DNA of 64,000 nt. Source: a candidate division WOR-3 bacterium (GTDB taxonomy: Bacteria; Hydrothermota; Tepidihabitantia; B3-TA06). This document shows positions 1 to 64,000 of the stretch, piece by piece. The notes beneath the pieces were generated by a model. The model saw nothing but the letters and a program-made list of their open reading frames with translations. It had not been told where the DNA came from and did not search any database. The stretch lies in assembly GCA_965649265.1 (NCBI GenBank), contig CBFGKC010000012.1, positions 35,861 through 99,860 of the forward strand, given 5' to 3'. Numbering within the stretch: position 1 is the stretch's first letter; each line of letters starts with the position of its first letter. Both the position numbers and the translations under genes were made by a program.

Positions 1-223
1 CCGAGCCGCGCGAACCGGACAGTACGGGCTCTTCTCCCAAGTGCTTTATAAATCGCGATATACGCAAAGTGTTTCCAGCCCGGCAAAGCCCTGGTTCACC
101 TTCAAGCCTTTTTACGCCGCACATGCGTGGGCATAAGTGACACTCCTTTGCAAGGTTATAGGCTTGCTCGATTCTTCGGTCTAACTCGCCTGAACGGAGC
201 AGTGCAAGATACTTCGGTTGCAT
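1..223 (-). CDS. PflX-like radical SAM protein (5' part; runs off the window edge)
   Basis: Not in the ORF track. Manual translation from ATG 223 gives MQPKYLALLRSGELDRRIEQAYNLAKECHLCPRMCGVKRLEGEPGLCRAG...KHLGEEPVLSGSRGS, with the CxxCPRxCxVxRxxGExGxC and HxGEEP motifs of the PflX family. Confidence 0.8.
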   Translation of the reverse strand, partial: MQPKYLALLRSGELDRRIEQAYNLAKECHLCPRMCGVKRLEGEPGLCRAGNTLRISRFIKHLGEEPVLSGSRGS

Positions 224-229
224 GTGTGC

Positions 230-257
230 ATTGTAGTCAAAACTCATAAGGTGTCAA
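230..257 (-). promoter_or_regulatory. sigma70-type promoter, leaderless start
   Basis: TTGACA(257-252)-N16-TACAAT(235-230)-N6-ATG(223). Confidence 0.6.
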
Positions 258-579
258 TAGGTATGAACTTGTATGGCAACAATGACCTCCGAAACCAGGA
301 GATGTTTCGCGATTGTGAATTTCTTTGGGTGAAAAATCGGGGTAAAAAAAAGTGGGACAAAAGATGGACAAAAAAATGGCCAAAAAGAGGGGTAAATTTT
401 AGAGAAATTGCGCATCTTCGTGATTTAGAAGTCAAAAACCATAGCGGAAGTTTTTTGGCTTTTTCGGGCGATTTTGGGCCGTTTTCGAGCAAAAAATGAG
501 AAATTCAGAGGAAGTTTGCCGACTGGAAATTGAAGTCGAGATAAGCTTGAAACTGTCCTCTAGACGGCAAATTGGTTTC

Positions 580-660
580 ACCCTCACCCGGCTTCGCCCC
601 CCTCTTCCGGAGGGCGGCGAGGGGTGTTACGGGTCCCCCTCCTTGGTGGAGGGGGTGAAG
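580..660. repeat. REP-like palindromic cluster
   Basis: CCCTCACCC...CCCTCTTCCGGAGGG...GAGGGG, then GTGTTACGGG, then GGGTCCCCCTCC-TTGGT-GGAGGGGGTGAA. Each piece matches a repeat family seen elsewhere in the window. Confidence 0.55.
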
Positions 661-661
661 C

Positions 662-862
662 CTACCTTGCAATTACGACTTTAGATGCTCCGCTATTTGA
701 ATCCTGCGACACGATGAAATAGACGCCAGACCTCTCCCTGCGCCCCATATGATACTGCCCTGGGTTTGGAGCGAGTGCAGCTCCTCGACTTTGCGGCCCG
801 ATGCGTTGAAGACCCGCGCTCTGAAACCATTGGCACAGTTGGAGTAGCGAAGGGTGATCGTG
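662..862 (-). pseudogene. orphan, frameshifted C-terminal sorting-domain remnant of a secreted protein
   Basis: Translates TITLRYSNCANGFRARVFNASGRKVEELHSLQTQGSIIWGAG, then after a frameshift SGVYFIVSQDSNSGASKVVIAR*. Homologous to the C-termini of 21354-23888, 36138-37847 and 43376-44866; no upstream body. Confidence 0.75.
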
Positions 863-936
863 CTAGCTAGATGGGTAAAGTAGGTACTACAAACTACTCT
901 CTAAGAAATTTTAAGGCCGGGCTCAGGCACAGCATT

Positions 937-1545
937 CTATTTCAAACTAAGTAATCCGTCTCTAAAAACCTGGAAACTTCTTGAACGATTACTGTGCGGA
1001 TTCATATAACTTGATATATTGCGTGCGGTTTCTACTTTCGGTAAACCGCCTTTGTAGTAGCCAGACTTCTGAAGCACTTTTTCTAGAGCTTCCCATGTGC
1101 CACCAGTAATTGCATCCGGGATTCGAAACTTTGCTTTTAGATCAAGATTAGATGGGATTCTTGGATAAGCTTTTTGTATAGCTTCAACATCTCCAAAGAA
1201 CCAGGCTTCAAGTTCTTCTATGGCTATTCGATTCAGAACTAGAAAAGTGCAATTAGATTTTACTGAAGTCTTAGTAATCAAACCAGCATCCTGTGCTGCT
1301 TGCTCCAAAGTTTGTTTCAACATTAGACAATCTTGCTGGTCTTGATCTATCAAAACAACTATTCTCCAATCAATCGGTATCCAGTGTGTATAACCTTTTA
1401 GTCGCTTCGGTATTTTTTTGATCAAATCGGTTTTGCCTTCGTATGGGTGAATATCGAAAGTAACATCTGGAGAGATTATCTTAGGGATAAGATTCTTAAG
1501 TGCTGCTTCAGCTGAGGCTTCTTCAACAAGGAATTCTAGATGCAT
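937..1545 (-). CDS. DUF4276-like (TOPRIM/OLD-related) protein
   Basis: N-terminal FLVEExS, LIDQD (DxD), IEELEAWFFGD and C-terminal NxSxSF motifs; 9 nt downstream of an ABC-type ATPase; visibly AT-richer than its neighbours. Confidence 0.7.
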   Translation of the reverse strand: MHLEFLVEEASAEAALKNLIPKIISPDVTFDIHPYEGKTDLIKKIPKRLKGYTHWIPIDWRIVVLIDQDQQDCLMLKQTLEQAAQDAGLITKTSVKSNCTFLVLNRIAIEELEAWFFGDVEAIQKAYPRIPSNLDLKAKFRIPDAITGGTWEALEKVLQKSGYYKGGLPKVETARNISSYMNPHSNRSRSFQVFRDGLLSLK

Positions 1546-1554
1546 AAGAAAATA

Positions 1555-2799
1555 TTATTTTTCAGGGAATAGCTTAGCTTGCTTTGGTCCACCTGAGTTT
1601 GTTAATGGATCACCAAACTCAAAATGTCCTTCAACCCAGAGATGACCCAGTAGAGCTCCTTCTTTCATAAATCCCTCAATCCCTTTCATATCAAGAGCTC
1701 GTTTGGCATTGGTATACCCTTTATCGTCTCTATAAAGGACCCAGAGTTCTTCCGGTTTCAGTCCATTTACAAAAAAAGGTGAATGGGTAGTTACCATAAG
1801 TTGCGTGCGAGCAGAGGCATTGCGGCATTCTTCTGCTAATTCCGGTAGCAGTCTTGGGTGAAGATGATTCTCAGGTTCTTCAATTCCGATTAATTGAGGA
1901 GGGTCTGGATCATAAAGGAGTGTAAGATAGGCGAGCATCTTTAATGTTCCATCGGATGTAAACTTCGCCAAAATTGGTTTATCAAAAGGCGCATCTTTTA
2001 TTTTCAAAAGGAGTCTGCCGTCTGTCATGATTTCGGCATCCACTTTTTGTAACTTCGGAACCCTATTAGAAAGTACATCTAGTATTCTATTTAATCTGTC
2101 CTCATGTTGCTCTTTTAGGTATTGAATAACATTAGGTAGATTATTCCCAGTTTCGGATAAACGTTCTTGTGCGCTAGCTGGGGGGGTCTCTCTAGTGTTG
2201 TCAGCAGTGATGTAGGAAAGGTACCAACCTGTGATGAAACGACGGAGAGCACTTACGCGAGGGTGTTTTGCAAATTGACCAAGGGTATTTACGGCGATCA
2301 TATCTGGTGAATCTAGTTTCTCTGGATTTCGTTCATCCTCTTCATCAGGGACTTCTCCAGTTACAACATCACCTTCGCCATTTCTGAAATCCAAGAACTT
2401 GAAAGGTTGGCCTCTTTGACCGCGTCGCCATTTTAACCACTCTTCTGCTACGAAAGGTCCTTTTGCCCCTTCATTAATACCGAGATGATAAGTTATAATA
2501 GGTAATTGTGGGTTCTCTTTATATTTCAATTCAATAACTATAGGCCCATCTGATTCACGACTACGTAATTCCTTAAATCTACCTCGCTTATCCCATGCTT
2601 TTCTCAAACCAATCGAAAAACATTCAGACAAAAACGCAAAAACATCGAATATTGTAGATTTACCACTGCCGTTGGGGCCCAAAAAAACAGTCAATGGGGT
2701 AATATTCTTAAATTCTAGGTTTCGAAGAGCGCGATAATTTTCAACACGTAGATATTCAATACGTGGTACAGTTCGTTCTTCTTGTAGTGTGTTTGCCAT
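1555..2799 (-). CDS. AAA_21/ABC-type ATPase
   Basis: Walker A GPNGSGKS, signature-like SDGT, Walker B/D-loop [11 protein letters not shown]-loop TTHSP. Start taken at ATG 2799 after AGAAGGA. Confidence 0.85.
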
Positions 2800-2912
2800 A
2801 AGTTCCTTCTTCGAAGTACAGTATATAAGAGGGTTTCCTAATGTCAAGTTTCTTGACTTCCCCTCCCCCCTCAGTAAAATCGATATTGAAAATCCCCAAG
2901 GAGGCCATTTCA

Positions 2913-4592
2913 ATGAAGATAGTCGAGTGCGTACCCAACATATCGGAGGGCAGGGACAAGGCGAAGATTGACGCGGTAACTTCCGTAATAGAGAAGGTTA
3001 AGGGCGTCAAGCTCCTGGACGTTGACCCGGGCGAGGCCACCAACCGTACGGTCATTACCTTCATAGGTGATCCTGATGCGGTGGCAGAGGCGGCGTTCCG
3101 TGTGGTCGAGAAAGCGGCTGAGGTCATTGACATGCGCACGCACAAGGGTGCGCACCCGCGAATGGGCGCGACAGACGTGTGCCCGTTCGTTCCGGTCTCT
3201 GGTGTTACTATGGAGGAGTGCGCGGAGATCGCGCGCAGGGTGGGTAAACGCATCGGCGACGAGCTGGGAATTCCGGTCTATCTCTATGAAGAGGCGGCCT
3301 CCAGGTCGGAGTTTAAGAATCTCGCCAACGCGCGGCAGGGCGAGTACGAGGGGCTTGCGGCCCGAGCAGGCAACGATTACTGGACGCCCGACTATGGTCC
3401 GGCGGAGTTCAACGCCAAGGCGGGCGCGACAGCGGTGGGCGCACGGGAGTTCCTGATAGCCTACAACATCAACCTGAACACGAGGGACAAGAAGATTGCA
3501 AGCGACATCGCGCTCGACATCCGCGACTCGGGCAGGGCGAAGAGGGACGAGGCCGGCAACATCGTGAAGGACAAGGACGGCAAGACCGTGAATGTGCCAG
3601 GGCTGTTCCAGCACGTCAAGGCGGTGGGCTGGACCATCGAGGAGTACGGCCGCGCGCAGATATCGATAAACTTCACGAACTACAAGATTACGCCCATACA
3701 TGTCGTGTTCGACGAATGCACCAGGCAGGCGCAGATGCGCGGCGCTCGCGTGACGGGTTCAGAGTTAGTGGGACTTATTCCGAAACAAGCCCTGATCGAT
3801 GCGGGCAAATACTATCTAGCCAAGATGGGCAAATCCGCCGGCATTCCCGAATCGGAGCTTATACATATCGCCGTACTCACCCTGGGGCTCTCGGATCTTT
3901 ACCCTTTCAAGTCCGGTGAAAAGATAGTCGAGAGCTTCGTCACCAGGGAGGGTAAGCTCGAAGGCATGAAGCTTGCCGACTATTTCGACGAGCTGTCATC
4001 GGATTCGCCTGCTCCCGGCGGAGGCTCGGCCGCGGCGGTTTCGGGCGCGCAGGCGGCCGCGCTCGTGTCCATGGTCGCCAATCTCACCCACGGCAAGAAG
4101 GGCTACGAGGATGCATGGGATGAGATGGAGCGTGTTGCAATCGGGGCTCAAGCGCTCAAGGACGAGCTAAGGAGAACGATAGACCGCGACACCGACGCAT
4201 TCAACGGTTTAATGGACGCGTCCAGACTTCCGAAGAAGACGCCTGAGGAGCAGGCCGCACGCAGCCTGGCGCTCGAGAAGGCAACGCTCGCCGCGATTGA
4301 GGTCCCCCTCTCCGTCGTTCGCAACATGGTCAAGGTCCTCGATCTCGCGCGAGTCACCGCGAAGAAAGGCAATAAGAACTCGATCTCCGACGTTTCGACC
4401 GCGGCCGCCCAGGCGAGAGCGGCGGCAGAAGGAGCGCACGACAACGTAATGATAAACGTGCCCGGACTTGCGGATAAAGAAAGAGGCAAGGCTCTGCTCG
4501 AAGAGTCAAAGACGCTCCTTGAGAAAGTCCGGAAAATGACGGACGAGGTGACGAAAACGGTCCACAAGGTACTCGAGTCGTCGCTGGGCTGA
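2913..4592 (+). CDS. ftcD: glutamate formimidoyltransferase / formiminotetrahydrofolate cyclodeaminase (bifunctional)
   Basis: [14 protein letters not shown] start, [27 protein letters not shown] and C-terminal [10 protein letters not shown] cyclodeaminase domain; RBS AAGGAGG. Confidence 0.93.
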
Positions 4593-4740
4593 GCGGGTAC
4601 TGGTCCGGGAGCAGCCAGTCCGGGGACTCCTCGATCGTTACTACGGAGCGCGGCAAGAGAGGTTTCAAACTCGAGATGGCGGACGGTTAGTTGTGCGGAA
4701 ATAACCATTTTGGAGAGGGATCCGCGGAATGTTCGCCGGC

Positions 4741-4769
4741 TTGACTTTTAACTTGTCGAATTCTATAAT
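4741..4769 (+). promoter_or_regulatory. sigma70-type promoter of valS, leaderless
   Basis: TTGACT-N17-TATAAT-N5-ATG(4775); no SD possible. Confidence 0.7.
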
Positions 4770-4774
4770 ACCGG

Positions 4775-7387
4775 ATGCTGGACGAATTTCCCAAAACATA
4801 CGATCCCAAGGGGATCGAGGAAAGGCTGGTCAAGGCCTGGAAAGACGAGAAACTTTTCACGCCGTCGGGCGACGGCACAAGGGAGAAGTTCGTTCTCGTC
4901 ATCCCTCCGCCAAACGTAACGGGCAAGCTCACGCTCGGCCACGTTCTCGATAACGAGTTGCAGGACATCCTCGTGCGCTTCCACTCGCTTTCAGGAAAGG
5001 AAGCGCTCTGGGTTCCGGGCATGGATCATGCCGGTATAGCGACCCAGGTGGTCGTGGAAAAGAATCTTGCGAAGGAGGGAAAGAAGAAGGAGGATCTTGG
5101 CCGCGAGGGATTCGTCGCCGAGGTCTGGAAGTGGGCGGATAAGCACAAGGGGATAATAAGAACCCAGCACGAACGGCTGGGGTTCGCCGCCGACTGGTCA
5201 CGCGAGCGCTTCACGCTAGATGAGGGGCTTGTCCGGGCAGTGAGGACGGTGTTCAAGCATCTTTTCGACAAGGGGTTGATTTACAGAGGACTGCGGGTCG
5301 TGAACTGGTGCCCGCGCTGCCACACGGCAATCTCCAACGAGGAGACCGAGTACGAGGCTGCGCAGGGCTCACTCTGGTACATACGATATCCACTGGAGGA
5401 CGGCTCGGGTTCGATAACGGTCGCGACCACGAGGCCGGAGACCATGCTGGGCGACACCGCGGTGGCCGTGCATCCGGAGGACCCGAGATACGAAAATTTC
5501 ATTGGCAAGTTCGTGATACTACCTCTCATGGACCGCAAGATTCCGGTGATAGCCGACGAGGCGGTCGAGCGCGAGTTCGGGACGGGCGCCGTCAAGGTCA
5601 CGCCATACCACGACGCATCCGACTTCGCCATGGGCGAACGCCACAAGCTTGAAAAGATAAGGGTGATAGACGAGAAGGGCACGATAACGAAGGAGGGGGG
5701 AGCCTACGCAGGAAAGGACCGCTACGCCGCGCGCAAGGAGATTGTGGCCGATCTGGAGGCGAAGGGTCTGCTCGAAAAGATTGAACCTTACAACCTCTCC
5801 GCAGCCACTTGCTCGCGCTGCCACACGGTCATCGAGCCGCTCTTGTCCGAGCAGTGGTTCTGCACGATGAAGCCTTTAGCCGAGCCCGCCATCAGGGCGG
5901 TGGAGAACGAGGTAATTCGTTTCTATCCCGAGCGCTGGCGCAACCTTTACTTCCACTGGATGCGCAACATCCAGGACTGGTGCATCTCGCGGCAGCTGTG
6001 GTGGGGGCACCGCATCCCCGTTTATACATGCAAGGACTGCGGGCACGCCTTCGCGTCCGTGGATGAGCCGGCGAAATGCGAGAAATGCTCTGGAACCTCG
6101 CTCGCGCAGGATCCCGACGTCCTCGACACGTGGTTCTCCTCCTGGCTGTGGCCGTTCTCCGTGATGGGCTGGCCGGAGAAGACCCCCGATCTCGAGCGCT
6201 ACTACCCGACGACCACGCTCGTTTCGGGCTGGGACATCATCTACCTCTGGGTAGCGCGCATGATAATGGCCGGCCTCGAGTTCACGGGAAAACCCCCGTT
6301 CTCGAACGTCTTCTTCCACGTCATGATCCGCGACGAACGGGGTCGCAAGATGTCGAAGAGCCTGGGGAACTCGCCCGATCCACTGGAGCTTATCGAACGC
6401 CACGGCGCAGATGCCGTCCGCTTCGGGCTCCTTCTCATCACGCCCAAGGAGCAGGACGTTCTCTATTCCGAGGAGCGCATCAAGGTCGGGCGCAACTTCG
6501 CCAACAAGCTCTGGAACTCGGCACGATTGCTCGACTCATTAAGGGACGGCGCAGAGGCTGAGATTCCAGACGATCCCACACCGGCGGAGCGCTGGATGCT
6601 TGCAAGGCTCGGGAGAACCGCTCGCGACGCAAAGCAAATGATAGAATCACACGAACTCTACAACGCGGCCAAGCTGATCTACACGTTCTTCTGGCACGAA
6701 TTCTGCGACTGGGGGCTCGAGTTCACGAAGATCGCGAAGAGGGAGGGACGACCCATATCGGCAGCGCTTTACGCGTTCAAAGCGTCCCTGGCGATGATTC
6801 ACCCCTACATGCCGTTCATAACCGAGGAGTTGTGGGAGCGGTTCGGTTTCTCGGAAACAAGGCTCTTTCACGGCCGCTGGCCGGAGTTGCCGGCGGAATT
6901 CGAGGACGCAAGCAAGGAGGTGGACGCACTCGTGGACATGGTCACTGCCGTTCGTACGGCGCGTTCCGAGCTCGGGATTGCGCCCGACGTTACTGCGCCG
7001 CTCGCCTTGCTAACGGCTGACGACGGGCTCTTCGAATTCTTCGAGAAGAACATGAGTTACCTGGCCCTTGCCAAAGTTGACGCGCTCGAGCGCGTCAAGA
7101 CCAAGCCGCACCCATCTTCGGGCGCCGTGCTTCCATGGGGTGAGGTTTACCTTCCTCTCGCGGCCCTCATCGAGAAGGGAAAGCTGAACCTCGAGGCTGA
7201 ACGTGCAAGGCTTGCCAAGGAATCGTCCAAGCTCGCGAGCCAGATTTCCGGCATCAGGGCCAGACTGGCAAACGAGGAGTTCGTCTCCAATGCGCCCGAC
7301 GAGATAGTTTCAAAGGAGCGTGAAAAACTCGACACCTTCACACGAAAAGTTTCGAGGCTCGCAGAACTTCTGGAGGGTTTGAAATGA
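4775..7387 (+). CDS. valS: valine--tRNA ligase
   Basis: PPPNVTGKLTLGH (HIGH variant), DHAGIATQ, DWCISRQLWWGH, KMSKS and C-terminal coiled coil. Confidence 0.97.
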   Translation: MLDEFPKTYDPKGIEERLVKAWKDEKLFTPSGDGTREKFVLVIPPPNVTGKLTLGHVLDNELQDILVRFHSLSGKEALWVPGMDHAGIATQVVVEKNLAKEGKKKEDLGREGFVAEVWKWADKHKGIIRTQHERLGFAADWSRERFTLDEGLVRAVRTVFKHLFDKGLIYRGLRVVNWCPRCHTAISNEETEYEAAQGSLWYIRYPLEDGSGSITVATTRPETMLGDTAVAVHPEDPRYENFIGKFVILPLMDRKIPVIADEAVEREFGTGAVKVTPYHDASDFAMGERHKLEKIRVIDEKGTITKEGGAYAGKDRYAARKEIVADLEAKGLLEKIEPYNLSAATCSRCHTVIEPLLSEQWFCTMKPLAEPAIRAVENEVIRFYPERWRNLYFHWMRNIQDWCISRQLWWGHRIPVYTCKDCGHAFASVDEPAKCEKCSGTSLAQDPDVLDTWFSSWLWPFSVMGWPEKTPDLERYYPTTTLVSGWDIIYLWVARMIMAGLEFTGKPPFSNVFFHVMIRDERGRKMSKSLGNSPDPLELIERHGADAVRFGLLLITPKEQDVLYSEERIKVGRNFANKLWNSARLLDSLRDGAEAEIPDDPTPAERWMLARLGRTARDAKQMIESHELYNAAKLIYTFFWHEFCDWGLEFTKIAKREGRPISAALYAFKASLAMIHPYMPFITEELWERFGFSETRLFHGRWPELPAEFEDASKEVDALVDMVTAVRTARSELGIAPDVTAPLALLTADDGLFEFFEKNMSYLALAKVDALERVKTKPHPSSGAVLPWGEVYLPLAALIEKGKLNLEAERARLAKESSKLASQISGIRARLANEEFVSNAPDEIVSKEREKLDTFTRKVSRLAELLEGLK

Positions 7388-7959
7388 GATATCTGGGCTG
7401 GATTATTGCGCTTTTAATCGCGGTGGCCGGCGTTGCCGGCTACTTTATCCTTTACGCGCCGCTCGAGCGCGGCTATAAGGAACAAGAGGCCGAAATAAAG
7501 ATGTGGACGACCAAGGTGGCCGCACTCGAGGGAAATCCCATAGACACGAGCGTTCGTCCCGATACCACGCTCTCGAATCCCGATACGACCCCGGTGAAGG
7601 TCGACGGGGGTCTCGTCGGCTCAATATCCGGCGACCTCCTGTTCATTCAATCCGGAGCAGAGCTCACCGCATCTGGTAAGGCCGAGCTTGACAAGCTTCT
7701 CCCCGCGCTCAGGGCGTCTGCGGGCGAAGTGCTTATCATGGCGCACTGGGACAACGTACGCATGTCATCGGACCGCTATCCGACCAACTGGGAACTCACC
7801 TCCGCGCAGGCCGCGTCGGTGGCCCGCTACCTTCTCGCGCAGGGTGTCGATTCAAAGCGGCTCGTTCCATGCGGGCTTTCGGCGGCAAGACCCCTTGCCT
7901 CCAACTCCACCCCGGAAGGCAGGACTAAAAACCGCAGGGTGGAGATATACCTGAGGTAA
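7384..7959 (+). CDS. OmpA/MotB-family peptidoglycan-binding membrane protein
   Basis: N-terminal TM helix; HWDN, NWELTSAQA and NRRVEI motifs; overlaps the valS stop codon. Confidence 0.8.
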   Translation: MRYLGWIIALLIAVAGVAGYFILYAPLERGYKEQEAEIKMWTTKVAALEGNPIDTSVRPDTTLSNPDTTPVKVDGGLVGSISGDLLFIQSGAELTASGKAELDKLLPALRASAGEVLIMAHWDNVRMSSDRYPTNWELTSAQAASVARYLLAQGVDSKRLVPCGLSAARPLASNSTPEGRTKNRRVEIYLR

Positions 7960-8054
7960 AACTCGAGAAATGAACGAAAAGCCTCCAGACTTGCCGCGGT
8001 TGTCGCATTGCCGCATTCAACCCGCGTCGGCCGGGAGATAAACAGGAGAACCTA

Positions 8055-8909
8055 GTGAAGGTCAGATACCTCGTCAATCCGTCTGCCGGGAAAGGCAAGA
8101 CAGGCAAGCACTGGAGACAGATGTTCGCGGGGAAGGGCCTGGACGTCCGGCTCTGCGACGAAGTGGGCATGATAGAGCATTACACCGAAGAGGCCGTAAG
8201 CCAGGGTATCACGAGGATCGTCATAGTGGGCGGCGACGGCTCACTCAACACCGCAGTAAACGCCCTTCACGGCGCAGGGGTTGAACTGGCCATCGTCCCT
8301 ACCGGTTCCGGGAACGATTTCATCCGCACCGCGGGCATCAGCTACGTCGAACCCGAACACTATCTCGAGCCCTTGAGCACGCGCAGGATAGACCTCGGCA
8401 AGGCGGGCGACCGCCTGTTCGTGAACATATTCGGCTCAGGCTTCGATGCAGACGTGGCGCGCGGAATGCAGCAGAACCGCTGGAAGGGTGATTTCGGTTA
8501 TTTCATAGAAGTGATGAAAACGCTTTCCCGCTTCAAATCGCCGACGGTCACGATGGAAACCGAGAGCGAGAAGCTCGAGATCGAGGCGATGACGGTATCC
8601 GTCGGCAACGGCCGCTGGCACGGCGGCATGTTCATGCTTACGCCGGACGCCGATCTCGAAGACGGTCAGCTTGACCTCTGCCTCGTGAGAAAGATCCCCA
8701 AGCTCAGATTCCTCACACTCGTGCCTACATCCGTTAAAGGGAAGCACGTCGAGATTACCGACGTTGTTTCGATGCACCGATTCAAACACTTGAAGCTTTC
8801 CTTCTCCTGTGAGGTCAACTATCACGTTGACGGTGAAGTCCTGCCTGCGACCGCGGACCGGATAGAAATAACCGTCATCCCGAAAGCGCAAGCGATAGTG
8901 ATCCCATGA
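8055..8909 (+). CDS. diacylglycerol/lipid kinase (YegS/BmrU family)
   Basis: NPSAG, GGDGS, PTGSGNDF, GFDA and VDGE motifs. Confidence 0.9.
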   Translation: MKVRYLVNPSAGKGKTGKHWRQMFAGKGLDVRLCDEVGMIEHYTEEAVSQGITRIVIVGGDGSLNTAVNALHGAGVELAIVPTGSGNDFIRTAGISYVEPEHYLEPLSTRRIDLGKAGDRLFVNIFGSGFDADVARGMQQNRWKGDFGYFIEVMKTLSRFKSPTVTMETESEKLEIEAMTVSVGNGRWHGGMFMLTPDADLEDGQLDLCLVRKIPKLRFLTLVPTSVKGKHVEITDVVSMHRFKHLKLSFSCEVNYHVDGEVLPATADRIEITVIPKAQAIVIP

Positions 8910-9463
8910 AACCGCCGCGACAAATGATGACTGTTTTCGTTATTTCTTCAGTCTTTCTTCTCTTTAGCCTGCCCTTTCATGCAAACGGTCAAGCGGTTAC
9001 ACCGGATTCGCTCGGCAACCCAGTCGATTCGCTTGCCCGGGAGGGGAAAAAACCGATCGCTGATACCGCACAAGCCGCAGACCTGAGGTCTTCGCGCACC
9101 GCAATGCTTCTTTCACTCTTCATTCCAGGTGCCGGGCAGGTCTACAATGAAAGCTACTGGAAAGCAGGCATAATCACTGCCGCCGAAGTGACCCTTGCTT
9201 CGCTCGCGGTAAGAGAACATCTTTTACTGACGAATATCTCTACACAGTTGCCCTCAAGCGTTCCGGATTCAATAAGGGAAGACTTGATAACGGGCTACAG
9301 GGATCGCCGCAACGCCTTCGCCTTTCTTGCCGGAGTCGCCATCATCTATTCGATATCCGATGCATACGTGGACGCTCACATGTTTCATTTTCGCGAACAG
9401 CAAACACTCTCCGTTGTCCCGTCCGATCGCGGTCTTGGATTCTCGGCTAAATTGAACTTCTGA
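8906..9463 (+). CDS. DUF5683-like membrane protein
   Basis: Signal peptide, SLFIPGAGQVYN and ISDAYVDAH motifs. Confidence 0.65.
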   Translation: MKPPRQMMTVFVISSVFLLFSLPFHANGQAVTPDSLGNPVDSLAREGKKPIADTAQAADLRSSRTAMLLSLFIPGAGQVYNESYWKAGIITAAEVTLASLAVREHLLLTNISTQLPSSVPDSIREDLITGYRDRRNAFAFLAGVAIIYSISDAYVDAHMFHFREQQTLSVVPSDRGLGFSAKLNF

Positions 9464-9599
9464 GACCCTCCTTGATCCCCAAATACTCGTTGATCGTTCT
9501 CTCTTAGAAGATCCTCTACTTAATTCCGGAAATCCTGGATCGGCAGCGGCGCAGGTTTGTTCGAATGAATGCAAAAAAGAGTATCTTTAGAGAGGAGGA

Positions 9600-9688
9600 G
9601 TGTTACGGGTGTTACGGGTGTTACTTCCTTTGATTCTCCGTTGTTGATGGAAGTGCCCCGCAGGGGTACGGGTGTTATTTCCTTTGAT
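9600..9688 (-). repeat. intergenic copy of the VTP/PLRGTS palindromic element
   Basis: (GGGTGTTAC)n-TTCCTTTGATTC...GGAAGTGCCCC-GCA-GGGGTAC-GGGTGTT; near-identical to 46196-46294 and similar to 54444-54520. Confidence 0.85.
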
Positions 9689-9711
9689 AAAGCTGCATAT
9701 GGAAACGCCCT

Positions 9712-9846
9712 ATGAGATATAGCCATATCTCAAGGGGCGGACCCTGACCTATGGAATACAGATTCATTCCAAGGGTCAGACTCTCTCCTATGGGGACGGG
9801 TTACGGGTGTTACGGGTGTTACAGATGTTATGGGGGGACGGGGTTA
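9712..9846. repeat. hairpins plus a further GGGTGTTAC tandem array
   Basis: TGAGATAT/ATATCTCA and CTGACC..TGGAAT/ATTCCA..GGTCAG inverted repeats; GGTTACGGGTGTTACGGGTGTTAC at about 9799-9822. Confidence 0.6.
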
Positions 9847-10620
9847 CCTGGTCGCGGTCTCCAGACCCGTGCGGATGTCTGCGATGCCTGCGAGGCGGGA
9901 GAAATCCGAGTAGTGCCAGATTCCTGAAAGCTCCTTGTCCTTGATTCTATAAATAACGACACCGAGACCCAGGGATGTCCCGTAGGCCGTAACGAAAAGG
10001 TTGTTAATCGTGAAACCGGTGCCGAAGAGAGGAGGATCCTCTATTTGCCATTCGACGGCGTATGTGGGACCGGTCTGGTCAATCTTGAGAACGCCCTTGT
10101 AGCTGCTGCCGTTGGGATTTGTGCCCGTAAGCGTCCATGTGCCGGAGAGCTTGAGCGTAGAGTATTTGAGATCGGGTGCGCCCTCCGATTTCTCCCAGAC
10201 GTACTTGTCGTCGCCTGCTCCGACCTTGAGTCCCGATATGCCGCTGCCGGACTTCTGGTATACGGCCACGCCGACGCGCTTACCCCTGGGAAGATTTATT
10301 TCGTATGCCGCACCAAGATACCCGTCAACCTCGAGACCGTTGCCGTAGTAGGTCTCACCCGAGGACGTCTTCCAGCAAAGATTATACCCTTTCTCCACCC
10401 GTCTTATCAAGAGCGTATCGGCGGAGCCGTTCCATTGATTAACGAGGTAAGTCCCCGAAAAATCGACAGGCTCGACCTTGGTGACCGCGTCCTTGTTCTG
10501 TTTCTTTCCGGCGACCTCAAGAAGGCTTTCGATTCTCCAGCCGTTGAGCGAGATTAGCCACACGAGACCTATGGCAATAACGAGAAGGAAAAAGATCAAG
10601 ACACCCCAGGGCTTGCGCAT
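9844..10620 (-). CDS. membrane-anchored protein with two tandem beta-rich domains (paralog 1)
   Basis: Start MRKPWG after AAGGAG; repeated pattern G.Y...G.L.I...G..Y...W...Y.G.G...L.G.W. Confidence 0.7.
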   Translation of the reverse strand: MRKPWGVLIFFLLVIAIGLVWLISLNGWRIESLLEVAGKKQNKDAVTKVEPVDFSGTYLVNQWNGSADTLLIRRVEKGYNLCWKTSSGETYYGNGLEVDGYLGAAYEINLPRGKRVGVAVYQKSGSGISGLKVGAGDDKYVWEKSEGAPDLKYSTLKLSGTWTLTGTNPNGSSYKGVLKIDQTGPTYAVEWQIEDPPLFGTGFTINNLFVTAYGTSLGLGVVIYRIKDKELSGIWHYSDFSRLAGIADIRTGLETATR

Positions 10621-10726
10621 CAATATACTCCTTGGTTCATTTGAAGGAAAGGATACGCCCGGTATTGTGCATGTCAACAAGGGGATGCCGCGAGCGGCGC
10701 GCAGCCGCTCGCGGCAAAGGTACATA

Positions 10727-11458
10727 CTATTGCTTGACCGCTTTCTCAGGACTCAAGTTGATTTTGTCTACGTCCTCAAAATCTTCGTACGCCGTAAAAA
10801 CCCATTTCCCGTCGAGGGTGGAACCCTTGATTTTGTAAACGGTTATTCCTGCTCCGTCTTCGTCACCGAAGCCCACAATCGCAATGTTGTCTACTACGAA
10901 ACCGGTTCCGGGAAAACTCGAGCCGTCGTCCCACTCCCAGTAGGCCTGGAAGGTTTCGCCCGAGCGCTCCAGGGTGAGGGTGTTCTCGTATTCCTCGCCG
11001 TCAATGTATTCCCCCTTCGCGTCGTAGACGCCTGCAATGCTGCGCGTGGAAGCCTTGAGTTCATCGACCCCGCGGCTTTTTTCGTAGGAGACCTCTTCGC
11101 CTCCGGCAGGTGTCCATATTCCCGTTATCTTCGAACCTTTCATCTTATAAGCTGCGATGCCCGCGCCGTCTTCAGCGGCGTAGACTACTCCCAGAACTCC
11201 TTCCATTTCTATACCTGTGCCGTAATGGGTCTGGCCGTTGGGGAAGTTCCATTCGAGCACGTATCCTTCGCCGGCTTTCTTGATGGTCAGGGTTCCCTGG
11301 TAATCAGGACCCTCAATGTTGTATGTGCCCGCGAAATTGCGTGAACTTGTGGTGGGAAGCACGGGTTCCTTTCCTCCTCCTTTGCCCAGGCCGCAGCCGG
11401 TTACGACGAATGCCGCAATAAGCAAAGGCAGAAACGCTAGAACGAGATTTTTCTTCAT
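10727..11458 (-). CDS. lipoprotein with two tandem beta-rich domains (paralog 2)
   Basis: Lipobox VTGC, RBS GGAGG, same duplicated domain. Confidence 0.75.
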   Translation of the reverse strand: MKKNLVLAFLPLLIAAFVVTGCGLGKGGGKEPVLPTTSSRNFAGTYNIEGPDYQGTLTIKKAGEGYVLEWNFPNGQTHYGTGIEMEGVLGVVYAAEDGAGIAAYKMKGSKITGIWTPAGGEEVSYEKSRGVDELKASTRSIAGVYDAKGEYIDGEEYENTLTLERSGETFQAYWEWDDGSSFPGTGFVVDNIAIVGFGDEDGAGITVYKIKGSTLDGKWVFTAYEDFEDVDKINLSPEKAVKQ

Positions 11459-11531
11459 GGATTCCTCCGTGATTTCTTGTTAACGGCCAAGAATATCCCG
11501 CAATTCGTTCTTGTCAAGGCTCGAATCTATC

Positions 11532-12275
11532 TTATTTTCTTGTCGCCCGCTCGATTCCAAAGACGGTCACAGGCTCCCCAGTATGCTCGTCAATATAGGT
11601 GAAAGCCCACTTCCCCTCAAGGCTCGATCCCTCGAGTGAAAGAATCTTGAGAATCTTCGTCCCTCCAACGTCGAAACCGAGCACCAGGACATTGTCCACC
11701 GCTAATCCTGCACCTTGCGCGCTGTCCCCGGCCTCGAATTCGGCCACCGCCTCGTATACATCACCTTCTTTCATGAGCGTCATCGGATACTCGTACGGTT
11801 CACTGCCGTCCGGGTGCGAACCCTTGACGTACCATGAGCCCTCGAAACGACGATCGGAAGGCTTGAGTCTCGCGGCGCCCCGGGAATATTCGGCGAAGAC
11901 TTTTTCTCCGTCCACATTCATCCACAAGCCCGAGAGCTTTCCTTCAGAGACCGTGTAAATTCCGAGGATTCCGCCCTCGCCCGGGTATCCATAGCCGAGG
12001 TAATCGCCAAGATCGAGGCCGGTGTATTCGAAAGCTTCAAGACCAATCTCCCGGTAAACCCTGAAGACCGCGTATTCTTCGCTGAACGCCACCACTCTCT
12101 CCCCTTTACCGTCTTCTGAGGTGTCCGGGCTCGTAACCTTGTAAGAGCCGTGAAATATGGATTCTTTAGTCGAATCGCAGGCCTCCTCGTTTGAGCGGGG
12201 ATTGGATTCGCGGCGTGGATGCCCGCAACAGTCGAGAACGAACACCAGGAAAACGAACGACAGGAGATTTCTCAT
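11532..12275 (-). CDS. probable lipoprotein with two tandem beta-rich domains (paralog 3)
   Basis: Start MRNLLSF after GAGG, signal ending in LDCC, same duplicated domain. Confidence 0.7.
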   Translation of the reverse strand: MRNLLSFVFLVFVLDCCGHPRRESNPRSNEEACDSTKESIFHGSYKVTSPDTSEDGKGERVVAFSEEYAVFRVYREIGLEAFEYTGLDLGDYLGYGYPGEGGILGIYTVSEGKLSGLWMNVDGEKVFAEYSRGAARLKPSDRRFEGSWYVKGSHPDGSEPYEYPMTLMKEGDVYEAVAEFEAGDSAQGAGLAVDNVLVLGFDVGGTKILKILSLEGSSLEGKWAFTYIDEHTGEPVTVFGIERATRK

Positions 12276-12461
12276 TTCTTTACCTCGCGCGCTGATTGAT
12301 TCAGGAAGCATAGGAAAGAAAAAAATCTTGTCAAGCGCGCCCGTAATCATTTGCGTAGTCAAGTCACGCAACAACTAAGAACCGCCTTTTTCAAGGGAGG
12401 AGGAGGTCCATGTGCATCCCGGCAAGGTTTGACATGGATGGAATATTTGCTATGATTATGC

Positions 12462-13790
12462 ATGCTTGATCCAAAAAAATACCGCAGCAAGTTTCCATCG
12501 CTCGCTCAAGAGCGAAACGGCAAGCCGCCTATATATTTCGACAGCGCTTGCATGGCTTTGAAGCCGCAGCCGGTAATTGACGTTTTAAACGACTACTATA
12601 CGCGCTATCCGGCTTGCGGCGAACGCAGCACGCACTGGTTTGCAGTTCAGGTTGACTCCAAAATAGAGGAGGCTCGCGATTCCATACGCGAATTGATCGG
12701 AGCCTCGAGTCCCAAGGAAATAATCTTCACCAAAAACACCACTGAGGCCATTAACCTTGTTGCCCGCTCTCTCATGTGGAATCCGCAAGACGTTGTGCTG
12801 ACTACGTCAAAGGAACACAACTCCAATCTCTGCCCGTGGCAGGAGCTTGCCGCGAGAGGCATTATCGCAAAGCACCTGCCCGTGGACGTGGACGAAAGCA
12901 ACAGGTTCAGCATGGATTCCTTCAAGAAGCTCCTCGCCGAGGAACACGGCAAGGTGAAGATGGTCAGCCTGGGGCATTCATCAAACCTCGATGGAACCTG
13001 TATTCCCGACCAGACCATCAAGGACGTCGTAAAGCTGGTGAAAGCTCAGAATCCCGATGCCTTCGTTTTTCTGGACGCGGCACAGAGCGTGCCACACAAA
13101 CTCGTGAACGTTCGCGATCTGGGCGTCGATTTCATCGCCTTCTCGGTTCACAAGATGGGCGGTCCCACTGGCGTAGGAGTGCTCTACGGCCGCAAGGAGC
13201 TTCTGAACGACGAATCGGTAATCAGACCTTTCATCGTGGGCGGAGGGACGGTCGAGGACACGCATCTTTTCGGGCATCCGCAGTATTTCAAGGCTCCCCA
13301 CAAGTTCGAGGCCGGTCTTCAGGACTACGCCGGAATCATAGGCGCGGGTGCCGCAGCGCGATTTCTACTCAAGGTCGGGCCGGAGAATATCGCCGAGCAC
13401 GAGAGAGAGCTTAACACGGCGCTTACGGAAAAACTCGCCAAACGTCAGGAGATTCGAATCGTAGGACCCGCGGACCCCAAGGATCGGTCCGGCATTCTCA
13501 CCTTCTACATCCTCAAGCCCGCGACCCGCTTCTCGGATACCGAACCCGATATCGACGAGAAGCTCGACGCACGAGCCAACATCATGATACGCAAGGGCAC
13601 GTTCTGCGTTCATTCCTGGTACCATGCGCAGGAATCGATGTTCGATTCCATCTGGCCCGGGTTCAGGCCCACACTCTTCCGCGTCTCGTTTTACCTTTAC
13701 AGCACGATGGAAGAAGTGGAAGTCTTTGCCAAAACAATCGAAGAAATCCTCGAAGAAATCGCCGAACTTCCGACTTTCAAAGGTGCGTGA
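12462..13790 (+). CDS. sufS: cysteine desulfurase, SufS-like (aminotransferase class V)
   Basis: YFDSA, EHNSN, DAAQS, SVHKMGGPTGVG (PLP lysine), FEAG and RKGTFCVH catalytic-Cys loop. Leaderless promoter TTGACA-N16-TATGAT-N5-ATG. Confidence 0.85.
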   Translation: MLDPKKYRSKFPSLAQERNGKPPIYFDSACMALKPQPVIDVLNDYYTRYPACGERSTHWFAVQVDSKIEEARDSIRELIGASSPKEIIFTKNTTEAINLVARSLMWNPQDVVLTTSKEHNSNLCPWQELAARGIIAKHLPVDVDESNRFSMDSFKKLLAEEHGKVKMVSLGHSSNLDGTCIPDQTIKDVVKLVKAQNPDAFVFLDAAQSVPHKLVNVRDLGVDFIAFSVHKMGGPTGVGVLYGRKELLNDESVIRPFIVGGGTVEDTHLFGHPQYFKAPHKFEAGLQDYAGIIGAGAAARFLLKVGPENIAEHERELNTALTEKLAKRQEIRIVGPADPKDRSGILTFYILKPATRFSDTEPDIDEKLDARANIMIRKGTFCVHSWYHAQESMFDSIWPGFRPTLFRVSFYLYSTMEEVEVFAKTIEEILEEIAELPTFKGA

Positions 13791-14188
13791 GGATGGTAGA
13801 AGAACCCTTGATTGTAAGCTATTTCAAGCATATTTTTTCAGATCCTGCGGCCAGCCGCATGGGGAAGATAGACAACGCCGAACTTCAGATAAACGGTGAG
13901 CTTTGCCCGCGCCGCGGTAAAAAGGATCAGCTGTTTCTCCACGGCAGAATCATCGAAGGCAGGCTGAAGGATCTGAAGTTCATGTGCGCGCTCTGCGACC
14001 CGCCGATGTTCGTCGCCGCCGACATTCTCTGCAGGCTGGCGCTGGAAAAGACGAGGGAAGAAATTTCTCTGCTTGACGAGAAAAAATTCGAGGAGTGTCT
14101 CGGCGGTTCGAGCCTAGAGGGCTTCGAGCATTTCAAAAGAGCCAGGGAACTGCTGGTGCTTGGACTCTTAGAGACAGAAGGAAAATGA
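13787..14188 (+). CDS. SufU/IscU-like protein, divergent
   Basis: Overlaps the desulfurase stop; N-terminus resembles NifU_N (HIFSDP...MGKI..AE); Cys in GELC and KFMCALC. Confidence 0.6.
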   Translation: MRMVEEPLIVSYFKHIFSDPAASRMGKIDNAELQINGELCPRRGKKDQLFLHGRIIEGRLKDLKFMCALCDPPMFVAADILCRLALEKTREEISLLDEKKFEECLGGSSLEGFEHFKRARELLVLGLLETEGK

Positions 14189-14688
14189 AGCGCGATAACC
14201 CTTTCCTTTTCCATGTCAATCACCTGGAGCAGGGCGAAAACCGCTTTGAGGTCGAGACCGATGCCTCGGTAATAGGCTTCGACAACCATCCGCTTACTAA
14301 ACCGCTCGACTGCCTGATTGTGCTTGACAGAACCGGCAACAGGATCAACCTTCACCTGGAGGTCAGAACTTCTGTGGAGCTCGAGTGCGCCCAGTGCGGT
14401 GATGTCACCTGCAAGAAAATCCACTCGTCGGCGGATTTCACTTTCCTGCCCGCCGCGGAACAAGACGAGACAAGGGACGACAGCTTTGCCTCTGACCTTG
14501 AATTCTACACGGATACGATAGACCTCAAGAACATTGTCAAGGATACGTTGCTGCTTTCACTGCCGATAGCGCCTTTGTGCCGCGAGGACTGCCGCGGGCT
14601 CTGCCCTAAATGCGGAGCAAACCTTAACTCGGGCGAATGCGCTTGCGGCACGGACGAAAAGCCCAGCTCCGAAAACCAAGGGAGATAA
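14185..14688 (+). CDS. yceD: DUF177/YceD family protein
   Basis: CAQC, IDL..IV.D.LLLSLP..PLC..DCRGLCPKCG.NLN...C.C motifs. Confidence 0.85.
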   Translation: MKRDNPFLFHVNHLEQGENRFEVETDASVIGFDNHPLTKPLDCLIVLDRTGNRINLHLEVRTSVELECAQCGDVTCKKIHSSADFTFLPAAEQDETRDDSFASDLEFYTDTIDLKNIVKDTLLLSLPIAPLCREDCRGLCPKCGANLNSGECACGTDEKPSSENQGR

Positions 14689-14692
14689 GAAG

Positions 14693-15274
14693 ATGGATGA
14701 AAGAAAGATGTCCTTCGGCGCCCGACGCGCGCTCGCGATAATCGGTTCGACAAACTCCCTCCTGCTCAGGGAGCGAAGTGCCAAGGAAGCCGATTCCAAG
14801 GCGCTGAGGGAACAGGACAGGAAGGTTCTGGACGCGGTCGACGGCAAACGCAATGCCCGTGAAGTAGTCTCTGCGGCCGGGCTTGAGTTCGAGAACGGCC
14901 TTAATTCTTTAGCCTGGCTTATCCGCACCGGTTTCATCTACTCGGCCGAAACGGTGCGGCTCGAGGTGGATCGGCAGGCGGACCGTCTTGGATTGTTCGT
15001 CGAGCTTTTCTCGGACTCCGGACACGGGGCCGAATTCTGGCAGAAAGTGATTGTCGATGTCGTCAAGGGGAATCTGATGCTCCAGAAGATCGTGCCCTCG
15101 ATCCAGTGGGACGGGCTTTCACCTAGGATTTCCGATCCCCCCCCCTCCCCCGGCGAGATCAGGGAATATTTCCTTGAACTTTTCGTTTCCCTCTACGACA
15201 GGGCGGAGGAAGTTTTCGGTTCCGAGTCCGTTATCGCCAAGCGTATCCTGCTCGACGTGAAACCCCTGGTTTGA
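14693..15274 (+). CDS. hypothetical protein with a winged-helix-like segment
   Basis: VL..VDGKRN..EV....GL.......L..L...G.I pattern; in operon. Confidence 0.55.
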   Translation: MDERKMSFGARRALAIIGSTNSLLLRERSAKEADSKALREQDRKVLDAVDGKRNAREVVSAAGLEFENGLNSLAWLIRTGFIYSAETVRLEVDRQADRLGLFVELFSDSGHGAEFWQKVIVDVVKGNLMLQKIVPSIQWDGLSPRISDPPPSPGEIREYFLELFVSLYDRAEEVFGSESVIAKRILLDVKPLV

Positions 15275-15320
15275 TAAAGGGAAAAAGGGAAACAAACAGT
15301 TTTTCAACGCGCATAGAGAA

Positions 15321-15351
15321 ATGAGGAACCTTGCGGTTCCTCATCTTTTTT
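15321..15351 (+). terminator. intrinsic terminator
   Basis: ATGAGGAACC-TTGC-GGTTCCTCAT-CTTTTTT between convergent operons. Confidence 0.7.
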
Positions 15352-15384
15352 AAAATCCGGAAATGTGTTTTATTAAGACGCAGC

Positions 15385-15840
15385 CTACTCGGATTCTTTC
15401 AGTATATCCACCACCTCCGCAGCACTCGACGCATTGGACAGCTTCGCTCGTGTCTCTTCCCTGCGCAGTATCTTTGAAAGTCTCGCCAGTGCCATTATAT
15501 ACTGCGACTTCTGGGTTTCTGGTGCGGCGATAAGGAATATAAGATGGGAGGGCTTTCCGTCAAGCGAGTTAAAGTCGACTCCCTGGGCGGACCTGCCGAA
15601 CGAAAGTATCAGGTTTCGGGCGGCCAGGGTGCGTGCGTGAGGGATTGCGACTCCCAGTCCTATGCCGGTGCTTTCAAGGTTTTCACGCTTGAGAATATCC
15701 GCCAGGAAGCTTTCCTCGTCTTCGACGAGCCCCTGGTCAACGAGCTTCGTGACCAGTTCCTTTATTACGGATACCTTTTCGCGTGACTTTAAATCGAGCA
15801 CTATACCTTCCTCGTGTATCACCTCGGAGATTCGGATCAT
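15385..15840 (-). CDS. PTS IIA component (Ntr/fructose type)
   Basis: RE..ESTGIG.GVAIPHAR and DF.SLDG.P motifs. Confidence 0.9.
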   Translation of the reverse strand: MIRISEVIHEEGIVLDLKSREKVSVIKELVTKLVDQGLVEDEESFLADILKRENLESTGIGLGVAIPHARTLAARNLILSFGRSAQGVDFNSLDGKPSHLIFLIAAPETQKSQYIMALARLSKILRREETRAKLSNASSAAEVVDILKESE

Positions 15841-16241
15841 CGTCCCTCCTGGTTAAGCAAAAGCAGGGGAACACCGCCGAGCAATCCTAAAAGGCGCCCG
15901 GCATTGATTTCCTTGTATAAAAAAGTTGCGCAAATGTCGGCCTCGTAGCTTTTTGCAACGGAGGCCATTCTTTCTTCCGCCTCTCCTTCCTCAAGCATCA
16001 GGGATATTTTGATCTCCCGTTCGAATGCTATATCCTCAATTCCGTAAAGGAAATTCCATGTTCGGTCCTCCAATTCGTCCCGGAGTTCTTTTTCTTCTTT
16101 TGACATGTTCTGGTCCTCCGGCGCAATGACTGCAAGGGCTATTAACCTTGCTCGAAGCGCAGAAGCTAAATCCATTACTCCTTCCAACTCTTCCAGTCGC
16201 GTTCTGGCCGAGTCCAGATAGATGAGCATGCGTTTATACAA
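15837..16241 (-). CDS. universal stress protein-like
   Basis: MYKRMLIYLD...G.....I...A....AD...PLLLL USP pattern; TTG start after GGAGG. Confidence 0.6.
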   Translation of the reverse strand: MYKRMLIYLDSARTRLEELEGVMDLASALRARLIALAVIAPEDQNMSKEEKELRDELEDRTWNFLYGIEDIAFEREIKISLMLEEGEAEERMASVAKSYEADICATFLYKEINAGRLLGLLGGVPLLLLNQEGR

Positions 16242-16253
16242 TTTACTTGCCTC

Positions 16254-17588
16254 CTACTTTCCTATGCAAAATCTGGAAAACATCTCATCGAGTAGTTTTT
16301 CCGATATGTCTGATTTTTCGCTGCCGGACATGAGAGAAAGCGCCGCGCGCAAAAGACTCGCCTTCATGTCGAGATACTGAGCGTCGAGTGCGTTGCTCAG
16401 CAGTTCGTTAAGCCCTGCGAGCTGCTCCTCCTGGTAGTGACTCGCGAAGAATATCTCTCCGCGAGTCGAAGTTTCCTCCCTGATGCGCAGAGAGAGGGCT
16501 TCGAGGTTTTCCTTCTTGAGCGCGGACAGAGAGATAGGCGCTCCCGCGACGTCCGGCAGGGCCGGTATTTTTTCAGCCGAGTCGATCTTGTTCCAGACTA
16601 TTACGCCGGGCTTCTGGCGCAAAAGCTTGAGTAACTCTTCATCCGCCGGAACGAGTCCTGAGACCGCGTCGAGCACGACGACGACGAAATCGGCCTCGTT
16701 AGCCGCGGCGATGGCGCGCCTGGCGGCCATCTGGTCGGGAAGAGACTCGGCCATACCGATGCCTGCCGCATCATAGAGCCTCGCCTGGCCTGCGGCGAAG
16801 CGCAGGGTCCCGGAGACTATATCGCGAGTGGTTCCGGGAACCGACGTGACGATCGAGCGATCCTCGCCCAGAAGGGCGTTGAAAAGGGTTGATTTCCCGA
16901 CGTTTGGCCTGCCGAGAAGCATCACCTTAAGACCCTTGCCCTGGCTTCTTCCTCTCCTGAACGAAATCCTCAGGCGCTCGACGTCCGCCCGCAGTTCCGA
17001 CAACACGGGCGAAGTGGATTCCTGGGGAACATCCTCCTCCGGGAATTCGAGCTGAGCCTCAACGGAAGTCACGACCCTCTGCAGCCTGGATGTTACGCTT
17101 TCGATCTCCTTCGTGAGGTTTCCCGCGAGCTGTTGCATTGCCGCGTTGATACCCTCGGGAGTCCTCGCCTGAATCGCCGCAAGTACGGCCTCGGCCTGGT
17201 TTACGTCTATCCTGCCGTAAAGGTAAGCCCGTTCCGTGAATTCGCCTGGTCTTGCGACGCGGGCACCATGGCTCACGAGGAGATCGGTAACTTGTTCCAC
17301 GATAAGCGGATTTCCATGCAGCGAAAACTCGACCGTATCCTCGGTCGTGTAGCTGTGCGGCGACCGGTAGACTCCTGCGACGACCTCATCTAACACTTTG
17401 CCGTTGCTGACTATGAAGCCGTTGAGGAGCTTGTGACCTTCGGTATCCGAAAGCCTCTTGCGACCCTTGAATATCTGATCGCACATCCGCAGCGTTTGTG
17501 ATCCGGATACGCGAATCACCGCCAGCGCCGCATGCCCCGGAGGCGTACCCGGAGCCACGATCACATCACGCAGACGATCAAGTATCAT
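16254..17588 (-). CDS. mnmE: tRNA modification GTPase MnmE
   Basis: PHSYTTED, PGEFTERA, GRPNVGKS, GTTRD, NKID and C-terminal FSRFCIGK. Confidence 0.95.
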   Translation of the reverse strand: MILDRLRDVIVAPGTPPGHAALAVIRVSGSQTLRMCDQIFKGRKRLSDTEGHKLLNGFIVSNGKVLDEVVAGVYRSPHSYTTEDTVEFSLHGNPLIVEQVTDLLVSHGARVARPGEFTERAYLYGRIDVNQAEAVLAAIQARTPEGINAAMQQLAGNLTKEIESVTSRLQRVVTSVEAQLEFPEEDVPQESTSPVLSELRADVERLRISFRRGRSQGKGLKVMLLGRPNVGKSTLFNALLGEDRSIVTSVPGTTRDIVSGTLRFAAGQARLYDAAGIGMAESLPDQMAARRAIAAANEADFVVVVLDAVSGLVPADEELLKLLRQKPGVIVWNKIDSAEKIPALPDVAGAPISLSALKKENLEALSLRIREETSTRGEIFFASHYQEEQLAGLNELLSNALDAQYLDMKASLLRAALSLMSGSEKSDISEKLLDEMFSRFCIGK

Positions 17589-18070
17589 TCCTTAGGCGCA
17601 ACTATTACGTTCTTGCGGTATCCCGAGCCTACCGTGTGTACCCTTACGTATCCGAGTCCCGCAAGGGCCTCTTTGACTATCACGAGTTCCTTTTCTGTCA
17701 AGGGATCAAGGGACATCTCGCGACCGGTCTCATGGACAATTTTTGCGACTGCCTGGGCTTTCCTTTGGAGGAAATCCTCCCTGCGTTTCTTGTAACCGCC
17801 CACGTCGACAATTATACTGGGTATGTTTTGATCATGATGACGATGCTGTAATATCGAATGAACGATCATTTGAAGGGCGCGCAGGGTTTCTCCCGAATGC
17901 CCTATGAGCAGGCCGTCGGAGCGCTTGGAGCGGACGTTGGCGTAGTACTCACCGCTCCTGCGCCTGGCGTATTCAATCCTTGCCCTGAATCCTGCAAGTC
18001 TTACTACTTGCCCAAGGACTTCGGAGAGCTCTTCACCGAAGGAATCTCTTCCGGTTTCTTGCTCTGCCAT
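17585..18070 (-). CDS. jag: Jag/KhpB (EloR) RNA-binding protein, short form (KH + R3H-like)
   Basis: LLIGHSGETLRALQ KH motif, VDVGGYK; located between yidC and mnmE. Confidence 0.8.
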   Translation of the reverse strand: MAEQETGRDSFGEELSEVLGQVVRLAGFRARIEYARRRSGEYYANVRSKRSDGLLIGHSGETLRALQMIVHSILQHRHHDQNIPSIIVDVGGYKKRREDFLQRKAQAVAKIVHETGREMSLDPLTEKELVIVKEALAGLGYVRVHTVGSGYRKNVIVAPKE

Positions 18071-19749
18071 TGTATTTCTCCAGACACCTTTCTCCTCCTG
18101 AATATCCAGTATTCGAGGAGGGAAAGGAGGTTAAAAACCAACCAGTACAGCTGCAGGCCGGACGGGAAGTTAAGGAATACGAATGCGATGAGAAGCGGGA
18201 AGATAATAGCGGTCGCGCGCTGGCGTGGGTCGGCATTGGTCAAAAGACTCTGGAAGATAGACGCCACCGTCATGAGAGCGGGCAGAATGAAGAAGGGGTC
18301 ACGCTGGGAAAGATCCGAAAGCCAGACCAGGTTTCCCGCGGGTATGTGAATGAAGAGGAAATCGAAAGACTTCGCGATGTGAAACGTGAACAATTTCACG
18401 AAAGGCGCCCCGCGAAGCGAAACGGCGTTCCGAAGAACCGCATACAATCCGAAGAAAAAAGGCATCTGTATCAGAAGCGGCAGGCAGCCCGCGAGCGGAG
18501 ACGCCTTGTGGTCGCGGTAAAGCCTCATCGTCTCCTCGTTCAAACGCTGGGGTTCATCCTTGAAGCGCTTCTGCAGCTCGGCGAGTTTTGGTTGAAGCAT
18601 CTGCATCTTTTGCATCGAACGCTGCTGGGACTGCGAGAGAGGAAGGAAGATGAGCTTTATGATGAGGGCAAACAATATTATCGCAACGCCGTAGTTGCCT
18701 AGTATCCTGTGCAAGAACTGGAACATGTACAGCATGCCGACGCTCAGCCATCTGTACGTTATGCCGCCCAACTCCACGATCCGGCCCAGCCTGTGATTCA
18801 TCCCTGCAAGAAGGTTGTAATCCAGCGGGCCGAAATACATCTTGAAATTTTCGCCCTTGGTCACGTCGAAGCCGAGACCTATGCGTTGATCAGACCTGAC
18901 CTCCGGTGAAATCTTCGCATCCACCGGGTTTGAGGGAAGGATAATCGACGTGAAATACTTTCCACGCAGAGCTATCCACTCGTATGGACCCTCTTTGACG
19001 CTCTTCTTTCCCTCCGCGATCTTCCTTGCCGTGCCGGCATTGAACCATTCGGGTTCCTTGCCCGCCGGTCTGTAATAAACCTGGTAGAGTGAGGGTTCAC
19101 TGTTATCCTGGTAATCGCATCTTTTGATGCCGTCCTGGCAGGAGAACCTCAAGGGTATGAGCGAGTCGCCGCCCACAAAGGAAATCTCGTAACCCGCAAG
19201 AGAAACATCGAGCCTCCTCGCATTGCCGAGGCTGTCCTTCCAGATGAGCGACAGGGTCGAGTCGCTCGTGCGAGTCTTCTCGAGCGTACCCGCGAATACG
19301 GAACCGGAAGGCGTTATCTCGTACCCGGCGTGGGTCGCCGTCTTGAACCTCACTCCTCCGCGAATTTTCGAGCCGATATTGTCGTCCCAGGTCCCGAGGT
19401 AGGTGCCCAGAGAGTCGTAGAATCTCGTTGCCTCAAGAAGTCTCACCGGAACCGTTTCAGTGGTTTTGGCGGATTTAGTCATGGTGAAGCCCTTTATCTC
19501 GACCTGGTCTATTCTCAGATTGTAGGCAAGGTCCCAGCCCAGAATCCTGACCTTCATCTTGCTGTTCTCGAGCGTCACCGGTTCGACGACGGAGTTGCTT
19601 TCGGTAAGGTTCGCCTGGACAACGGCCGTATCGGCGGCGGGCGTCATGCCCTGGCATCCGCCCTTGCCTCCGACAAGGTTCATCACTATTAAGAGTCCTG
19701 CGACGATGACGATGATGAGAATGGTGGAAAGTAAATTTTCGTTTTTCAT
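18004..19749 (-). CDS. yidC: membrane protein insertase YidC
   Basis: NYGVAII, LQP....LQ..F, P.AGCLPLLIQMPFF, WL.DLS..DP and PSGL.LYW motifs. Confidence 0.95.
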   Translation of the reverse strand: MKNENLLSTILIIVIVAGLLIVMNLVGGKGGCQGMTPAADTAVVQANLTESNSVVEPVTLENSKMKVRILGWDLAYNLRIDQVEIKGFTMTKSAKTTETVPVRLLEATRFYDSLGTYLGTWDDNIGSKIRGGVRFKTATHAGYEITPSGSVFAGTLEKTRTSDSTLSLIWKDSLGNARRLDVSLAGYEISFVGGDSLIPLRFSCQDGIKRCDYQDNSEPSLYQVYYRPAGKEPEWFNAGTARKIAEGKKSVKEGPYEWIALRGKYFTSIILPSNPVDAKISPEVRSDQRIGLGFDVTKGENFKMYFGPLDYNLLAGMNHRLGRIVELGGITYRWLSVGMLYMFQFLHRILGNYGVAIILFALIIKLIFLPLSQSQQRSMQKMQMLQPKLAELQKRFKDEPQRLNEETMRLYRDHKASPLAGCLPLLIQMPFFFGLYAVLRNAVSLRGAPFVKLFTFHIAKSFDFLFIHIPAGNLVWLSDLSQRDPFFILPALMTVASIFQSLLTNADPRQRATAIIFPLLIAFVFLNFPSGLQLYWLVFNLLSLLEYWIFRRRKVSGEIQWQSKKPEEIPSVKSSPKSLGK

Positions 19750-19750
19750 G

Positions 19751-20086
19751 CTACCTCACTGGATCGTATCCGCCAGGGGTCCAGGGGTTGCAGCGCAAAA
19801 TCCGCCATAGAGCCATGGCCGTACCTTTGAAAATTCCGTGACGTTCAATTGCTTCTATCGCATACTGCGAACACGTTGGTTCGAACCTGCACACGCGAGG
19901 CGCGCCCGCGAAAACTATCTGGTAGAACTTGATAGGCCAGGTGAAAACCATACGCACGATGCTCACCCATGGAGAGGTTGGATTGCCGTGACAATGCGGA
20001 CATGAAGTGACCGTGCCGGCGGAGTTACCTTTTTCATGGGTTACGGTGTCATTGTGCGCGACAGGAAGGGAGGAGGGCTTATTCAT
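19751..20086 (-). CDS. yidD: membrane protein insertion efficiency factor YidD
   Basis: [13 protein letters not shown]...HG...[14 protein letters not shown]. Confidence 0.9.
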
Positions 20087-20420
20087 TTTCTCCCCGGAGT
20101 CTGGCCGCAACGTATGCGAAATCTCCTTTAAGCTCCTCCCAGCAGGCCTCTTTTTTCAGCCGGAATATCATTCTTCCTTTTGGAAATTCCTCGCGCGATT
20201 TTCTGTAAATCTCCCTCATGCGTCTCTTCGCTTTGTTGCGCTGGACCGAAGACCCCAGCCTTCCCGGCACAAAAAAAGCTGCCTTAGCATCGTCCCCCGG
20301 TGCCAGATGTACGCTGAGGTATCTCGTATAAAACGGCTTTACCCCCAGCATCTCTTTGATCTCCCCGGCTCCCCTCAGAATGTTACGGCGCTTAAGACTC
20401 TCCTTGTGCACCAGATTCAA
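20079..20420 (-). CDS. rnpA: ribonuclease P protein component
   Basis: [20 protein letters not shown] motif; synteny. Confidence 0.85.
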
Positions 20421-20431
20421 TAAAAATCTCC

Positions 20432-20569
20432 CTAGACCGTCAAGCGCTTGCGGCCCTTTGCGCGGCGGCGTTTGAGTATCTCGCGACCGTCGGCCGTTTC
20501 CATGCGTTTGCGGAAGCCGTGGGTGCGCTTGCGCTTAAGGTTACTTGGTTGAAAAGTCCTTTTTGGCAT
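20432..20569 (-). CDS. rpmH: 50S ribosomal protein L34
   Basis: Too short for the ORF track. Manual translation [45 protein letters not shown]; RBS AGGAG. Confidence 0.97.
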
Positions 20570-20835
20570 TTCTAATCTCCTTTTTAGGATTATAGTATGA
20601 AAACGGGCAAAGTCAAACGTGATTATATGGTGACCGTTTTTCAGGAGGTCTCCACATGAATGCCATTCCAGAAACTGACATTCGGGATTTCTGCATCAAA
20701 ACAGTTTTGCTTGACAAAAATCTTATTTGTGATACAATATATTTGTCTCGCTTAGAGGGGGGGGGTGCCGTTGAGGGGCGCACACCCCAGCGAGGGAAAC
20801 AAAAAAATGGAGCGAAGGGCTCCATGGAGGAAACA

Positions 20836-21295
20836 ATGATAAAAAGAATCACTACAATCGTAATGGCCGCAGTATTCATGGCATTGTTAGTGTCGCCAGG
20901 CGTCTTGCAGGCTCAAGCCCCTGGTTACTGGAAAACAACCTGGGAGGGAGAAGGCCAAGGTGATGTGGAAGGAATATACGTCTTCGCCAACTGGACCATC
21001 GTAAGCAGTTCCAGACCTCTTACTCTGGATGGAAAAAATATCTTCACGAACCTCAGCGGTTGGACTTGCACAGGCTATTTCGGAGGCATTGACGGACACA
21101 TTGACGCATCAGGTTATACTGAAAGCTATGGAACATGGACTACCAATGGCGCTTCACTTTACGGAACATGGTACTTTCAATTACATTGATAGTACGGTTA
21201 CCGACGGAGAGTGGTACTACTGGAATGGTACACGTTATGAATATGGTGGCAATTTCTGGGGTGAAATGACTTCCAACGTATTCATACCTGATTGA
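20836..21295 (+). pseudogene. secreted beta-rich protein with an apparent frameshift near 21170
   Basis: Signal peptide MIKRITT...LQA after GGAGG. Frame 1 ends at 21189; an overlapping frame continues with similar aromatic/Gly composition (GTFNYIDSTVTDGEWYYWNG...) to 21295, followed by a hairpin. Confidence 0.55.
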
Positions 21296-21310
21296 TTAAA
21301 GAGGATTAAC

Positions 21311-21331
21311 GGGGCGGGCATTGCCCGCCCC
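21311..21331 (+). terminator. GC hairpin, putative terminator
   Basis: GGGGCGGGCA-T-TGCCCGCCCC. Confidence 0.5.
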
Positions 21332-21353
21332 TCAAAATTTGGAGGTTTAAAAA

Positions 21354-23888
21354 ATGTCGACTTTTTTGTGGTCTCTCGCGAACCTTATCTTGCAGGGCGC
21401 GACCGTGGTTCCAGAGTTCGTCGTCACAACCGGCGGCGAATTACGCTCCCAAAAGTCTTCCGTAACGGGCAGCGCCAATCAAAAAGGCGCTTATATTGTC
21501 TCATGGCTTGACTCACGTGACGGGGGCTCGCCCATGTCATGGACACAGGCCTATCTTCAGTACGTGCCTGCCTCAGGTCTTCCCCAGAAGCCCAATTCAC
21601 ACTTGAATACAAGCTTAAGCTTCCTTTATCCTGTCATCTCCTCCTCGGTCGTCCTCTTCGATGACGCAATGGCGCTTACCTCGACAACGTGTCAAAGGCG
21701 AGGCATTCAGAATGATTCAATTGGGATAATTGTGGAGAACGCTATCCTGCGGCTGTGGAATGCCGAGCAGGGCTTCGATGGTTCACCCCTGGCCGAGTTC
21801 GTGCTCCCGCTCAAAGCGCCACTGCTTTGTCACTACTCCACCGACCTCTGCCTTGGGATACAAAACCAGGCATCCTCATCCTCTGACACCAACCGGATGC
21901 TCTTCCAGCGCTTCCAGCGCTCGGGACAGTTAATTGCCGACACGGTTTTTATCGACAACGGCACTGTAACATCGGTTACAATAAATGACGCGGGTGATTT
22001 TGCAGTGGCTTATAAATCTTATCCATCAGGTGCATTCTGCTTTCGAAGATATACAGCCGACAACTCGGCTTTGGGTGAAGCGGTGGTATTCGATCCGAAA
22101 ACGACATCTCTTGCGCTAGCAGGCGACCCGAAAGGAACCCTTTTATGCGCCTGGGTTGAATATGGTGAAGATTACAACTATTACATCTATACAAGGCGAT
22201 ACACGTCTGCAAACACGCCTTTAGGCTCAAAACAACTCATCTTCGAGTCTGGCAACATGAACCCAGGAAAACTGACCCTTGTAAAGGCTCAACAGGGAGG
22301 CTATCTCTTATGCTATAATCTTTTCGATACCTATATGCTGGATTTCTCCGATTCCCTGTACGGTGTTCTGCTGGATAGCTACGGAGTCATCAAAGGCGGC
22401 GCCTTTACCATCAACCAGGCAGAGGGCTCCACATCCGGTATCTTTGAATTCTGGACAACCGCCTCAAAGGACGGCTATACGGCGGCGTGGATTGAGGACA
22501 ATGTTGTTTTCACAAGGCCAATCTCCTCCAGCGGTATCCTTGGCGCAGAGCTTACCGTATCCGATGACCAGCTAGGCTATCACGCCCAGTGGAACGAGTC
22601 GGTGCTTGAACCGCAGAGCGGCTTCTTCGTTCACTGGAAAGAGGGATTATCCCATTTCGACGCTCAAGGTCTGCCCACAATACCAATATGGAAGATGGAT
22701 ACCCTCAAGTGCACCTATCCTTCGTTAGGACTCGACAGTAATTTCTATCTTTCATTCTTAGTTCAGAACAGAGACAGCGTGTACGTTCAGCGTTTCACGA
22801 AGGAAGGCGCTCCAGAGGTCCCTGCCCGAGGCATGGGTTCGCTCGGAGGTAAAAAGTGCAGGCAAACGGCAGTCGCCGCAGGCAAGGACTCCGAGGGCGT
22901 AGTCTTCTGGTCACAGGCGGTTAATACGTATAATGTACGCCTCTACGGTCAGCGCTTCGGTGCAGACGGTTCAAAAACAGGCGTGGCGTTTCTGGTGGAT
23001 AGTTTCTACAACAGGGGTAACCTGAGGGCTTTTATGTTCGAGGATGGAAGTTTTGTTGCGGGCGTCGCGCAAGCAAGCAGCGGGGCTTACTGGCTCCACT
23101 TTTACAAGGCTTCTGGTGAAAAGGAGATGGATGTTTATGCCACCGACTGGAGTACTTATCAAAGCGGCACGACCATGATCTCGAATTCCAAAGATCGCAT
23201 CGTTGTTGCCGGAATGAACCTTTTGAGCGACACGCTCTTCTTCAAGGTGTTCGACAGGCAGTTCAACCAGATAGGCGGCCGCCAATTTATAGCCACCTCC
23301 CATCTTTTTCATGCTGAGCCTTACTTTCTCGCCGCGGCCATGTCTCCATCGGGCCGTTTCGTCATTGCTTGGATGGAGCTTGACGATGCGGGCAACATGA
23401 ACCTCTGGGGCGAACTCTTTTCGAGAGACGGCGAGCCTATCACCGCGCCCTTCCGGGTCAACGACGCGGACCAGTGGCCGTACTCATTCCAGTTTTCGGG
23501 TCCGCGCGGCGTCTCCTGCACCGATGACAGGATACTCTTCACCTGGCTCGAAAACCGCACGCACCGGGGCTGGGACGTTGTTGCCAAGGTTACCGACTGG
23601 AACCTTACAGGCATCACCTCCCCTCCCGTAACACCCGCAACACACCAGCTCCCCTCAGAAGTGGAGATAACCTCACCGATCGGCCCGACCGTCACTCTTC
23701 ATTACTCCAACTGTCCGAACGGCTTCCGTGGGCGGGTATTCGACGCGTCGGGAAGACAAGTGGATGAGATACAATCACCGCAAAGCGAGGGCACAATCCA
23801 ATGGGGGAAGTGTTACGGGTCTGGAGTGTACTTTATATTTGCTGAGGGGTCAAAAGCGAACCCGGCCAGGGTAGTGCTCATTAAATAA
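21354..23888 (+). CDS. large secreted beta-propeller-like protein with T9SS-type-A-like C-terminal domain
   Basis: Repeated Q.F...G / G.F.V.W blades; C-terminal ...VFDASGRQV...WG....SGVYFI....VVLIK. Confidence 0.7.
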   Translation: MSTFLWSLANLILQGATVVPEFVVTTGGELRSQKSSVTGSANQKGAYIVSWLDSRDGGSPMSWTQAYLQYVPASGLPQKPNSHLNTSLSFLYPVISSSVVLFDDAMALTSTTCQRRGIQNDSIGIIVENAILRLWNAEQGFDGSPLAEFVLPLKAPLLCHYSTDLCLGIQNQASSSSDTNRMLFQRFQRSGQLIADTVFIDNGTVTSVTINDAGDFAVAYKSYPSGAFCFRRYTADNSALGEAVVFDPKTTSLALAGDPKGTLLCAWVEYGEDYNYYIYTRRYTSANTPLGSKQLIFESGNMNPGKLTLVKAQQGGYLLCYNLFDTYMLDFSDSLYGVLLDSYGVIKGGAFTINQAEGSTSGIFEFWTTASKDGYTAAWIEDNVVFTRPISSSGILGAELTVSDDQLGYHAQWNESVLEPQSGFFVHWKEGLSHFDAQGLPTIPIWKMDTLKCTYPSLGLDSNFYLSFLVQNRDSVYVQRFTKEGAPEVPARGMGSLGGKKCRQTAVAAGKDSEGVVFWSQAVNTYNVRLYGQRFGADGSKTGVAFLVDSFYNRGNLRAFMFEDGSFVAGVAQASSGAYWLHFYKASGEKEMDVYATDWSTYQSGTTMISNSKDRIVVAGMNLLSDTLFFKVFDRQFNQIGGRQFIATSHLFHAEPYFLAAAMSPSGRFVIAWMELDDAGNMNLWGELFSRDGEPITAPFRVNDADQWPYSFQFSGPRGVSCTDDRILFTWLENRTHRGWDVVAKVTDWNLTGITSPPVTPATHQLPSEVEITSPIGPTVTLHYSNCPNGFRGRVFDASGRQVDEIQSPQSEGTIQWGKCYGSGVYFIFAEGSKANPARVVLIK

Positions 23889-23891
23889 ACC

Positions 23892-23931
23892 GGGGTCCCC
23901 AAGGAAATACGGAGTATTTCCTTGGGGTGGA
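23892..23931 (+). repeat. GGGGTCCCC-stem hairpin element
   Basis: GGGGTCCCC AAGGAAATAC GGA GTATTTCCTT GGGGTGGA. Confidence 0.7.
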
Positions 23932-24094
23932 GGCAGCCTGTCAAGTTTTTGTCCATAAAATGGAACTTGACTCAGTTCGCGAAATAAACCTTGACCGATG
24001 CTAAATAAGCAATATGGCAAAGCGTTGAGGGATGCGGTTCAGACACTTGACGGTGAAGGTTGACTTATGCTTCGATCCGTATTAAACTTACGTT

Positions 24095-24361
24095 ATGACT
24101 CTTGCTCACGAACTGTTGAAAGTCGCAGCGCTTGCACGAATTGAGCTGAGCGTAGAGGAACGCGGGAACCTATCGAGGGAGTTCGAGACCATTGTTGCAT
24201 ATTTTGCCGAGCTGCAAAAACTTACGCTTGAAGGTGAGATGGCGCTTGACTATCCATGCCCGTGCTATCCGGACGTCCCCATAGAATATGACATTGATAT
24301 AGATAAACTTAGCAAACACACGAAAGAGGGATATTTTACTATCCCCCCGCTTTTTGAATGA
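24095..24361 (+). CDS. gatC: Asp/Glu-tRNA amidotransferase subunit C
   Basis: VAALARIEL, IV.YF..L and GYF.IP motifs; leaderless promoter TTGACT-N17-TAAACT-N6-ATG. Confidence 0.85.
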   Translation: MTLAHELLKVAALARIELSVEERGNLSREFETIVAYFAELQKLTLEGEMALDYPCPCYPDVPIEYDIDIDKLSKHTKEGYFTIPPLFE

Positions 24362-25767
24362 GTGGAAGTCTGCCCTCAATAAAAGAGTTAGCGACACTAA
24401 TCGAGTCGGGTAAGTTGAAGTATTCTGCGATATACGAGACGATCCGCGAAAATGTCGCAAGTTATGAGAAGGAAGTCAACGCTTTCATCAATCTTTTTCT
24501 TGACGAAGCGATGAACGAAGCACAAGGTCTCGATCGGGGAACGCAGAAGGGATCGAAACCGCTTAAGGGCGTCCCGGTGGCCGTCAAAGACAATATCCTG
24601 GTTAAAGGCAAGCCGTGCACGTGCGCCTCGAGGATACTTGAAGAGTTCATTGCCCCTTACGACGCAACCGCCGTTACACGTTTGAGGGATGCTGGTGCCG
24701 TGATTATTGGCAAGACCAATATGGACGAATTCGCAATGGGTTCATCCAGCGAAAATTCGGCCTTTGATCCAGTGCGGAACCCTCTGGATCGAGAAAGGGT
24801 TGCAGGCGGTTCATCGGGTGGTTCGGCGGCCGCGGTGGCCTACGGTGCAGCGATTGCCGCACTCGGTTCAGACACAGGCGGATCGGCCAGGCAGCCCGCA
24901 TCTTTCTGCGGACTTGTGGGATTCCGGCCCTCATACGGCAGGATATCACGCTGGGGGCTGGTCGCTTTTTCATCCAGTCTGGATCAGATATGCCCGATTA
25001 CGAAAACCGTCGAGGACGCCGCACTTATCTATTCGATCATTTCAGGCCCCGATCAATTCGATTCGACAACATACCCCGGAAAGCCGGAGAATCCGGAGTT
25101 TACAAAAAAGGACGTGAAACCGGTAAAGGTCGGCGTCATAAAGGAGTGCTTCGAAGGGCTTGAAGACCGGCGAATCAAAGACACGGTGCTCGAGCCTTTC
25201 AAGGAAGGAAGGTTCGAGATGGTGGAGGTGAGTGTACCCCTCGTGCGCCTGTCCGTAGCAGGATACCAGCTTCTCGCTATGGCTGAGGCTTCCTCGAATC
25301 TTGCGCGCTATGATGGAATCCGCTTCGGGTTAAGAAAATCGAAACTAGGCTTAAGGGAAACTTACGAGGCAACCAGGGGTGCTGGGTTCGGAGATGAAGT
25401 TAAACGCCGCATACTCATAGGGACATTCGGCCTTTCAGCAGGTTACATAGATGCATACTACAACACGGCTCTTCGCTATCGTTCGGCTCTTGCCGCCGAG
25501 TTTAAAGAAGCCTTCAAACGAGCGGATTTTCTTCTTTCTCCGACCACCCCGACGCCCGCCTTCAAGCTCGGAGAAAAGGTAACGGATCCCCTCTCGATGT
25601 ATCTTGCCGATATCTACACGGCTCCTGCGGCTCTGGCCGCGTTGCCCGCCATATCAGTCCCTGCGAAGACAAATGTCGACGGATTGCCGATAGGAATTCA
25701 ACTAACCGCCCCGAGATTTGAGGAATCGGCTCTTCTGGAGTTTGCACATGTCATCGAACAGATCTGA
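24358..25767 (+). CDS. gatA: Asp/Glu-tRNA amidotransferase subunit A
   Basis: Amidase signature GGSSGGSAA, GSDTGGS, SSNLARYDG, EVKRRI. Confidence 0.96.
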   Translation: MSGSLPSIKELATLIESGKLKYSAIYETIRENVASYEKEVNAFINLFLDEAMNEAQGLDRGTQKGSKPLKGVPVAVKDNILVKGKPCTCASRILEEFIAPYDATAVTRLRDAGAVIIGKTNMDEFAMGSSSENSAFDPVRNPLDRERVAGGSSGGSAAAVAYGAAIAALGSDTGGSARQPASFCGLVGFRPSYGRISRWGLVAFSSSLDQICPITKTVEDAALIYSIISGPDQFDSTTYPGKPENPEFTKKDVKPVKVGVIKECFEGLEDRRIKDTVLEPFKEGRFEMVEVSVPLVRLSVAGYQLLAMAEASSNLARYDGIRFGLRKSKLGLRETYEATRGAGFGDEVKRRILIGTFGLSAGYIDAYYNTALRYRSALAAEFKEAFKRADFLLSPTTPTPAFKLGEKVTDPLSMYLADIYTAPAALAALPAISVPAKTNVDGLPIGIQLTAPRFEESALLEFAHVIEQI

Positions 25768-27205
25768 GCCGCCCCCCCTCCTCGATTACGAAGTCGTCAT
25801 AGGCATGGAAGTCCATGTACAGCTGGCCACCCGTTCCAAGATGTTTTGCCGTTGCGAGATAGATGTTGATGCGACCCCGAACACCAAGGTTTGTCCCGTT
25901 TGCCTCGGGCTTCCCGGGGTGCTCCCTCAAACCAACGCCGAGGCAATAAGACTCGGCCTCACGGCCGCGCTTGCCCTCGGATGTGCTGTAAATCATAAAT
26001 CCCGGTGGGCTCGCAAGCACTACTTTTCCCCGGATCTTCCGAAGGGTTATCAAATATCCCAGTACCATTATCCGCTTGCAGAAAGGGGAACGGTTAAATT
26101 GCCGGGTCTTGAGAAGAGTATAAGAATCCGAAGGCTGCACCTGGAGGAGGATGCCGGAAAGCTCATACACTCGGCGCGCGAGACCCTCGTGGATTTTAAT
26201 CGTTGCGGTGTTCCCCTTGCGGAGATAGTTACAGAACCTGATATACGGAGCGTAGAGGAGGCGGATGTCTATTTAAGGGAACTCAGGCTCGTGCTCAGGG
26301 CGATCGGCGCTTCGGATGCGGAGATGGAACGAGGGCATTTTCGCTGCGAACCCAACATAAGTGTGAGGCCGAAGGGACAAAAGGAACTTGGAGTGCGTTC
26401 GGAGATAAAGAACTTGAACAGCTTCAAAGCCGTGCGCGACGGCATAGAAAGAGCGATCCAGGATCAGATCGAGCGGCTCGAGGCAGGCAAGGAGATTGTT
26501 CAAACAACCTATCTTTGGGATGAGAAACGAAGAGAGCTGAAGCCTATGAGAGCAAAGGAATCGGCGGCCGATTACCGCTATTTCCCCGAACCCGATCTGC
26601 CGCCGCTCATTCTCGACGAAGCGGAAGTCAACCAGATTCGTTCAACCCTTCCCGAGCTTCCCGCATCAAGGCGGCAGAGCCTGCTTGCGTCAGGCCTCTC
26701 GGAACAAGACGCGGAAGTGCTTGTCGCCGAAAGTAATTGGGAGAAATATTTCAAGGAACTCCTGGATAAAGGCGTTTCGACAAAGGAGGCCTCCACCTGG
26801 CTTCTCAACGAAGCGCGCGGCATAATGGCCGAACGCAAGCAGTCGCTTGAGGACTTCAAAGTGAGCCCGGACCAGATGGCCGCGCTCATCATGTTTTTAC
26901 GCGAGGGCAGGCTCACAAGGCCTTCCGCAAAGGAGCTTTTTGAAAAGATGGCGGCCAGCGGCAGAAATGCCGAGGATCTTATGAAAGAGATGGATCTTAG
27001 CGCGGTCTCGGATACGAATGTCCTTGATGACGCCGTGAAGAAAGTGATCACCGCGAACCCTGACCCGGTAACACGCTACAGACAAGGCAAAGTGGAGATT
27101 CTGGGCTTCCTTGTCGGGCAGTGCATGAAGGAACTAAGAGGCAAGGCAGATCCCAATCAACTCAAGGAAGCGCTCTTGAGAGTACTAACTTCCAAGGAGG
27201 ATTAG
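25748..27205 (+). CDS. gatB: Asp/Glu-tRNA amidotransferase subunit B
   Basis: IGMEVHVQL, RLHLEEDAGK, EIKNLNSF, DYRYFPEPDLP. Confidence 0.96.
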   Translation: MSSNRSEPPPLLDYEVVIGMEVHVQLATRSKMFCRCEIDVDATPNTKVCPVCLGLPGVLPQTNAEAIRLGLTAALALGCAVNHKSRWARKHYFSPDLPKGYQISQYHYPLAERGTVKLPGLEKSIRIRRLHLEEDAGKLIHSARETLVDFNRCGVPLAEIVTEPDIRSVEEADVYLRELRLVLRAIGASDAEMERGHFRCEPNISVRPKGQKELGVRSEIKNLNSFKAVRDGIERAIQDQIERLEAGKEIVQTTYLWDEKRRELKPMRAKESAADYRYFPEPDLPPLILDEAEVNQIRSTLPELPASRRQSLLASGLSEQDAEVLVAESNWEKYFKELLDKGVSTKEASTWLLNEARGIMAERKQSLEDFKVSPDQMAALIMFLREGRLTRPSAKELFEKMAASGRNAEDLMKEMDLSAVSDTNVLDDAVKKVITANPDPVTRYRQGKVEILGFLVGQCMKELRGKADPNQLKEALLRVLTSKED

Positions 27206-28153
27206 TTGAAGAATTACGATAAAGGAATTCTGACCATCGTCAGAGATTGTCTGGGAACGAAGAGAGGGGAGCGGGCGATTGTAATATGTGACGCGCCTAA
27301 ACGCAAGATAGGTGCGGACCTTTTTGACGCGCTTGTGGCGGCCGGAGCCGAAGCGTCGCTCTTCGAAATAATCCCCCGCAAGCAGCACGGGGAAGAACCT
27401 CCGAAGTACGTTGCAGATCTTCTGAAAACCGCTGATGTGTTTCTGATTCCGACATCCAAGTCAATGACTCATACACAAGCCCGTAAGGGCGCCATTGTAA
27501 ACGGTGCACGAGGGGCAACCCTTCCGGACGTGACCGAGGGGATGATAGCCGGACCTATTCTTGTAAATCACACGGAAATAGCAAAGCGTAACGAGAAACT
27601 TCTAAAGCTTCTGCGGAATGCAAAAAAGATTCGCATCACGACAAAAAAAGGCACCGACATCGAGATCGTTACCGAGGGCAGGGCATTTCTCGCCGACAGC
27701 GGCGTCCTCACCAAACCTGGTTCGTTTTCGAATCTTCCTGCAGGCGAGGTTTACGCCGCACCGTGCGAGGGAAAGAGCGAGGGGCACGTCGTTTTCGATG
27801 CCAGTTTCTCAGGCATAGGAAGACTTTCCGAACCCATTATCATAGAAGTCGAACGCGGCAGAGCCGCAAAAATCAAAGGCGACCGGGGCAGGCTTTCGAA
27901 GATGTTGGACGCCGCCGGCCCCCAGGGTAGAAACCTTGCCGAGATAGGAATCGGTACAAACGACAAAGCCCGAATCACCGGTTTTGTTCTCGAAGACGAG
28001 AAGGTAATGGGAACCATTCACCTGGCTTTCGGGGACAACTCGAATTTCGGTGGAAAGGTCAAGGTTGACGTGCATCTAGACGGCCTTGTCATGAGGCCGA
28101 CCGTTACCGCCGATTCAAGGATCATAATAAAGGATGGCCGTCTCGTTATTTAG
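27206..28153 (+). CDS. aminopeptidase, M29/aminopeptidase T-like
   Basis: NLPAGEV, LAEIGIGTN, EDEK..GTIHLAFG and HLD motifs. Confidence 0.8.
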   Translation: MKNYDKGILTIVRDCLGTKRGERAIVICDAPKRKIGADLFDALVAAGAEASLFEIIPRKQHGEEPPKYVADLLKTADVFLIPTSKSMTHTQARKGAIVNGARGATLPDVTEGMIAGPILVNHTEIAKRNEKLLKLLRNAKKIRITTKKGTDIEIVTEGRAFLADSGVLTKPGSFSNLPAGEVYAAPCEGKSEGHVVFDASFSGIGRLSEPIIIEVERGRAAKIKGDRGRLSKMLDAAGPQGRNLAEIGIGTNDKARITGFVLEDEKVMGTIHLAFGDNSNFGGKVKVDVHLDGLVMRPTVTADSRIIIKDGRLVI

Positions 28154-29933
28154 GCTGCTTCTCGCGCTCCTAGTCGTGGGAGTGCAGGAAGGCCGGATTC
28201 GCAGGATTCGCTTTGAAGGAAACAGGCATTTCTTTAGTTCCAAGCTCGCAAACACCATCAGCACGGTACGCAAGGACTTCTATTCTGAGACGAAAATCAC
28301 CGCCGATTCAGCCAGACTGGTTGAGTTTTATCACAATCAGGGTTTTCCCTGGGTACAGGTCGCCGTCGACTATGAATCGTCCAGGAAAAGGCTCACTTAT
28401 AGTATAACAGAAGGGCAGCGACTGCATGTAGAAAGAATAAGGACCTCAGGAGCATCAAACGAGGATGCCGAGGCTTTCCTTTCAAAAATCCCTCTGCGGA
28501 GAAATACACCGTTGACCGCATTCGGGCTGTCTGAGGCTCAGAGGATCACAAAAAGATATTACCAGGAAAGAGGTTATCCCTATCCGGTCGTTACCGTTGA
28601 TACGACAAGCACGCTGTCCCGAGTGGACGTCAAGATATCCGTCGTACCGGGGACTGAGGCTTTCATTTCACGTATCGATTTTCTAGGTGTCCCGGACTCC
28701 GTTATCAATCACAAATTCCTTTTTTTGACATCCCGTCTCAAATCCGGCGAGTTGTATTCCATCTCAAAACTTGACAAGGCATCAAGATTTCTTTACGCCA
28801 CTTCGCTCTTTTCGAAAGTGGACATAAGTCCTTCGCGACCGTCGTCTGCAAGTGAGGATTCGCTTGATATCTCCATCCAGTTGACCGCGGCCAAGATGCG
28901 CTCCGTACTGCTGGGTGCAGGTATAGAAACTTCGGACACTTCGTTCATCCCTGATCGCTTTCTGCTCTCAATCGGCTGGGAACATATTAACCTTTTTCAT
29001 CGTGGAGTAACCTTCTCCATACAGACAACATGCAATCCTACCTTCAAGGGTAATTACGATCTGAGTTTGAATGTAGTCAATAGATATCCATTTTTCCTGC
29101 CCTGGGGCATTGCACTTTCACTTTCACCATACTTCGAAAATTCCTACATTCGTTCTGACTCGTCGACCCCTAATAAGACCTCTTACACCGTCGGAGGTGA
29201 GGTTGGACTTGACAAGGAAATCTCCGAGAAACTCCTCGGAGGGGTATCCATGCAGTTAAAGCGAAACTGGTCCTTCATTGATAACCTGCCTTACTCTCCA
29301 ATAGATGAAATAGGAAAAACCAATTTCATGAGACTTTATTTCATTTATGACAGCCGGAATGATTTCTTTAATCCATCTGCTGGTATCTTTTTCTATCCTT
29401 ACGCGGACTGGGCAGGCAAGCCTTTCGGAGGAGACAACCATTTCGCACGCGTCGCAGCCGACTTCAGGAATTATCTCGCCCTCCCATTCAAGTCTGTACT
29501 TGCCTGGCGGATTCGCGCCGGGATAATTATTCCACATTCGGGGATGGATCCTGAGTATATTTCGCATTATGAAAAATTTACGCTCGGAGGACCAGGCAGC
29601 GTGCGAGCTCTCTCCGCAAAATCAATAGGACCCGATTTTGTGTCGAGTGATTCCACGCGCTGCGGAACCTTCCTGCTCGCCCACAGCATGGAAATCAGAA
29701 CACCGTACGCCTTCGGTTGGGTCGGGTTAGCGTTTTTCCTGGATGCAGGCATCTGTGCCAGGGACCCGAACCATATAGGGCAAGATGACTGGGCCTGGGG
29801 CCCGGGCGTCGGTTTGCGCATCAACACACCCATAGGCCCTGTACGTCTGGATTACGCCAAGAGTGCCCGGACCCCATACCACTGGTCCGATGATATCGGG
29901 AGATTTGAGCTTGGTTTTCTCCACTCGTTTTAA
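28134..29933 (+). CDS. BamA/TamA (Omp85) family outer membrane protein
   Basis: POTRA-like repeats, GGPGSVRA (VRG variant), GVGLRINTPIGPVRLDYA and terminal F; adjacent to TamB. Confidence 0.85.
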   Translation: MAVSLFRLLLALLVVGVQEGRIRRIRFEGNRHFFSSKLANTISTVRKDFYSETKITADSARLVEFYHNQGFPWVQVAVDYESSRKRLTYSITEGQRLHVERIRTSGASNEDAEAFLSKIPLRRNTPLTAFGLSEAQRITKRYYQERGYPYPVVTVDTTSTLSRVDVKISVVPGTEAFISRIDFLGVPDSVINHKFLFLTSRLKSGELYSISKLDKASRFLYATSLFSKVDISPSRPSSASEDSLDISIQLTAAKMRSVLLGAGIETSDTSFIPDRFLLSIGWEHINLFHRGVTFSIQTTCNPTFKGNYDLSLNVVNRYPFFLPWGIALSLSPYFENSYIRSDSSTPNKTSYTVGGEVGLDKEISEKLLGGVSMQLKRNWSFIDNLPYSPIDEIGKTNFMRLYFIYDSRNDFFNPSAGIFFYPYADWAGKPFGGDNHFARVAADFRNYLALPFKSVLAWRIRAGIIIPHSGMDPEYISHYEKFTLGGPGSVRALSAKSIGPDFVSSDSTRCGTFLLAHSMEIRTPYAFGWVGLAFFLDAGICARDPNHIGQDDWAWGPGVGLRINTPIGPVRLDYAKSARTPYHWSDDIGRFELGFLHSF

Positions 29934-29973
29934 GCGCCGAAGGGGTGATCTGCATCCCGCCCTTCATCCCTAC

Positions 29974-32900
29974 ATGCGCTTTCTTCGGTTCGCGGTTTTT
30001 GCGGCGATCTCTATTGCCGGGATACTGGTATTTGCATACTTTTTCCGCGTGCCCTTAAGGGACGATCTCGTAAAGCAGCTACTCGTCGAAGCGAGCAAAC
30101 AGGGGTTTCGCGTGGAATACGATGCGGTATGGGGAGATTTGTTCGGGGACGTCAATTTTAAAAATTTGAAGGTAATTCAGGATGAAGACCACCGCTTGTC
30201 AGCGGACATGGTGAATCTCTCATACGGGCTCATCCCTCTGCTTTTTGAGCAGCGATTCGAGATTCGTTCCGTAAAGCTTGTAAGACCGAGAGTAAGATGG
30301 CTTCTACCTGAAGTTCCTCCGGATTCCGCTCAGGTTTTCGATCCCGGGTTCAATCTGGATCTTTATAATCTGAGCATTCGCAGCGGAAGGGTCGAACTTG
30401 CTGATACCCTCATAGTAGAAAACATTCAGATAAGCACTAAATTGCAGGTCAGACCTCACAAGGTCGAAGGGCGACTCCGGAACGCAAATCTTGTTGTGCT
30501 GCTGAATGGCAAGGAAAGACTCCGGGTAAGGCAGGCCAAGTCAAATTTCTCATACAGTGCTCCAAAAGAGCTTTCCCTCAAAGGACTCCTGCTCAACACA
30601 GACAAATCAACCATAAAAGGGGACTTAGCTCTAGGAGATTCAACCTGGATGCTTAATCTCGCGGAAACACGGATTGATCTTTCAGAGATCTCGCCCGACC
30701 TGCTCTCAGGTAAAATGATTCTCAAAGGCAAGATCGCCGAGGGAAAGAAAGGGTATGGAGGCGATTTTCTACTCAAGATCGACGATGTTCAGACCGGGGA
30801 AATAAAACTCTCCGAAGCCACCCTCACCCTCAAGGGGAAAGAAGGAAATTTTGATTTCACAATGCAAGGTCAAGGCCCGTCGTTGGGCAAGCTTGAAACC
30901 GCTGGAAAGATCAATGCCAGTCGCGAAGCCTTAAGCGGAAATATTGACATCAAGAATCTCGAGCTTTACGATTCTTCGGGACTTGCTTTAAAATTATCGG
31001 GAAATCTTGCCGGTAACTACTCGATTGAGGGGAAAAATCTTGAGGGTGAATTCGCGATTGAAAGAGCAGAGATATACCCTGTGAGCGACACGAGAATCGA
31101 CTTCACCGGTAAATTGACCGGGAATTACTCTTTCGAGGAAAAGCAAGGCGGCGCGAAGGGTAACCTGGATGAGATACGTTTTCAGAATATGCCCTGGGGG
31201 AGGTCCGAGATGGAATTCACTTTCGGGAAAAGCTTCCTCAACATTAAAGATTTTGTGCTAATTCACGAACTCTCACAATTGAGGGCTTCGGGATATGTGT
31301 CCGAAGACACCATATCGGCCTCTTTCGACATACACAGCTTCCCCCTTGGAAGCCTAGGCAAATTGAATCCCTTGGGAACACCGGCAGATATTGACGCGAG
31401 CCTTTCTTTACAAGGCAGCTTGAAAAATCCTCTGCTCTCCGGCACGCTGCTTGCCCGTTCTGACGAATCATTCTTTAGCAGCCTGGAAGCCAGTTGCGAA
31501 TCTTTCGGTCCGTCAAATCTGTCCGGGAACGCAAGTGTAAACTTGAAGGGTCTGAAAGCGCCTTCGGGCAGGTCCTTTTCTCTGTCACTGGACTCCAGGG
31601 ATGGTTATTTGAAAGCATTTGCCGGAGACGGCAAAGACATGTCTCTTGTAACTTCAGGTTTGCTCAGGGTCGACTGGGGCAACGGGACTACTGAGTATGA
31701 GTGTGATAACCTTGTTTTCGTGGCAAATGAAGACAGCGTTTCCAACCGTTTTCCGTTCGTTATCGGCCAAGCCGGTGATTCCCTCTTTCTCGGACCCACG
31801 TTTCTATTCGTTGGTCAGGGTGAACTTGCCGCGGCCGGTTCATGGCGATTCAAGGAGATGCCTCGTCTTGAACTGTCGCTTTACGATGTAAACCTTGCGA
31901 CTTTCGGCGGACTGCTGGGGCTGCCCGAGGGTGCAACCGGGAATCTTTGGGGACAGGTTGCCAGCCGCGATGAAGAAGGTACGAGGAGTGTAATTATCGA
32001 TCTTGGCGCAAGCGACGTACACCTGGCCGGTCTAGATGCCGACAGCTTTAACTTTTCCGGAACACTTGATACCTCAAGGCTGGATTTCCAGATGTCCCTT
32101 AAACGGGGGGAAGCCATATCTACAGCAAGCGGGTACTCTTACTACAATCTGCGGGATTCGAGCCTCATAGGCGATTTTGACGTTCAAGCCAGCATTAATG
32201 ACATCGGAGTATGGCCTTTTGCGTTTCTGAAAGATATAATGCCTGTTCGCAGTGGAATCGTTACAGGCGAGCTCTCGGCCAAAGGCAGACTGCCGGCCCC
32301 GGACATAACCGGATGGTTGAAAGTACAGAACGCCGAGCTTTATCTGCCCGTCATGGATATAACGAGCCAGTCCGCCGACGCCGATATCTTTTTTAAAAAC
32401 GGAAAGGTAATCATCGATCGTCTTGATGCAACAATAATCAGGGAAAAAGAAAAAGGACTTCTTCAAGGCAGGGGTGACTATGCCCTATTTGCACCCGGAC
32501 ATCCGTTCTATCTCGGCATCATATGTCAGAACGTTCCTTTTTCACCCGACAGGCACGTATTTGCCGTGGGTTCGGGCAACCTGACCCTAAAGGGTACCGA
32601 TACCACACCTTTGTGGGTCAAGGGCAACATAGACATCAAAAAGGGAATCATCACGTATGGACTGGGAGACGAGATGCGATTTACCTCACCTTACACACCA
32701 CCAGTAAACCCAAACCTGCCCCCTCCCCCTCCCACTTATCTTGATTTAACGATAACGGGTAATAACAACATATGGTTATCAAACCGGGACATGCAGGTGG
32801 AGGTCATTCCGAATCTTGATATAAAGCTTCGAGACGACCAGTACAACCCGCAGATAACCGGCACCATCGGCGTCAAGCAGGGAACGTTCTTCTGGATGGG

Positions 32901-33477
32901 CAACAGCCTGAAATTCGATCCCACGAAAAGCATGATAATATTCCCACCCACCGCCGAACTTAACCCGGAACTCGATCTGTGGGCGAGCATGAAAACGGAT
33001 GTTATTGATTCAAGCGGCGGTTATCCGCAGGTAATAACAGTCTATATCCACTTGAGCGGCACCCTTTACCAACCCGTTCCGGAGTTCTATTCCGAACCGC
33101 CGGTATGGACGGATTCCGATATAATCACGTACCTGAATTCCCATCTCGTGCCGGGCGATCTTTCAGAGGCGAACTATGCTTCGGCGATATCGGAGATGCT
33201 TATAAATATGGGCGCCCAGCAGATATCACCCTTCTTGAGCGATTGGATAAGGCTGGATATTTTTCGGGTAGAGAACATAGGAACCAAGGAATCGAGCGTT
33301 ACTGTAGGAAAGTACTTCGGCGACCGCTGGTTTGCTTCATATACTTTCGCACTCTCGGATCCAACGGCCGCCCAGTTTAAGGTCGAATACGAGATTGGGA
33401 AGAATCAGGACATCGTCCTGGAACGCGACGAGAACGGCGCAAACAGCCTTCGCTGGCAGTTCAAGTACCGCTTTTGA
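29974..33477 (+). CDS. translocation/assembly module TamB-like protein
   Basis: N-terminal TM anchor, long beta-taenia-like body and DUF490-like C-terminus (NPELD..A, VGKY, Y.F). Confidence 0.75.
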   Translation: MRFLRFAVFAAISIAGILVFAYFFRVPLRDDLVKQLLVEASKQGFRVEYDAVWGDLFGDVNFKNLKVIQDEDHRLSADMVNLSYGLIPLLFEQRFEIRSVKLVRPRVRWLLPEVPPDSAQVFDPGFNLDLYNLSIRSGRVELADTLIVENIQISTKLQVRPHKVEGRLRNANLVVLLNGKERLRVRQAKSNFSYSAPKELSLKGLLLNTDKSTIKGDLALGDSTWMLNLAETRIDLSEISPDLLSGKMILKGKIAEGKKGYGGDFLLKIDDVQTGEIKLSEATLTLKGKEGNFDFTMQGQGPSLGKLETAGKINASREALSGNIDIKNLELYDSSGLALKLSGNLAGNYSIEGKNLEGEFAIERAEIYPVSDTRIDFTGKLTGNYSFEEKQGGAKGNLDEIRFQNMPWGRSEMEFTFGKSFLNIKDFVLIHELSQLRASGYVSEDTISASFDIHSFPLGSLGKLNPLGTPADIDASLSLQGSLKNPLLSGTLLARSDESFFSSLEASCESFGPSNLSGNASVNLKGLKAPSGRSFSLSLDSRDGYLKAFAGDGKDMSLVTSGLLRVDWGNGTTEYECDNLVFVANEDSVSNRFPFVIGQAGDSLFLGPTFLFVGQGELAAAGSWRFKEMPRLELSLYDVNLATFGGLLGLPEGATGNLWGQVASRDEEGTRSVIIDLGASDVHLAGLDADSFNFSGTLDTSRLDFQMSLKRGEAISTASGYSYYNLRDSSLIGDFDVQASINDIGVWPFAFLKDIMPVRSGIVTGELSAKGRLPAPDITGWLKVQNAELYLPVMDITSQSADADIFFKNGKVIIDRLDATIIREKEKGLLQGRGDYALFAPGHPFYLGIICQNVPFSPDRHVFAVGSGNLTLKGTDTTPLWVKGNIDIKKGIITYGLGDEMRFTSPYTPPVNPNLPPPPPTYLDLTITGNNNIWLSNRDMQVEVIPNLDIKLRDDQYNPQITGTIGVKQGTFFWMGNSLKFDPTKSMIIFPPTAELNPELDLWASMKTDVIDSSGGYPQVITVYIHLSGTLYQPVPEFYSEPPVWTDSDIITYLNSHLVPGDLSEANYASAISEMLINMGAQQISPFLSDWIRLDIFRVENIGTKESSVTVGKYFGDRWFASYTFALSDPTAAQFKVEYEIGKNQDIVLERDENGANSLRWQFKYRF

Positions 33478-35312
33478 TGATAATACAAGCTGTACCCTTA
33501 TGGCGCCCCCTTGATCCACTTCACTATACTAGTTCCGATCCCCTCGAGAGGGGCGACCTGGTGCGTGTTCCGCTTGGTAAAGAAATTGTTCCGGCCTGCG
33601 TTGTCTCTACGGATAACGAAGACCCTCAGGTGGAGGATGGCTTAAAGAGCATCTCGAGCATTGCCGCAAAGGCTATTTTCCCTGAACCGCTTCTCCAGCT
33701 CGCCGCTGAATTATCCGGGGAATATATGGGATTCATCGGCGAGATGCTCGGTTTGATACTGCCGAAGGAGATACTTCTTCCGCCTAAAAGACCTTTTAAA
33801 TCCCTCTCACCCCCGGAACCGATGAAACCTGCAATCCGCTCAGACGAGCGGAAAATCCTGGAAGAGATTGCACGTTCCTCAAAACCGGTTCTCTTGCAGT
33901 CACCGGCAGATTATACGGCCCTTGTCGTCGCACTTACCGGGAATGTGCTCGAAAGAGGAAAACAAGTAATCATGCTTTTACCGGATGAGCCTTCTCTTGC
34001 GAAATTTTGCGCAAGGTTTTCAAAACTTCTACCCGTGGTTCAATACCATTCGAAGCTTGTTCAGGCAGAACGCCGCAGGGTGTGGCATGCAGTAAACCAG
34101 GGTTCGGTGAGAGTTGTCGCCGGCCTTCGTTCCGCCGTTCTCCTTCCGGCAAGAAACCTCGGCACCATACTTGTTTTTGACGCCGATTCCTCATCATATA
34201 AAGAACGCACCCACCATCTGCGTTACGATGCCGTGGATATAGCCCTTAAACGCGCCTCGGCCGGAAATGCTCCGGCAGTGCTCTTCTCTCCGGCCCCGAC
34301 CATCGAATTTTCGCATAAATCGCGAGCGGGCAAATTTTTGCGAATAGAACGGCGACTAAAGCAGGAAGGTAAGGCACTCATAGTCGACATGAAACGAGAA
34401 GGGGAAGGTGAGGTTCTATCTTCTACACTTAAAGAGCTTATAATAAAAACCTTCGAAGCACGCAAGCAATCTTTGCTTGTCCTGAACCGCCTGGGCACGG
34501 CAGCAAGACTCATCTGCTTTGACTGCGGTCATGTCATTTCCTGTCCAACCTGCTCGCTGCCTTTAAGATTCGTTAAACCGGGTTTGGACCTGGAATGCGC
34601 CCTTTGCCGGAAGAGATTCCCCGCGCCCGACCGCTGCCCGCAGTGTGCGGGTTCGAGATGGCGCTCTCTATCTCCCGGAATTACAAGCCTTAAGAACGCG
34701 TTAGGAAGTCTGTTTTCCAGAGCAAGGTTGCTTGAGATCACTGCTGAGAGAAGGCCTACGCTCGAAGATATCGAAAATTTTGATGTCATATACGGAACCA
34801 GCGCTGTGCTCGAGTACCAGCCCCCGCGGATTCGAACTGCGGCTCTTCTCTCGTGGGATGCGGAACGATCGAGGTCAGATTTCAGGGCAACGGAGCACGC
34901 TTTTCGTGATGTTACGTATCTACGCAGGTTGCTTTCCTCGAGCCCCGATTCCAGGCTTGTCATTCAGACCTTCAGGACGCGAGATTTTGCCCTGAACTGG
35001 GCTCTCAGGGGCGACTACGAGTCATTCTTCCAGTCCGAGATCCGTAAGCGCCGCGAGCTGGGTTACCCTCCATATCGCCGTCTCGTGCTTTTCGAGCGCA
35101 CAACCTCTAAAAATGCGTGGGATGCGGATAAGCTTTCCGCGGCCCTTGCGCGCGACGGCGTCGAGATTCTTGGCCCTTACGCGGGAAGAAACGGGAGGGA
35201 AACCCTATTAGTCAAGCTAAGGCGAGACTTATCACCCGCAGACCTCATGGACGCCCGCACGCTGCTCAAATCGGGCTGGCAGGCCGAGGTAGATCCGGTG
35301 GAGATAATGTAA
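33477..35312 (+). CDS. priA: primosomal protein N' (PriA) with degenerate helicase motifs
   Basis: 3'BD-like V.VPLG, YHS, G.RSA, four CxxC zinc pairs, IQT, R..LGYPPY; Walker A and DEEH are missing. Confidence 0.85.
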   Translation: MIIQAVPLWRPLDPLHYTSSDPLERGDLVRVPLGKEIVPACVVSTDNEDPQVEDGLKSISSIAAKAIFPEPLLQLAAELSGEYMGFIGEMLGLILPKEILLPPKRPFKSLSPPEPMKPAIRSDERKILEEIARSSKPVLLQSPADYTALVVALTGNVLERGKQVIMLLPDEPSLAKFCARFSKLLPVVQYHSKLVQAERRRVWHAVNQGSVRVVAGLRSAVLLPARNLGTILVFDADSSSYKERTHHLRYDAVDIALKRASAGNAPAVLFSPAPTIEFSHKSRAGKFLRIERRLKQEGKALIVDMKREGEGEVLSSTLKELIIKTFEARKQSLLVLNRLGTAARLICFDCGHVISCPTCSLPLRFVKPGLDLECALCRKRFPAPDRCPQCAGSRWRSLSPGITSLKNALGSLFSRARLLEITAERRPTLEDIENFDVIYGTSAVLEYQPPRIRTAALLSWDAERSRSDFRATEHAFRDVTYLRRLLSSSPDSRLVIQTFRTRDFALNWALRGDYESFFQSEIRKRRELGYPPYRRLVLFERTTSKNAWDADKLSAALARDGVEILGPYAGRNGRETLLVKLRRDLSPADLMDARTLLKSGWQAEVDPVEIM

Positions 35313-35318
35313 AAAAAT

Positions 35319-35356
35319 CGCCACAAAAATTACCGGGTAATTTTTGTGGGGGCCCC
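35319..35356 (-). repeat. GGGGYCCCC-stem hairpin element
   Basis: Reverse complement GGGGCCCCC ACAAAAATTAC CCG GTAATTTTTGT GGCG, just after the priA stop. Confidence 0.65.
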
Positions 35357-35506
35357 GATAACTGACAAGTCTCTTTTTTCGGAAACCCTCGACACCCTTT
35401 CAGCCCATTTCATAAGGGTTTATTAATGGGAGGGGGGCTTGACAACATATGTTTCTTTGATATACTCAACCGTATATACGCAAACTTTTAACCTCAAGGA
35501 GGAAGG

Positions 35507-36043
35507 ATGCATGTGTTTTTAAGTCTGATGATTTCGATGAATTCTTTCAATTTAATCCCATTTTTTCGTCTTTCTGAGATGTACGATATTTCATACCCTG
35601 TGGCGTTAGTCAGGATTGATAGCGTCTGGCAGGATACCGAGAAGGTCAACTTCCAAACCCAAAAGGGCAAATGGTCGTGGTACAAGATCCAGAGGTTTCA
35701 CGGGTTAGCTACGATTCTGGCGCTTTACGTGAAAGATGACAGCGTACCGATTCCGAAAAGCCCAATTCGCCTTGCTTATTACGGTTCTTCAAAGGTCTAC
35801 GAAAATAGAGAGTGTGAAGAGATTTGCGATGGGCATTTCCCTCTTATTGAAGACCAGGTTTTTCTTGCGCCTATCTGCGAAAATGAAGAGTTTAAAAAGG
35901 AAAAAGAGAAAATCTTCGTCCCAGTCTGCACCTGGTATTACCAAGTTTACCACGATAGCATCCATCTTTTCCCAGAGGGCATAACGTTGCCGCTTTCCGG
36001 GATGCTCGACACTCTTTCAGCGCTTTTCAAAAGAGTATATTAG
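35507..36043 (+). CDS. hypothetical protein
   Basis: Promoter TTGACA..TATACT and RBS AAGGAGG upstream; 178-aa ORF. Confidence 0.6.
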   Translation: MHVFLSLMISMNSFNLIPFFRLSEMYDISYPVALVRIDSVWQDTEKVNFQTQKGKWSWYKIQRFHGLATILALYVKDDSVPIPKSPIRLAYYGSSKVYENRECEEICDGHFPLIEDQVFLAPICENEEFKKEKEKIFVPVCTWYYQVYHDSIHLFPEGITLPLSGMLDTLSALFKRVY

Positions 36044-36098
36044 GATCTCCCGAACCCGCTGACAAGTCAGGGCTTACAACGTGAGATGATATAAGTAT

Positions 36099-36129
36099 CC
36101 CCTGAAAAGTCACAAGTGACTTTTCAGGG
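36099..36129. repeat. hairpin between convergent genes (REP-like or terminator)
   Basis: CCCTGAAAAGTCAC-AA-GTGACTTTTCAGGG. Confidence 0.6.
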
Positions 36130-36137
36130 TAATAAAT

Positions 36138-37847
36138 TCATCTTGTTATTACGACCTTCTCGGTTTTCGAAGAGCCGACCAGGGGTCGTATGAAGTAAAC
36201 GCCGGAGGGCATTGAACCTCCCCAGGTCAGGGTACCGGACAGAGCAGGTGAAACAAGTCTTTCGACCCTCCTGCCTGCGGCGTCAAAAACATCGGCCTTG
36301 AAACCTTCGGGATAGTTGGAATACCGCAGCGTTATCGAGGGTCCGGCAGTACCCAGTAACATCCAAACCGGTGCGGGGGTGTTTTGCTCTTCCACATCCT
36401 CTGTCGGCGAGCCGGTAAATCTCACCGTGACCTCGTTGCACGACCACCAGGGTTCATCCTCGCAAGTTGTGTAGAATCGAGCAGCGTAGGAGACACCGTT
36501 GTCCGAAACCCACTCAGGAAACTTTACAAAAACGGAGTCACCCAGCTCCAGAGGATAGCTTATCCAGTAAGAGGCATGATAGGGCGGAGACTGGTATGCG
36601 TCCGATGATATTTCACAGTGACAGTAAAAGTTATCTGCGATCATGGTTCCAGTGTTTCGAAACCATGCCTCAGGCTCGATTTTGTGGATGGTATCGCCTT
36701 CTTCGGGGGCCGTGACCGCGGCTGGTGACGCCTGGAACCACACCGTGTCTCCCTCGTTATTGGTCTTAAGGAGCCACATGTCGCCTTCACTGGCAGGAAT
36801 GTAATCCCTGCAACCACAGATAACGTAACCGTCGTCAGAAGCAAGGCATAAGGAGTGTCCCCTGCCCGAGTGCTGCCCGGAATACTCCCTGCTCCAGATG
36901 GTATCTCCGTAGGCGTCGGTCTTGATAAGCCATAAGCTGCCGGCTTCATAGTTCTTCGTGCCAGTTACTATATAACCGCCGTCAGAGGTCTGGGTTACGT
37001 CATACCCGATATCCGTATTGTTTGATCCGTATTTCCTTGTCCACATGGTGTCGCCTGAAGAGTCCGTTTTCACAAGATACAGATCAAGCCCTCCGGTAGA
37101 GCAATCCCCTGCGATTATGTAACCGCCGTCTGAAGTCGGCTGCACTGAGTGACCGCCTTCCATTGAGTTTGCGTACATCCGGGTCCAGAGGGTATCACCG
37201 AGAGGATCTGTTCTCAAAAGCCATATCTTCCCGTCTGCCAATCCGCTGACGACGAAACCTGAATCCGGTTTCTGAAGTAGAGACCACCCTTTGGAATAGT
37301 AATAAGGGGGGGAGGAGGGGGATTTGTACGTCTTTGTCCAGATGGTATCACCCTGCGGGTTTGTCCTTACGAGCCACAAGAAACCGCGAGCGGAGTTGAT
37401 GTCGGTTTCCCTGGTTCCAACGACTATGTACCCGTCGTCAAGAGTCTGGCGTACGCACCATGCGTAATCCGTTGTGTCGGAACCGTGGTACTCCTTCGCC
37501 CAGAGGCTGTCGCCCTTCCCGTCGGTTTTCAGAAGCCAGAATTCGCTGTCTTTGTTGCCTGCAACAATGTATCCGCCATCCGATGTCTGCACCACGTACC
37601 TGCCGTTCCCCTTGTATCTTTTTACCCAGAGGCTGTCGCCCCAGCGGTCGGTCTTTACCAGCATGCATTCCACGCCGTTGTTGCTGGACTGTCCGCTCAT
37701 TATGTATCCGCCGTCCGAGGTCGGACGCACGCACCATCCGACATCGGTCCTGTCATCGTAACCGTATGTCCGGGTCCAGGAATAGAGCCCGGTTGCGCTC
37801 AGTATGAACGCAGCTATGACCGCTGATAGCGTTCCTGTTTTTTTCAT
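36138..37847 (-). CDS. secreted repeat (beta-propeller) protein with T9SS-type-A-like C-terminal domain
   Basis: About 7 repeats of QTSDGGYIV.G...WL.KTD..GDT.W...Y; signal peptide; C-terminal ...VFDAAGRRV...SGVYFI...KVVITR. Confidence 0.8.
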   Translation of the reverse strand: MKKTGTLSAVIAAFILSATGLYSWTRTYGYDDRTDVGWCVRPTSDGGYIMSGQSSNNGVECMLVKTDRWGDSLWVKRYKGNGRYVVQTSDGGYIVAGNKDSEFWLLKTDGKGDSLWAKEYHGSDTTDYAWCVRQTLDDGYIVVGTRETDINSARGFLWLVRTNPQGDTIWTKTYKSPSSPPYYYSKGWSLLQKPDSGFVVSGLADGKIWLLRTDPLGDTLWTRMYANSMEGGHSVQPTSDGGYIIAGDCSTGGLDLYLVKTDSSGDTMWTRKYGSNNTDIGYDVTQTSDGGYIVTGTKNYEAGSLWLIKTDAYGDTIWSREYSGQHSGRGHSLCLASDDGYVICGCRDYIPASEGDMWLLKTNNEGDTVWFQASPAAVTAPEEGDTIHKIEPEAWFRNTGTMIADNFYCHCEISSDAYQSPPYHASYWISYPLELGDSVFVKFPEWVSDNGVSYAARFYTTCEDEPWWSCNEVTVRFTGSPTEDVEEQNTPAPVWMLLGTAGPSITLRYSNYPEGFKADVFDAAGRRVERLVSPALSGTLTWGGSMPSGVYFIRPLVGSSKTEKVVITR

Positions 37848-37987
37848 GGATTCTTTCCTCCTTTCCCGGGTTTCCCCGGGGTCCTTCTGACCACATTAAC
37901 TATATTCAATTAAGTATAGATGTCAAGCTCTTCTCCCTACGGAGGATTCTCACAAGCGGCTTCGATCACGGGGGGGCACAAAAGAAC

Positions 37988-38008
37988 GGGGCCGGTCAGG
38001 CCGGCCCC
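37988..38008 (-). terminator. putative intrinsic terminator
   Basis: GGGGCCGG/CCGGCCCC stem followed by TTCTTTT on the minus strand. Confidence 0.55.
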
Positions 38009-38033
38009 ATCAAAATATCAAGGATTCGAGTCG

Positions 38034-38789
38034 TCAGTTCACGGCGTCGCCGTCTTCGGAATCATCTTCCCAGTTCTGGTCGATTATCTTTTCGGTGCCG
38101 ACTTTTTCGTAGCCTATCACGAAGCTTAAGCCGATGACCGGCGTGGCAGGGAAGAAACCGTCAACGAGCGCGTCGCGGTAGTCTGCGGATTCTGAATGCC
38201 ACTCGGCGTCACCCTCCAGGGGAACAACGTAGCGCGCCTTGGCCTCGAGTCCGACGATTATTCTATTGGCGAACTTCCACAGGTAAGCGAACGATGCCCC
38301 ACCCGAGACGGAGAAGTTGTCGTAATTGTAAGTGACTGACAAGGAACCGGTTGATACGCTGTCCCCGAATCCGCCCGACGATTTCGCCACGTTCATCCTG
38401 ATGTCGTAATCGCCGATGCCAAAAAAGGGTGTTACTCTCATGTGGTCGCCGATGTCGAATATATATCCGAAATTAGTGGAGTTAACGGTATGATAGAAGG
38501 AAGTTTTCCACAAATCGCCGCGCGACGTCTGCCATGCCATGGCGTCGCCGAATGTGAGCGCAAAGTTCCCGAGTCTCAATGTAATCGGGGTGGAGAGCCC
38601 CATCTGAAAGTTTGCAACGCCCGGAACATCGTAACCTGTGAAAACGGAGCTGGTATCTGCAAGGGCTTCGTAAACGGGAGTCATGTTCGTCATGCTCATG
38701 TTGAAGCCCGGGCCGCCGTAAATGCCCCAGTCGAACGCGAAGCCGGAGGCCGATACGAGCAACAGTACTATGAGGGTCTTCTTAAGCAT
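38034..38789 (-). CDS. outer-membrane beta-barrel-like protein with acidic tail
   Basis: Signal peptide, alternating beta-strand pattern, tail DQNWEDDSEDGDAVN; paralog of 38792-39547. Confidence 0.55.
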   Translation of the reverse strand: MLKKTLIVLLLVSASGFAFDWGIYGGPGFNMSMTNMTPVYEALADTSSVFTGYDVPGVANFQMGLSTPITLRLGNFALTFGDAMAWQTSRGDLWKTSFYHTVNSTNFGYIFDIGDHMRVTPFFGIGDYDIRMNVAKSSGGFGDSVSTGSLSVTYNYDNFSVSGGASFAYLWKFANRIIVGLEAKARYVVPLEGDAEWHSESADYRDALVDGFFPATPVIGLSFVIGYEKVGTEKIIDQNWEDDSEDGDAVN

Positions 38790-38791
38790 GA

Positions 38792-39547
38792 TCAGTAGTC
38801 CTCCCAGTCGTCGTCAATGCCGTCGCCCGAGTCCTCGAATATCTTGCTTGAGCCCCCGAACAAGGCGGACAGCTCAAGAAACGGACCCTGCAGTGAGGTT
38901 GCAGGTTCGTAGAAGTATTCGCCGTTCTGGTCGAACCAGCCCGAGTCCCACACGGTGTAAAGGTATCCGGCTTTAAGGCTCAGGCCGCCGAACGAGTAAC
39001 CGGCCTGATCCATGGGTAAAAGCAGGGCTATCTCAGCCGCCGCGCCGACGTTGATGAAGCCTTTACCGAGGCTGTAGCTGTTGTCGTCCCAGAAACTCGT
39101 GGCGGTATCCCCGGGTTCGCCGAAGCCGCCGCCGCGGTAGCGACTGATGTTGAGGCCCATGCCGCCGCCGCCGATCTCGAGAAGAGGCCTTATCCTGAGA
39201 ACCTTAAAGAAGTTGAAGCTGTAGCCGAACTCCCCGTAACCCATGCCGTAGCCCATCATGACCTTCGAGCTGTCGCCGTGCGCGTCCTGGAAGAAGCCCG
39301 CGCCCCAGCCGCCCACCGAGAAGCCCTCGAGCGTGCCGGCGCCTTCGCCGCCGATAAAGAATACGGGCGACTTGAGCTCGGGGCCTTGCGAACCGCTGTA
39401 ATAATTGGTGTTGTATTTGTCGAGCTCGGCATTCAGATCGTCAAAGTTTATGAGCATGGCCGCGGCCGACGGCCCGCCGAACCCGCCTATCTCGAAGGCG
39501 AACCCTGCCGAGATCAATAGTAACGCCAACATTAACACTTTCTTCAT
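38792..39547 (-). CDS. outer-membrane beta-barrel-like protein with acidic tail
   Basis: MKKVLML signal after AAGGAGG, Gly/aromatic strands, tail EDSGDGIDDDWEDY. Confidence 0.55.
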   Translation of the reverse strand: MKKVLMLALLLISAGFAFEIGGFGGPSAAAMLINFDDLNAELDKYNTNYYSGSQGPELKSPVFFIGGEGAGTLEGFSVGGWGAGFFQDAHGDSSKVMMGYGMGYGEFGYSFNFFKVLRIRPLLEIGGGGMGLNISRYRGGGFGEPGDTATSFWDDNSYSLGKGFINVGAAAEIALLLPMDQAGYSFGGLSLKAGYLYTVWDSGWFDQNGEYFYEPATSLQGPFLELSALFGGSSKIFEDSGDGIDDDWEDY

Positions 39548-39735
39548 AATGTTTTCCTCCTTAAATAAGATTCGCAATTACGAACCTTTGCTGTTACGCC
39601 TGCTCCTAAAAGGAACTGTAAATTAGACGTATTCTAAATAATTAAGTTGCGTTGTCAACTGTCTTGCCCTAAAAGAAGCGGGGCAAAAAAACCGTTCAGA
39701 AGTTTCCCTCAACTCAATAAGCATGCTTTTGGTGA

Positions 39736-39786
39736 CCCTCTCCCCTCGGGAGGAGGGTTACGCTCTTGGAGAGCGTCGGGTGAGGG
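39736..39786 (-). repeat. CCCTCACCC/CCCTCTCCC REP-like element
   Basis: CCCTCTCCCCTCGGGAGGAGGG + ACGCTCTTGGAGAGCGT hairpin + GGGTGAGGG. Confidence 0.6.
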
Positions 39787-39832
39787 AGTCCTTTCGCGCT
39801 TGACAAAAATTTTGTTTTAGGTAGGGTATTGC

Positions 39833-41071
39833 GTGAAAGGATGGCGCAAAGTATTTGAAGGTTTAGGATGGCTAGGGATAGGAATAATTGTGGGCGGTGG
39901 AGTCGGAATTATCTCCGGGGGATTTAATCCTGATCCTGACAATGCCCGTTACTTACTCAGTGCAATGGCGCAGGTGATCGGGACTGTTTTTGTTTTGACT
40001 GTTGCGATAATGCAAGCCGTGGGTGGTTCTGAGGGAATGCCCTTGAGCAGGTTGTTCAAACAGCCGGAATTCTGGACCGCCGCAATTGTTTCATTGCTTG
40101 GAATCTCCGTGCCTTTGATGATTTTATACTCAGGAAAATTCTCTTGGAGCACCGCGATATGTCTGGGCTGGGGTGTAGGAAACCTCCTCGTTATCGGCTG
40201 GTTCGTGTGGAGGGTTGGTTCTTTGCAGGTCGTCACGAAGCGATTGGCAAGATTAAAAAAAGAATTAATTGACGCACTCAAATTTGATGTACCCTCAGAG
40301 GTCGAAGAAATAATTAAAGAAGTAACAGTATTAGGAGTCCAAGCAATTCCTGGGCATCACCAAACAGTAACAGATTCCTGCGGAATTATTGAATCTATCG
40401 TAATGCGTGGGTTTGATGTTCCTTGCGAAGTCCTGACGACTGGCATAGAATCACTTATAGAATTAGACAAAGCTGCCAAGAAAACTGATGGTTGGAGACA
40501 TCTTTCCCATCGTAAAATAATACCCGCAATAGTCAGACTAACAAAAAAAGGTAGTTACCCTTTGGAATCCATTGAGTGGTACCCTGTTAAAGACTATTTA
40601 CTTGAATGTTTAGACGTCGAGCTTTGGCAAAACAAGATCGAGTTTAGTGAATCCCTTAAGAATCCTACAAATGAATCAAATGCCACTCTGTGGGCAATAT
40701 CAGCGTTATTCCAACCATCTTCTCGGAGAGCTGATTCAAAATTACCACCAATGTTGCTCGAATTCGCAAAAGAAATAGCGGGAGTTCTTAATAACCACTC
40801 TTCGTTCATGACAGAACGAGGCTCATACCTGGCTTTCGCATTCTGGCTTTCAACAATATCCAATGCAAAAGTCCTTGCTCCTACGATGAGGGATACACAT
40901 GTTGAAGAAATCATTCCTATAGTTGAAACTTTCTTCATTTATAGTGGCCAAGAACCGCGCGAATTCCTTGATTATACTGAAAGGATACTGGATCAATGCC
41001 AGATTGAAGAATCACAACGAATCGGTCTTGAGATGTTGTCCAAGCTCAAACGAAGGTTTGAAACTTTATAG
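39833..41071 (+). CDS. hypothetical membrane protein (N-terminal TM bundle, DUF2254-like; helical C-terminus)
   Basis: ARYLLSAMAQ...TM segments; AT-richer than neighbours; TTGACA-N16-TAGGGT-N5-GTG. Confidence 0.6.
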   Translation: MKGWRKVFEGLGWLGIGIIVGGGVGIISGGFNPDPDNARYLLSAMAQVIGTVFVLTVAIMQAVGGSEGMPLSRLFKQPEFWTAAIVSLLGISVPLMILYSGKFSWSTAICLGWGVGNLLVIGWFVWRVGSLQVVTKRLARLKKELIDALKFDVPSEVEEIIKEVTVLGVQAIPGHHQTVTDSCGIIESIVMRGFDVPCEVLTTGIESLIELDKAAKKTDGWRHLSHRKIIPAIVRLTKKGSYPLESIEWYPVKDYLLECLDVELWQNKIEFSESLKNPTNESNATLWAISALFQPSSRRADSKLPPMLLEFAKEIAGVLNNHSSFMTERGSYLAFAFWLSTISNAKVLAPTMRDTHVEEIIPIVETFFIYSGQEPREFLDYTERILDQCQIEESQRIGLEMLSKLKRRFETL

Positions 41072-41170
41072 AGCATCAACTCGGCCCACGCAGTTGTGTC
41101 ACCCTGAGGACTGACAACCGCAGGTTGGAAAGACGTGAGGGTCTCATTCGCTTGGCCACAATATTTATTT

Positions 41171-41205
41171 CTCTCACCCCAACCCTCTCCCGGAGGGAGA
41201 GGGGG
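41171..41205 (+). repeat. CCCTCACCC/CCCTCTCCC REP-like element
   Basis: CTCTCACCCCAACCCTCTCCC-GGA-GGGAGAGGGGG. Confidence 0.6.
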
Positions 41206-41208
41206 AAA

Positions 41209-41419
41209 TGTCGTTGCGAGTGTCGCTTCGAGCGACCGAAGCACCGAAGGGCGAACGCAGGGAGCAATCTATTCCCGAAGGGAATGTACCGCAGACATAA
41301 ACAATCATTTTGCAAGGACCATTTGCTCCCTTCGTTCGCCCGCCGGAGCTCCGCAAATAGATGGTAACCTACAGTTACCCTTCGGAGCTTCGTTTGCCTT
41401 CGTCAAACTCGCAAAGACA
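41209..41419. repeat. MITE/REP-like element with terminal inverted repeats
   Basis: TGTCGTTGCGAG ... CTCGCAAAGACA; internal inverted repeats 41249-41267 / 41323-41341. Confidence 0.55.
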
Positions 41420-41499
41420 ATGACGATTCCGGGGGAATCGTTTCAAGTTTTTACTGATTTTAATCTAAAAGGTGTAAAAACATTAATGCGCATGCCATT

Positions 41500-43209
41500 T
41501 TATCCTTCAAATTTATTCGTGATAGGCATGCGTCTGCCGAAGCCGAACGCGCGGGGCGTGATCTTTAAAATAGGCGCGGCCTGCCGGCGCTTGTACTCGG
41601 AGCGGTCTATGCGGCGGATGATAGAGCGCACGAGCGCAGGGTCGAACCCTTTCTCCACAATCTCCTCCGACGAGAGGTCCTCCTCAACGTACATCTCCAA
41701 TATTCTATCGAGCACGTCGTAGGGAGGGAGGTCGTCCTGGTCGCGCTGATTGGGCGCAAGCTCGGCCGAGGGCGCGCGATCGAGGATTCCCACGGGGATC
41801 ATATCCGTTTTCTCCCTCTCGTTGAACCAACGGGCGAGCGCGTAAACGAGTGTCTTCGGCACGTCGCCGATAGGTGCCAGGCCGCCGGACATGTCGCCGT
41901 AAAGCGTCGCGTAGCCGGTCGCGAGTTCGGACTTGTTGCCTGTCGCGAGAACCAGGTATCCGAACTTGTTCGAGAACGCCATCAAAATATTGCCGCGAAT
42001 ACGCGCCTGGATGTTCTGCGCGGTAACGTCGGGCTTCTCAAGATCCATCGCCTCCGCGAGCGTCTTGTGGTATGCGGCCACGAGGTCGTCAATCGGTATC
42101 GGCTCCGATTTTATCCCCAGATTGTTGCACAAAAGCAGCGCGTCCTTGAGCGACTGCCGGGACGTGTACTTTGAGGGCATCGCGACACCCAGCACGTTTT
42201 TCGCGCCCACGGCGTCCACCGCGAGCGCGGCGACGAGCGCGGAGTCTATGCCGCCCGACACCCCGAGCGCGACGCGTGAAAAGCCGTTCTTCTGCACGTA
42301 GTCCCTTATGCCCAGAACGAGTGCGTTCCAGACATCGACCACAGAGCCCTCCTCAGATTCCGCATCTTCAACAATCTTCGTTTTGACTTCATCCTGTTTC
42401 TCTGAAATGATCAGCAGCTGCTCCTCGAAGCCCTTCGCGAGCGCGGCAATCTCACCCTTTTCTCCCACCACCATCGAGCGGCCGTCGAATATCAAATCGT
42501 CCTGACCGCCCACCGCGTTGACGTAAATCAAAGGAAGCCCCGCCTCCTTGACGCGAGTCTTCAAGAGCTCCACCCGCGCCCGGAACTTGCCCTTGTAGAA
42601 CGGAGACGCCGAGATGTTGACGATGAAATCCGCGCCCGCGGCTTTCATGCGCGCCGCAGGGCCGTTCTCGACCCAGATGTCCTCGCAAATCGTGACGCCC
42701 GCCTTTGTACCGTCCTTTAACTCCACAACGGCGTCCTGGCCGGTCGGTGTTTCAAAATACCGCTCCTCGTCGAACACGTCGTAGTTGGGAAGATGAGTCT
42801 TGTGAATGCAGCGCTCGACCTTGCCCGCCCGCAGCACGGCTGCCGCGTTGAAAAGCTCGTACCGCGCGGAGAATCTCGCCGAGACGTCGAAGGTGTTTGA
42901 TCCCTGAACCTCGGTCCTTTTCTCAAAATCCACGCAGCCGACGATCACGGTTACGTCGCCAATATCCCCCGTAACACCCGCAATCTCCTCGAGCCGCTCC
43001 CGCTGCTCGGTCAGGAATCCCGGTTTGAGGAGGAGGTCCTTGGGCGGGTAGCCCGTAAGGCAAAGCTCGGGAAAGATGATGAGCTCCGCGCCCTCCTCGC
43101 CCTCCTCCACCGCCCTTTTTATCCACTCGACAATCTTTGCCGCGTTGCCGCGAAGGTCACCTACTGTCGTATTTATCTGGCAGAGGGCTGTCCTTGGGAA
43201 CTTTCTCAC
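41500..43209 (-). CDS. nadE: glutamine-dependent NAD+ synthetase
   Basis: CN-hydrolase FPEL, K..LPNY.VFDE.RYF and ICEDIW; synthetase SGGIDS, QNIQAR, NKSE..GYATLYGD. GTG start 5 nt after TATACT. Confidence 0.95.
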   Translation of the reverse strand: MRKFPRTALCQINTTVGDLRGNAAKIVEWIKRAVEEGEEGAELIIFPELCLTGYPPKDLLLKPGFLTEQRERLEEIAGVTGDIGDVTVIVGCVDFEKRTEVQGSNTFDVSARFSARYELFNAAAVLRAGKVERCIHKTHLPNYDVFDEERYFETPTGQDAVVELKDGTKAGVTICEDIWVENGPAARMKAAGADFIVNISASPFYKGKFRARVELLKTRVKEAGLPLIYVNAVGGQDDLIFDGRSMVVGEKGEIAALAKGFEEQLLIISEKQDEVKTKIVEDAESEEGSVVDVWNALVLGIRDYVQKNGFSRVALGVSGGIDSALVAALAVDAVGAKNVLGVAMPSKYTSRQSLKDALLLCNNLGIKSEPIPIDDLVAAYHKTLAEAMDLEKPDVTAQNIQARIRGNILMAFSNKFGYLVLATGNKSELATGYATLYGDMSGGLAPIGDVPKTLVYALARWFNEREKTDMIPVGILDRAPSAELAPNQRDQDDLPPYDVLDRILEMYVEEDLSSEEIVEKGFDPALVRSIIRRIDRSEYKRRQAAPILKITPRAFGFGRRMPITNKFEG

Positions 43210-43245
43210 CCGCAAGTATAGGGGAGGAGGCCAAACCTGTCAACC

Positions 43246-43355
43246 GCCCTCCTCAGAGCCCTCCTCAGCAGAATTCCATTCTGCCCATGCGCCTCTGGCG
43301 CTCGCCCTCCTCAGTCCTTCTTCGACCCTCCTCGACCCTCCGCGACCCTCCGCGG
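43246..43355. repeat. degenerate tandem repeats (GCCCTCCTCAGA and GACCCTCCNC)
   Basis: GCCCTCCTCAGAGCCCTCCTCAG and GACCCTCCTC-GACCCTCCGC-GACCCTCCGC; related to 46583-46633. Confidence 0.5.
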
Positions 43356-43375
43356 TTTCCCTTGAACAGTTAAGG

Positions 43376-44866
43376 CTAGTGAACCAGCACGACCTTTAGG
43401 GTCTTCCTGGAATCTCCGGACTCCACCTTGATGAAATAGACGCCGGCATCGAAACCCCTGCCCCAGTTCAGCGATCCGCTTGTCCCGGATGCATCCAGCG
43501 CGTCCACCTTGCGGCCAGATGCGTCGAAGACCGATGCCTTGAAGCCCTCCGGGAAGTTTTGGTATCTCAGAACCACCTCGGAACCTATGGTCGAACCGAC
43601 TGAGAATACCGCCTCGTCTTCCTTTACCGGCCGCTCCGCCACGCCCGTTATGTTCCAGTCGCTGATTGTCACGTAAGCTCTCCTAGTACTGTCGGCTTCG
43701 AATCTCGAATATCCCCAAACCAGGTTGCTTTCGTTCGCAGAAACCGTTGTGCGCCAGGGAAGAAGGCCGTCAGGATCGCTTACGGTATCTGCTCCCAGCG
43801 GTGGGGTGTATTCAAAAGGCCCCTGGCCTATCCCAGGTGCGTTGTAGACAATATTACCCACGACAGCAGCTTGATGTATCCACACTTTTCCTGTATCCTC
43901 GATTCCGTCACTATACTTTCGTGTATAGTTCAAAGCAAAGCGTTCGCCGAAAACTGCTGAGGAGTATACTCCTTGAGAACCTACGGTATAAGAAATAAGT
44001 GTATCGTTAACAAGCCATATAGATGCGCGTTCATCGGTTCCTTTTTTCGCGAATACCGTGCCGAAAAGACGTTTAATCCATGGCCAATCATCCATTGAGA
44101 ATAGAATGAATCTCTGATCGTCCAGCCAGTGAAGTTCGGGACAGATTTCTCCTGTGCTGGGCAGAGTTTTCCCCGAAGGCTCTGCGTTAAGTATACGCTG
44201 GTTCAGGGTGTCGAAAACCTGCAAACGTAGAGGATTTGCTGACCATGCAGCAGCTATGTAACCTTCTTCATTCAAAGCGACGGCCGGTCCAAAAACCAAA
44301 TTACCGGTGGCGAAGCCATCGTGCACAATAAACGCCTCGCTTGCCGCTGTTCCGTCGGAAGAATACCGGCGTATCCATATTCGCGAGGAATCCCAAAATG
44401 TAGAATCCTCAGCCCATGATACGACGAATTCACCCTTACTGTTAACATCCAAATCCAGAGGTCTTGGCGAGAACTCCGTCTCTATCACAGTCTGAACTGA
44501 GCCGCGTAGAGTTCCGTCCCTTGTGAACTGCTGGAATCTGATACGATTCGATTCAACCCATGCGAGCACCGTGTTGCCCGCAGAATCCATTCCGAGACAT
44601 GGGCAGAAGGGGTTACTCGAATCATCGAGCTTCTCCATCTTGATAGGGGATGTCGCAGGCTGGCCGTTTATGTCGAAGAATCTCAAGTAAACGTCGCTTT
44701 CGCTTGTCGGCCCCAGGTCTACCCAGGCCACCGCGAAGCGGCCGTCCTGGGCCATGGCCGAGCAGATGTCCGTCTGGTTGTGACCGACCTCGGCATCCGC
44801 TACCGGAAACGGCTCTCCAATGAAGCCCTGGGAGATAATTATGCTGAGAATACTTGCTAGGAACAT
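43376..44866 (-). CDS. secreted protein with T9SS-type-A-like C-terminal domain
   Basis: G.F.V.W / RF..F...G blades similar to 21354-23888; C-terminal ...VFDASGRKV...AGVYFIKV...KVVLVH. Confidence 0.75.
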   Translation of the reverse strand: MFLASILSIIISQGFIGEPFPVADAEVGHNQTDICSAMAQDGRFAVAWVDLGPTSESDVYLRFFDINGQPATSPIKMEKLDDSSNPFCPCLGMDSAGNTVLAWVESNRIRFQQFTRDGTLRGSVQTVIETEFSPRPLDLDVNSKGEFVVSWAEDSTFWDSSRIWIRRYSSDGTAASEAFIVHDGFATGNLVFGPAVALNEEGYIAAAWSANPLRLQVFDTLNQRILNAEPSGKTLPSTGEICPELHWLDDQRFILFSMDDWPWIKRLFGTVFAKKGTDERASIWLVNDTLISYTVGSQGVYSSAVFGERFALNYTRKYSDGIEDTGKVWIHQAAVVGNIVYNAPGIGQGPFEYTPPLGADTVSDPDGLLPWRTTVSANESNLVWGYSRFEADSTRRAYVTISDWNITGVAERPVKEDEAVFSVGSTIGSEVVLRYQNFPEGFKASVFDASGRKVDALDASGTSGSLNWGRGFDAGVYFIKVESGDSRKTLKVVLVH

Positions 44867-45493
44867 GATTCCTCCTTCCTGTCATGAGTTGTCGCCTTAA
44901 TATAGGTCAAAATCAACTTTTTGTCAAGCGTTTTAAGTCTTTGCGCCAAGAGGTAGTTACCAGGATTTAATGAGGATATTAAAGAAAGCAGGAATCTCCA
45001 TGAGTGATGACAAGAGATGCTTGTTAAGGGAGATTCCCCTATGCGAATGCGGTATGAGGGTTTTAAACTATGAGCAGCTTTGAGGCATGGAAAGTCCTCG
45101 AAAGCTGAATAGCATCACGGCTATATCATTGGAGTTGGAAATCTCAGGTATTGTGGTTCGCAAGTTTTAACGGATTATGAACAGGATGTGGATCGGATAA
45201 AACGCAATGGACATACTCAGTCACCTTACCGACGACAAGGAATGTTATCTCACTCTTAAAAGCTGCCGGACGACACCGGCTATTCCTCACCTCAAACCAG
45301 GCCGGACACAGCAATAATTTTGAAACCATCGTCAAGAGGCCGCACCCATGCAAGTACATGCGGTGTATCCGCTTTTTCTCAACATCTCACAAGCCGGAGG
45401 CGAATTCATCCTCAATGGCCGGGACTTCTTTCGATAACCTCGACGGTTCTCCAGCCTGTTGAAATCTGGTGATCCCCGATACGAGGACTGTGA

Positions 45494-46639
45494 TTATTTG
45501 CGTTGCTGCGCCAGGGAATACAGGCTCTGAAGGGCATCAAGGTCAAGACTGAGATCCTCGTTCTCACCGTAATCCCGGCGAATTGGATCAAGTGTTTTCT
45601 CGTAAGCCCTTTCGTTCCACTGCCTGGCGAACCTTTCGGCGTTTGCCATTGAGCCTGTATAGAAGCGCTGCCAGAGAAAGCTGTATGCCAGCACGGCGTC
45701 GAGATAGCGAGCGGCAAGAAGGTTTGAAACGACAAGATACGTATCGCCGGCGTTCACGAGAAGCGCCCAGAACCCGAACAGGGGTCTTCCTGCGTAGGTT
45801 TCACCGAGGCCTGGAATAATCGAAAGCCAGCGAGCGGCCGTGGGGTTTTTCAAGGCCGGCCTCGTTTCCATGAGCGTCAGCGCAAGTGAATCGTCACCAG
45901 CGTTGGCGAATTCGTGTGCCGCGCTCTCGAAATCCTTCGCCTCAAGATATGCCCAGCCCCTGAGACGAAAGGCGGGCGCGCCGAGGCTGGAGCACACGGC
46001 CGAATCAATCTGCCTGGTCGCGAGATAGGGGTCCTCCTCCCCTATGAGGATGACGGCGCGAACCATTCGGACGACCGAACCGTCGATTGAATAAAGGATT
46101 GAATCAGCCTCGTTTCGTTCGCCGTTGCGATAGAGTGAAACAGCCAACTTGAGAAGTGTCATTACGGAATCCTCGAGCAAGGGCACGACCGTGAATGTTA
46201 CGGGTGTTACTTCCTTTGATTCGTTGTTGCTGACGGAAGTGCCCCGAAGGGGTACGGGTGTTGCGGGTGTTACGGGTGTTACGGGTGTTACGGGGTTGCC
46301 CGACATTCTGAGTCGGCCCGAGGAATCCGGATAGAGAAATGGCGCCAGCCCGGAGTAGTACAGGGCTCTCTTGTACTCCAGTGCGGCCGCATCGAACTCT
46401 CCGTAGGCGTAGAACGAATCGGCGAGCGCCTCTGTTCTCGCTGGATCGGGCAGAGGTGCGACATCGAAAGCTTCGGGAAAAGTGGAGGATGATGCAGGAG
46501 CTGCAAAGATGGGAAGGGCAGAGAAACAGACTATCCTCAGCAAAAGTAAGGAACATATTTTCCGGGAGGAATGAACGAGGCGGACTCTGAGTGAGACTCT
46601 GAGGCGGGGTCTGAGGGGGGCTCTGAGGAGGGCTTTCAT
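45494..46639 (-). CDS. TPR-like / DUF5683-like protein carrying in-frame repeat insertions
   Basis: LADSFY..GEF..AA.EY.R and LSIIPGLGE.Y.GR motifs; paralog of 46636-47454; contains VTPVTPVTPATPVPLRGTS...EVTPVT. Confidence 0.65.
   Translation of the reverse strand: MKALLRAPLRPRLRVSLRVRLVHSSRKICSLLLLRIVCFSALPIFAAPASSSTFPEAFDVAPLPDPARTEALADSFYAYGEFDAAALEYKRALYYSGLAPFLYPDSSGRLRMSGNPVTPVTPVTPATPVPLRGTSVSNNESKEVTPVTFTVVPLLEDSVMTLLKLAVSLYRNGERNEADSILYSIDGSVVRMVRAVILIGEEDPYLATRQIDSAVCSSLGAPAFRLRGWAYLEAKDFESAAHEFANAGDDSLALTLMETRPALKNPTAARWLSIIPGLGETYAGRPLFGFWALLVNAGDTYLVVSNLLAARYLDAVLAYSFLWQRFYTGSMANAERFARQWNERAYEKTLDPIRRDYGENEDLSLDLDALQSLYSLAQQRK
46196..46294 (-). repeat. in-frame copy of the VTP/PLRGTS palindromic element
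   Basis: Near-identical to 9600-9688; keeps the host ORF open. Confidence 0.85.
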
Positions 46640-47454
46640 GGGCGTTTGATTTCCGGTTCGAGATCGAACTTCGAGAGCAGGTTTTCGAGCTGCTCTTTTC
46701 GCTTTCGGACTTCGAAATCGTTGTAATCGAGCGCCGCGTTTGCCGCACCGTAGATATTACCGAGCCAGAAAAGCCCCCCGAGTGAGGCAGTCACGGCTAT
46801 CTTTATCGTGTTGCCTGCTGAGGTGTCCTTTGAGAAAAAACCGTAGTAGAAGGCGGCCGCGCCGAACAGGACGGGAAGGGAAAATGACTGCCACGCGTCG
46901 GCCCAGCGCCCGCAGTATGCCTGTCCCGCGCCCGGCAGGATGGTAGAAAGCCCCGCCGAAAGCCAGGGGGAGCGGCGGCCGGGTTTCGTTCCGAGCAGAT
47001 TGATTGTCTGGTCAATAAGTGCTGAAGGAGGCCGGCTCTTCAAGATGGCCAGAGCCGAATCCTCTTGACCGGAGAAAACGTGCGCGAATGAGAGGTAGAT
47101 GGCGCTCTCCCCTGCCAGGTCGGAGGCACTTAGTCTGGGCGCGATTATCTTTACGGCCGGGTAACCGCCGGCTGCGAACTCCGCGCGCATGTAACCGTAT
47201 TGAAAGTATTCCCAGCGAGTGGAAACGTTCTTTATTCCGAACTCGAAGACGTTTGCGGCACGCTCGTAGTCCCGGGTTTTAATCAAGGATTCGCCGGCCT
47301 TCAAAACGGCATAAGGAGTCCATACGGTGTCTTCGGGATCGGCAAAACCTATGCGCTCGTATTCCAGAGCGGCCCTCTCGTAATCGCCAGTCAGGTAAAG
47401 GTGATCGGCGAAATCGATCGGCGCCTGGTTGAAAAGGAGAAGGAGGATCATCAT
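46636..47454 (-). CDS. TPR-like / DUF5683-like protein
   Basis: FAD.LY..GDY.RA..EY.R and LSTILPGAGQ.Y.GR motifs. Confidence 0.7.
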   Translation of the reverse strand: MMILLLLFNQAPIDFADHLYLTGDYERAALEYERIGFADPEDTVWTPYAVLKAGESLIKTRDYERAANVFEFGIKNVSTRWEYFQYGYMRAEFAAGGYPAVKIIAPRLSASDLAGESAIYLSFAHVFSGQEDSALAILKSRPPSALIDQTINLLGTKPGRRSPWLSAGLSTILPGAGQAYCGRWADAWQSFSLPVLFGAAAFYYGFFSKDTSAGNTIKIAVTASLGGLFWLGNIYGAANAALDYNDFEVRKRKEQLENLLSKFDLEPEIKRP

Positions 47455-47849
47455 TGATTCTTCGACGCCTTTCCGGAGCCGTCCGCTCTTCTCGCGCGCG
47501 TGTCTGGGATTCTGGACGGGAGATGGTGTTTTTTTGGTGGATCGTACAACCTTTCATTGCTGAGACCAAGGTAATAGCTGTCCTTGTATCCCCACGCGCC
47601 AAGGTTGCAGCGCTCAAGCCTGTCGAATGTCATTAGAGTTCCCCAAATCGGACCGTAAAGTCCGTAGGACTGCCTTGAAAAGTTGGAGCACGACGGAGAG
47701 AAATTGCATATACCTCCCCCCTGCAAAGGCGAGATGAGTTTCTGGTAGAATCCGAGCGCCAGGTCCGCGCCGACGGTGAGGGGATTGGCAGGTCTGGCTG
47801 ATGCTGTAGCAGCGATCAGAACCAGCATTGTAACCAGCACTCGTCTCAT
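47451..47849 (-). CDS. YidD-like (haemolytic domain) protein with signal peptide
   Basis: FYQ..ISP..G..C.F.PSCS.F...T.DRL.RCN; leaderless promoter TTGACT-N16-TACTAT-N6-ATG. Confidence 0.75.
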   Translation of the reverse strand: MRRVLVTMLVLIAATASARPANPLTVGADLALGFYQKLISPLQGGGICNFSPSCSNFSRQSYGLYGPIWGTLMTFDRLERCNLGAWGYKDSYYLGLSNERLYDPPKKHHLPSRIPDTRARRADGSGKASKNQ

Positions 47850-47985
47850 GTGCTGATAGTAAGGCTAGAGGCACGAAAGTCAATACTGTGACGGTGCGAA
47901 GCGACATAGCGGGCACCCGCGGACGCGGACTTGACAACCCCACCTTTTTGAGTTTAATTTAGATAATACAAGAAGGAGGAAGGAG

Positions 47986-48723
47986 ATGGGAATACTCCTT
48001 ACGATAATTGTTATGATAGGAATGGAGAGCGGCATCGGGTTTACGGGCTCGCTTGGATTAGAACCAGCCTTGCTTTTAAGGGGGCATGACATCGAGTACT
48101 CTTACCGGTTTCGCGATTTCATCGATTTCCCCTCGGACGCCATTTACGCCTCCGGCACTTTCAGGGCAAAAGCGGGCCTGAGCATCGCCGGCACCCTGTT
48201 GCTCAAAGCAACAGGCGGGGTTGAGCACGCCCGGATCGTTGACGCCGAACCTCTGCTTTACTTTCCTTTTGACACCACTCGGGAATACTACCCGAGCACC
48301 GCCCTGAAGAGCCTCACATGGAGCATGGGAGGGGAAGTCGGTCTCATGCTGCATTCTCTTTCGGCAAGCTATCAAAAGAAAGCAGGTGACATCTTCGCCG
48401 GTCTGGAATACACCCGTGGAAGATTCAAGGGTAATGACTCCTGGCATACCTGGGAGGACGATCAATTCGTAGCGCTCGGGGATTTCTCTTACGAAAACCC
48501 GGTAGAAGGCATACAGGGGTACGTTGGAATTTCCGTTCCCTTCTGGGAGCGCGGCCCGTTCTCGTTCACGTTCAGCGGTCTCCTGAGGGGCGGTTCGGTA
48601 AGGGAGTTGTACATTACGCCTCTGTCTCTGATACTTCGGGGCGCAGAGATGCATTCGCCGCGCACTCTTCTCAAGTGGGGAGCCTCGGTCGGCCTCGGTG
48701 TCGCCTTCAACGGTGGTGGATGA
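47986..48723 (+). CDS. hypothetical outer-membrane beta-barrel-like protein
   Basis: RBS GGAGG, beta-strand pattern; shares SLGLEPAL with the next gene. Confidence 0.55.
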   Translation: MGILLTIIVMIGMESGIGFTGSLGLEPALLLRGHDIEYSYRFRDFIDFPSDAIYASGTFRAKAGLSIAGTLLLKATGGVEHARIVDAEPLLYFPFDTTREYYPSTALKSLTWSMGGEVGLMLHSLSASYQKKAGDIFAGLEYTRGRFKGNDSWHTWEDDQFVALGDFSYENPVEGIQGYVGISVPFWERGPFSFTFSGLLRGGSVRELYITPLSLILRGAEMHSPRTLLKWGASVGLGVAFNGGG

Positions 48724-50081
48724 CGATTGCGGTATATTCATTGCTGCAGGTGGTCCTTGCGGCACCGGCTTTCCAGGCATCCCTGGGATTAGAACCGGCT
48801 CTAATGCCAAAGGTGCGAGCCTTCGAGGCGATTTTTCTTCCCTATGGCGCATATTACTTCAACAACCGCGTATCACTCAAAATGGGTGCCGAGTTCGGCA
48901 ACTTCTTTTCGCTGAGAGGGACTTTCGGCCTTGCGCGGTCTTTCATGCGCGACGGGCCGTCCTGTATCTCTCAATACGACGGTTCGACCGGATGGCGCTC
49001 TTTCGAGGCAAGCTTCGGGATTGAATCTGGATATGCTGCCCGGTACCGCAGGGGAAAGGGCGATGTGATATGGGGAATCTCAGGGATTTTGGGACACTTC
49101 GACGGCGTTTTCGTGAGCGGGAGAATAGGAAGCAACGACAGCATTTACTACGACTCCGCCTCAATCAAGGCGCTCGCAAAGGGCGGCGAGGTTTACCTTG
49201 GTCTCAATCTTCCAATAGGCCGGCTTGGGCCGATTGGTGTCAAAATCGCGACCATTCTGAAGGGTGGGGCGCTCTTCCTCGATCCGACTTCGATCGGTGG
49301 AGGATACGAATGGAAAGGCTACCCCACGAAAACAGGAACAATGCCCAGGTGGGGGGTATCCGTCGCTCTCAATTTTGATTTCGATGCAAGCAAGATTCCA
49401 CTGGATGTTTTGCCAGACGCACGGTGGCGGCACAAGCTTGATCTTTACGATGCGCCTTTATCCCAGGGGTGCCTGGACTGCTGCTGTCTTTACGGAACCG
49501 CCTGGCCTGTAAGGGGGAGGGGGTCCCCTCTCGCCGTCCAAATCCTTTCCGCGCTTGTCATGGGTCCAGGGGCAGGAACCGCCGCCGGCCTTTTGGCCGC
49601 TGCATCAATGTGGGACGCCTCGAGCGAGGATGTATACAAGCCCGTCCTTGGGGTTTGCTTCTACCTGTTCCCGCCGGTAGGGTCTGTACTCGGAACAATG
49701 GGGTCCGGGGCCATTGTGAATCCGGGCGGCAGCTTCAGGTACACGCTTGCCGGAGCCCTTTTTGGAACACTGGCGAATCTGGCTCTTACCGAGGGATACA
49801 TTCTGGTCACCGGCAGGTATCCCTGGACATCCCACTGGCCGCCTTTATCCGTATCACTTACCCCGGACGTCATCGGCGTCATGATCGCGGGATCTACTCT
49901 GCCGGCGGTTGGAGCCGTCATCGGATACAACCTGAGCATCAAGCATACGCTCGAATCCTCACAGGACACGCTCGGTCTCAGGCCGTCGTGGACGGAGTTT
50001 GCGCTGGAACAATCACGGGAGACCGGCCTGAAGTCGAACACGGCGGTAATCGGCTTTGACATCATTGATCTTTCTTTCTGA
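48720..50081 (+). CDS. hypothetical protein (barrel-like N-terminus, Gly-rich TM C-terminus)
   Basis: ATGA overlap with the previous gene; N-terminal half paralogous to 47986-48723. Confidence 0.55.
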   Translation: MTIAVYSLLQVVLAAPAFQASLGLEPALMPKVRAFEAIFLPYGAYYFNNRVSLKMGAEFGNFFSLRGTFGLARSFMRDGPSCISQYDGSTGWRSFEASFGIESGYAARYRRGKGDVIWGISGILGHFDGVFVSGRIGSNDSIYYDSASIKALAKGGEVYLGLNLPIGRLGPIGVKIATILKGGALFLDPTSIGGGYEWKGYPTKTGTMPRWGVSVALNFDFDASKIPLDVLPDARWRHKLDLYDAPLSQGCLDCCCLYGTAWPVRGRGSPLAVQILSALVMGPGAGTAAGLLAAASMWDASSEDVYKPVLGVCFYLFPPVGSVLGTMGSGAIVNPGGSFRYTLAGALFGTLANLALTEGYILVTGRYPWTSHWPPLSVSLTPDVIGVMIAGSTLPAVGAVIGYNLSIKHTLESSQDTLGLRPSWTEFALEQSRETGLKSNTAVIGFDIIDLSF

Positions 50082-50146
50082 GGTTCCGAATCAAGGGTAC
50101 CTGGAACGTATATTGACAAGCTGCCAGTCCTGGATATTGTTTCGAT

Positions 50147-51160
50147 ATGAGAAGGCATTGTTTTTTATTCTTTTTTGTTTTTTTTGTTCCTCTTCTGCTC
50201 GCGCTCTCCTGCAACCAGGCGGAGGAGATCCCGGGGCAGCGGGTCCCCCTGGGCGACGTATCAAAGGACTACTGGGAACCCGTTGATCTGCCGCTAAGCG
50301 ATCCTTTGTTCCTTGACGCGTCTGGAGAGGTTCTTGCCGTCGCATCTACGGATTCCCTGGCTACAAGCACTGACGGAGGAGTTACCTGGCGAAGGAAAGC
50401 TGTTGCCGGCATTACCAGCATCGGGATAGACGAGCGAAACGCCAGCCGTTTGCTGATAGTAGCAGACAAAAAGTTTCTCGTCTCCACGGATAACGGGGCT
50501 AGTTTTTCCGAACACGACGCCCCCGATTACTTCGTCATGGTCGTACCTCATCCCTCGCTTTCATCCGATCTTCTGGCGATCTCTGATACCGCGTTCTGGC
50601 GCTCCGGGGACATGGGTGAAACGTGGGAGTTGATATTCGTGCCTCCGAATAATCCTAACCTCTCGCATCTCGCCCTGGATTTAGCAGACACCTCGTACAT
50701 GTATCTTATCGACGCGGGAGGACTCAGGATATCATCGGACGGCGGAAGCAAGTGGGACTCAAGAACATACTTCGAACAGGACAGCGTCACCCATCTTGTG
50801 ACTGCTACAAAAGGGGTCTTCGTGGGTGCGGGCGGCTTTATTCGCTTCTCTCCCTCGCACGGCGATGCCAACTCGTGGCTGAGCTACGGACCTTATTTTT
50901 CGACCCCACCCGAACTTGCCGATTTTCTCGTGATAGACGATCAGACAATACTCTATACCTGCTTCGTCCAGGACCCCGGCGAGTATGAAGCCTACATAAC
51001 ACATGATCTGAACGTCCATTGGCCCAACGCCTCACCCGGGCTTCTCGGGTTTTACGGCAACCTTACGCTTGCCCGGTCGGATAAAACTTACTTCGCACTC
51101 ATCACATCCCAGCAACAAAACTTTCTTTTCAAATTCAATGACACGGAGCTTTTACCATGA
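50147..51160 (+). CDS. lipoprotein, BNR/Asp-box (VPS10/YCF48-like) beta-propeller
   Basis: Lipobox ALSC; Asp-boxes STDGGVTW, STDNGASF, SGDMGETW, SSDGGSKW. Confidence 0.75.
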   Translation: MRRHCFLFFFVFFVPLLLALSCNQAEEIPGQRVPLGDVSKDYWEPVDLPLSDPLFLDASGEVLAVASTDSLATSTDGGVTWRRKAVAGITSIGIDERNASRLLIVADKKFLVSTDNGASFSEHDAPDYFVMVVPHPSLSSDLLAISDTAFWRSGDMGETWELIFVPPNNPNLSHLALDLADTSYMYLIDAGGLRISSDGGSKWDSRTYFEQDSVTHLVTATKGVFVGAGGFIRFSPSHGDANSWLSYGPYFSTPPELADFLVIDDQTILYTCFVQDPGEYEAYITHDLNVHWPNASPGLLGFYGNLTLARSDKTYFALITSQQQNFLFKFNDTELLP

Positions 51161-51804
51161 GCATACTGGGTTCAATTCTAAAACTTTCGCTTGGACTCGG
51201 GCTTTCGGGTACGGCACCTCTCTCTAACCAGCTTTCAAGACACGTGGACACGTTGAGCGGCTCGCTCGAGACGCGCGGATGGGAGGGTTCCATATCGAGT
51301 CCGCTGCCGATAATCCCTGAGGCCGAGCTCTGGCTGCGTGCAGGGCCCTTGCGTGCAGCGGTATCATACGCCGCCAACATCGCCGGCGGAACGGTTACTC
51401 ATGACCTCTACGGAACTGCCGATTATTCGTTCTACGCAAGTGAGTTTGCAGCAAGGATCGAGCTTTTAGGAAACCTGGGTCCGATTCACCTTTACTGCGG
51501 TCCGAGCGGAGCCTTGAGCAAACTTGCCGTCAAAAGTTCGAGCGTCAGCAGCGAAATCGACAGTAGCTATTCCAGCTTCAACATCGGTGCAGAAGCGGGC
51601 GTTGGAGTAACTCTTCCCTTTGGAAAGTGGAGACTCGGCGCTGAACTCTACGGCCGCTACCAGCCTGGCACCCTCCAGGGACTGTGGTTTAATCCCGACG
51701 AGGGCATTCTTTACGAATCACCAGGGCCTGCACCCGACGACATACAAGGAACTTTCTCCACTACCGGCGTAGGCATACGAATCCTCGCCGGGCTTGCACT
51801 TTAA
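51157..51804 (+). CDS. hypothetical outer-membrane beta-barrel-like protein
   Basis: Overlaps the previous stop; alternating strand pattern. Confidence 0.5.
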   Translation: MSILGSILKLSLGLGLSGTAPLSNQLSRHVDTLSGSLETRGWEGSISSPLPIIPEAELWLRAGPLRAAVSYAANIAGGTVTHDLYGTADYSFYASEFAARIELLGNLGPIHLYCGPSGALSKLAVKSSSVSSEIDSSYSSFNIGAEAGVGVTLPFGKWRLGAELYGRYQPGTLQGLWFNPDEGILYESPGPAPDDIQGTFSTTGVGIRILAGLAL

Positions 51805-51928
51805 GGCTCAGGAGCCGGTCTGAGGGACTTGACATAAGAAGGAGTTTCAGCTATCATTTGAGCAGAATAATCAACCATGGGAAATTTTCGCAAAATAGCT
51901 ACAGTTAACAAAACCAAAGGAGTGTAAA

Positions 51929-53071
51929 GTGAAAAAAATCCTTGCTATGGCGGCGATCCTCATACTCGCACTGGCGGGCTGCAATGTAATCCCGACAGGA
52001 CCGACCGAGCACACGGGAAATATCACTGCCAATGAGACCTGGGAACCATCGGGAAACCCCCACATCGTCAAATCGAACATCTCAGTGGAGAACAACGCAA
52101 CCCTGACAATAAAACCAGGATGTATAGTCAGGTTCGACGTCGGTACGGATCTTTACTGTGGATATAACGGCGCAGGTGCAATAGTCGCCAAGGGAACTGC
52201 CGATTCCTTGATAACATTCAGTTCTAACGTCGCCTCCCCCTCCCCCGGCGACTGGGAAGCCATCGAGATTTACAAGGACGCAATGTCCACGACGAGCTTC
52301 GAGTACTGCACCATAGAATACGGCGGCAACTCCGACAGTTACGGTTCCTTCTACATCGAGAATTTCGGACTTCCAATGAACAATTGTACCATACGTAAAA
52401 GCGGCAGCTATGGAATTCGAATGACGGGAGACGGCTTTTTCAAGACGTTCAACAGCAATATTATTACTGAATGCGCCAAGCATCCCATCTATATAAGCCC
52501 CGAATACATCCGCACCATCGGCACGGGCAACGGCTTTACGGGCAATACAAAGGACGGCATCCTTGTCGGAATAGGAAAAGTAACCACAACCGGAACATGG
52601 CCCGACCTGGCCGTTCCTTACGAAATTGAAGGCAATGTTTCGATAGAAGACAATTCCAACACACCGACGATTACGATCGGCCCGGGCGCGACCCTGAAGA
52701 TGCAGAACGCGGTGGAAATCCAGGTAGGTTACAACGCTCCCGGCGGATTGATTGCGGACGGCACGGTATCCAGGATTACCTTTACCAGCGCGGTAACTCC
52801 TTCGGCCAAAGGCGACTGGATGTGCATATCATTCTTCGATAAATCCATAGACGCTAACTGCAGGCTCAAAAACTGCAAACTGGAATACGGCGGCAACGGC
52901 GACTACGGCAACATATACATTGCAGATGCCTTGCCTGAAATCACAGGCGATTCGATAGGGCACAGCACGGGTTATGGAATATACGTAACCGGCTCGGAAT
53001 ACCCGGATACTAACACGCTTCGCAGTTCAAACACATTCTATGACAACGACCTCGGCGACGTAGGACCTTAA
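51929..53071 (+). CDS. lipoprotein with right-handed beta-helix repeats
   Basis: Lipobox LAGC; duplicated I.FTS.....P..GDW..I and C..EYGG units. Confidence 0.75.
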   Translation: MKKILAMAAILILALAGCNVIPTGPTEHTGNITANETWEPSGNPHIVKSNISVENNATLTIKPGCIVRFDVGTDLYCGYNGAGAIVAKGTADSLITFSSNVASPSPGDWEAIEIYKDAMSTTSFEYCTIEYGGNSDSYGSFYIENFGLPMNNCTIRKSGSYGIRMTGDGFFKTFNSNIITECAKHPIYISPEYIRTIGTGNGFTGNTKDGILVGIGKVTTTGTWPDLAVPYEIEGNVSIEDNSNTPTITIGPGATLKMQNAVEIQVGYNAPGGLIADGTVSRITFTSAVTPSAKGDWMCISFFDKSIDANCRLKNCKLEYGGNGDYGNIYIADALPEITGDSIGHSTGYGIYVTGSEYPDTNTLRSSNTFYDNDLGDVGP

Positions 53072-53088
53072 TAATATCTTTTGAGATT

Positions 53089-53115
53089 AAAAAGGGGCCC
53101 CCCGGCCCCTTTTTT
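53089..53115 (+). terminator. intrinsic terminator (bidirectional-looking)
   Basis: AAAAGGGGCC...GGCCCCTTTTTT. Confidence 0.7.
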
Positions 53116-53124
53116 GTTTCCACC

Positions 53125-53152
53125 TTGACATGGGGATGAGAGAACGTATAAT
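53125..53152 (+). promoter_or_regulatory. consensus sigma70 promoter of the met operon
   Basis: TTGACA-N16-TATAAT. Confidence 0.8.
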
Positions 53153-53158
53153 AAAAGC

Positions 53159-53230
53159 ATGCGGCATGTATCATCATACGCGAAACAAATAATCGGGCGC
53201 GCTTGTATGTGCGTCCGAATGTGCCGTTAA
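53159..53230 (+). CDS. putative leaderless Cys/Met-rich leader peptide (23 aa)
   Basis: MRHVSSYAKQIIGRACMCVRMCR*; ATG 6 nt after TATAAT; ends 41 nt before the MTHFR start. Confidence 0.55.
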   Translation: MRHVSSYAKQIIGRACMCVRMCR

Positions 53231-53271
53231 GCCAACCCCCCAAAAAAATCTGGACAGGAAGATAATGCATT

Positions 53272-54159
53272 ATGGATAGGGTTATTTTCGAGATAATTAC
53301 GCCGCCCGAAACCTGGGCTCCCCAGAAGATTGAGGAATGGGCCCAGAGGGTGTGTGAGATATTAAAACGTCACTCGCTTCGCTGCCTCAATATCCCGGAG
53401 GTAGTAAACGAAACCAGGGACGGCGACCGCAGGGTGCGCTACATCCCCAAGATGGATAACGTTTCTTTTGCACGCGTGCTTGCAAAAACGTGCCCCAATG
53501 CCGTTCCCGTTCTCAACAAGATCTCGGTCCGTATCACGAGACCGGAGTTCGAACAGTGGGTAGAAAGGATTTACGAACAGGGTGTCCGCCACCTCATTAT
53601 CGTCGGCGGCGAGCTCCCCGACTACCCCTACCCCGGCTATCAGGTCTCTGAAGCCGCAGCATGGATTAAATCAAAGTACCCCGACGTGAAAGTCGGCGGG
53701 ATAACGATATTCACGCGCCCGCACGAGGCCGACAGAATCGCTGCCAAGATGCAGGCCGGCATCGACTTCTTCGTCTCGCAGATCATATACGAAACGACTA
53801 ACCTCAAGCACGTGCTGATAGAACTGGATAAGATTCTGCCCGGCGGTGCAGGTGATCAAGCACAGCGCTTTCCCGACATATACGTCTCCATCGCGCCCGC
53901 CGCAAGGATACGGGACATCGAATTCATGATGTGGCTGGGCGTCGAGATACCCTCGGCAATACTGGCATACCTTGCAAAGGACGACGAGGAGGTGGAGGAG
54001 CGAACCTTCGAGATCAATATGAGGGTACAAGAGGAGATATTCGAATTTATCAACAAGAAAGGCTACCGGCTTGGCTTTAACGTCGAGCACGTTATATACA
54101 CCAACCTGGGTCTTTCGGAAAGGCTTGTAGACGAGATAATCGAAAGGATGGGTAGATGA
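53272..54159 (+). CDS. methylenetetrahydrofolate reductase-like protein (divergent, resembling the mycobacterial monomeric type)
   Basis: FEIITPP, NIPE, GGI.I..R..E..R...K..AG.DFF.SQ pattern; first gene of the MetE operon. Confidence 0.65.
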   Translation: MDRVIFEIITPPETWAPQKIEEWAQRVCEILKRHSLRCLNIPEVVNETRDGDRRVRYIPKMDNVSFARVLAKTCPNAVPVLNKISVRITRPEFEQWVERIYEQGVRHLIIVGGELPDYPYPGYQVSEAAAWIKSKYPDVKVGGITIFTRPHEADRIAAKMQAGIDFFVSQIIYETTNLKHVLIELDKILPGGAGDQAQRFPDIYVSIAPAARIRDIEFMMWLGVEIPSAILAYLAKDDEEVEERTFEINMRVQEEIFEFINKKGYRLGFNVEHVIYTNLGLSERLVDEIIERMGR

Positions 54160-55175
54160 ACATACTTCTTTGGGGTCAGTATCCCCGCTCGGAGCGGCTA
54201 GTAGAAGTGACAAGGGATTTTGACCGAAAACGCGTATCGGAACAAGAACTTGCCGCGGCAAGGAAGGAGGATTCGGGGTCCTTCGCCAGACTGCAGGACG
54301 CCATGCCCTTCGTCTCGACAGGGCTCTTCGGCTGGCAGGATCTTTTAAGACCCTTTGCCGACATAGTCCCCACTCTCAAGGTGACCGGCCTAAAGCGTTT
54401 CTTCGAAACCAACACCTTCTGGAAGGTCCTCGAGCCCTCCTCCCCCGAACCCCAGAGGGGCACTTCCATCATCAGCAAAGAATCAAATGAAGTAACACAA
54501 CCCTCCCCCGTAACACACCAATTCTCATCCCCTTCCCTCCCAGTGGATGAGTCAGATATTGATGATTGGATAAAAAAGTATTTTTTTGCCGACGGCATGT
54601 ACCCCGTGGATGCCCCCCTCGTGTTCACGCTTCCGTTCATTTACCTCTTTAAGGAGTACACGCGGAACGTTGATTACGAAGCGATTGTTGAGATGCTGGA
54701 CGTTGTCGCAAAAAAATTGATGAGCATGGATAACAAATTACTGGTGTTTGCCGAGCCGAGCTTCGGCTGGCGTGAGATATCGAAGGGTGAAAAGGACAAA
54801 GGACTCGAATTCATAAAACGAGTGAAGTCTTACTCAGGGAACAGAGTGGTTATTAACACGTATTTCTTTGACGTGGAAAAAGAGAAGGACTTCCTTTACT
54901 CCCTGCCCGTTGACGGCATAGGCATTGACTTTTACTCGAACTCCATAGAGCGTGCCGCCGGTGGTTTTCCGAAGGACAAGATGCTCATTGCAGGAGTTCT
55001 TTCGACCGATTCGACTCATATCGAGGAGAGGGAAAAACTCACCGCTTTCTTTTCATCGCTCGAAAAGCACGTTGACCGCTCGCGCATATGGGGCACGAGC
55101 GCCGGGCCGATAGAGCTTTTACCGAGGGTTGTCGCTGACGAAAAGGTCAGAAACCTCAAGGAGGTCTTGAAATGA
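54156..55175 (+). CDS. metE: split cobalamin-independent methionine synthase, N-terminal (folate-binding) half; carries an in-frame repeat insertion
   Basis: G.YPRS..L, WQD..RP, RFFETNTFW, EPS, TYF, LPVDGIG.DF, LP...A..K motifs. Confidence 0.75.
   Translation: MNILLWGQYPRSERLVEVTRDFDRKRVSEQELAAARKEDSGSFARLQDAMPFVSTGLFGWQDLLRPFADIVPTLKVTGLKRFFETNTFWKVLEPSSPEPQRGTSIISKESNEVTQPSPVTHQFSSPSLPVDESDIDDWIKKYFFADGMYPVDAPLVFTLPFIYLFKEYTRNVDYEAIVEMLDVVAKKLMSMDNKLLVFAEPSFGWREISKGEKDKGLEFIKRVKSYSGNRVVINTYFFDVEKEKDFLYSLPVDGIGIDFYSNSIERAAGGFPKDKMLIAGVLSTDSTHIEEREKLTAFFSSLEKHVDRSRIWGTSAGPIELLPRVVADEKVRNLKEVLK
54444..54520 (+). repeat. in-frame diverged copy of the VTP/PLRGTS palindromic element
   Basis: CCCGAACCCCAGAGGGGCACTTCCATCATCAGCAAAGAATCAAATGAAGTAACAC...CCCGTAACACACC, reading PEPQRGTSIISKESNEVTQPSPVTH. 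Confidence 0.75.
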
Positions 55176-56329
55176 AACGCTTGATCACTCACGAAGTAGG
55201 CTCAATGGCCAAGCCCTCCTGGAGGGTAAAACCCTTTCGCAAACTCCCCCTTAAGGATGCGGATTTGAACGAGGCACGCGAATGGGGATCGAGATTGGGC
55301 ATCGAGGAGGCTCCGGAGCTTCTCGAGCTTCTCTCAAAACGCTCCGATTTCACTCCCCAGGAGAAGGAGCGGATACTGTACTTCTCGACCCTTTACGGCA
55401 TAAGGCTCCAGGAGAAAGCCGGGCTCGATGTCGTCTGGGACGGCGAGCAGCAGCGGGTTGAGATGTACGAGCATCCGGTAAAGCGCATGTCCGGCTTCGA
55501 GTTCCGCGGCCATGTCCGCAGCTTCGACAACAAGTACTACCGCAAGGCATCATGCGTTGGAACGCCGGGCCTCAAGGAGGATCTTCATACCCAGGAGTAC
55601 AGGCAGATATCGGAGATCGCGAACCGCGAAGTGAAGGTTCCCGTAACCGGAGCCTACACCCTGGTTGACTGGTCCTTCGACGAGCGGTACGTGAAGGAAA
55701 TCACCCCGGGCGTGTCGAACATTCATGATCTGCGTAAAAAAGCCCGCGGGCAATTCCTCACCGACGTATCCCTCAACGTTGTCTATCCGACTTTGAAATC
55801 CCTTTCCGAGAATGGAGCTCACTGGCTTCAGATAGACGAGCCCGCGGCGACGACAAAACGCGATGAGGTTCCCGAGTTCATTAAGTCCGTCGCAGACAGC
55901 GTGGGAGACCTTCGAGGCAAGGCATTCTTCGTAATTCACATCTGCTTTTCGAACTACCATTTGCTGTTTCCGAAGATGAAGGATCTCGAGGGTATTCTTG
56001 ACGAGGTTCACCTTGAATACGCCAACCGCGATTCCGAGGAACTCGGAACAACGTCGGCAAAACGGTTCGGCTACGAAATTCTTGCAGACCTGAAAAACAC
56101 TTCCTTCACGGTCGGGCTCGGCGTACTCCACATCCACACCGATTTCATAGAGCCGCCCGAGCTCGTGCGCGACCGCATACTTTACGCGGTCGACGTCATC
56201 GGTGATCCTGACCGGATAATGGTCTCACCCGACTGCGGGCTTCGCACAAGGACGTGGGAAGTAACCTTCGCCAAACTCCGCAATATGGTGGAAGGAGTGC
56301 ATCTGGCAAAAAAGGAATTAGGAATCTAG
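55172..56329 (+). CDS. metE: split cobalamin-independent methionine synthase, catalytic C-terminal half
   Basis: VGS..KP, DGEQ.R, K.P.TG.YT, QIDEP; Zn ligands HIC, E and PDCG. Confidence 0.85.
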   Translation: MKRLITHEVGSMAKPSWRVKPFRKLPLKDADLNEAREWGSRLGIEEAPELLELLSKRSDFTPQEKERILYFSTLYGIRLQEKAGLDVVWDGEQQRVEMYEHPVKRMSGFEFRGHVRSFDNKYYRKASCVGTPGLKEDLHTQEYRQISEIANREVKVPVTGAYTLVDWSFDERYVKEITPGVSNIHDLRKKARGQFLTDVSLNVVYPTLKSLSENGAHWLQIDEPAATTKRDEVPEFIKSVADSVGDLRGKAFFVIHICFSNYHLLFPKMKDLEGILDEVHLEYANRDSEELGTTSAKRFGYEILADLKNTSFTVGLGVLHIHTDFIEPPELVRDRILYAVDVIGDPDRIMVSPDCGLRTRTWEVTFAKLRNMVEGVHLAKKELGI

Positions 56330-56335
56330 CAGGGA

Positions 56336-56470
56336 GGGGTCCCCAAACGGTTACGAAGCAACCTTTAGGAGTGAGAGGAATACGGCTGAGGGTGCCGAGA
56401 TGGGCAAAAAGAGCCGGGATGTATTTTTTCGGGATCCCCAGGCAGTAACACAGTAACTGCCTGGGATGAA
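56336..56470 (+). repeat. two GGGRTCCCC-stem hairpin elements
   Basis: 56336-56375 and 56431-56470 (GGGATCCCC AGGCAGTAAC ACA GTAACTGCCT GGGATGAA). Confidence 0.6.
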
Positions 56471-56691
56471 AGAAATATGGTTGGGGATCATGTTGGGAAA
56501 AACTACAACCCGTTTCAGGTTAACGGAGTACCCTTAAAGCCGTACTTAATTCCTTGTATCTGCAAATAGGTTTCTGAAGGAGGACGTGGTTTTGGGTCAG
56601 GCCAGGGAGCTTTTCTGTTGTTGACAAAAAGAGCAATATTATATAGTATTTATTTTGTTCCAACAAGGTTTCAACTAAGGAGGTCTAAGAA

Positions 56692-56934
56692 ATGCTGAAT
56701 CCAAGTCAAACGGTATACGATATGATACAGATTATTTGCAACAGCGACAATAAAGATCGTATTGCTTTAGCCGTAAAAACCCTTTTGGGGATAAGCCCTT
56801 CATTTTCCAGAGACGATTGGCTCTTCATAATTGAAAAAATGAGGCAGATTGTGAGCAATAGCGATAACATATGGCGAAGAGAACTTGCAAGCGACATTTT
56901 AATAGCTGTTCGTAACATGCCAGAGCCTGATTAA
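56692..56934 (+). CDS. small hypothetical helical protein
   Basis: TTGACA promoter-like site and AAGGAGG RBS upstream; 80 aa; AT-rich. Confidence 0.5.
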   Translation: MLNPSQTVYDMIQIICNSDNKDRIALAVKTLLGISPSFSRDDWLFIIEKMRQIVSNSDNIWRRELASDILIAVRNMPEPD

Positions 56935-56990
56935 TAGATGACCAGTTCGATACCCGATAGTTTTGACAAAAAGGGTACTTGGGATTAATT

Positions 56991-57728
56991 TTACCTGTAG
57001 TCTCTGAACTTGTTCCAAACCTCTTCGAACCTGCGCTCGCCTTCGGCTGAGCCGTATTCCCTAGCCAGCCGATCCCCGAGTTCGCTCTTTATTACCAGCG
57101 TGAAATCCGACGATGCCTCCAGAGCGCCCTCCCTTGCGCGCTCGAAGGGTTCCTGGCCCTCCGGGTAGTTTTTCGTGTCCTTGGCGTGCTCGCGATGACT
57201 GTAGGAGAACCTGTCCGCACGGTCGCCGAAAGGCGATGCAACCAGCATCGTGGACTCCGGGAAATCGAATTTGAGGTTGACGACCGACTCGACAAATCGC
57301 TTGCGGTCCGACTCAGTCATGTCGCAGTAGTTTGAATGCGCAAAAACGTCCTGGATAGTGTGAAGGGTCCGGCCAAAGGCTTCGAGCGCATGCCGGTAGT
57401 CGCCGCCGACAAGGTTCTTCAGGATTCGCTCCTTCTCTCTCGTGAGATATGGTATGCTGCGATTGTACGCTCGCTGGGGACGCTCGCCTGCAAGACGGTC
57501 AAAATGACGCTTGAGATGAATCTGGCGAATGCCGACATCCTGGCCCACGTTCGCCTTCTCGACGATGAAGCGAGTGGGGCCGGAGAACCCCAAATCCGCA
57601 AGAACCTTATCAGTTATCTCGCCGTGCTCACCGAATCCGGTAGAAAGCCCTTCTGACCCAAAAGCCATGGCGGTCAGAGGCAGAAGAAATCCGAATAACG
57701 CAACCAGAACAGGCCTTAAGAATTTCAT
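56991..57728 (-). CDS. secreted HET-C/vWA7-N-like (Zn phospholipase C/P1 fold) protein
   Basis: Signal ...AMA|F, H..IT, HFD and GRTLHTIQD.FAHSNY motifs. Confidence 0.65.
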   Translation of the reverse strand: MKFLRPVLVALFGFLLPLTAMAFGSEGLSTGFGEHGEITDKVLADLGFSGPTRFIVEKANVGQDVGIRQIHLKRHFDRLAGERPQRAYNRSIPYLTREKERILKNLVGGDYRHALEAFGRTLHTIQDVFAHSNYCDMTESDRKRFVESVVNLKFDFPESTMLVASPFGDRADRFSYSHREHAKDTKNYPEGQEPFERAREGALEASSDFTLVIKSELGDRLAREYGSAEGERRFEEVWNKFRDYR

Positions 57729-58023
57729 GTAAGCTCCTTGATTTCTATTTTTATTTATTATAGGCATTAAGGCGATAAATCAACTCTTTTTAATTCCCGA
57801 CGAAGGGACTTTTCGGGTTATAATGCCCTTGTAACGAACCCCCTTTTTCAACGATAACGCATCGCTGCTTGACGAATATGATTTTTTTTTCATAATATAT
57901 GTACAGAATCGGGTTACGGGTTATCTGAGGAGTAAAGATAACCTCAAAAACTATTACAAGGTGCAATAACCAAGGGTTCTTTGGTTTTGCTCGTTTACAA
58001 GATACCTTTAAAAGGAGGGTTAC

Positions 58024-59121
58024 GTGCAGTTGTTGCAAAAATTCCAGGAGTGGGCGGTTCCGCTTGCACTTGCACTGACCGCTGCGTTGAGTCTTGTGAT
58101 CTTTTTTCTTTTTGTGATTTACGTGTTTTCAATTTACTCTCACGAACGGGAAAGAGCGTACGTGAAAAGGAACCAGGCGAGATGGCAGAAGCTTTTAAAC
58201 GGCTTGTTTGAAGGAAGCCTTAAGCCTTCCGAAATAAAACTTTCGCGCAAAGAACTCAAACACGTCAGAGATCTTTTACTTGACAGTTTCTTTTCCAAAC
58301 AACTTGAATGCCTCTGGGATAAAGAACGGCAACGGGACGCTTTCTCCGAGCTTAAATTGAATCCATCGTGTTCAGATAAGGCAAGAAGTCTTTATCGCGA
58401 TCTCGGGTTTTTTCGCGAGGACATGCGAGAGCTGGGTTCAAAACGCTGGTGGGTAAGAGTCAAAGCAATGGAAAGGATCGAGGATCTGGGCATAAACGAT
58501 GGGGAGGAGAAATTGCTCAAGCTGCTTACAGACAAGCGCAGCGAGGTAAGGTTCTCCTCGCTCAGGACGCTGGCGGTAATCTCGAGCAAGAGATTTTACT
58601 CAAAACTCGGCGGCATTTTCGATGCGTCTTCCACCTGGTCCTATCTGTATCTCGTCAATATCCTCTACTTTTCAGGCGTGCCTCTGGATGTTCTTGCGAC
58701 ACTGGCATCGTCGGATAATCCCTACAAGAGGAAAGCCGCCGCAATTCTGCTTGGCAGGATTAAAAGCAAGGACAGCGTTACACTTCTTTTAAAACTTGCC
58801 TCAGACGATTTCGAAGAAGTACGAAGAGAAGCCGTACTCTCCCTTGCACGAACCGGTTCGGCAGCCGCAATGCCCCTCTTCTGGCGCAAACTAAAAGACC
58901 AGAGCCCCGAAGTTCGCACTGCAGTGGCTAAAGGAATTGGGGAACTTGGGCAGCTCGCCTTTTTGACAAAACTCGCCGACGACGAGGATTTCGACGTCCG
59001 GTTTCAGGCTTTTGCTTCACTTGCCGGCTCCGGCCTTGCCGGCAGGGAAGCCATTAAGAACTACCGGGGGCGATATCCCGAACTTGCCTCAGAGTTCCTG
59101 CACGGAGGCGTGCATGTATGA
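58024..59121 (+). CDS. membrane-anchored HEAT-repeat protein
   Basis: N-terminal TM helix; repeats L..L..D....VR..A...L; RBS AGGAGG. Confidence 0.8.
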   Translation: MQLLQKFQEWAVPLALALTAALSLVIFFLFVIYVFSIYSHERERAYVKRNQARWQKLLNGLFEGSLKPSEIKLSRKELKHVRDLLLDSFFSKQLECLWDKERQRDAFSELKLNPSCSDKARSLYRDLGFFREDMRELGSKRWWVRVKAMERIEDLGINDGEEKLLKLLTDKRSEVRFSSLRTLAVISSKRFYSKLGGIFDASSTWSYLYLVNILYFSGVPLDVLATLASSDNPYKRKAAAILLGRIKSKDSVTLLLKLASDDFEEVRREAVLSLARTGSAAAMPLFWRKLKDQSPEVRTAVAKGIGELGQLAFLTKLADDEDFDVRFQAFASLAGSGLAGREAIKNYRGRYPELASEFLHGGVHV

Positions 59122-60541
59122 AACCATAGAGAAGATAGTCTTCTGGTACAACATTTTCGTCCTTTTTTATTTCCTGGCAATAAACTTTTCCTATCTGAGC
59201 TTGCTTCTTTTTGCATCGGAAAGACTGGTTTATTTCAAGCGCCGCAGAAGGACGAGAATATGCACCGACGAGCAATGCGTTCTGCTCCCGTCAGTCGCCT
59301 TGATTGTTCCGGCCTACAACGAGGAGCGCACCATTGTTGAAAGTGTGAAATCCTTTCTTGCTGTGGATTATCCGGATCTCGAGGTAATCCTCGTAAACGA
59401 CGGCTCGGGGGACAAAACCCTCGAGGTCTTAAAAAATAGTTTCAACCTTATTGAGAGTCCGCGCGCATCCAGCGGAAAGATCAGGACGCAGATCGTCAAG
59501 GCAGCTTACAGGTCGCGCTCCAATCCACGTCTCGTAGTCATTGATAAGGAGAACGGAGGGAAAGCGGACGCCTTGAATGCCGGCCTCAATTACTCCCGCT
59601 CAAAGCTCTACGCCGGCGTCGATTCGGATTCTCTTCTGGACAAGGATGCGCTGACGCGCCTTGTTCAACCATATCTTGAGCGCGACGCGAAGGTTCTGGC
59701 TTTGGGGGGGATCGTGATGCCGGCCAACGGTTCGAAAATTGAGGAAGGCCAGGTGGTGGAGCCGCGTGTTTCGAAGAAGTTTCTTCCTGCAATACAAACG
59801 ATGGAGTACATTAGGGCGTTTCTGGGCGGCCGCACGGGCTGGTCAAAACTCAACAGCCTCCTCATAATCTCCGGGGCTTTCGGGCTCTTCGAACGAAAGG
59901 AAGTGCTTGAACTGGGCGGTTACCGGACGGATACAGTGGGTGAAGACATGGATATCGTGCTCAGGCTGCACCGCAAGATGCGCGACGACAAGAAAAAGTA
60001 CAAGATGGTTTTCATCCCGGACCCGGTGTGCTGGACACAGGTTCCCGAATCATTAGGCTCTCTTGCGATGCAGCGAAGACGCTGGCAAAGAGGACTTGTC
60101 GAGAGTCTCACGCACAACTGGAAGATGTTTTTAAATCCGCGATATGGTGCGGTGGGTTTGTTCGCGATCCCTTTTTATTTTATTTTCGAGCTGCTCGGAC
60201 CCGCCGTCGAGTTTTCGGGGTACGTTGTCGTAATCCTTGCATGGATTCTCGGCATCATCAACTGGCAGATCGCTTTGGTCTTTTTCATACTGGCAGTCAT
60301 TTTCGGCGTTCTCCTCTCGCTCTTTTCCCTGCTCCTTGCAGAATTCACGACAAAGAAATACACGAGGCCGCTGGACGTTGTAAAGCTTTTCATTTTTGCC
60401 GTGCTCGAAAACTTCGGCTACAGGCAGCTCACATCATGGTGGCGCTTTACCGCCCTCTTCGGCGTCCGCAGTCGCCGCCGCAGCTGGGGTGAAATCGAAC
60501 GGACCGATTTCGCCCAGGCAAAACCCGGGAGGGCGAAGTGA
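59114..60541 (+). CDS. processive GT2 glycosyltransferase (PgaC/NfrB/IcaA-like)
   Basis: PAYNEE, NDGS, GGKADALN, DSD, GEDMD, QRRRW; TM helices. Confidence 0.9.
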   Translation: MYETIEKIVFWYNIFVLFYFLAINFSYLSLLLFASERLVYFKRRRRTRICTDEQCVLLPSVALIVPAYNEERTIVESVKSFLAVDYPDLEVILVNDGSGDKTLEVLKNSFNLIESPRASSGKIRTQIVKAAYRSRSNPRLVVIDKENGGKADALNAGLNYSRSKLYAGVDSDSLLDKDALTRLVQPYLERDAKVLALGGIVMPANGSKIEEGQVVEPRVSKKFLPAIQTMEYIRAFLGGRTGWSKLNSLLIISGAFGLFERKEVLELGGYRTDTVGEDMDIVLRLHRKMRDDKKKYKMVFIPDPVCWTQVPESLGSLAMQRRRWQRGLVESLTHNWKMFLNPRYGAVGLFAIPFYFIFELLGPAVEFSGYVVVILAWILGIINWQIALVFFILAVIFGVLLSLFSLLLAEFTTKKYTRPLDVVKLFIFAVLENFGYRQLTSWWRFTALFGVRSRRRSWGEIERTDFAQAKPGRAK

Positions 60542-61332
60542 AACGTATGATTCTTTTTCTTGTCGCTGCTGTAATCACTCCTGTCTATTCGGATGAAACC
60601 CCCAACAAGATATCATCAGGCTACGAGCTCGATCTCTTCATGCGAACCTCGAATTACGGACCCTGGCATCTCGGGTATCTCGAATACTCCCGCAAGTTCG
60701 ATTTTATGACGCTCGTCGGCCGCTTCAACTATGCGAACAGAAGCTTCGGAGGCCCCGCAAGGAACGGCGTGCAGGTTGAAATGGACGCCTGGCCAAGGGT
60801 TACGGACTGGATGTACGGTTATCTTAATCTGGGCTACTCGCCTTCGGCCATCTTTCCGCGCCTGCGCGCGGGTGTGGAACCTTACTTCAAGCTCCCCTGG
60901 AGCTTTGAAACTTCGCTCGGTTTGCGTTACCTCGCATTCAAAAGCGATTCCACGGATTCCATCTCAAACGTGTTCATTCTTTCAGGTCATCTAGGCAAGT
61001 ACCTCGGAAATTACTGGTTTTCAGTAAGGCCGTTCCTTACCTTCAAACCCCTGGGGGCCTCGATCTCAGGAATAATTCTTGCGCGCAGGTACTTCAAGGA
61101 CGCTGAAAACTACGCGGGCTTGATGCTGGGGTACGGTTCTTCGCCGGAGGAGCTTGTGACTGCCGACCAGGTCGCAAGGGCTTCATCTTACAAGGCCGGT
61201 CTGGAGCTTGCAAAGACCATCCTTCCTTCGTTTTCCATCAAGCCTGCAATCAAGTACGAGTACGAGGAGTACCGGCTTAACCAGTTCGGACATCACCTCA
61301 CGTTCTCTCTCACCGCTGCCGTAAGGTTCTAG
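60538..61332 (+). CDS. YaiO-family outer-membrane beta-barrel
   Basis: PWH..YLEY, R.N.A.R, Q.E.DA.P, Y.YL..G.S, FP..R.G and Y.GNYW motifs; terminal F. Confidence 0.75.
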   Translation: MKRMILFLVAAVITPVYSDETPNKISSGYELDLFMRTSNYGPWHLGYLEYSRKFDFMTLVGRFNYANRSFGGPARNGVQVEMDAWPRVTDWMYGYLNLGYSPSAIFPRLRAGVEPYFKLPWSFETSLGLRYLAFKSDSTDSISNVFILSGHLGKYLGNYWFSVRPFLTFKPLGASISGIILARRYFKDAENYAGLMLGYGSSPEELVTADQVARASSYKAGLELAKTILPSFSIKPAIKYEYEEYRLNQFGHHLTFSLTAAVRF

Positions 61333-61333
61333 G

Positions 61334-63583
61334 ATGCACGGAGAAGAAAGGAAAATCTCCGCCAGGACAAGGTTCTTTCGCATCGTTGTCTTTCTTTTCC
61401 TCTGGTTGATGACGGGTTTCACCGTTGGAACCTCGACCCTTATGGGTCCGGTTCGCTGGCTGGCCGGGTTGGGACGCGCCCAGGGTTGGGCGGCAGGCAC
61501 GGAGGACATTCTTGTTAAAGCCGTAATAGTCGCTTTCGTGGGCACCTCATTTCTTCTCGCGCTGTGGCTTTCGAGAACGATATCCCGCTCCCAAAGGCTT
61601 CATGTGAAGATCGGCATACCCGTGCTTTCGATGTTATTCGCGCTCTCCTCGCTCTACCTGTGGCTCAACCCGAGGCTCGCCGGGTCCGATGCAATCATGA
61701 AGGAATCTTCAAACGCGCGCTTCACCTTCGGGCCTTATCCTGAAGAGGAGGACCTGGTGCGTCTCAAACTGGAAGGCTACACGGCGGTAATATCACTTCT
61801 TCACCCGGCGGTGGTTCCTTTCGAGCCCGTGCTGCAGGATAAGGAGGAGCAAGCCGCGCGCCGTGTGGGCATCAAGATCATTCACCTGCCCATGCTGCCC
61901 TGGGTCAGCGAGAACGAGAACGTTCTTGACAGCATTCGCGTCCTGGCCTCATCCGACAAAGGCCGGTACTACGTCCACTGCTACCTGGGCAAGGACAGGG
62001 TAAACGTGGTACGCGGCGTCGTTGAGTCGGAAGGCGTCATGGTTTCATCAAAAGATGCCGAATCACCGCGAAGTCTTTCGGAAATCGGCTCTTTCGAGCG
62101 CGGCCCCCTGGTAAAGCTCGATGAAGACGTGTGGCTTGCGCCGTACCCGACGAATGAGGAGTGGTTTGGATACGTCCTTGCAGGCCAGTTCAAATCCGTC
62201 CTTTCTCTCCTCGATCCGGAAAACCCGGAGGATACTAGCTGGATAACGAAAGAGAAGGGACTGGCCGCTACGCACGGCATAACCCTTGAGTTTTCGCCGG
62301 TGCCCGCCTTTCCTTTCGACCCCGAAGCCGCTCTCGACGCCGTAGACAAGGCTCACAAACTCCGCAAACCGCTGTTCGTCCACGCCTTCCTTCTTCCATC
62401 TGTTCCGGGCGAGGCTTTCGAGCAGGCTTACCGCTCGGGCAAGCCCCCCCTCCCCCCCACCCTCTTTAGAGATTCCTTGCCCAAGAGACGAATGGAGATC
62501 ATCGCCCCTAACGCGGCTGCAGGCCCCGCACCCGGTGACGAGGCTTTCGTGACCTATCTGCGGCTACGGGGTGTTCGCTCATGCATCTATCTGGAAGAAG
62601 GGAAAAATGCCTCATCCCGCAACGAGAGGCGCATCGTTGAAAATGCAGGGCTTTCGTTCGAAGTCCTTGGAGACACATCCGAGCTTTTTGAAGCGCTTGC
62701 GTCTGGTGGCCCTTACTACGTCTATGGCGGCGGGATTGAGGCGCTGAAACAATCGCTGCTTTCGAGATCGACAACCGGCGTTCCCGAATCCGCGGCCGGA
62801 ATCCACGCAGCTCCCAAGGAACCGGCCGGGCGCAGGCAGACAGGCGTAATCCAGTTCGTTCTCAAGTTTTTAAAGCGCGCTCTGCCTGGTCCAAAGATGA
62901 TAATTCTTCTTGCTCCGCTTCTTCTTCTTTACGCCGGCATCTGCGGCTGGTTTTCCGGCCGGCTGCGCGTCAAGCGCAACGTAAACGCTCCGTACACTCG
63001 CAAGGTTTTCCATTTTTTGATTTTCACTATGGCCGCCTTCTTGCAGGTGGCACTGGGTCTGCCCGCGGTCGTGTTGTTCGGTTCAATCGTATCACTCGCG
63101 GTCGTCTATGCCGTGATTCGCGGCAATGGTTACATGTTCTACGAGGCGATGGCGCGTCCCTCGGATGAACCGCGGCGTGCGCTCTTTGTCATCATACCTC
63201 TTCTGTCAACGATTCTGGGCGGGGTAACTGCAAATCTTTTTTTCTCCCAGTATTCGACGGTCGGCTATCTTGTTGCGGGCTGGGGCGATGCGGTGGGTGA
63301 ACCGGTCGGTACACGCTGGGGAAAACACCGCTACAATGTTCTTTCGTTCGGAAAGGTAAAAGCACAGCGAAGCCTTGAGGGCTCGACCGCGATCCTCATC
63401 GTTGGGACGCTTGTGGCCTTTCCGGGCCTTCTTCTTCTGGGCATTCCAGCGCTTACCGCGCTATGGGTCGCGGCCGTCGCAGGCGCAGTCGGAGCGGTCG
63501 TCGAGGCGTTTTCGAACCACGGTCTCGACAATCTTTTCGTCCAGGTTGCCGTTACGGCCGCAGTCTGGCTTTTATTGAAATGA
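61334..63583 (+). CDS. fusion: TM + three tyrosine-phosphatase-like domains + dolichol/phytol-kinase-like membrane domain
   Basis: HCYLGKDR (CX5R) in domain 1, degenerate in domains 2 and 3; C-terminal RK.FH, GWGDA....G...G, SLEGS and DNL motifs. Confidence 0.7.
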   Translation: MHGEERKISARTRFFRIVVFLFLWLMTGFTVGTSTLMGPVRWLAGLGRAQGWAAGTEDILVKAVIVAFVGTSFLLALWLSRTISRSQRLHVKIGIPVLSMLFALSSLYLWLNPRLAGSDAIMKESSNARFTFGPYPEEEDLVRLKLEGYTAVISLLHPAVVPFEPVLQDKEEQAARRVGIKIIHLPMLPWVSENENVLDSIRVLASSDKGRYYVHCYLGKDRVNVVRGVVESEGVMVSSKDAESPRSLSEIGSFERGPLVKLDEDVWLAPYPTNEEWFGYVLAGQFKSVLSLLDPENPEDTSWITKEKGLAATHGITLEFSPVPAFPFDPEAALDAVDKAHKLRKPLFVHAFLLPSVPGEAFEQAYRSGKPPLPPTLFRDSLPKRRMEIIAPNAAAGPAPGDEAFVTYLRLRGVRSCIYLEEGKNASSRNERRIVENAGLSFEVLGDTSELFEALASGGPYYVYGGGIEALKQSLLSRSTTGVPESAAGIHAAPKEPAGRRQTGVIQFVLKFLKRALPGPKMIILLAPLLLLYAGICGWFSGRLRVKRNVNAPYTRKVFHFLIFTMAAFLQVALGLPAVVLFGSIVSLAVVYAVIRGNGYMFYEAMARPSDEPRRALFVIIPLLSTILGGVTANLFFSQYSTVGYLVAGWGDAVGEPVGTRWGKHRYNVLSFGKVKAQRSLEGSTAILIVGTLVAFPGLLLLGIPALTALWVAAVAGAVGAVVEAFSNHGLDNLFVQVAVTAAVWLLLK

Positions 63584-63702
63584 CGGCTGGGGTTGCCTGC
63601 TCCCTCGATTGGGAAGCTGTCCTGAATCGAGAAACCTTTCGGATAGAGGGCAACCTCTATTTGAAACGAAAACCAACTTCTCGTGACTTTCCCTGAAAGT
63701 CG

Positions 63703-63745
63703 CCCGTAACACACCCACCCGTAACACACCCGCCCGTAACACACC
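63703..63745 (+). repeat. 3x 15-bp tandem repeat CCCGTAACACACCCR
   Basis: Direct reading; related to the GTAACACCC unit. Confidence 0.8.
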
Positions 63746-63814
63746 AACGTCGTCTGATCGACCTGATATATTAAAGCTCGACCCCGGCGAGATTCGCTCG
63801 CTTCTAGCGAGATT

Positions 63815-63980
63815 AGTCATCCTGAGGATGCGTAACCTCCGGGGGAGGCACCAAGGAGGCGCAGAGCGACTTCTTGGGGTGGACAATTCCCCCTACCCTC
63901 TCCCGATGGCTGAAGGTAATTAATCTCCTCCCCCTTGATGGGGGAGGCTGGGAGGAGGTGTACGCTCTAGAAGAGCGTTT
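63815..63980. repeat. cluster of REP-like palindromes
   Basis: GTCATCCTGAG; CCAAGGAGGCGC-AGA-GCGACTTCTTGGGGTGGA; CTCCCCC-TTGAT-GGGGGAG; ACGCTCTAGAAGAGCGT. Confidence 0.55.
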
Positions 63981-64000
63981 GCCGAACGTTATCGTTCGGC

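Follow-up and report, generated by a model that had tools for sequence, protein, structure and literature searches.

Does a short palindromic repeat that recurs between genes and within unrelated genes of one bacterial genome represent a mobile element that adds peptides to proteins? The question was raised by an earlier note on a 64-kb stretch of DNA (the window), which placed copies of the repeat at positions 9600-9688, 46196-46294 and 54444-54520. All three were confirmed there and lie far above chance. The first is located on the minus strand in an intergenic region, the second on the minus strand within the ORF of a TPR-like protein, and the third on the plus strand within the ORF of the N-terminal half of MetE (Table 1). 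The core pattern GGGGYAC..TTCC..GAATCAAAGGAA gave two exact matches in the window and none in 100 shuffles, with the diverged MetE copy as the third, and GTAACACCC was matched 12 times (0.29 expected). As claimed, the two copies within genes follow the coding strand and share a frame (VTP...PVPLRGTS...ESKEVTP), and the intergenic copy is open in this VTP frame, with 69 codons from stop to stop built of repeat modules.

The TPR-like insert consists of three GTAACACCC units, GCAACACCC, a 45-nt core (46210-46254) and one further unit, and reads PVTPVTPVTPATPVPLRGTSVSNNESKEVT. The label of its host reflects a sub-threshold Pfam match (TPR_2, 17.5 bits vs. a cut-off of 27) and a helical-repeat model. 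Neither motif search nor alignment revealed a unit in the adjacent paralogue. The insert in MetE, a split cobalamin-independent methionine synthase whose catalytic half (55172-56329) follows the N-half, stands right after RFFETNTFWKVLEP. It comprises, in this order, CCTCCCCCG, a diverged core (54448-54492), TAACACAAC, a second CCTCCCCCG (54502-54510) and TAACACAC, and reads PEPQRGTSIISKESNEVTQPSPVTH.

Table 1. Repeat copies in the window, their modules and the genes that carry or adjoin them
Feature	Position	Strand	Remarks
Intergenic mosaic	9593-9843	-	Between convergent genes 8906-9463 (+) and 9844-10725 (-)
Unit arrays of the intergenic mosaic	9602-9624, 9800-9831	-	
45-nt core of the intergenic mosaic	9624-9668	-	Gene-dwelling subtype
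Second TTCC/GGAA module of the intergenic mosaic	about 9667-9700	-	
Two long hairpins of the intergenic mosaic	9706-9739, 9744-9779	-	
Gene adjoining the intergenic mosaic	9844-10725	-	TAA stop 9844-9846 adjoins degenerate first units of the mosaic
TPR-like insert	46205-46294	-	90 nt, 30 codons, in frame
TPR-like/DUF5683-related host gene	45494-46639	-	381 aa
Adjacent paralogue of the TPR-like gene	46636-47454	-	24% identity, without unit or core
MetE N-half insert	54439-54518	+	In frame
MetE-N host gene (Meth_synt_1)	54156-55175	+	339 aa, N-terminal-domain half

The element is a modular repeat composed of CCGTAACAC(C/A)C-type units in direct arrays, the 45-nt core and optional long hairpins of ~37 nt located between its two halves. 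In the core, the hairpin TACCCC-N3-GGGGCA precedes the stem CAYTTCC-N20-GGAARTG. Of the ~67-bp core described previously, the hairpin stood, but the core proper measures 45 nt and is set at the unit boundary CCCG^TAAC. Likewise, the proposed GTRCCCC/GGGGYAC hairpin exists but is imperfect: of 27 aligned copies, 20 carry an A.C mismatch. Core pair 11-23 was A.C in 20 copies, A-T in 3 and C-G in 3, and pair 10-24 was T-A in 25 and C-G in 2. Pair 25-54 was T-A in 27 copies and C-G in 10, and thus paired in 37/37; this covariation may represent a single event that divided two subfamilies.

Further copies were found throughout the genome (G000), mostly intergenic: 108 composite loci with a total of 9.5 kb. 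Of these, 25 lie in genes as called by our own simple caller, some antisense cases being low-scoring or located upstream of the likely true start (e.g., C9:63378). Another 30 abut or supply the TAA stop of a co-oriented gene (locus start -12 to +60 nt from the stop), and 53 lie neither in a gene nor at a gene end. The core was matched 47 times (E < 0.01) and the long hairpin 48 times, 45 of them intergenic, and 554 GTAACAC motifs form 98 multi-unit arrays. A 57-nt stretch is identical at two unrelated loci. The host genes include those for MetE-N, the TPR-like protein, an E2 acyltransferase, a UvrD-kinase, a GltD-like protein, MazG, DnaG and ScpA. Pfam domains flank the insert on both sides in the E2 acyltransferase, Pkinase-UvrD, GltD-like, MazG, DnaG and an FAD/Fer4 protein; the insert lies within the domain itself in Cass2 and DUF2400, and forms a C-terminal tail in ScpA, a NuoF-like protein and an M23 peptidase. 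In our judgement, the element is probably a non-autonomous DNA repeat of mosaic build that is restricted to one clade, Candidatus Stahlbacteria (WOR-3), and lands in frame in genes. Of the proposal of a non-autonomous mobile element that adds peptides, the spread as DNA and the in-frame insertion into unrelated proteins were supported; the element is presumably mobile.

Comparison with orthologues from the same and other genera indicates that the insertion is the derived state. The 24-aa insert of the UvrD-kinase is missing in 4/4 orthologues, the 20-aa insert of the GltD-like protein in 5/5, and the 30-aa insert of the TPR-like protein in 4/5, the fifth having an unrelated loop. In a 509-aa protein, the element peptide is absent from 5/5 aligned orthologues, and the region is a variable linker. 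The MetE-N site is empty in G005, carries one unit in G001 and at least three in G002 (three of the other genomes compared). In a reciprocal case, an epimerase of G001 contains three GVT units that its G000 orthologue lacks. Element sequence also occupies orthologous sites in two genera or species (MetE-N, the NuoF-like tail and the V-ATPase B N-terminus). Thus, either some inserts are old or these sites are hot spots. Shared sites are also compatible with in-place growth by slippage.

The repeat was present in all 10 genomes of the family and in none of 30 genomes outside it. Among 185,579 species genomes, 18 of 20 exact matches fell into two Ca. Stahlbacteria MAGs. The gene-dwelling core subtype (ACTTCC...GGAAGT) occurs in nine copies in G000 and in none of 10 relatives. 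Five of the nine lie in frame in unrelated genes, which points to recent spread. The unit sequence is conserved across four genera.

A first objection concerns the mechanism only. It is possible, although we would not favor it, that transposition plays no part: the arrays would arise and grow by replication slippage at unit-like proto-sites (CCCGT...), and the cores and long hairpins would move by gene conversion with the flanking unit arrays as homology arms. The outcome would be identical. Consistent with this, each core is bracketed by units in its own orientation (29/29 pairings), and the junctions are exact where modules have been gained or lost, as in another copy in which the 37-nt hairpin sits precisely between GGGGCA and CTTCC. 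The empty TPR site of G001 reads CCC GTC GGC TTT, compared with CCC GTA ACA TTC after the insert in G000, and module combinations differ between species at orthologous sites. We found neither terminal inverted repeats on the element nor a linked transposase, and no clear target-site duplication distinguishable from its own flanking units. However, whole blocks of unit and core occur at sites without arrays, the orthologues showing an array in 0/4 (UvrD), 0/5 (GltD-like) and 0/4 (TPR-like) cases. Furthermore, the unit is identical across four genera in which orthologous proteins share only ~40-70% identity, which calls for continual renewal beyond local slippage alone.

Returning to the mosaic repeat that spreads as DNA, its position relative to genes invites a second objection, namely that it serves chiefly as a functional signal between genes (acting as a terminator or 3'-end hairpin, stabilising the mRNA, or presenting protein-binding sites in a phased array) and that the copies in genes are tolerated spill-over. 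We regard this, too, as a tentative alternative. It would account for the 30 loci that start at the stop of a co-oriented gene. The left-hand gene was co-oriented with the element in 46/68 cases (p = 0.005), and between two same-strand genes 25 elements run with the genes and 11 against them (p = 0.03). Compensatory changes in the stems, an intergenic unit spacing of 9-13 nt (about one helical turn) and the conservation of the unit in four genera point in the same direction. On the other hand, a search of Rfam gave no match, and folding is weak (mean z of -1.15 relative to mononucleotide shuffles). The sense strand is not favored, the antisense strand folding slightly better (-11.8 vs. -10.3 kcal/mol; sense lower in 8/28 copies). 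Moreover, 53/108 loci lie away from genes and gene ends, and element orientation showed no link to GC skew (56 vs. 42, p = 0.19).

The earlier note hinted at a link to enzymes of the HUH/RAYT type. No transposase was among the matches listed in the NCBIfam and Pfam scans of the window ORFs, in line with the note, and searches of G000 for TnpB, RVT_1 and DDE_Tnp_1 gave no match. Two G000 proteins exceeded the NCBIfam cut-off for REP-associated tyrosine transposases (112.4 and 97.4 bits vs. 80), PF01797 was detected in 9/10 family relatives, and GTA- precedes a short GC hairpin in the element. Nevertheless, a REP/REPIN family mobilised by a RAYT (HUH Y1) transposase of G000 appears improbable. 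Within 3 kb of either RAYT gene we found no element hairpin and a single lone GTAACAC motif. Unit arrays were absent from six Y1 loci (from G000, from four genomes of the family and from one in a different family), each of which had a single lone motif or hairpin-like match at most. Both RAYT genes are flanked by different repeats of their own: RAYT1 by an inverted pair of a canonical GTAG-type REP (GGGCCGACC-TGAA-GGTCGGCCC-CTAC, ~11 copies) and RAYT2 by local tandem hairpins. G004 contains the element (16 matches) and has no PF01797 match at 93% completeness. Finally, the copies do not form inverted pairs, and mixed strands occur in only 1/98 arrays.

The notion that the flanking units are inherently multiples of 3 proved incorrect, as the genome-wide unit spacing was 9 (60 steps), 10 (22), 11 (25), 12 (14), 13 (15) and so on. 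Spacing by multiples of 3 was observed in 36/38 genic steps and 42/115 intergenic steps (Fisher p = 5e-11). It is therefore a filter on copies in genes and not a property of the element, and this frame conservation suggests that the inserts are translated. Within called genes, the motif is read as VTP (45) or NTR (10) in sense and as GVT (16), VLR (6) or GCY (4) in antisense orientation, so that both stop-free sense frames and all three antisense frames are used. The third sense frame appears as the TAA stops supplied by the element. A GTAACAC motif provides the TAA stop of 18 genes, and TAA makes up 27/30 element-adjacent stops vs. 833/2188 genome-wide (p = 5e-9). The frame bias expected from the window is present but not absolute: among core copies in ORFs, VTP was read in 7/9 (p = 0.008; 6/8 by host gene, p = 0.02) and NTR in 2/9.

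The dominance of VTP, together with the VTP/VTH runs that immediately precede the C-terminal sorting domain of several secreted paralogues, could be taken as evidence that the peptide is a selected protein module (a Pro/Thr linker or modification site) and that the intergenic copies are decayed coding remnants. This is very unlikely, as different genes use five frames of the same DNA and most copies are intergenic and lack 3-nt periodicity. In addition, the stems covary, orthologues function without the segment, and differences between core copies, as judged by eye from the alignment without a count, do not visibly cluster at third codon positions. The reading as a DNA repeat tolerated within proteins agrees with the structure models, in which the inserts map to low-confidence loops, as anticipated. 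In MetE-N, the pLDDT falls below 50 solely at residues 98-126; the model of the TPR-like protein has low values at 100-155 and places the insert between helices 82-95 and 156-171.

That the copies in genes are assembly chimeras has a negligible probability: contig G002:C52 does start in the MetE-N units, broken within the array, and five arrays lie <300 nt from a contig end, but contigs from runs of three other studies cover the MetE insert and both flanks (X1 with 0 gaps, X3 and X6 keeping the core with small indels just after it), the frames are open and the flanks are collinear with orthologues. For the MetE-N insert, this shows independence from the assembly.

We propose that the repeat spreads as DNA and that its copies would mostly land between genes, often starting from the TAA stop of a co-oriented gene or providing that stop. 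Within genes, copies would persist only if they leave the frame open and are compatible with the fold, i.e., in inter-domain linkers, loops and termini. They would be read as low-complexity, probably disordered peptide (runs of VTP/VTH/VTQ, NTR or GVT, with PVPLRGTSVSNNESKEVTP from the core) and presumably serve as neutral linkers. The subtype restricted to G000 may reflect a recent burst of a form whose translation does no harm.

Among known systems, Rickettsia palindromic elements (RPEs) have been described as short, non-autonomous hairpin repeats located between genes and in frame in many unrelated housekeeping genes (Ogata et al. 2000, 2002; summary in PMC10969869). As far as that summary goes, both add a conserved peptide, insert at fold-compatible positions and are clade-restricted. 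The resemblance is limited to behaviour and does not extend to sequence, size or architecture; the earlier designation as a distinct family is therefore correct. The core described here has 45 nt (60-100 nt with units) compared with about 100-150 bp, and direct arrays of short units plus hairpins replace one long palindrome. Our element uses five reading frames and supplies TAA stops at gene ends, and its host is an uncultured free-living lineage rather than an intracellular parasite. No sequence relation is expected. REP/BIME elements with RAYT, in the account given in PMC2817692, are likewise short, GC-rich imperfect palindromes of high copy number that form mosaic composites, mostly extragenic near gene 3' ends, in genomes with RAYT genes. 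In contrast, the present element lacks the GTAG tetranucleotide and alternating or inverted orientation, does not lie beside RAYT genes and has many copies in genes. BOX of Streptococcus pneumoniae and intragenic ERIC, as outlined in PMC10969869, are also modular and non-autonomous, with a variable number of internal modules, and some copies carry or extend ORFs. They differ in modules, size and host, the variable module here being a 9-13-nt unit and the element often lying in frame in core enzymes. TAACTGA heptamer direct repeats, reported from marine Beggiatoaceae and some cyanobacteria (PMC4679880), resemble our arrays, on that description, as short direct repeats that occur in sets at numerous dispersed, mainly intergenic positions and are shared by members of a lineage; here, however, the unit is another one, and the arrays are joined to hairpin modules and, in many genes, presumably translated.

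All three copies of the element reported in the earlier note, one intergenic, one in a TPR-like gene and one in the N-terminal-domain half of the split methionine synthase (MetE-N), were found at their positions in the window. The core pattern matched the window exactly twice but had no match in 100 shuffled versions, and the 9-mer GTAACACCC occurred 12 times versus 0.29 expected. A core profile built from nine copies was then applied to the whole genome (2.74 Mb, 27 contigs, 51% GC, 96% complete), where the window spans positions 35861-99860 of contig 12, and yielded 47 core matches at E < 0.01. Alignment resolved the element into modules. Units of the CCGTAACAC(C/A)C type form direct arrays; the core, 45 nt long, combines the hairpin TACCCC-N3-GGGGCA with a second stem, CAYTTCC-N20-GGAARTG; and many of the copies between genes have an additional long hairpin of ~37 nt exactly between the core halves. 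The junction of core and long hairpin was directly visible in another copy on public contigs. Of 48 long-hairpin matches in the genome, 45 were intergenic. The GTAACAC motif was counted 554 times and formed 98 multi-unit arrays. Core and array were co-oriented in 29/29 pairings, and an array lay within 100 nt of the core at 27 of 39 core loci. After merging, the genome contained 108 composite loci with a total length of 9.5 kb.

The cores fall into two subtypes, distinguished by a compensatory exchange at pair 25-54 of the second stem: 27 copies have T-A there and 10 have C-G, with pairing in all 37. Double-sided changes were observed in hairpin 1 of the core as well. Folding of the element was weak (mean z of -1.15) and slightly better for the antisense than for the sense strand; the strand was not assignable, and sense-strand RNA structure was rejected. 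Rfam 15 gave no match at gathering score across the window, and a scan of positions 9400-9950 returned one chance-level match (E = 9.1). Two long-hairpin modules in the window retain an identical tandem mismatch in the stem (CCTTG...CATAGG), and some copies are altered jointly on both sides (CCCTG...CACAGG); the mismatch may represent a conserved internal-loop motif. At window positions 560-660, a single unit adjoins the GC hairpin CCCCCTCC-ACCA-AGGAGGGGG, which was not recovered by the core profile. Unit and hairpin together look like a further small member of the mosaic family, or like a relative of it.

Alignment of host proteins with orthologues from five relatives revealed that the inserts in the UvrD, GltD-like, TPR-like and 509-aa proteins mostly have no counterpart there. 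The 24-aa insert of UvrD was missing in 4/4 orthologues, the 20-aa insert of the GltD-like protein in 5/5, and the 30-aa insert of the TPR-like protein in 4/5, the fifth carrying an unrelated loop. In the 509-aa protein, the peptide derived from the element lies in a variable linker and was absent from all five aligned orthologues. The MetE-N site is empty in one relative (G005), holds one unit in a second (G001) and at least three units, up to a contig break, in a third (G002). The reverse case was an epimerase of G001 with three antisense units, which the orthologue in the genome under study lacks; units also occur in the MutL linker of G001. Judged by these alignments, the segments are insertions and not ancestral sequence. 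Element sequence was present in both species at the NuoF-like tail and the V-ATPase B N-terminus, pointing to old inserts or hot spots alongside the recent inserts. An assembly chimera at the MetE site is contradicted by Logan contigs that span the insert and stem from sequencing runs of three studies. One was 97% alike without gaps; the other two were ~93% alike, with the core kept and small indels just downstream. Anaerobic digester, wastewater and food-production metagenomes contained the organism as DNA, and no RNA run was among those listed for the MetE region. Contig breaks in the relatives' assemblies coincide with unit arrays (positions 1-40 of contig 52 of G002, and other ends), and five arrays of the genome under study lie ≤300 nt from a contig end. 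Thus, the repeat fragments MAGs, and the element counts are lower bounds.

The element was found in at least 15 host genes. According to Pfam, the hosts are real and mutually unrelated, with domains on either side of the insert in six of them, the insert within a domain in two, and a terminal tail in others (see the table). MetE-N matched Meth_synt_1, in agreement with its earlier assignment to the N-half of MetE; the synthase is cobalamin-independent. The assignment of the TPR-like host stood only in part: its Pfam similarity is weak, but the model folds as a helical-repeat protein. In the AlphaFold models, the insert of MetE-N coincides with the sole low-confidence segment (residues 98-126), and that of the TPR-like protein falls in a loop of low confidence (100-155). 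In several secreted proteins, VTP or VTH directly precedes the C-terminal sorting domain; since these hosts are paralogues, several of them may equal one event. The split MetE follows an MTHFR-like gene and comprises the N-domain half and the catalytic half as separate, overlapping ORFs, an arrangement found likewise in four relatives (G001, G005, G015 and G018). The window also encodes a 452-aa AAA ATPase resembling anti-phage MADS MAD3 and PtuA (E = 7.5e-34; 117.6 bits, below the cut-off of 420), which, on the basis of this similarity, may be a component of a defence system.

Features of the window, RAYT genes, and host genes with the position of the element (window coordinates unless a contig is named)
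Feature	Position	Strand	Description	Basis
Element, intergenic copy	9600-9688	-	starting copy
Element in TPR-like gene	46196-46294	-	starting copy
Element in MetE-N	54444-54520	+	starting copy
MetE-N ORF	54156-55175		N-terminal-domain half
MTHFR-like gene and split MetE	53272-56329	+	gene group
AAA ATPase	1555-2913	-	452 aa
Single unit next to GC hairpin	622-630	-	one unit
Long-hairpin modules	9706-9739 and 9744-9779		tandem mismatch in stem
Inverted repeat around TPR insert	46165-46178 / 46316-46329		taken as chance
RAYT1	contig 2, 116481-117148 (outside window)		183 aa	NF047646, 112 bits
RAYT2	contig 5, 114951-116006 (outside window)		184 aa	97 bits
E2 acyltransferase			insert between lipoyl and E3-binding domains	Pfam
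Pkinase-UvrD			insert between helicase N and C parts	Pfam
GltD-like			insert between Fer4_20 and Pyr_redox_2	Pfam
MazG			insert between two halves	Pfam
DnaG			insert downstream of DnaB-binding region	Pfam
FAD/Fer4 protein			insert between domains	Pfam
Cass2			insert inside domain envelope	Pfam
DUF2400			insert inside domain envelope	Pfam
ScpA, NuoF-like, M23			element as C-terminal tail	Pfam
V-ATPase B			element at N-terminus	Pfam

Both intragenic copies of the window lie in long ORFs and, as claimed previously, share the frame and the coding strand. Genes were called with our own codon-usage caller (2198 genes, 84% coding). Within them, the GTAACAC motif was read as VTP 45 times, NTR 10 times, GVT 16 times, VLR six times and GCY four times, some of the antisense readings (GVT, VLR and GCY) depending on weak gene calls. 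Of the nine core copies in ORFs, seven used the VTP frame (TPR-like protein, 509-aa protein, E2, MetE-N, ScpA and, twice, M23 peptidase) and two the NTR frame (UvrD-kinase and NuoF-like protein). Against an expectation of equal usage among the three open frames, the VTP excess among cores gave p = 0.008, or p = 0.02 with M23 counted once. The unit spacing was a multiple of 3 in 36/38 genic steps versus 42/115 intergenic steps (p = 5e-11). Thus, the notion that flanking units come in multiples of 3 holds for arrays in genes but not as a property of the element; the 3-nt spacing is a filter on intragenic copies. As such spacing would not be expected inside genes if the segments were cut from the RNA, we infer from it that the inserts are translated.

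Among the 108 composite loci, 25 lie inside genes, 30 begin -12 to +60 nt from the stop of a co-oriented gene, and 53 do neither. The stop codon was TAA at 27 of the 30 element-adjacent stops, compared with 833/2188 genome-wide (p = 5e-9). For 18 genes, the TAA of the GTAACAC motif itself serves as the stop codon, mostly in the context ...CCCG TAA CAC, which leaves Pro as the last residue of the protein. Use of the sense frames thus extends to all three, the stop-containing one providing new gene ends.

A BLAST search with the TPR copy was positive for 10/10 genomes of the family (four genera) and for 0/30 from the same order or class. An exact 20-base pattern occurred at 20 loci in 185,579 species genomes; 18 belonged to two Candidatus Stahlbacteria MAGs, and the two elsewhere were at chance level. 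The core subtype ACTTCC...GGAAGT was present in nine copies in the genome under study and in none of 10 relatives. Five of these copies are in frame within unrelated genes, and two lie at or just past stop codons. The subtype had no exact match in JGI metagenome contigs, from which records close to this genome were possibly left out. Residues 112-152 of the TPR-like protein retrieved the query alone among 52 candidates from a collection of 5.8 billion proteins, an uninformative result for a short, low-complexity query. The papers listed for Stahlbacteria, for WOR-3 repeats and for the unit strings contained no description of the element in title or abstract.

Copies at unrelated loci can share an identical stretch of 57 nt. 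The element ends are direct units, and terminal inverted repeats were not found; the inverted repeats comprise the internal hairpins and one pair around the TPR insert, located in conserved codons of the host gene (two Asp-Ser sites) and taken as chance. The core is always positioned at CCCG^TAAC, and the direct repeat of 9-11 nt that brackets it is the unit itself (CCTCCCCCG on either side in MetE-N). Such a bracket is compatible with a 9-bp target duplication and with insertion into a pre-existing array, the two being indistinguishable. TnpB, RVT_1 and DDE_Tnp_1 had no match in this 96% complete MAG. IS copies are often lost from MAGs, so the absence of an autonomous IS is weak evidence. HUH single-strand transposition is expected to leave a replication-strand bias, which was unsupported by the orientation relative to GC skew (56 to 42, p = 0.19). 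The 57-nt identity, the unit ends, the CCCG^TAAC site, the lack of TnpB, RVT_1 and DDE_Tnp_1, the presence of other repeats at the RAYT genes and the missing link to GC skew make DNA-level spread with subsequent selection the probable explanation. A non-autonomous mosaic repeat would first spread as DNA, via a putative enzyme or via recombination or slippage through unit arrays, and a selective filter would then act on the copies.

Alternatively, the unit might be produced or acted on by a dedicated, sequence-specific system of the family instead of being passive junk, a reading that we regard as rather unlikely. The unit is letter-perfect in at least four genera with proteins ~40-70% identical, and its sites include stop codons, linkers and N-termini of core enzymes. 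Candidates for such a system would be a nuclease or recombinase with CCCG^TAAC as its site of action, or a protein binding phased unit arrays. The 45-nt core would then be a cassette aimed at unit arrays, and one subtype would recently have turned into a mobile 'linker exon' that makes new disordered segments in essential proteins.

An association with RAYT, at which the earlier note had hinted, was rejected, as each of the two RAYT genes of the genome is flanked by a different repeat. Within 3 kb of these genes, we detected no element hairpin and one lone GTAACAC motif. On both sides of RAYT1 lies a canonical GTAG-type REP, GGGCCGACC-TGAA-GGTCGGCCC-CTAC, as an inverted pair. This REP has ~11 copies in the genome and represents a second system of repeats, with no relation to the element. 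RAYT2 has local tandem hairpins on both sides, GTAACAAC-CGT-GTTGTTAC and variants. These are confined to its surroundings (4/4 matches), and their resemblance to the unit was treated as coincidence. Unit arrays were absent from six Y1 loci, each of which had one lone motif or hairpin-like match at most.

In its behaviour, the element resembles the Rickettsia palindromic elements (RPE), as had been proposed: it inserts in frame into unrelated protein genes, adding a conserved peptide, and orthologues occur without the insert. This corresponds to RPE behaviour as outlined in part of a MITE review (PMC10969869). The proposal of a distinct family was likewise upheld. RPE are palindromic units of ~100-150 bp in families 1-10, whereas the core of the element measures 45 nt and has flanking direct units; with Rickettsia as one host and Ca. 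Stahlbacteria as the other, the two are set apart by description, not by sequence. REP/REPIN sequences carry a conserved GTAG tetranucleotide at the 5' side of a short imperfect palindrome, but the hairpin of the element is preceded by CCCGTA-, and the true GTAG-type REP of this genome has another sequence. Unlike REP/REPIN copies, those of the element do not flank a cognate RAYT gene, and REPIN/BIME are inverted pairs, whereas strands are mixed in only 1/98 of the arrays. MITEs possess terminal inverted repeats and a related autonomous IS with matching ends; the element ends in direct unit repeats, and no such IS was found for it in this genome. Judged by these traits, the element fits none of RPE, REP/RAYT and MITE.

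To our knowledge, selfish DNA translated in essential genes at such frequency has so far been documented mainly in Rickettsia. For other prokaryotes, the 2024 MITE review (PMC10969869) goes no further than suggesting that a comparable mechanism may have operated. The element accounts for contig breaks and odd N- or C-terminal extensions in annotations of WOR-3 MAGs, and its 9-mer is a handy clade marker. Orthologue pairs provide clear before-and-after views, and a burst is restricted to this species. The element offers a natural experiment on how proteins acquire new linkers and tails of disordered sequence, and even stop codons. Next to the RPE, it is a second system of this kind, unrelated to them and of different build, in an uncultured phylum.

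Follow-up and report, generated by a model that had tools for sequence, protein, structure and literature searches.

A gene of a candidate division WOR-3 bacterium raises the question of why a phosphatase-like module and a lipid-kinase-like membrane domain should be kept in one chain, next to the gene for a polysaccharide synthase. The gene and its neighbours lie in the window (the whole 64,000-nucleotide stretch of DNA analysed) as follows.

58024..59121, + strand: HEAT-repeat protein, a single membrane helix at its N-terminus (Pfam HEAT_2, E 9.6e-27)
59114..60541, + strand: processive GT2, similar to PgaC/IcaA and chitin synthase (Glyco_tranf_2_3, E 3.2e-24; Chitin_synth_2, E 1e-9)
60538..61332, + strand: YaiO-family outer-membrane beta-barrel (Pfam YaiO, E 1.2e-54; TIGR04390, E 2.1e-43)
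61334..63583, + strand: 749-residue fusion protein, a single uninterrupted frame, stop included

The fusion protein itself has the following parts.

61334..61666, + strand: N-terminal anchor, aa 1-111, three membrane helices (hydropathy, K/R counts)
61679..62068, + strand: D1, aa 116-245, PTP-fold with intact P-loop (VIA-align, Foldseek)
61973..61999, + strand: P-loop VHCYLGKDR of D1, aa 214-222, with Cys216 and Arg222 (invariant in 25/25 sequences)
62069..62473, + strand: D2, aa 246-380, degenerate PTP-fold in which VHAFL replaces the P-loop (hhalign, VIA-align)
62474..62833, + strand: D3, aa 381-500, the most diverged repeat, with GGPYYVYG (hhalign to D2)
62846..63580, + strand: C-terminal membrane domain of eight predicted helices, aa 505-749, similar to prenol kinases and probably of the CdsA superfamily (AF2, Foldseek, hhalign)
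62999..63013, + strand: RKVFH, aa 556-560, the R-K-x-x-H charged clamp (R556, K557 and H560, invariant)
63284..63385, + strand: GDAVGEPVGTRWG ... RSLEGS block with D652, G659, G663 and E682 (aligned to CdsA and to the L119 protein described below)
63503..63535, + strand: E724...S727-N-H-G-L-D732-N-L block (E724, S727, H729, G730, D732 and N733 invariant)

All motifs quoted in the first-pass annotation of this DNA are present in the open reading frame. The repeats carry FGPYPEE (aa 132-138), APYPTNEE (aa 269-276) and AGPAPGDE (aa 396-403), the sites equivalent to the P-loop are VHAFL in D2 (aa 349-353) and YVYG in D3 (aa 462-465), and the C-terminal motifs are GDAVGEPVGTRWG (aa 651-663), SLEGS (aa 680-684) and DNL (aa 732-734). 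The annotation had held that such motifs define the families, which is too strong, because both halves of the protein stay below the cut-off of every Pfam and NCBIfam model.

The fusion is real. The gene lies 417 bases from the contig end, a position that might suggest an assembly or annotation artefact, a missed stop codon or a frameshift. This reading retains virtually no probability and is refuted by the uninterrupted frame and by the same architecture in about 90 of the 120 listed homologues, which are full length at 92% query coverage or more and 37-68% identity, as well as in 26 of 80 genomic loci, spread over several phyla. In another 17 loci the two halves are encoded by adjacent genes, 12 with the N-terminal half first, four in the reverse order and one divergent. 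Among 151 sampled Acidobacteriota genomes, the N-terminal module is found in seven and the C-terminal domain in nine, and all five strong matches to the module directly adjoin a C-terminal domain. The family extends to Acidobacteriota, Aminicenantes, Calditrichia, Lentisphaerota, Verrucomicrobiota, Margulisiibacteriota and archaeal MAGs, where homologues with 39% identity occur in the same gene cluster.

The module has the PTP/DSP fold in D1 and D2, as the first-pass annotation had supposed. In the AlphaFold2 model of aa 112-505 (mean pLDDT 81.9), VIA-align matches D1 to the PTP-fold phosphatases SsoPTP, PRL-1 and KAP with Z of 9-10 (SsoPTP 7mpc: Z 10.0, rmsd 3.4, 127 aligned), and Foldseek gives a probability of 1.00 for small PTPs. 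D2 matches the DUF442 protein 3gxh (Z 12.3, rmsd 3.2, 135 aligned), PFA-DSP1, Siw14, laforin and TpbA (Z 11-12.3 for the set), and the matches of the module include laforin with Z 10.5, LSF2 with 9.6, SEX4 with 8.9 and TpbA (4r0s/4r0t) with Z 10.3. In profile-profile comparisons by hhalign, made on slices of a 28-sequence alignment, D1 pairs with D2 at a probability of 97.2% (E 2.9e-11), with VHCYLGKD opposite VHAFLLPS, and D2 with D3 at 90.3% (E 1.5e-6), while D1 and D3 reach just 26% (E 7e-4). D3 is recognized by its similarity to D2 and by the alternating strand-helix pattern of the model. Of the proposed three tandem repeats, the homology stands; the fixed number does not, since three is merely the commonest count, and forms with D1-D2 only or with D1-D2-D3-D2-D3 are also found among the homologues.

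A CX5R signature is kept in D1 alone, as had been noted; among 228 homologues with the module, 223 have exactly one HCx5R. In a 25-sequence alignment H215, C216, G219, D221 and R222 are invariant, as are the C-terminal motifs; PMLPWVSEN (aa 186-194), likewise invariant, has the spacing expected for a general-acid loop ahead of the P-loop. The module stays below all Pfam cut-offs, its only match being PTP-NADK (PF22741, 12.7 bits against a cut-off of 27), and the N-terminal part of NCBIfam Blh scores 17.5 bits against 625. A profile search of PDB sequences with the soluble part gave insignificant P-loop matches only, among them HCFAGKDR of MptpB (E 1.6). P-loops of the HCxxGKDR type occur in lipid phosphatases such as MptpB. 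D1 shares its fold and the HCxxGxxR P-loop with the small atypical Cys phosphatases (DUF442 3gxh and 2f46, Siw14/PFA-DSP1, SsoPTP, PRL-1, MptpB). Unlike these, the module is anchored in the membrane, is predicted to lie outside it, and has one to four degenerate copies trailing D1. A sulfurtransferase, to which the weak Blh and DUF442 matches might point, was considered for D1 and set aside as less probable, as a phosphatase agrees better with the HCxxG(K/R)DR loop and with the setting in the operon.

The C-terminal domain probably falls in the superfamily of CdsA, dolichol kinase and phytol kinase, and looks like a member of the kinase branch. The earlier label, dolichol/phytol-kinase-like, is supported by the Foldseek, CarS and hhalign matches. 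In the AlphaFold2 model (pLDDT 95.5), helices span 16-42, 48-70, 72-92, 111-158, 177-197, 202-222 and 228-244 in C-domain numbering. They number eight only if 111-158 is a hairpin (TM-D/TM-E), as hydropathy and the K/R pattern demand; DSSP assigns one unbroken 48-residue helix to this stretch of the model, which counts against the hairpin. The top four PDB chains in Foldseek are all TmCdsA (probability 0.98-0.82), with 4q2g_A at E 0.022, probability 0.98 and a weak TM-score of 0.33. CarS (5guf_A) aligns over 106 residues covering the motif half (Z 7.0, rmsd 3.8), which is inside the noise that the tool quotes for helical bundles; generic bundles dominate the comparison with about 48,000 chains by VIA-align, where CarS ranks eighth. 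An hhalign comparison with a 28-sequence CdsA profile reaches E 4.6e-5; it brings the D...G...GK and (K/R)(S/T)xEG blocks into register (DTxAYxxGxxFGK...KTxEG in CdsA) and sets D652 opposite the Asp of DTxAY.

A much stronger match is obtained with a 217-residue protein from a relative (L119:553-1203), which aligns end to end over 196 columns (99.0%, E 2.8e-18). Here the GDAVGEPVGTRWG block pairs with GDGFAGIIGSRWGKHKY...KSIEGS, and the E...DN block with VEAISPPNIDNLT. This protein is encoded beside a DUF92 (PF01940) gene, and from that neighbour and its motifs we take it to be a prenol kinase of the COG0170 type; scans of the L118 and L119 proteins with Pfam and NCBIfam give them no family name. 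In five named-locus and 26 Bacteroidota-class genomes, PF01148 (CTP_transf_1) retrieved CdsA- and CarS-type genes only and no dolichol or phytol kinases, so the direct comparison with kinases rests on the L118 and L119 proteins. PF01148 also failed to match any of 28 C-domain sequences at E up to 10 and retrieved only CdsA in this genome, and the profile search of PDB sequences gave no match to the domain. JGI labels about 25 of the 120 homologues as 'phytol kinase', and in the Atlas the domain comes closest to clusters of cytidylyltransferase, polyprenol kinase and phytol kinase. In archaea, a COG0170+COG1836 fusion is described in PMC5898192, the same pairing as with DUF92; that text also gives two conserved Asp residues as a di-metal site common to prenol kinases and cytidylyltransferases. 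The invariant D732 may be equivalent to the second of these.

The domain shares several features with CTP-dependent prenol kinases (VTE5, FOLK, PfPolK, DOLK/Sec59; COG0170, IPR032974): about eight helices, the R-K-x-x-H clamp, a D-x6-G-x3-G ... (K/R)(S/T)xEG(S/T) block and an E...DN block, as well as a nucleotide site on the cytoplasmic side, which is predicted for the domain here. The family motifs RKxxH, GDAxGEPxGxxxG, RSxEGS and HGxDN are invariant, and the charged set also includes ARPxD. Unlike prenol kinases, the domain has no PF01148 match, separates the glycine block from RSxEGS by seven additional residues (a beta-hairpin), is fused to or encoded beside a predicted extracytoplasmic phosphatase module, and occurs in an exopolysaccharide operon instead of a prenyl-salvage context.

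A cytidylyltransferase like CdsA or CarS, whose product would be a CDP-activated lipid rather than a lipid phosphate, is highly improbable, even though CdsA (4q2e/4q2g) and CarS (5guf) are the only solved structures that match, with the first Asp and the GK/(K/R)(T/S)xEG block aligned, and the first Atlas cluster bears the name 'phosphatidate cytidylyltransferase family'. The C-terminal signature that we take to mark CdsA, G-H-G-G-x-x-D-R-x-D, is present in 28 CdsA open reading frames from the 33 loci scanned and is absent from the target, where SNHGLDN is found; the CdsA alignment stops ahead of this block, E...SxHGxDN. The L119 protein, which is prenol-kinase-like, gives a far better match from end to end, and the reaction is likely to be phosphoryl, not cytidylyl, transfer. 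In a study of a malaria prenol kinase (bioRxiv 10.1101/2023.07.17.549440), the PfPolK model likewise has eight helices and the R-K-x-x-H clamp.

The two halves probably face opposite sides of the membrane, as had been suggested from the sequence. Over 25 sequences the predicted inside loops carry on average 2.2, 3.0, 3.5, 2.6 and 5.0 K+R and the short outside loops 2.2, 0, 0.2, 0 and 0.3. Two natural fusions point the same way: the phosphatase module and the three helices ahead of it follow a GGDEF domain in P0117 and a Ser/Thr kinase domain in P0225. From this charge bias and these fusions we predict an inside N-terminus, a phosphatase module on the outer side of the cell membrane, and kinase motifs in the cytoplasm. 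The anchor has a conserved GF..GT..L.GP.RW motif, G38, P39 and E57 are invariant in the 25-sequence alignment, and D1 follows TM3 by about 15 residues.

Together with the genes for HEAT, processive GT2 and (TPR-)YaiO proteins, the fusion gene makes up, as their fourth conserved partner, a putative exopolysaccharide operon, which is present in several phyla. The adjacent GT2, to which the first-pass annotation had linked it, proves to be a conserved partner: a GT2 homologue is present in 25 of the 43 loci with the N-terminal module, and YaiO in 22 of them. The HEAT gene (58024..59121) is the first of the cluster, and its homologues adjoin GT2 genes in related loci. HEAT and TPR-YaiO proteins in related loci are confirmed by Pfam; YaiO in this genome lacks the TPR part that is present in the relatives L001, L030 and L009. 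In archaeal MAG loci target-HEAT-GT2 is kept and YaiO is absent. GT2, which likely starts at M35 of the listed frame, matches NCBIfam PgaC_IcaA (E 3.7e-42, yet under the cut-off of that model) and has QRRRW at aa 320, the QxxRW hallmark of processive synthases. Scans for promoters (6 vs 3.1 +/- 2.0) and terminators (12 vs 8.7 +/- 2.9) stay within the shuffled background. The C-terminal domain alone also occurs in unrelated gene contexts; in 18 kinase-only neighbourhoods no conserved partner was found, save for L029 with GT2, HEAT and response-regulator genes.

For the fusion as a whole we infer, tentatively and at slightly less than an even chance, a trans-membrane lipid-phosphate cycle that serves the polymer system, probably on polyprenol; the two activities, the lipid, the topology and the tie to the GT2 reaction are all predictions. 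The protein would be the two-faced membrane enzyme of a synthase-dependent exopolysaccharide machine made of HEAT protein, processive GT2 and YaiO porin. The three-helix anchor would place the module of about 400 residues outside, with D1 as the one live Cys phosphatase beside the membrane and the one to four degenerate copies probably binding or scaffolding, while the C-terminal domain, its charged motifs all toward the cytoplasm, would be a CTP-dependent prenol-type lipid kinase. A lipid phosphate that remains in the outer leaflet after polymer synthesis, most likely undecaprenyl or dolichyl (pyro)phosphate, could be dephosphorylated outside, the uncharged alcohol could return across the membrane, and CTP-dependent re-phosphorylation inside would keep or control the carrier or primer lipid pool of the neighbouring synthase. 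PMC11542857 sets out the same idea for dolichol, with far-side dephosphorylation, diffusion back and re-phosphorylation by dolichol kinase. The same two-face logic applies to BacA/UppP and PAP2 phosphatases with the DgkA-type undecaprenol kinase and to DOLPP1 with DOLK. In these systems the phosphatase fold is unrelated to D1. BacA/UppP is also encoded in this genome, which counts against a lipid cycle. Processive QxxRW synthases usually require no lipid carrier or primer; GT2 with its QRRRW looks primer-independent, and this counts against a carrier or primer role. Hydrolysis outside with CTP-dependent re-phosphorylation inside would moreover be a futile cycle unless coupled.

The same cycle could run on a glycerolipid, with the C-terminal domain acting, like yeast Dgk1, as a CTP-dependent diacylglycerol kinase and D1 as a phosphatidate phosphatase, or with the pair recycling the diacylglycerol that remains once a phospholipid head group has been consumed outside. 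A search of this genome, which is 96% complete, gave no DgkA-type kinase (PF01219), the second-nearest Atlas cluster is the 'diacylglycerol/polyprenol kinase family', and the P-loop of D1 is of the type found in lipid phosphatases such as MptpB. A glycerolipid is nevertheless decidedly unlikely. The target-HEAT-GT2 cluster in archaeal MAGs, with homologues at 39% identity, favours polyprenol over diacylglycerol, and it is established that archaeal membranes lack diacylglycerol lipids. The closest small relatives adjoin DUF92 genes, a context linked to prenyl phosphates.

The module may instead have no lipid substrate and be a periplasmic partner of the synthase, as scaffold, polymer-modifying phosphatase or sensor, comparable to PgaB, BcsB, AlgK or the phosphatase TpbA, with the C-terminal domain as a separate lipid kinase or membrane platform. 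The fusion is the sole operon component with a large predicted extracytoplasmic part, and the glucan phosphatases laforin, LSF2 and SEX4 are, with TpbA, among its structural matches, although DSP matches show a common fold only. The module occurs without the kinase in 102 of 253 collected proteins, and also in G135, it has two, three or five domains, and it has sensor-like fusions, to GGDEF in P0117 and to the Ser/Thr kinase in P0225, where the P-loop is dead (HGYLSGER). The module must therefore also serve in a way that depends on neither kinase nor catalysis, which counts against the lipid cycle. A periplasmic partner without a lipid substrate is nevertheless on balance rather unlikely, since 43 of the 80 loci have the module either fused to the kinase domain or encoded beside it, with both gene orders represented, D1 is membrane-proximal, and its own conserved three-helix anchor is always present, which suits a substrate in the membrane. 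TpbA of Pseudomonas aeruginosa is a periplasmic dual-specificity phosphatase that controls Pel polysaccharide via the cyclase TpbB. It shares with D1 the Cys phosphatase domain, the (here predicted) periplasmic side and the link to exopolysaccharide, and the GGDEF of homologue P0117 fits the comparison; TpbA, however, is a soluble single domain with a protein substrate, while D1 is tethered to a lipid-kinase-like domain. In a more speculative relay, which we regard as a long shot, the kinase would load a lipid with phosphate from cytoplasmic CTP; after arrival of this lipid in the outer leaflet, D1 would accept the phosphate on its cysteine, as phospho-cysteine, and hand it to the nascent polysaccharide held by D2 and D3, in place of water, after which the free lipid alcohol would diffuse back. 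If true, the polymer would be phosphorylated in a compartment without ATP, and there would be a reason for a polymer-export operon to retain an apparently futile pair of kinase and phosphatase within a single polypeptide.

No description of the fusion or of the operon was found in the open-access literature searched, and a term search of the lipocone paper (PMC12419801) gave nothing relevant to the fusion. The pairing of an outward phosphatase module with an inward lipid kinase seems undescribed. Among enzymes of carrier-lipid recycling, we know of no phosphatase and kinase joined in a single chain. The return of carrier lipids to the inner side and the way in which energy-requiring chemistry is done beyond the cytoplasm are among the open problems of the cell envelope, and in many uncultured lineages this family physically couples a predicted outward phosphatase to a predicted inward CTP-type lipid kinase, both halves being at present invisible to Pfam and NCBIfam. 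It offers a single clonable object for testing the 'dephosphorylate, flip, re-phosphorylate' idea, long debated for dolichol, and adds a fourth core member, so far unrecognised, to the widespread HEAT-GT2-YaiO system for polysaccharide. With the Pga, Bcs, Alg and Pel systems the operon has in common the processive QxxRW GT2 and, in relatives, a porin of TPR plus beta-barrel. Unlike those systems, it has a HEAT-repeat protein as cytoplasmic partner, and the phosphatase-kinase protein replaces the usual periplasmic partner (deacetylase, BcsB or AlgK). Response-regulator and GGDEF genes lie near some of the loci, as they do in synthase-dependent exopolysaccharide systems.

The 749-residue protein is encoded by an uninterrupted single open frame, the fourth and last gene of a tightly packed, co-directional four-gene set.

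Genes of the four-gene set, all on the forward strand
58024-59121, HEAT-repeat protein with one membrane helix
59114-60541, family-2 glycosyltransferase (GT2) with QRRRW at residue 320; best NCBIfam similarity to PgaC/IcaA, far under the model cut-off
60538-61332, YaiO outer-membrane beta-barrel
61334-63583, fusion protein of 749 residues

The contig and the window both end 417 bases past the fusion gene. A 15-bp unit, CCCGTAACACACCCA, is present in 2.9 copies at 63703-63745, 120 bases downstream of this gene and near the contig end. The YaiO protein has 264 residues and does not have the TPR part of about 200 residues found in its counterparts from other phyla (L001:6534-7955 and L030:6604-7923; L-numbers denote genomic loci of relatives).

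The fusion does not result from a missed stop codon or a frameshift, since the frame is open throughout and full-length homologues are common: a word-indexed search gives 326 relatives, 120 of them listed, and some 90 of these align with the query over 92% or more of its length (37-68% identity). The 964 cluster representatives from an exhaustive HMMER search (E ≤ 1e-3) include full-length forms, N-part-only forms (anchor and phosphatase-fold domains) and C-part-only forms (residues 505-749). In an ORF and BLAST survey of 80 genomic loci, the gene is fused in 26, the N part is followed by the C part as a neighbouring gene in 12, the order is reversed in four (Vicinamibacterales), one locus has a divergent pair, and the C part stands alone in 37, one of these interrupted by a contig end. 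Loci with the N part only are absent from this survey because it was keyed on C-domain peptide patterns. In 151 evenly sampled Acidobacteriota genomes, the N module occurs in seven and the C domain in nine; all five strong N hits are directly adjoined by a C domain, an N-type hit occurs without a C domain in two, and a C-type hit without the N module in four. The target gene is accessory: a search of 30 relatives ranging from the same genus to the same class (81-100% complete) did not find it. Kinase-only genes of Cytophagales, Gemmatimonadota and Cloacimonadota lie in unrelated housekeeping contexts.

The N module consists of a three-helix anchor (TM1-3) and the PTP-fold domains D1, D2 and D3. 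All motifs quoted in the first-pass annotation occur in the protein where it had placed them. Its description of three tandem PTP/DSP-like domains stands in that the repeats are homologous and the folds of D1 and D2 are matched; the number of domains varies among homologues, which may be D1-D2 (about 600-650 residues), D1-D2-D3 or D1-D2-D3-D2-D3 (about 980 residues). When the soluble part, aligned over 28 sequences, is cut into three slices that are compared profile against profile, D1 (residues 116-250) matches D2 (251-380) with a probability of 97.2% (E 2.9e-11), VHCYLGKD being aligned to VHAFLLPS, and D2 matches D3 (381-500) with 90.3% (E 1.5e-6); for D1 and D3 the probability is only 26%. 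The AlphaFold2 model of residues 112-505 (pLDDT 81.9) resembles small PTP-fold phosphatases, with a Foldseek probability of 1.00 to DUF442 3gxh, Siw14, SsoPTP and At1g05000. VIA-align to such phosphatases gives Z-scores of 11-12.3 for D2 and 9-10 for D1, and D3 is placed by the profile comparison. As had been claimed, only the first domain keeps CX5R. HCx5R occurs exactly once, mostly as HCYLG(K/R/M)DR, in 223 of the 228 homologues gathered that bear the module signature, and all 25 aligned sequences keep H215, C216, G219, D221 and R222. To judge from sequence conservation, the P-loop of D1 is under strong selection.

The C domain had been described as dolichol/phytol-kinase-like; profiles favour a diverged homology to the kinase branch, but no curated family model is reached. 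No Pfam or NCBIfam model matches at its cut-off, PF01148 matches none of the 28 family sequences even when E values up to 10 are allowed, and a profile search of PDB sequences gives no match. The AlphaFold2 model (pLDDT 95.5) has as its best four PDB chains in Foldseek only TmCdsA, a CDP-diacylglycerol synthase (E 0.022-0.14, probability 0.98-0.82, TM-score 0.33). VIA-align pairs it, amid many unrelated helical bundles, with CarS, the archaeal CDP-archaeol synthase (Z 7.0, rmsd 3.8, 106 residues), over model residues 130-245, the motif-bearing half. Compared by hhalign with a profile built from 28 genomic CdsA genes, the C domain scores 68.6% (E 4.6e-5); GDAVGEPVGTRWGKH falls on DTxAYxxGxxFGK and RSLEGS on KTxEG, and the match stops short of the CdsA C-terminal signature.

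A much closer match is provided by two small proteins of order-level relatives (217 and 219 residues, L119 and L118), which would bridge the C domain to prenol kinases: 99.0%, E 2.8e-18 over 196 columns. Here TRKxFH pairs with TREIIH, GDAxGEPxGxRWGKHRY with GDGFAGIIGSRWGKHKY, RSLEGS with KSIEGS, and VEAxSxHGLDNLT with VEAISPPNIDNLT. Each bridge gene lies directly 5' of a gene of DUF92/PF01940 (E 1e-64), the family of VTE6, at L119:553-1976 and L118:317-1749. The bridge genes are missed by PF01148 and NCBIfam and have no curated name, so that family-model coverage seems to have a gap here. Archaeal proteins are described in which COG0170 (Sec59 dolichol-kinase-like) and COG1836/pfam01940 domains are fused, and both COGs are tied to the cytidylyltransferase family via two conserved aspartates (PMC5898192). 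According to a preprint, PfPolK has eight helices, and an Arg-Lys-x-x-His motif forms a 'charged clamp' at its CTP pocket; R556, K557 and H560 of the target fit this pattern and are invariant. The reading of the bridge proteins as prenol kinases draws on their gene context and on the classical dolichol-kinase motif. About 25 among the 120 homologues listed carry the JGI name 'phytol kinase', and the nearest named ESM-Atlas clusters (0.95-0.90, a lead only) are cytidylyltransferase, diacylglycerol/polyprenol kinase and phytol kinase families. Within the CdsA superfamily, the C domain thus probably belongs to the kinase branch, as a diverged member; the assignment stays qualified because the bridge proteins have no curated name.

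The suggestion that phosphatase and kinase lie on opposite membrane faces agrees with three lines of prediction. Mean K+R counts over 25 sequences are 2.2 for the N-terminus, 3.0 for the nine-residue TM2-3 loop, 3.5 for the A-B loop with YTRKxFH (letters denote the C-domain helices), 2.6 for the C-D loop with ARPxD and 5.0 for the E-F hairpin before RSxEGS, all assigned inside; the short outside loops have 2.2, 0, 0.2, 0 and 0.3, the first, of 23 residues, also carrying 2.4 acidic residues. Under this topology the conserved polar motifs of the C domain all fall on one, cytoplasmic, face, so helix A is entered from outside, where the chain arrives after crossing the membrane three times from an inside N-terminus. 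In natural fusions, a GGDEF domain (P0117, with intact HCYLGKDR) or a Ser/Thr protein kinase domain (P0225, with degenerate HGYLSGER), both obligately cytoplasmic, stands in front of three hydrophobic helices with the module behind them, which suggests that the three-helix-plus-PTP module of these homologues is used as an outside sensor. DSSP assigns residues 615-662 of the C-domain model to one 48-residue helix, where the proposed topology requires a hairpin. From sequence, the PTP-fold domains are predicted to be outside and the kinase motifs inside.

The adjacent GT2 proves a recurrent neighbour: a strong GT2 homologue is present at 25 of the 43 N-module loci and a YaiO homologue at 22, many of the others being short contigs. 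The order HEAT-GT2-(TPR-)YaiO-target is found in Aminicenantes, Acidobacteriota, Calditrichia and one further MAG, and target-HEAT-GT2-(TPR-YaiO) in Lentisphaerota and Verrucomicrobiota. Three contigs of putatively archaeal MAGs have target-HEAT-GT2 without YaiO, as expected where an outer membrane is lacking. Contigs of this kind, with sets at L024:221-5050, L026:3-4180 and L028:7995-12811 (37-39% identity), come from bins labelled Methanofastidiosum or 'Thermococci'. In three loci (L006, L029, L030), genes for response regulators or GGDEF proteins are found nearby. The layout is that of a synthase-dependent exopolysaccharide system, of which the target is predicted to be the only large extracytoplasmic part.

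Together these data support an outside Cys phosphatase and an inside CTP-type lipid kinase, which fusion or gene adjacency keeps together and which are linked to a polysaccharide synthase. A trans-membrane cycle would be the simplest chemistry to use both putative activities: a lipid phosphate would be dephosphorylated in the outer leaflet, the uncharged alcohol would return across the membrane, and it would be re-phosphorylated from CTP inside; such a recycling route is discussed for dolichol (PMC11542857). However, the synthase looks primer-independent, the host genome encodes BacA/UppP, a kinase/phosphatase cycle is futile unless coupled, and the module also occurs apart from the lipid kinase, with a dead P-loop in one protein (P0225), so that we give this cycle somewhat less than an even chance. 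That the module instead has a periplasmic role directed at the polymer or at a protein appears rather unlikely.

Polyprenol is favoured as the lipid over a glycerolipid because of the archaeal-MAG homologues and the DUF92 context, and a diacylglycerol/phosphatidate variant of the cycle is distinctly unlikely. The 96%-complete host assembly shows no DgkA-type kinase and no DUF92 gene, and CdsA is its sole PF01148 match. That the C domain is a cytidylyltransferase, like its best Foldseek matches, rather than a kinase is highly improbable. The boldest reading, a phosphoryl relay in which polymer would be phosphorylated outside the cell membrane via a D1 phospho-cysteine, is very doubtful.

Both catalytic folds are known already. 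No description of the fusion or of the HEAT-GT2-YaiO-target operon was found in the open-access library searched. Apparently new are the joining of phosphatase and kinase, their predicted placement on opposite membrane faces, the pseudo-phosphatase domains in tandem, and the place of such a protein in a HEAT-GT2-YaiO system.

Genes for proteins of about 400 residues without a Pfam match lie inside or beside the cluster at L030:5396-6604 (Calditrichaceae) and L001:10396-11652 (Aminicenantes). On a Longimicrobiales chromosome (L047:5653-7914), GT2 and YaiO similarities fall within one 754-residue ORF, which may be a fusion or an ORF-calling artefact. Just upstream of the operon in the window, the opposite strand (56991-57767) encodes a 258-residue protein that weakly resembles Het-C / VWA7_N (E 1e-5 to 4e-4, under the cut-offs).
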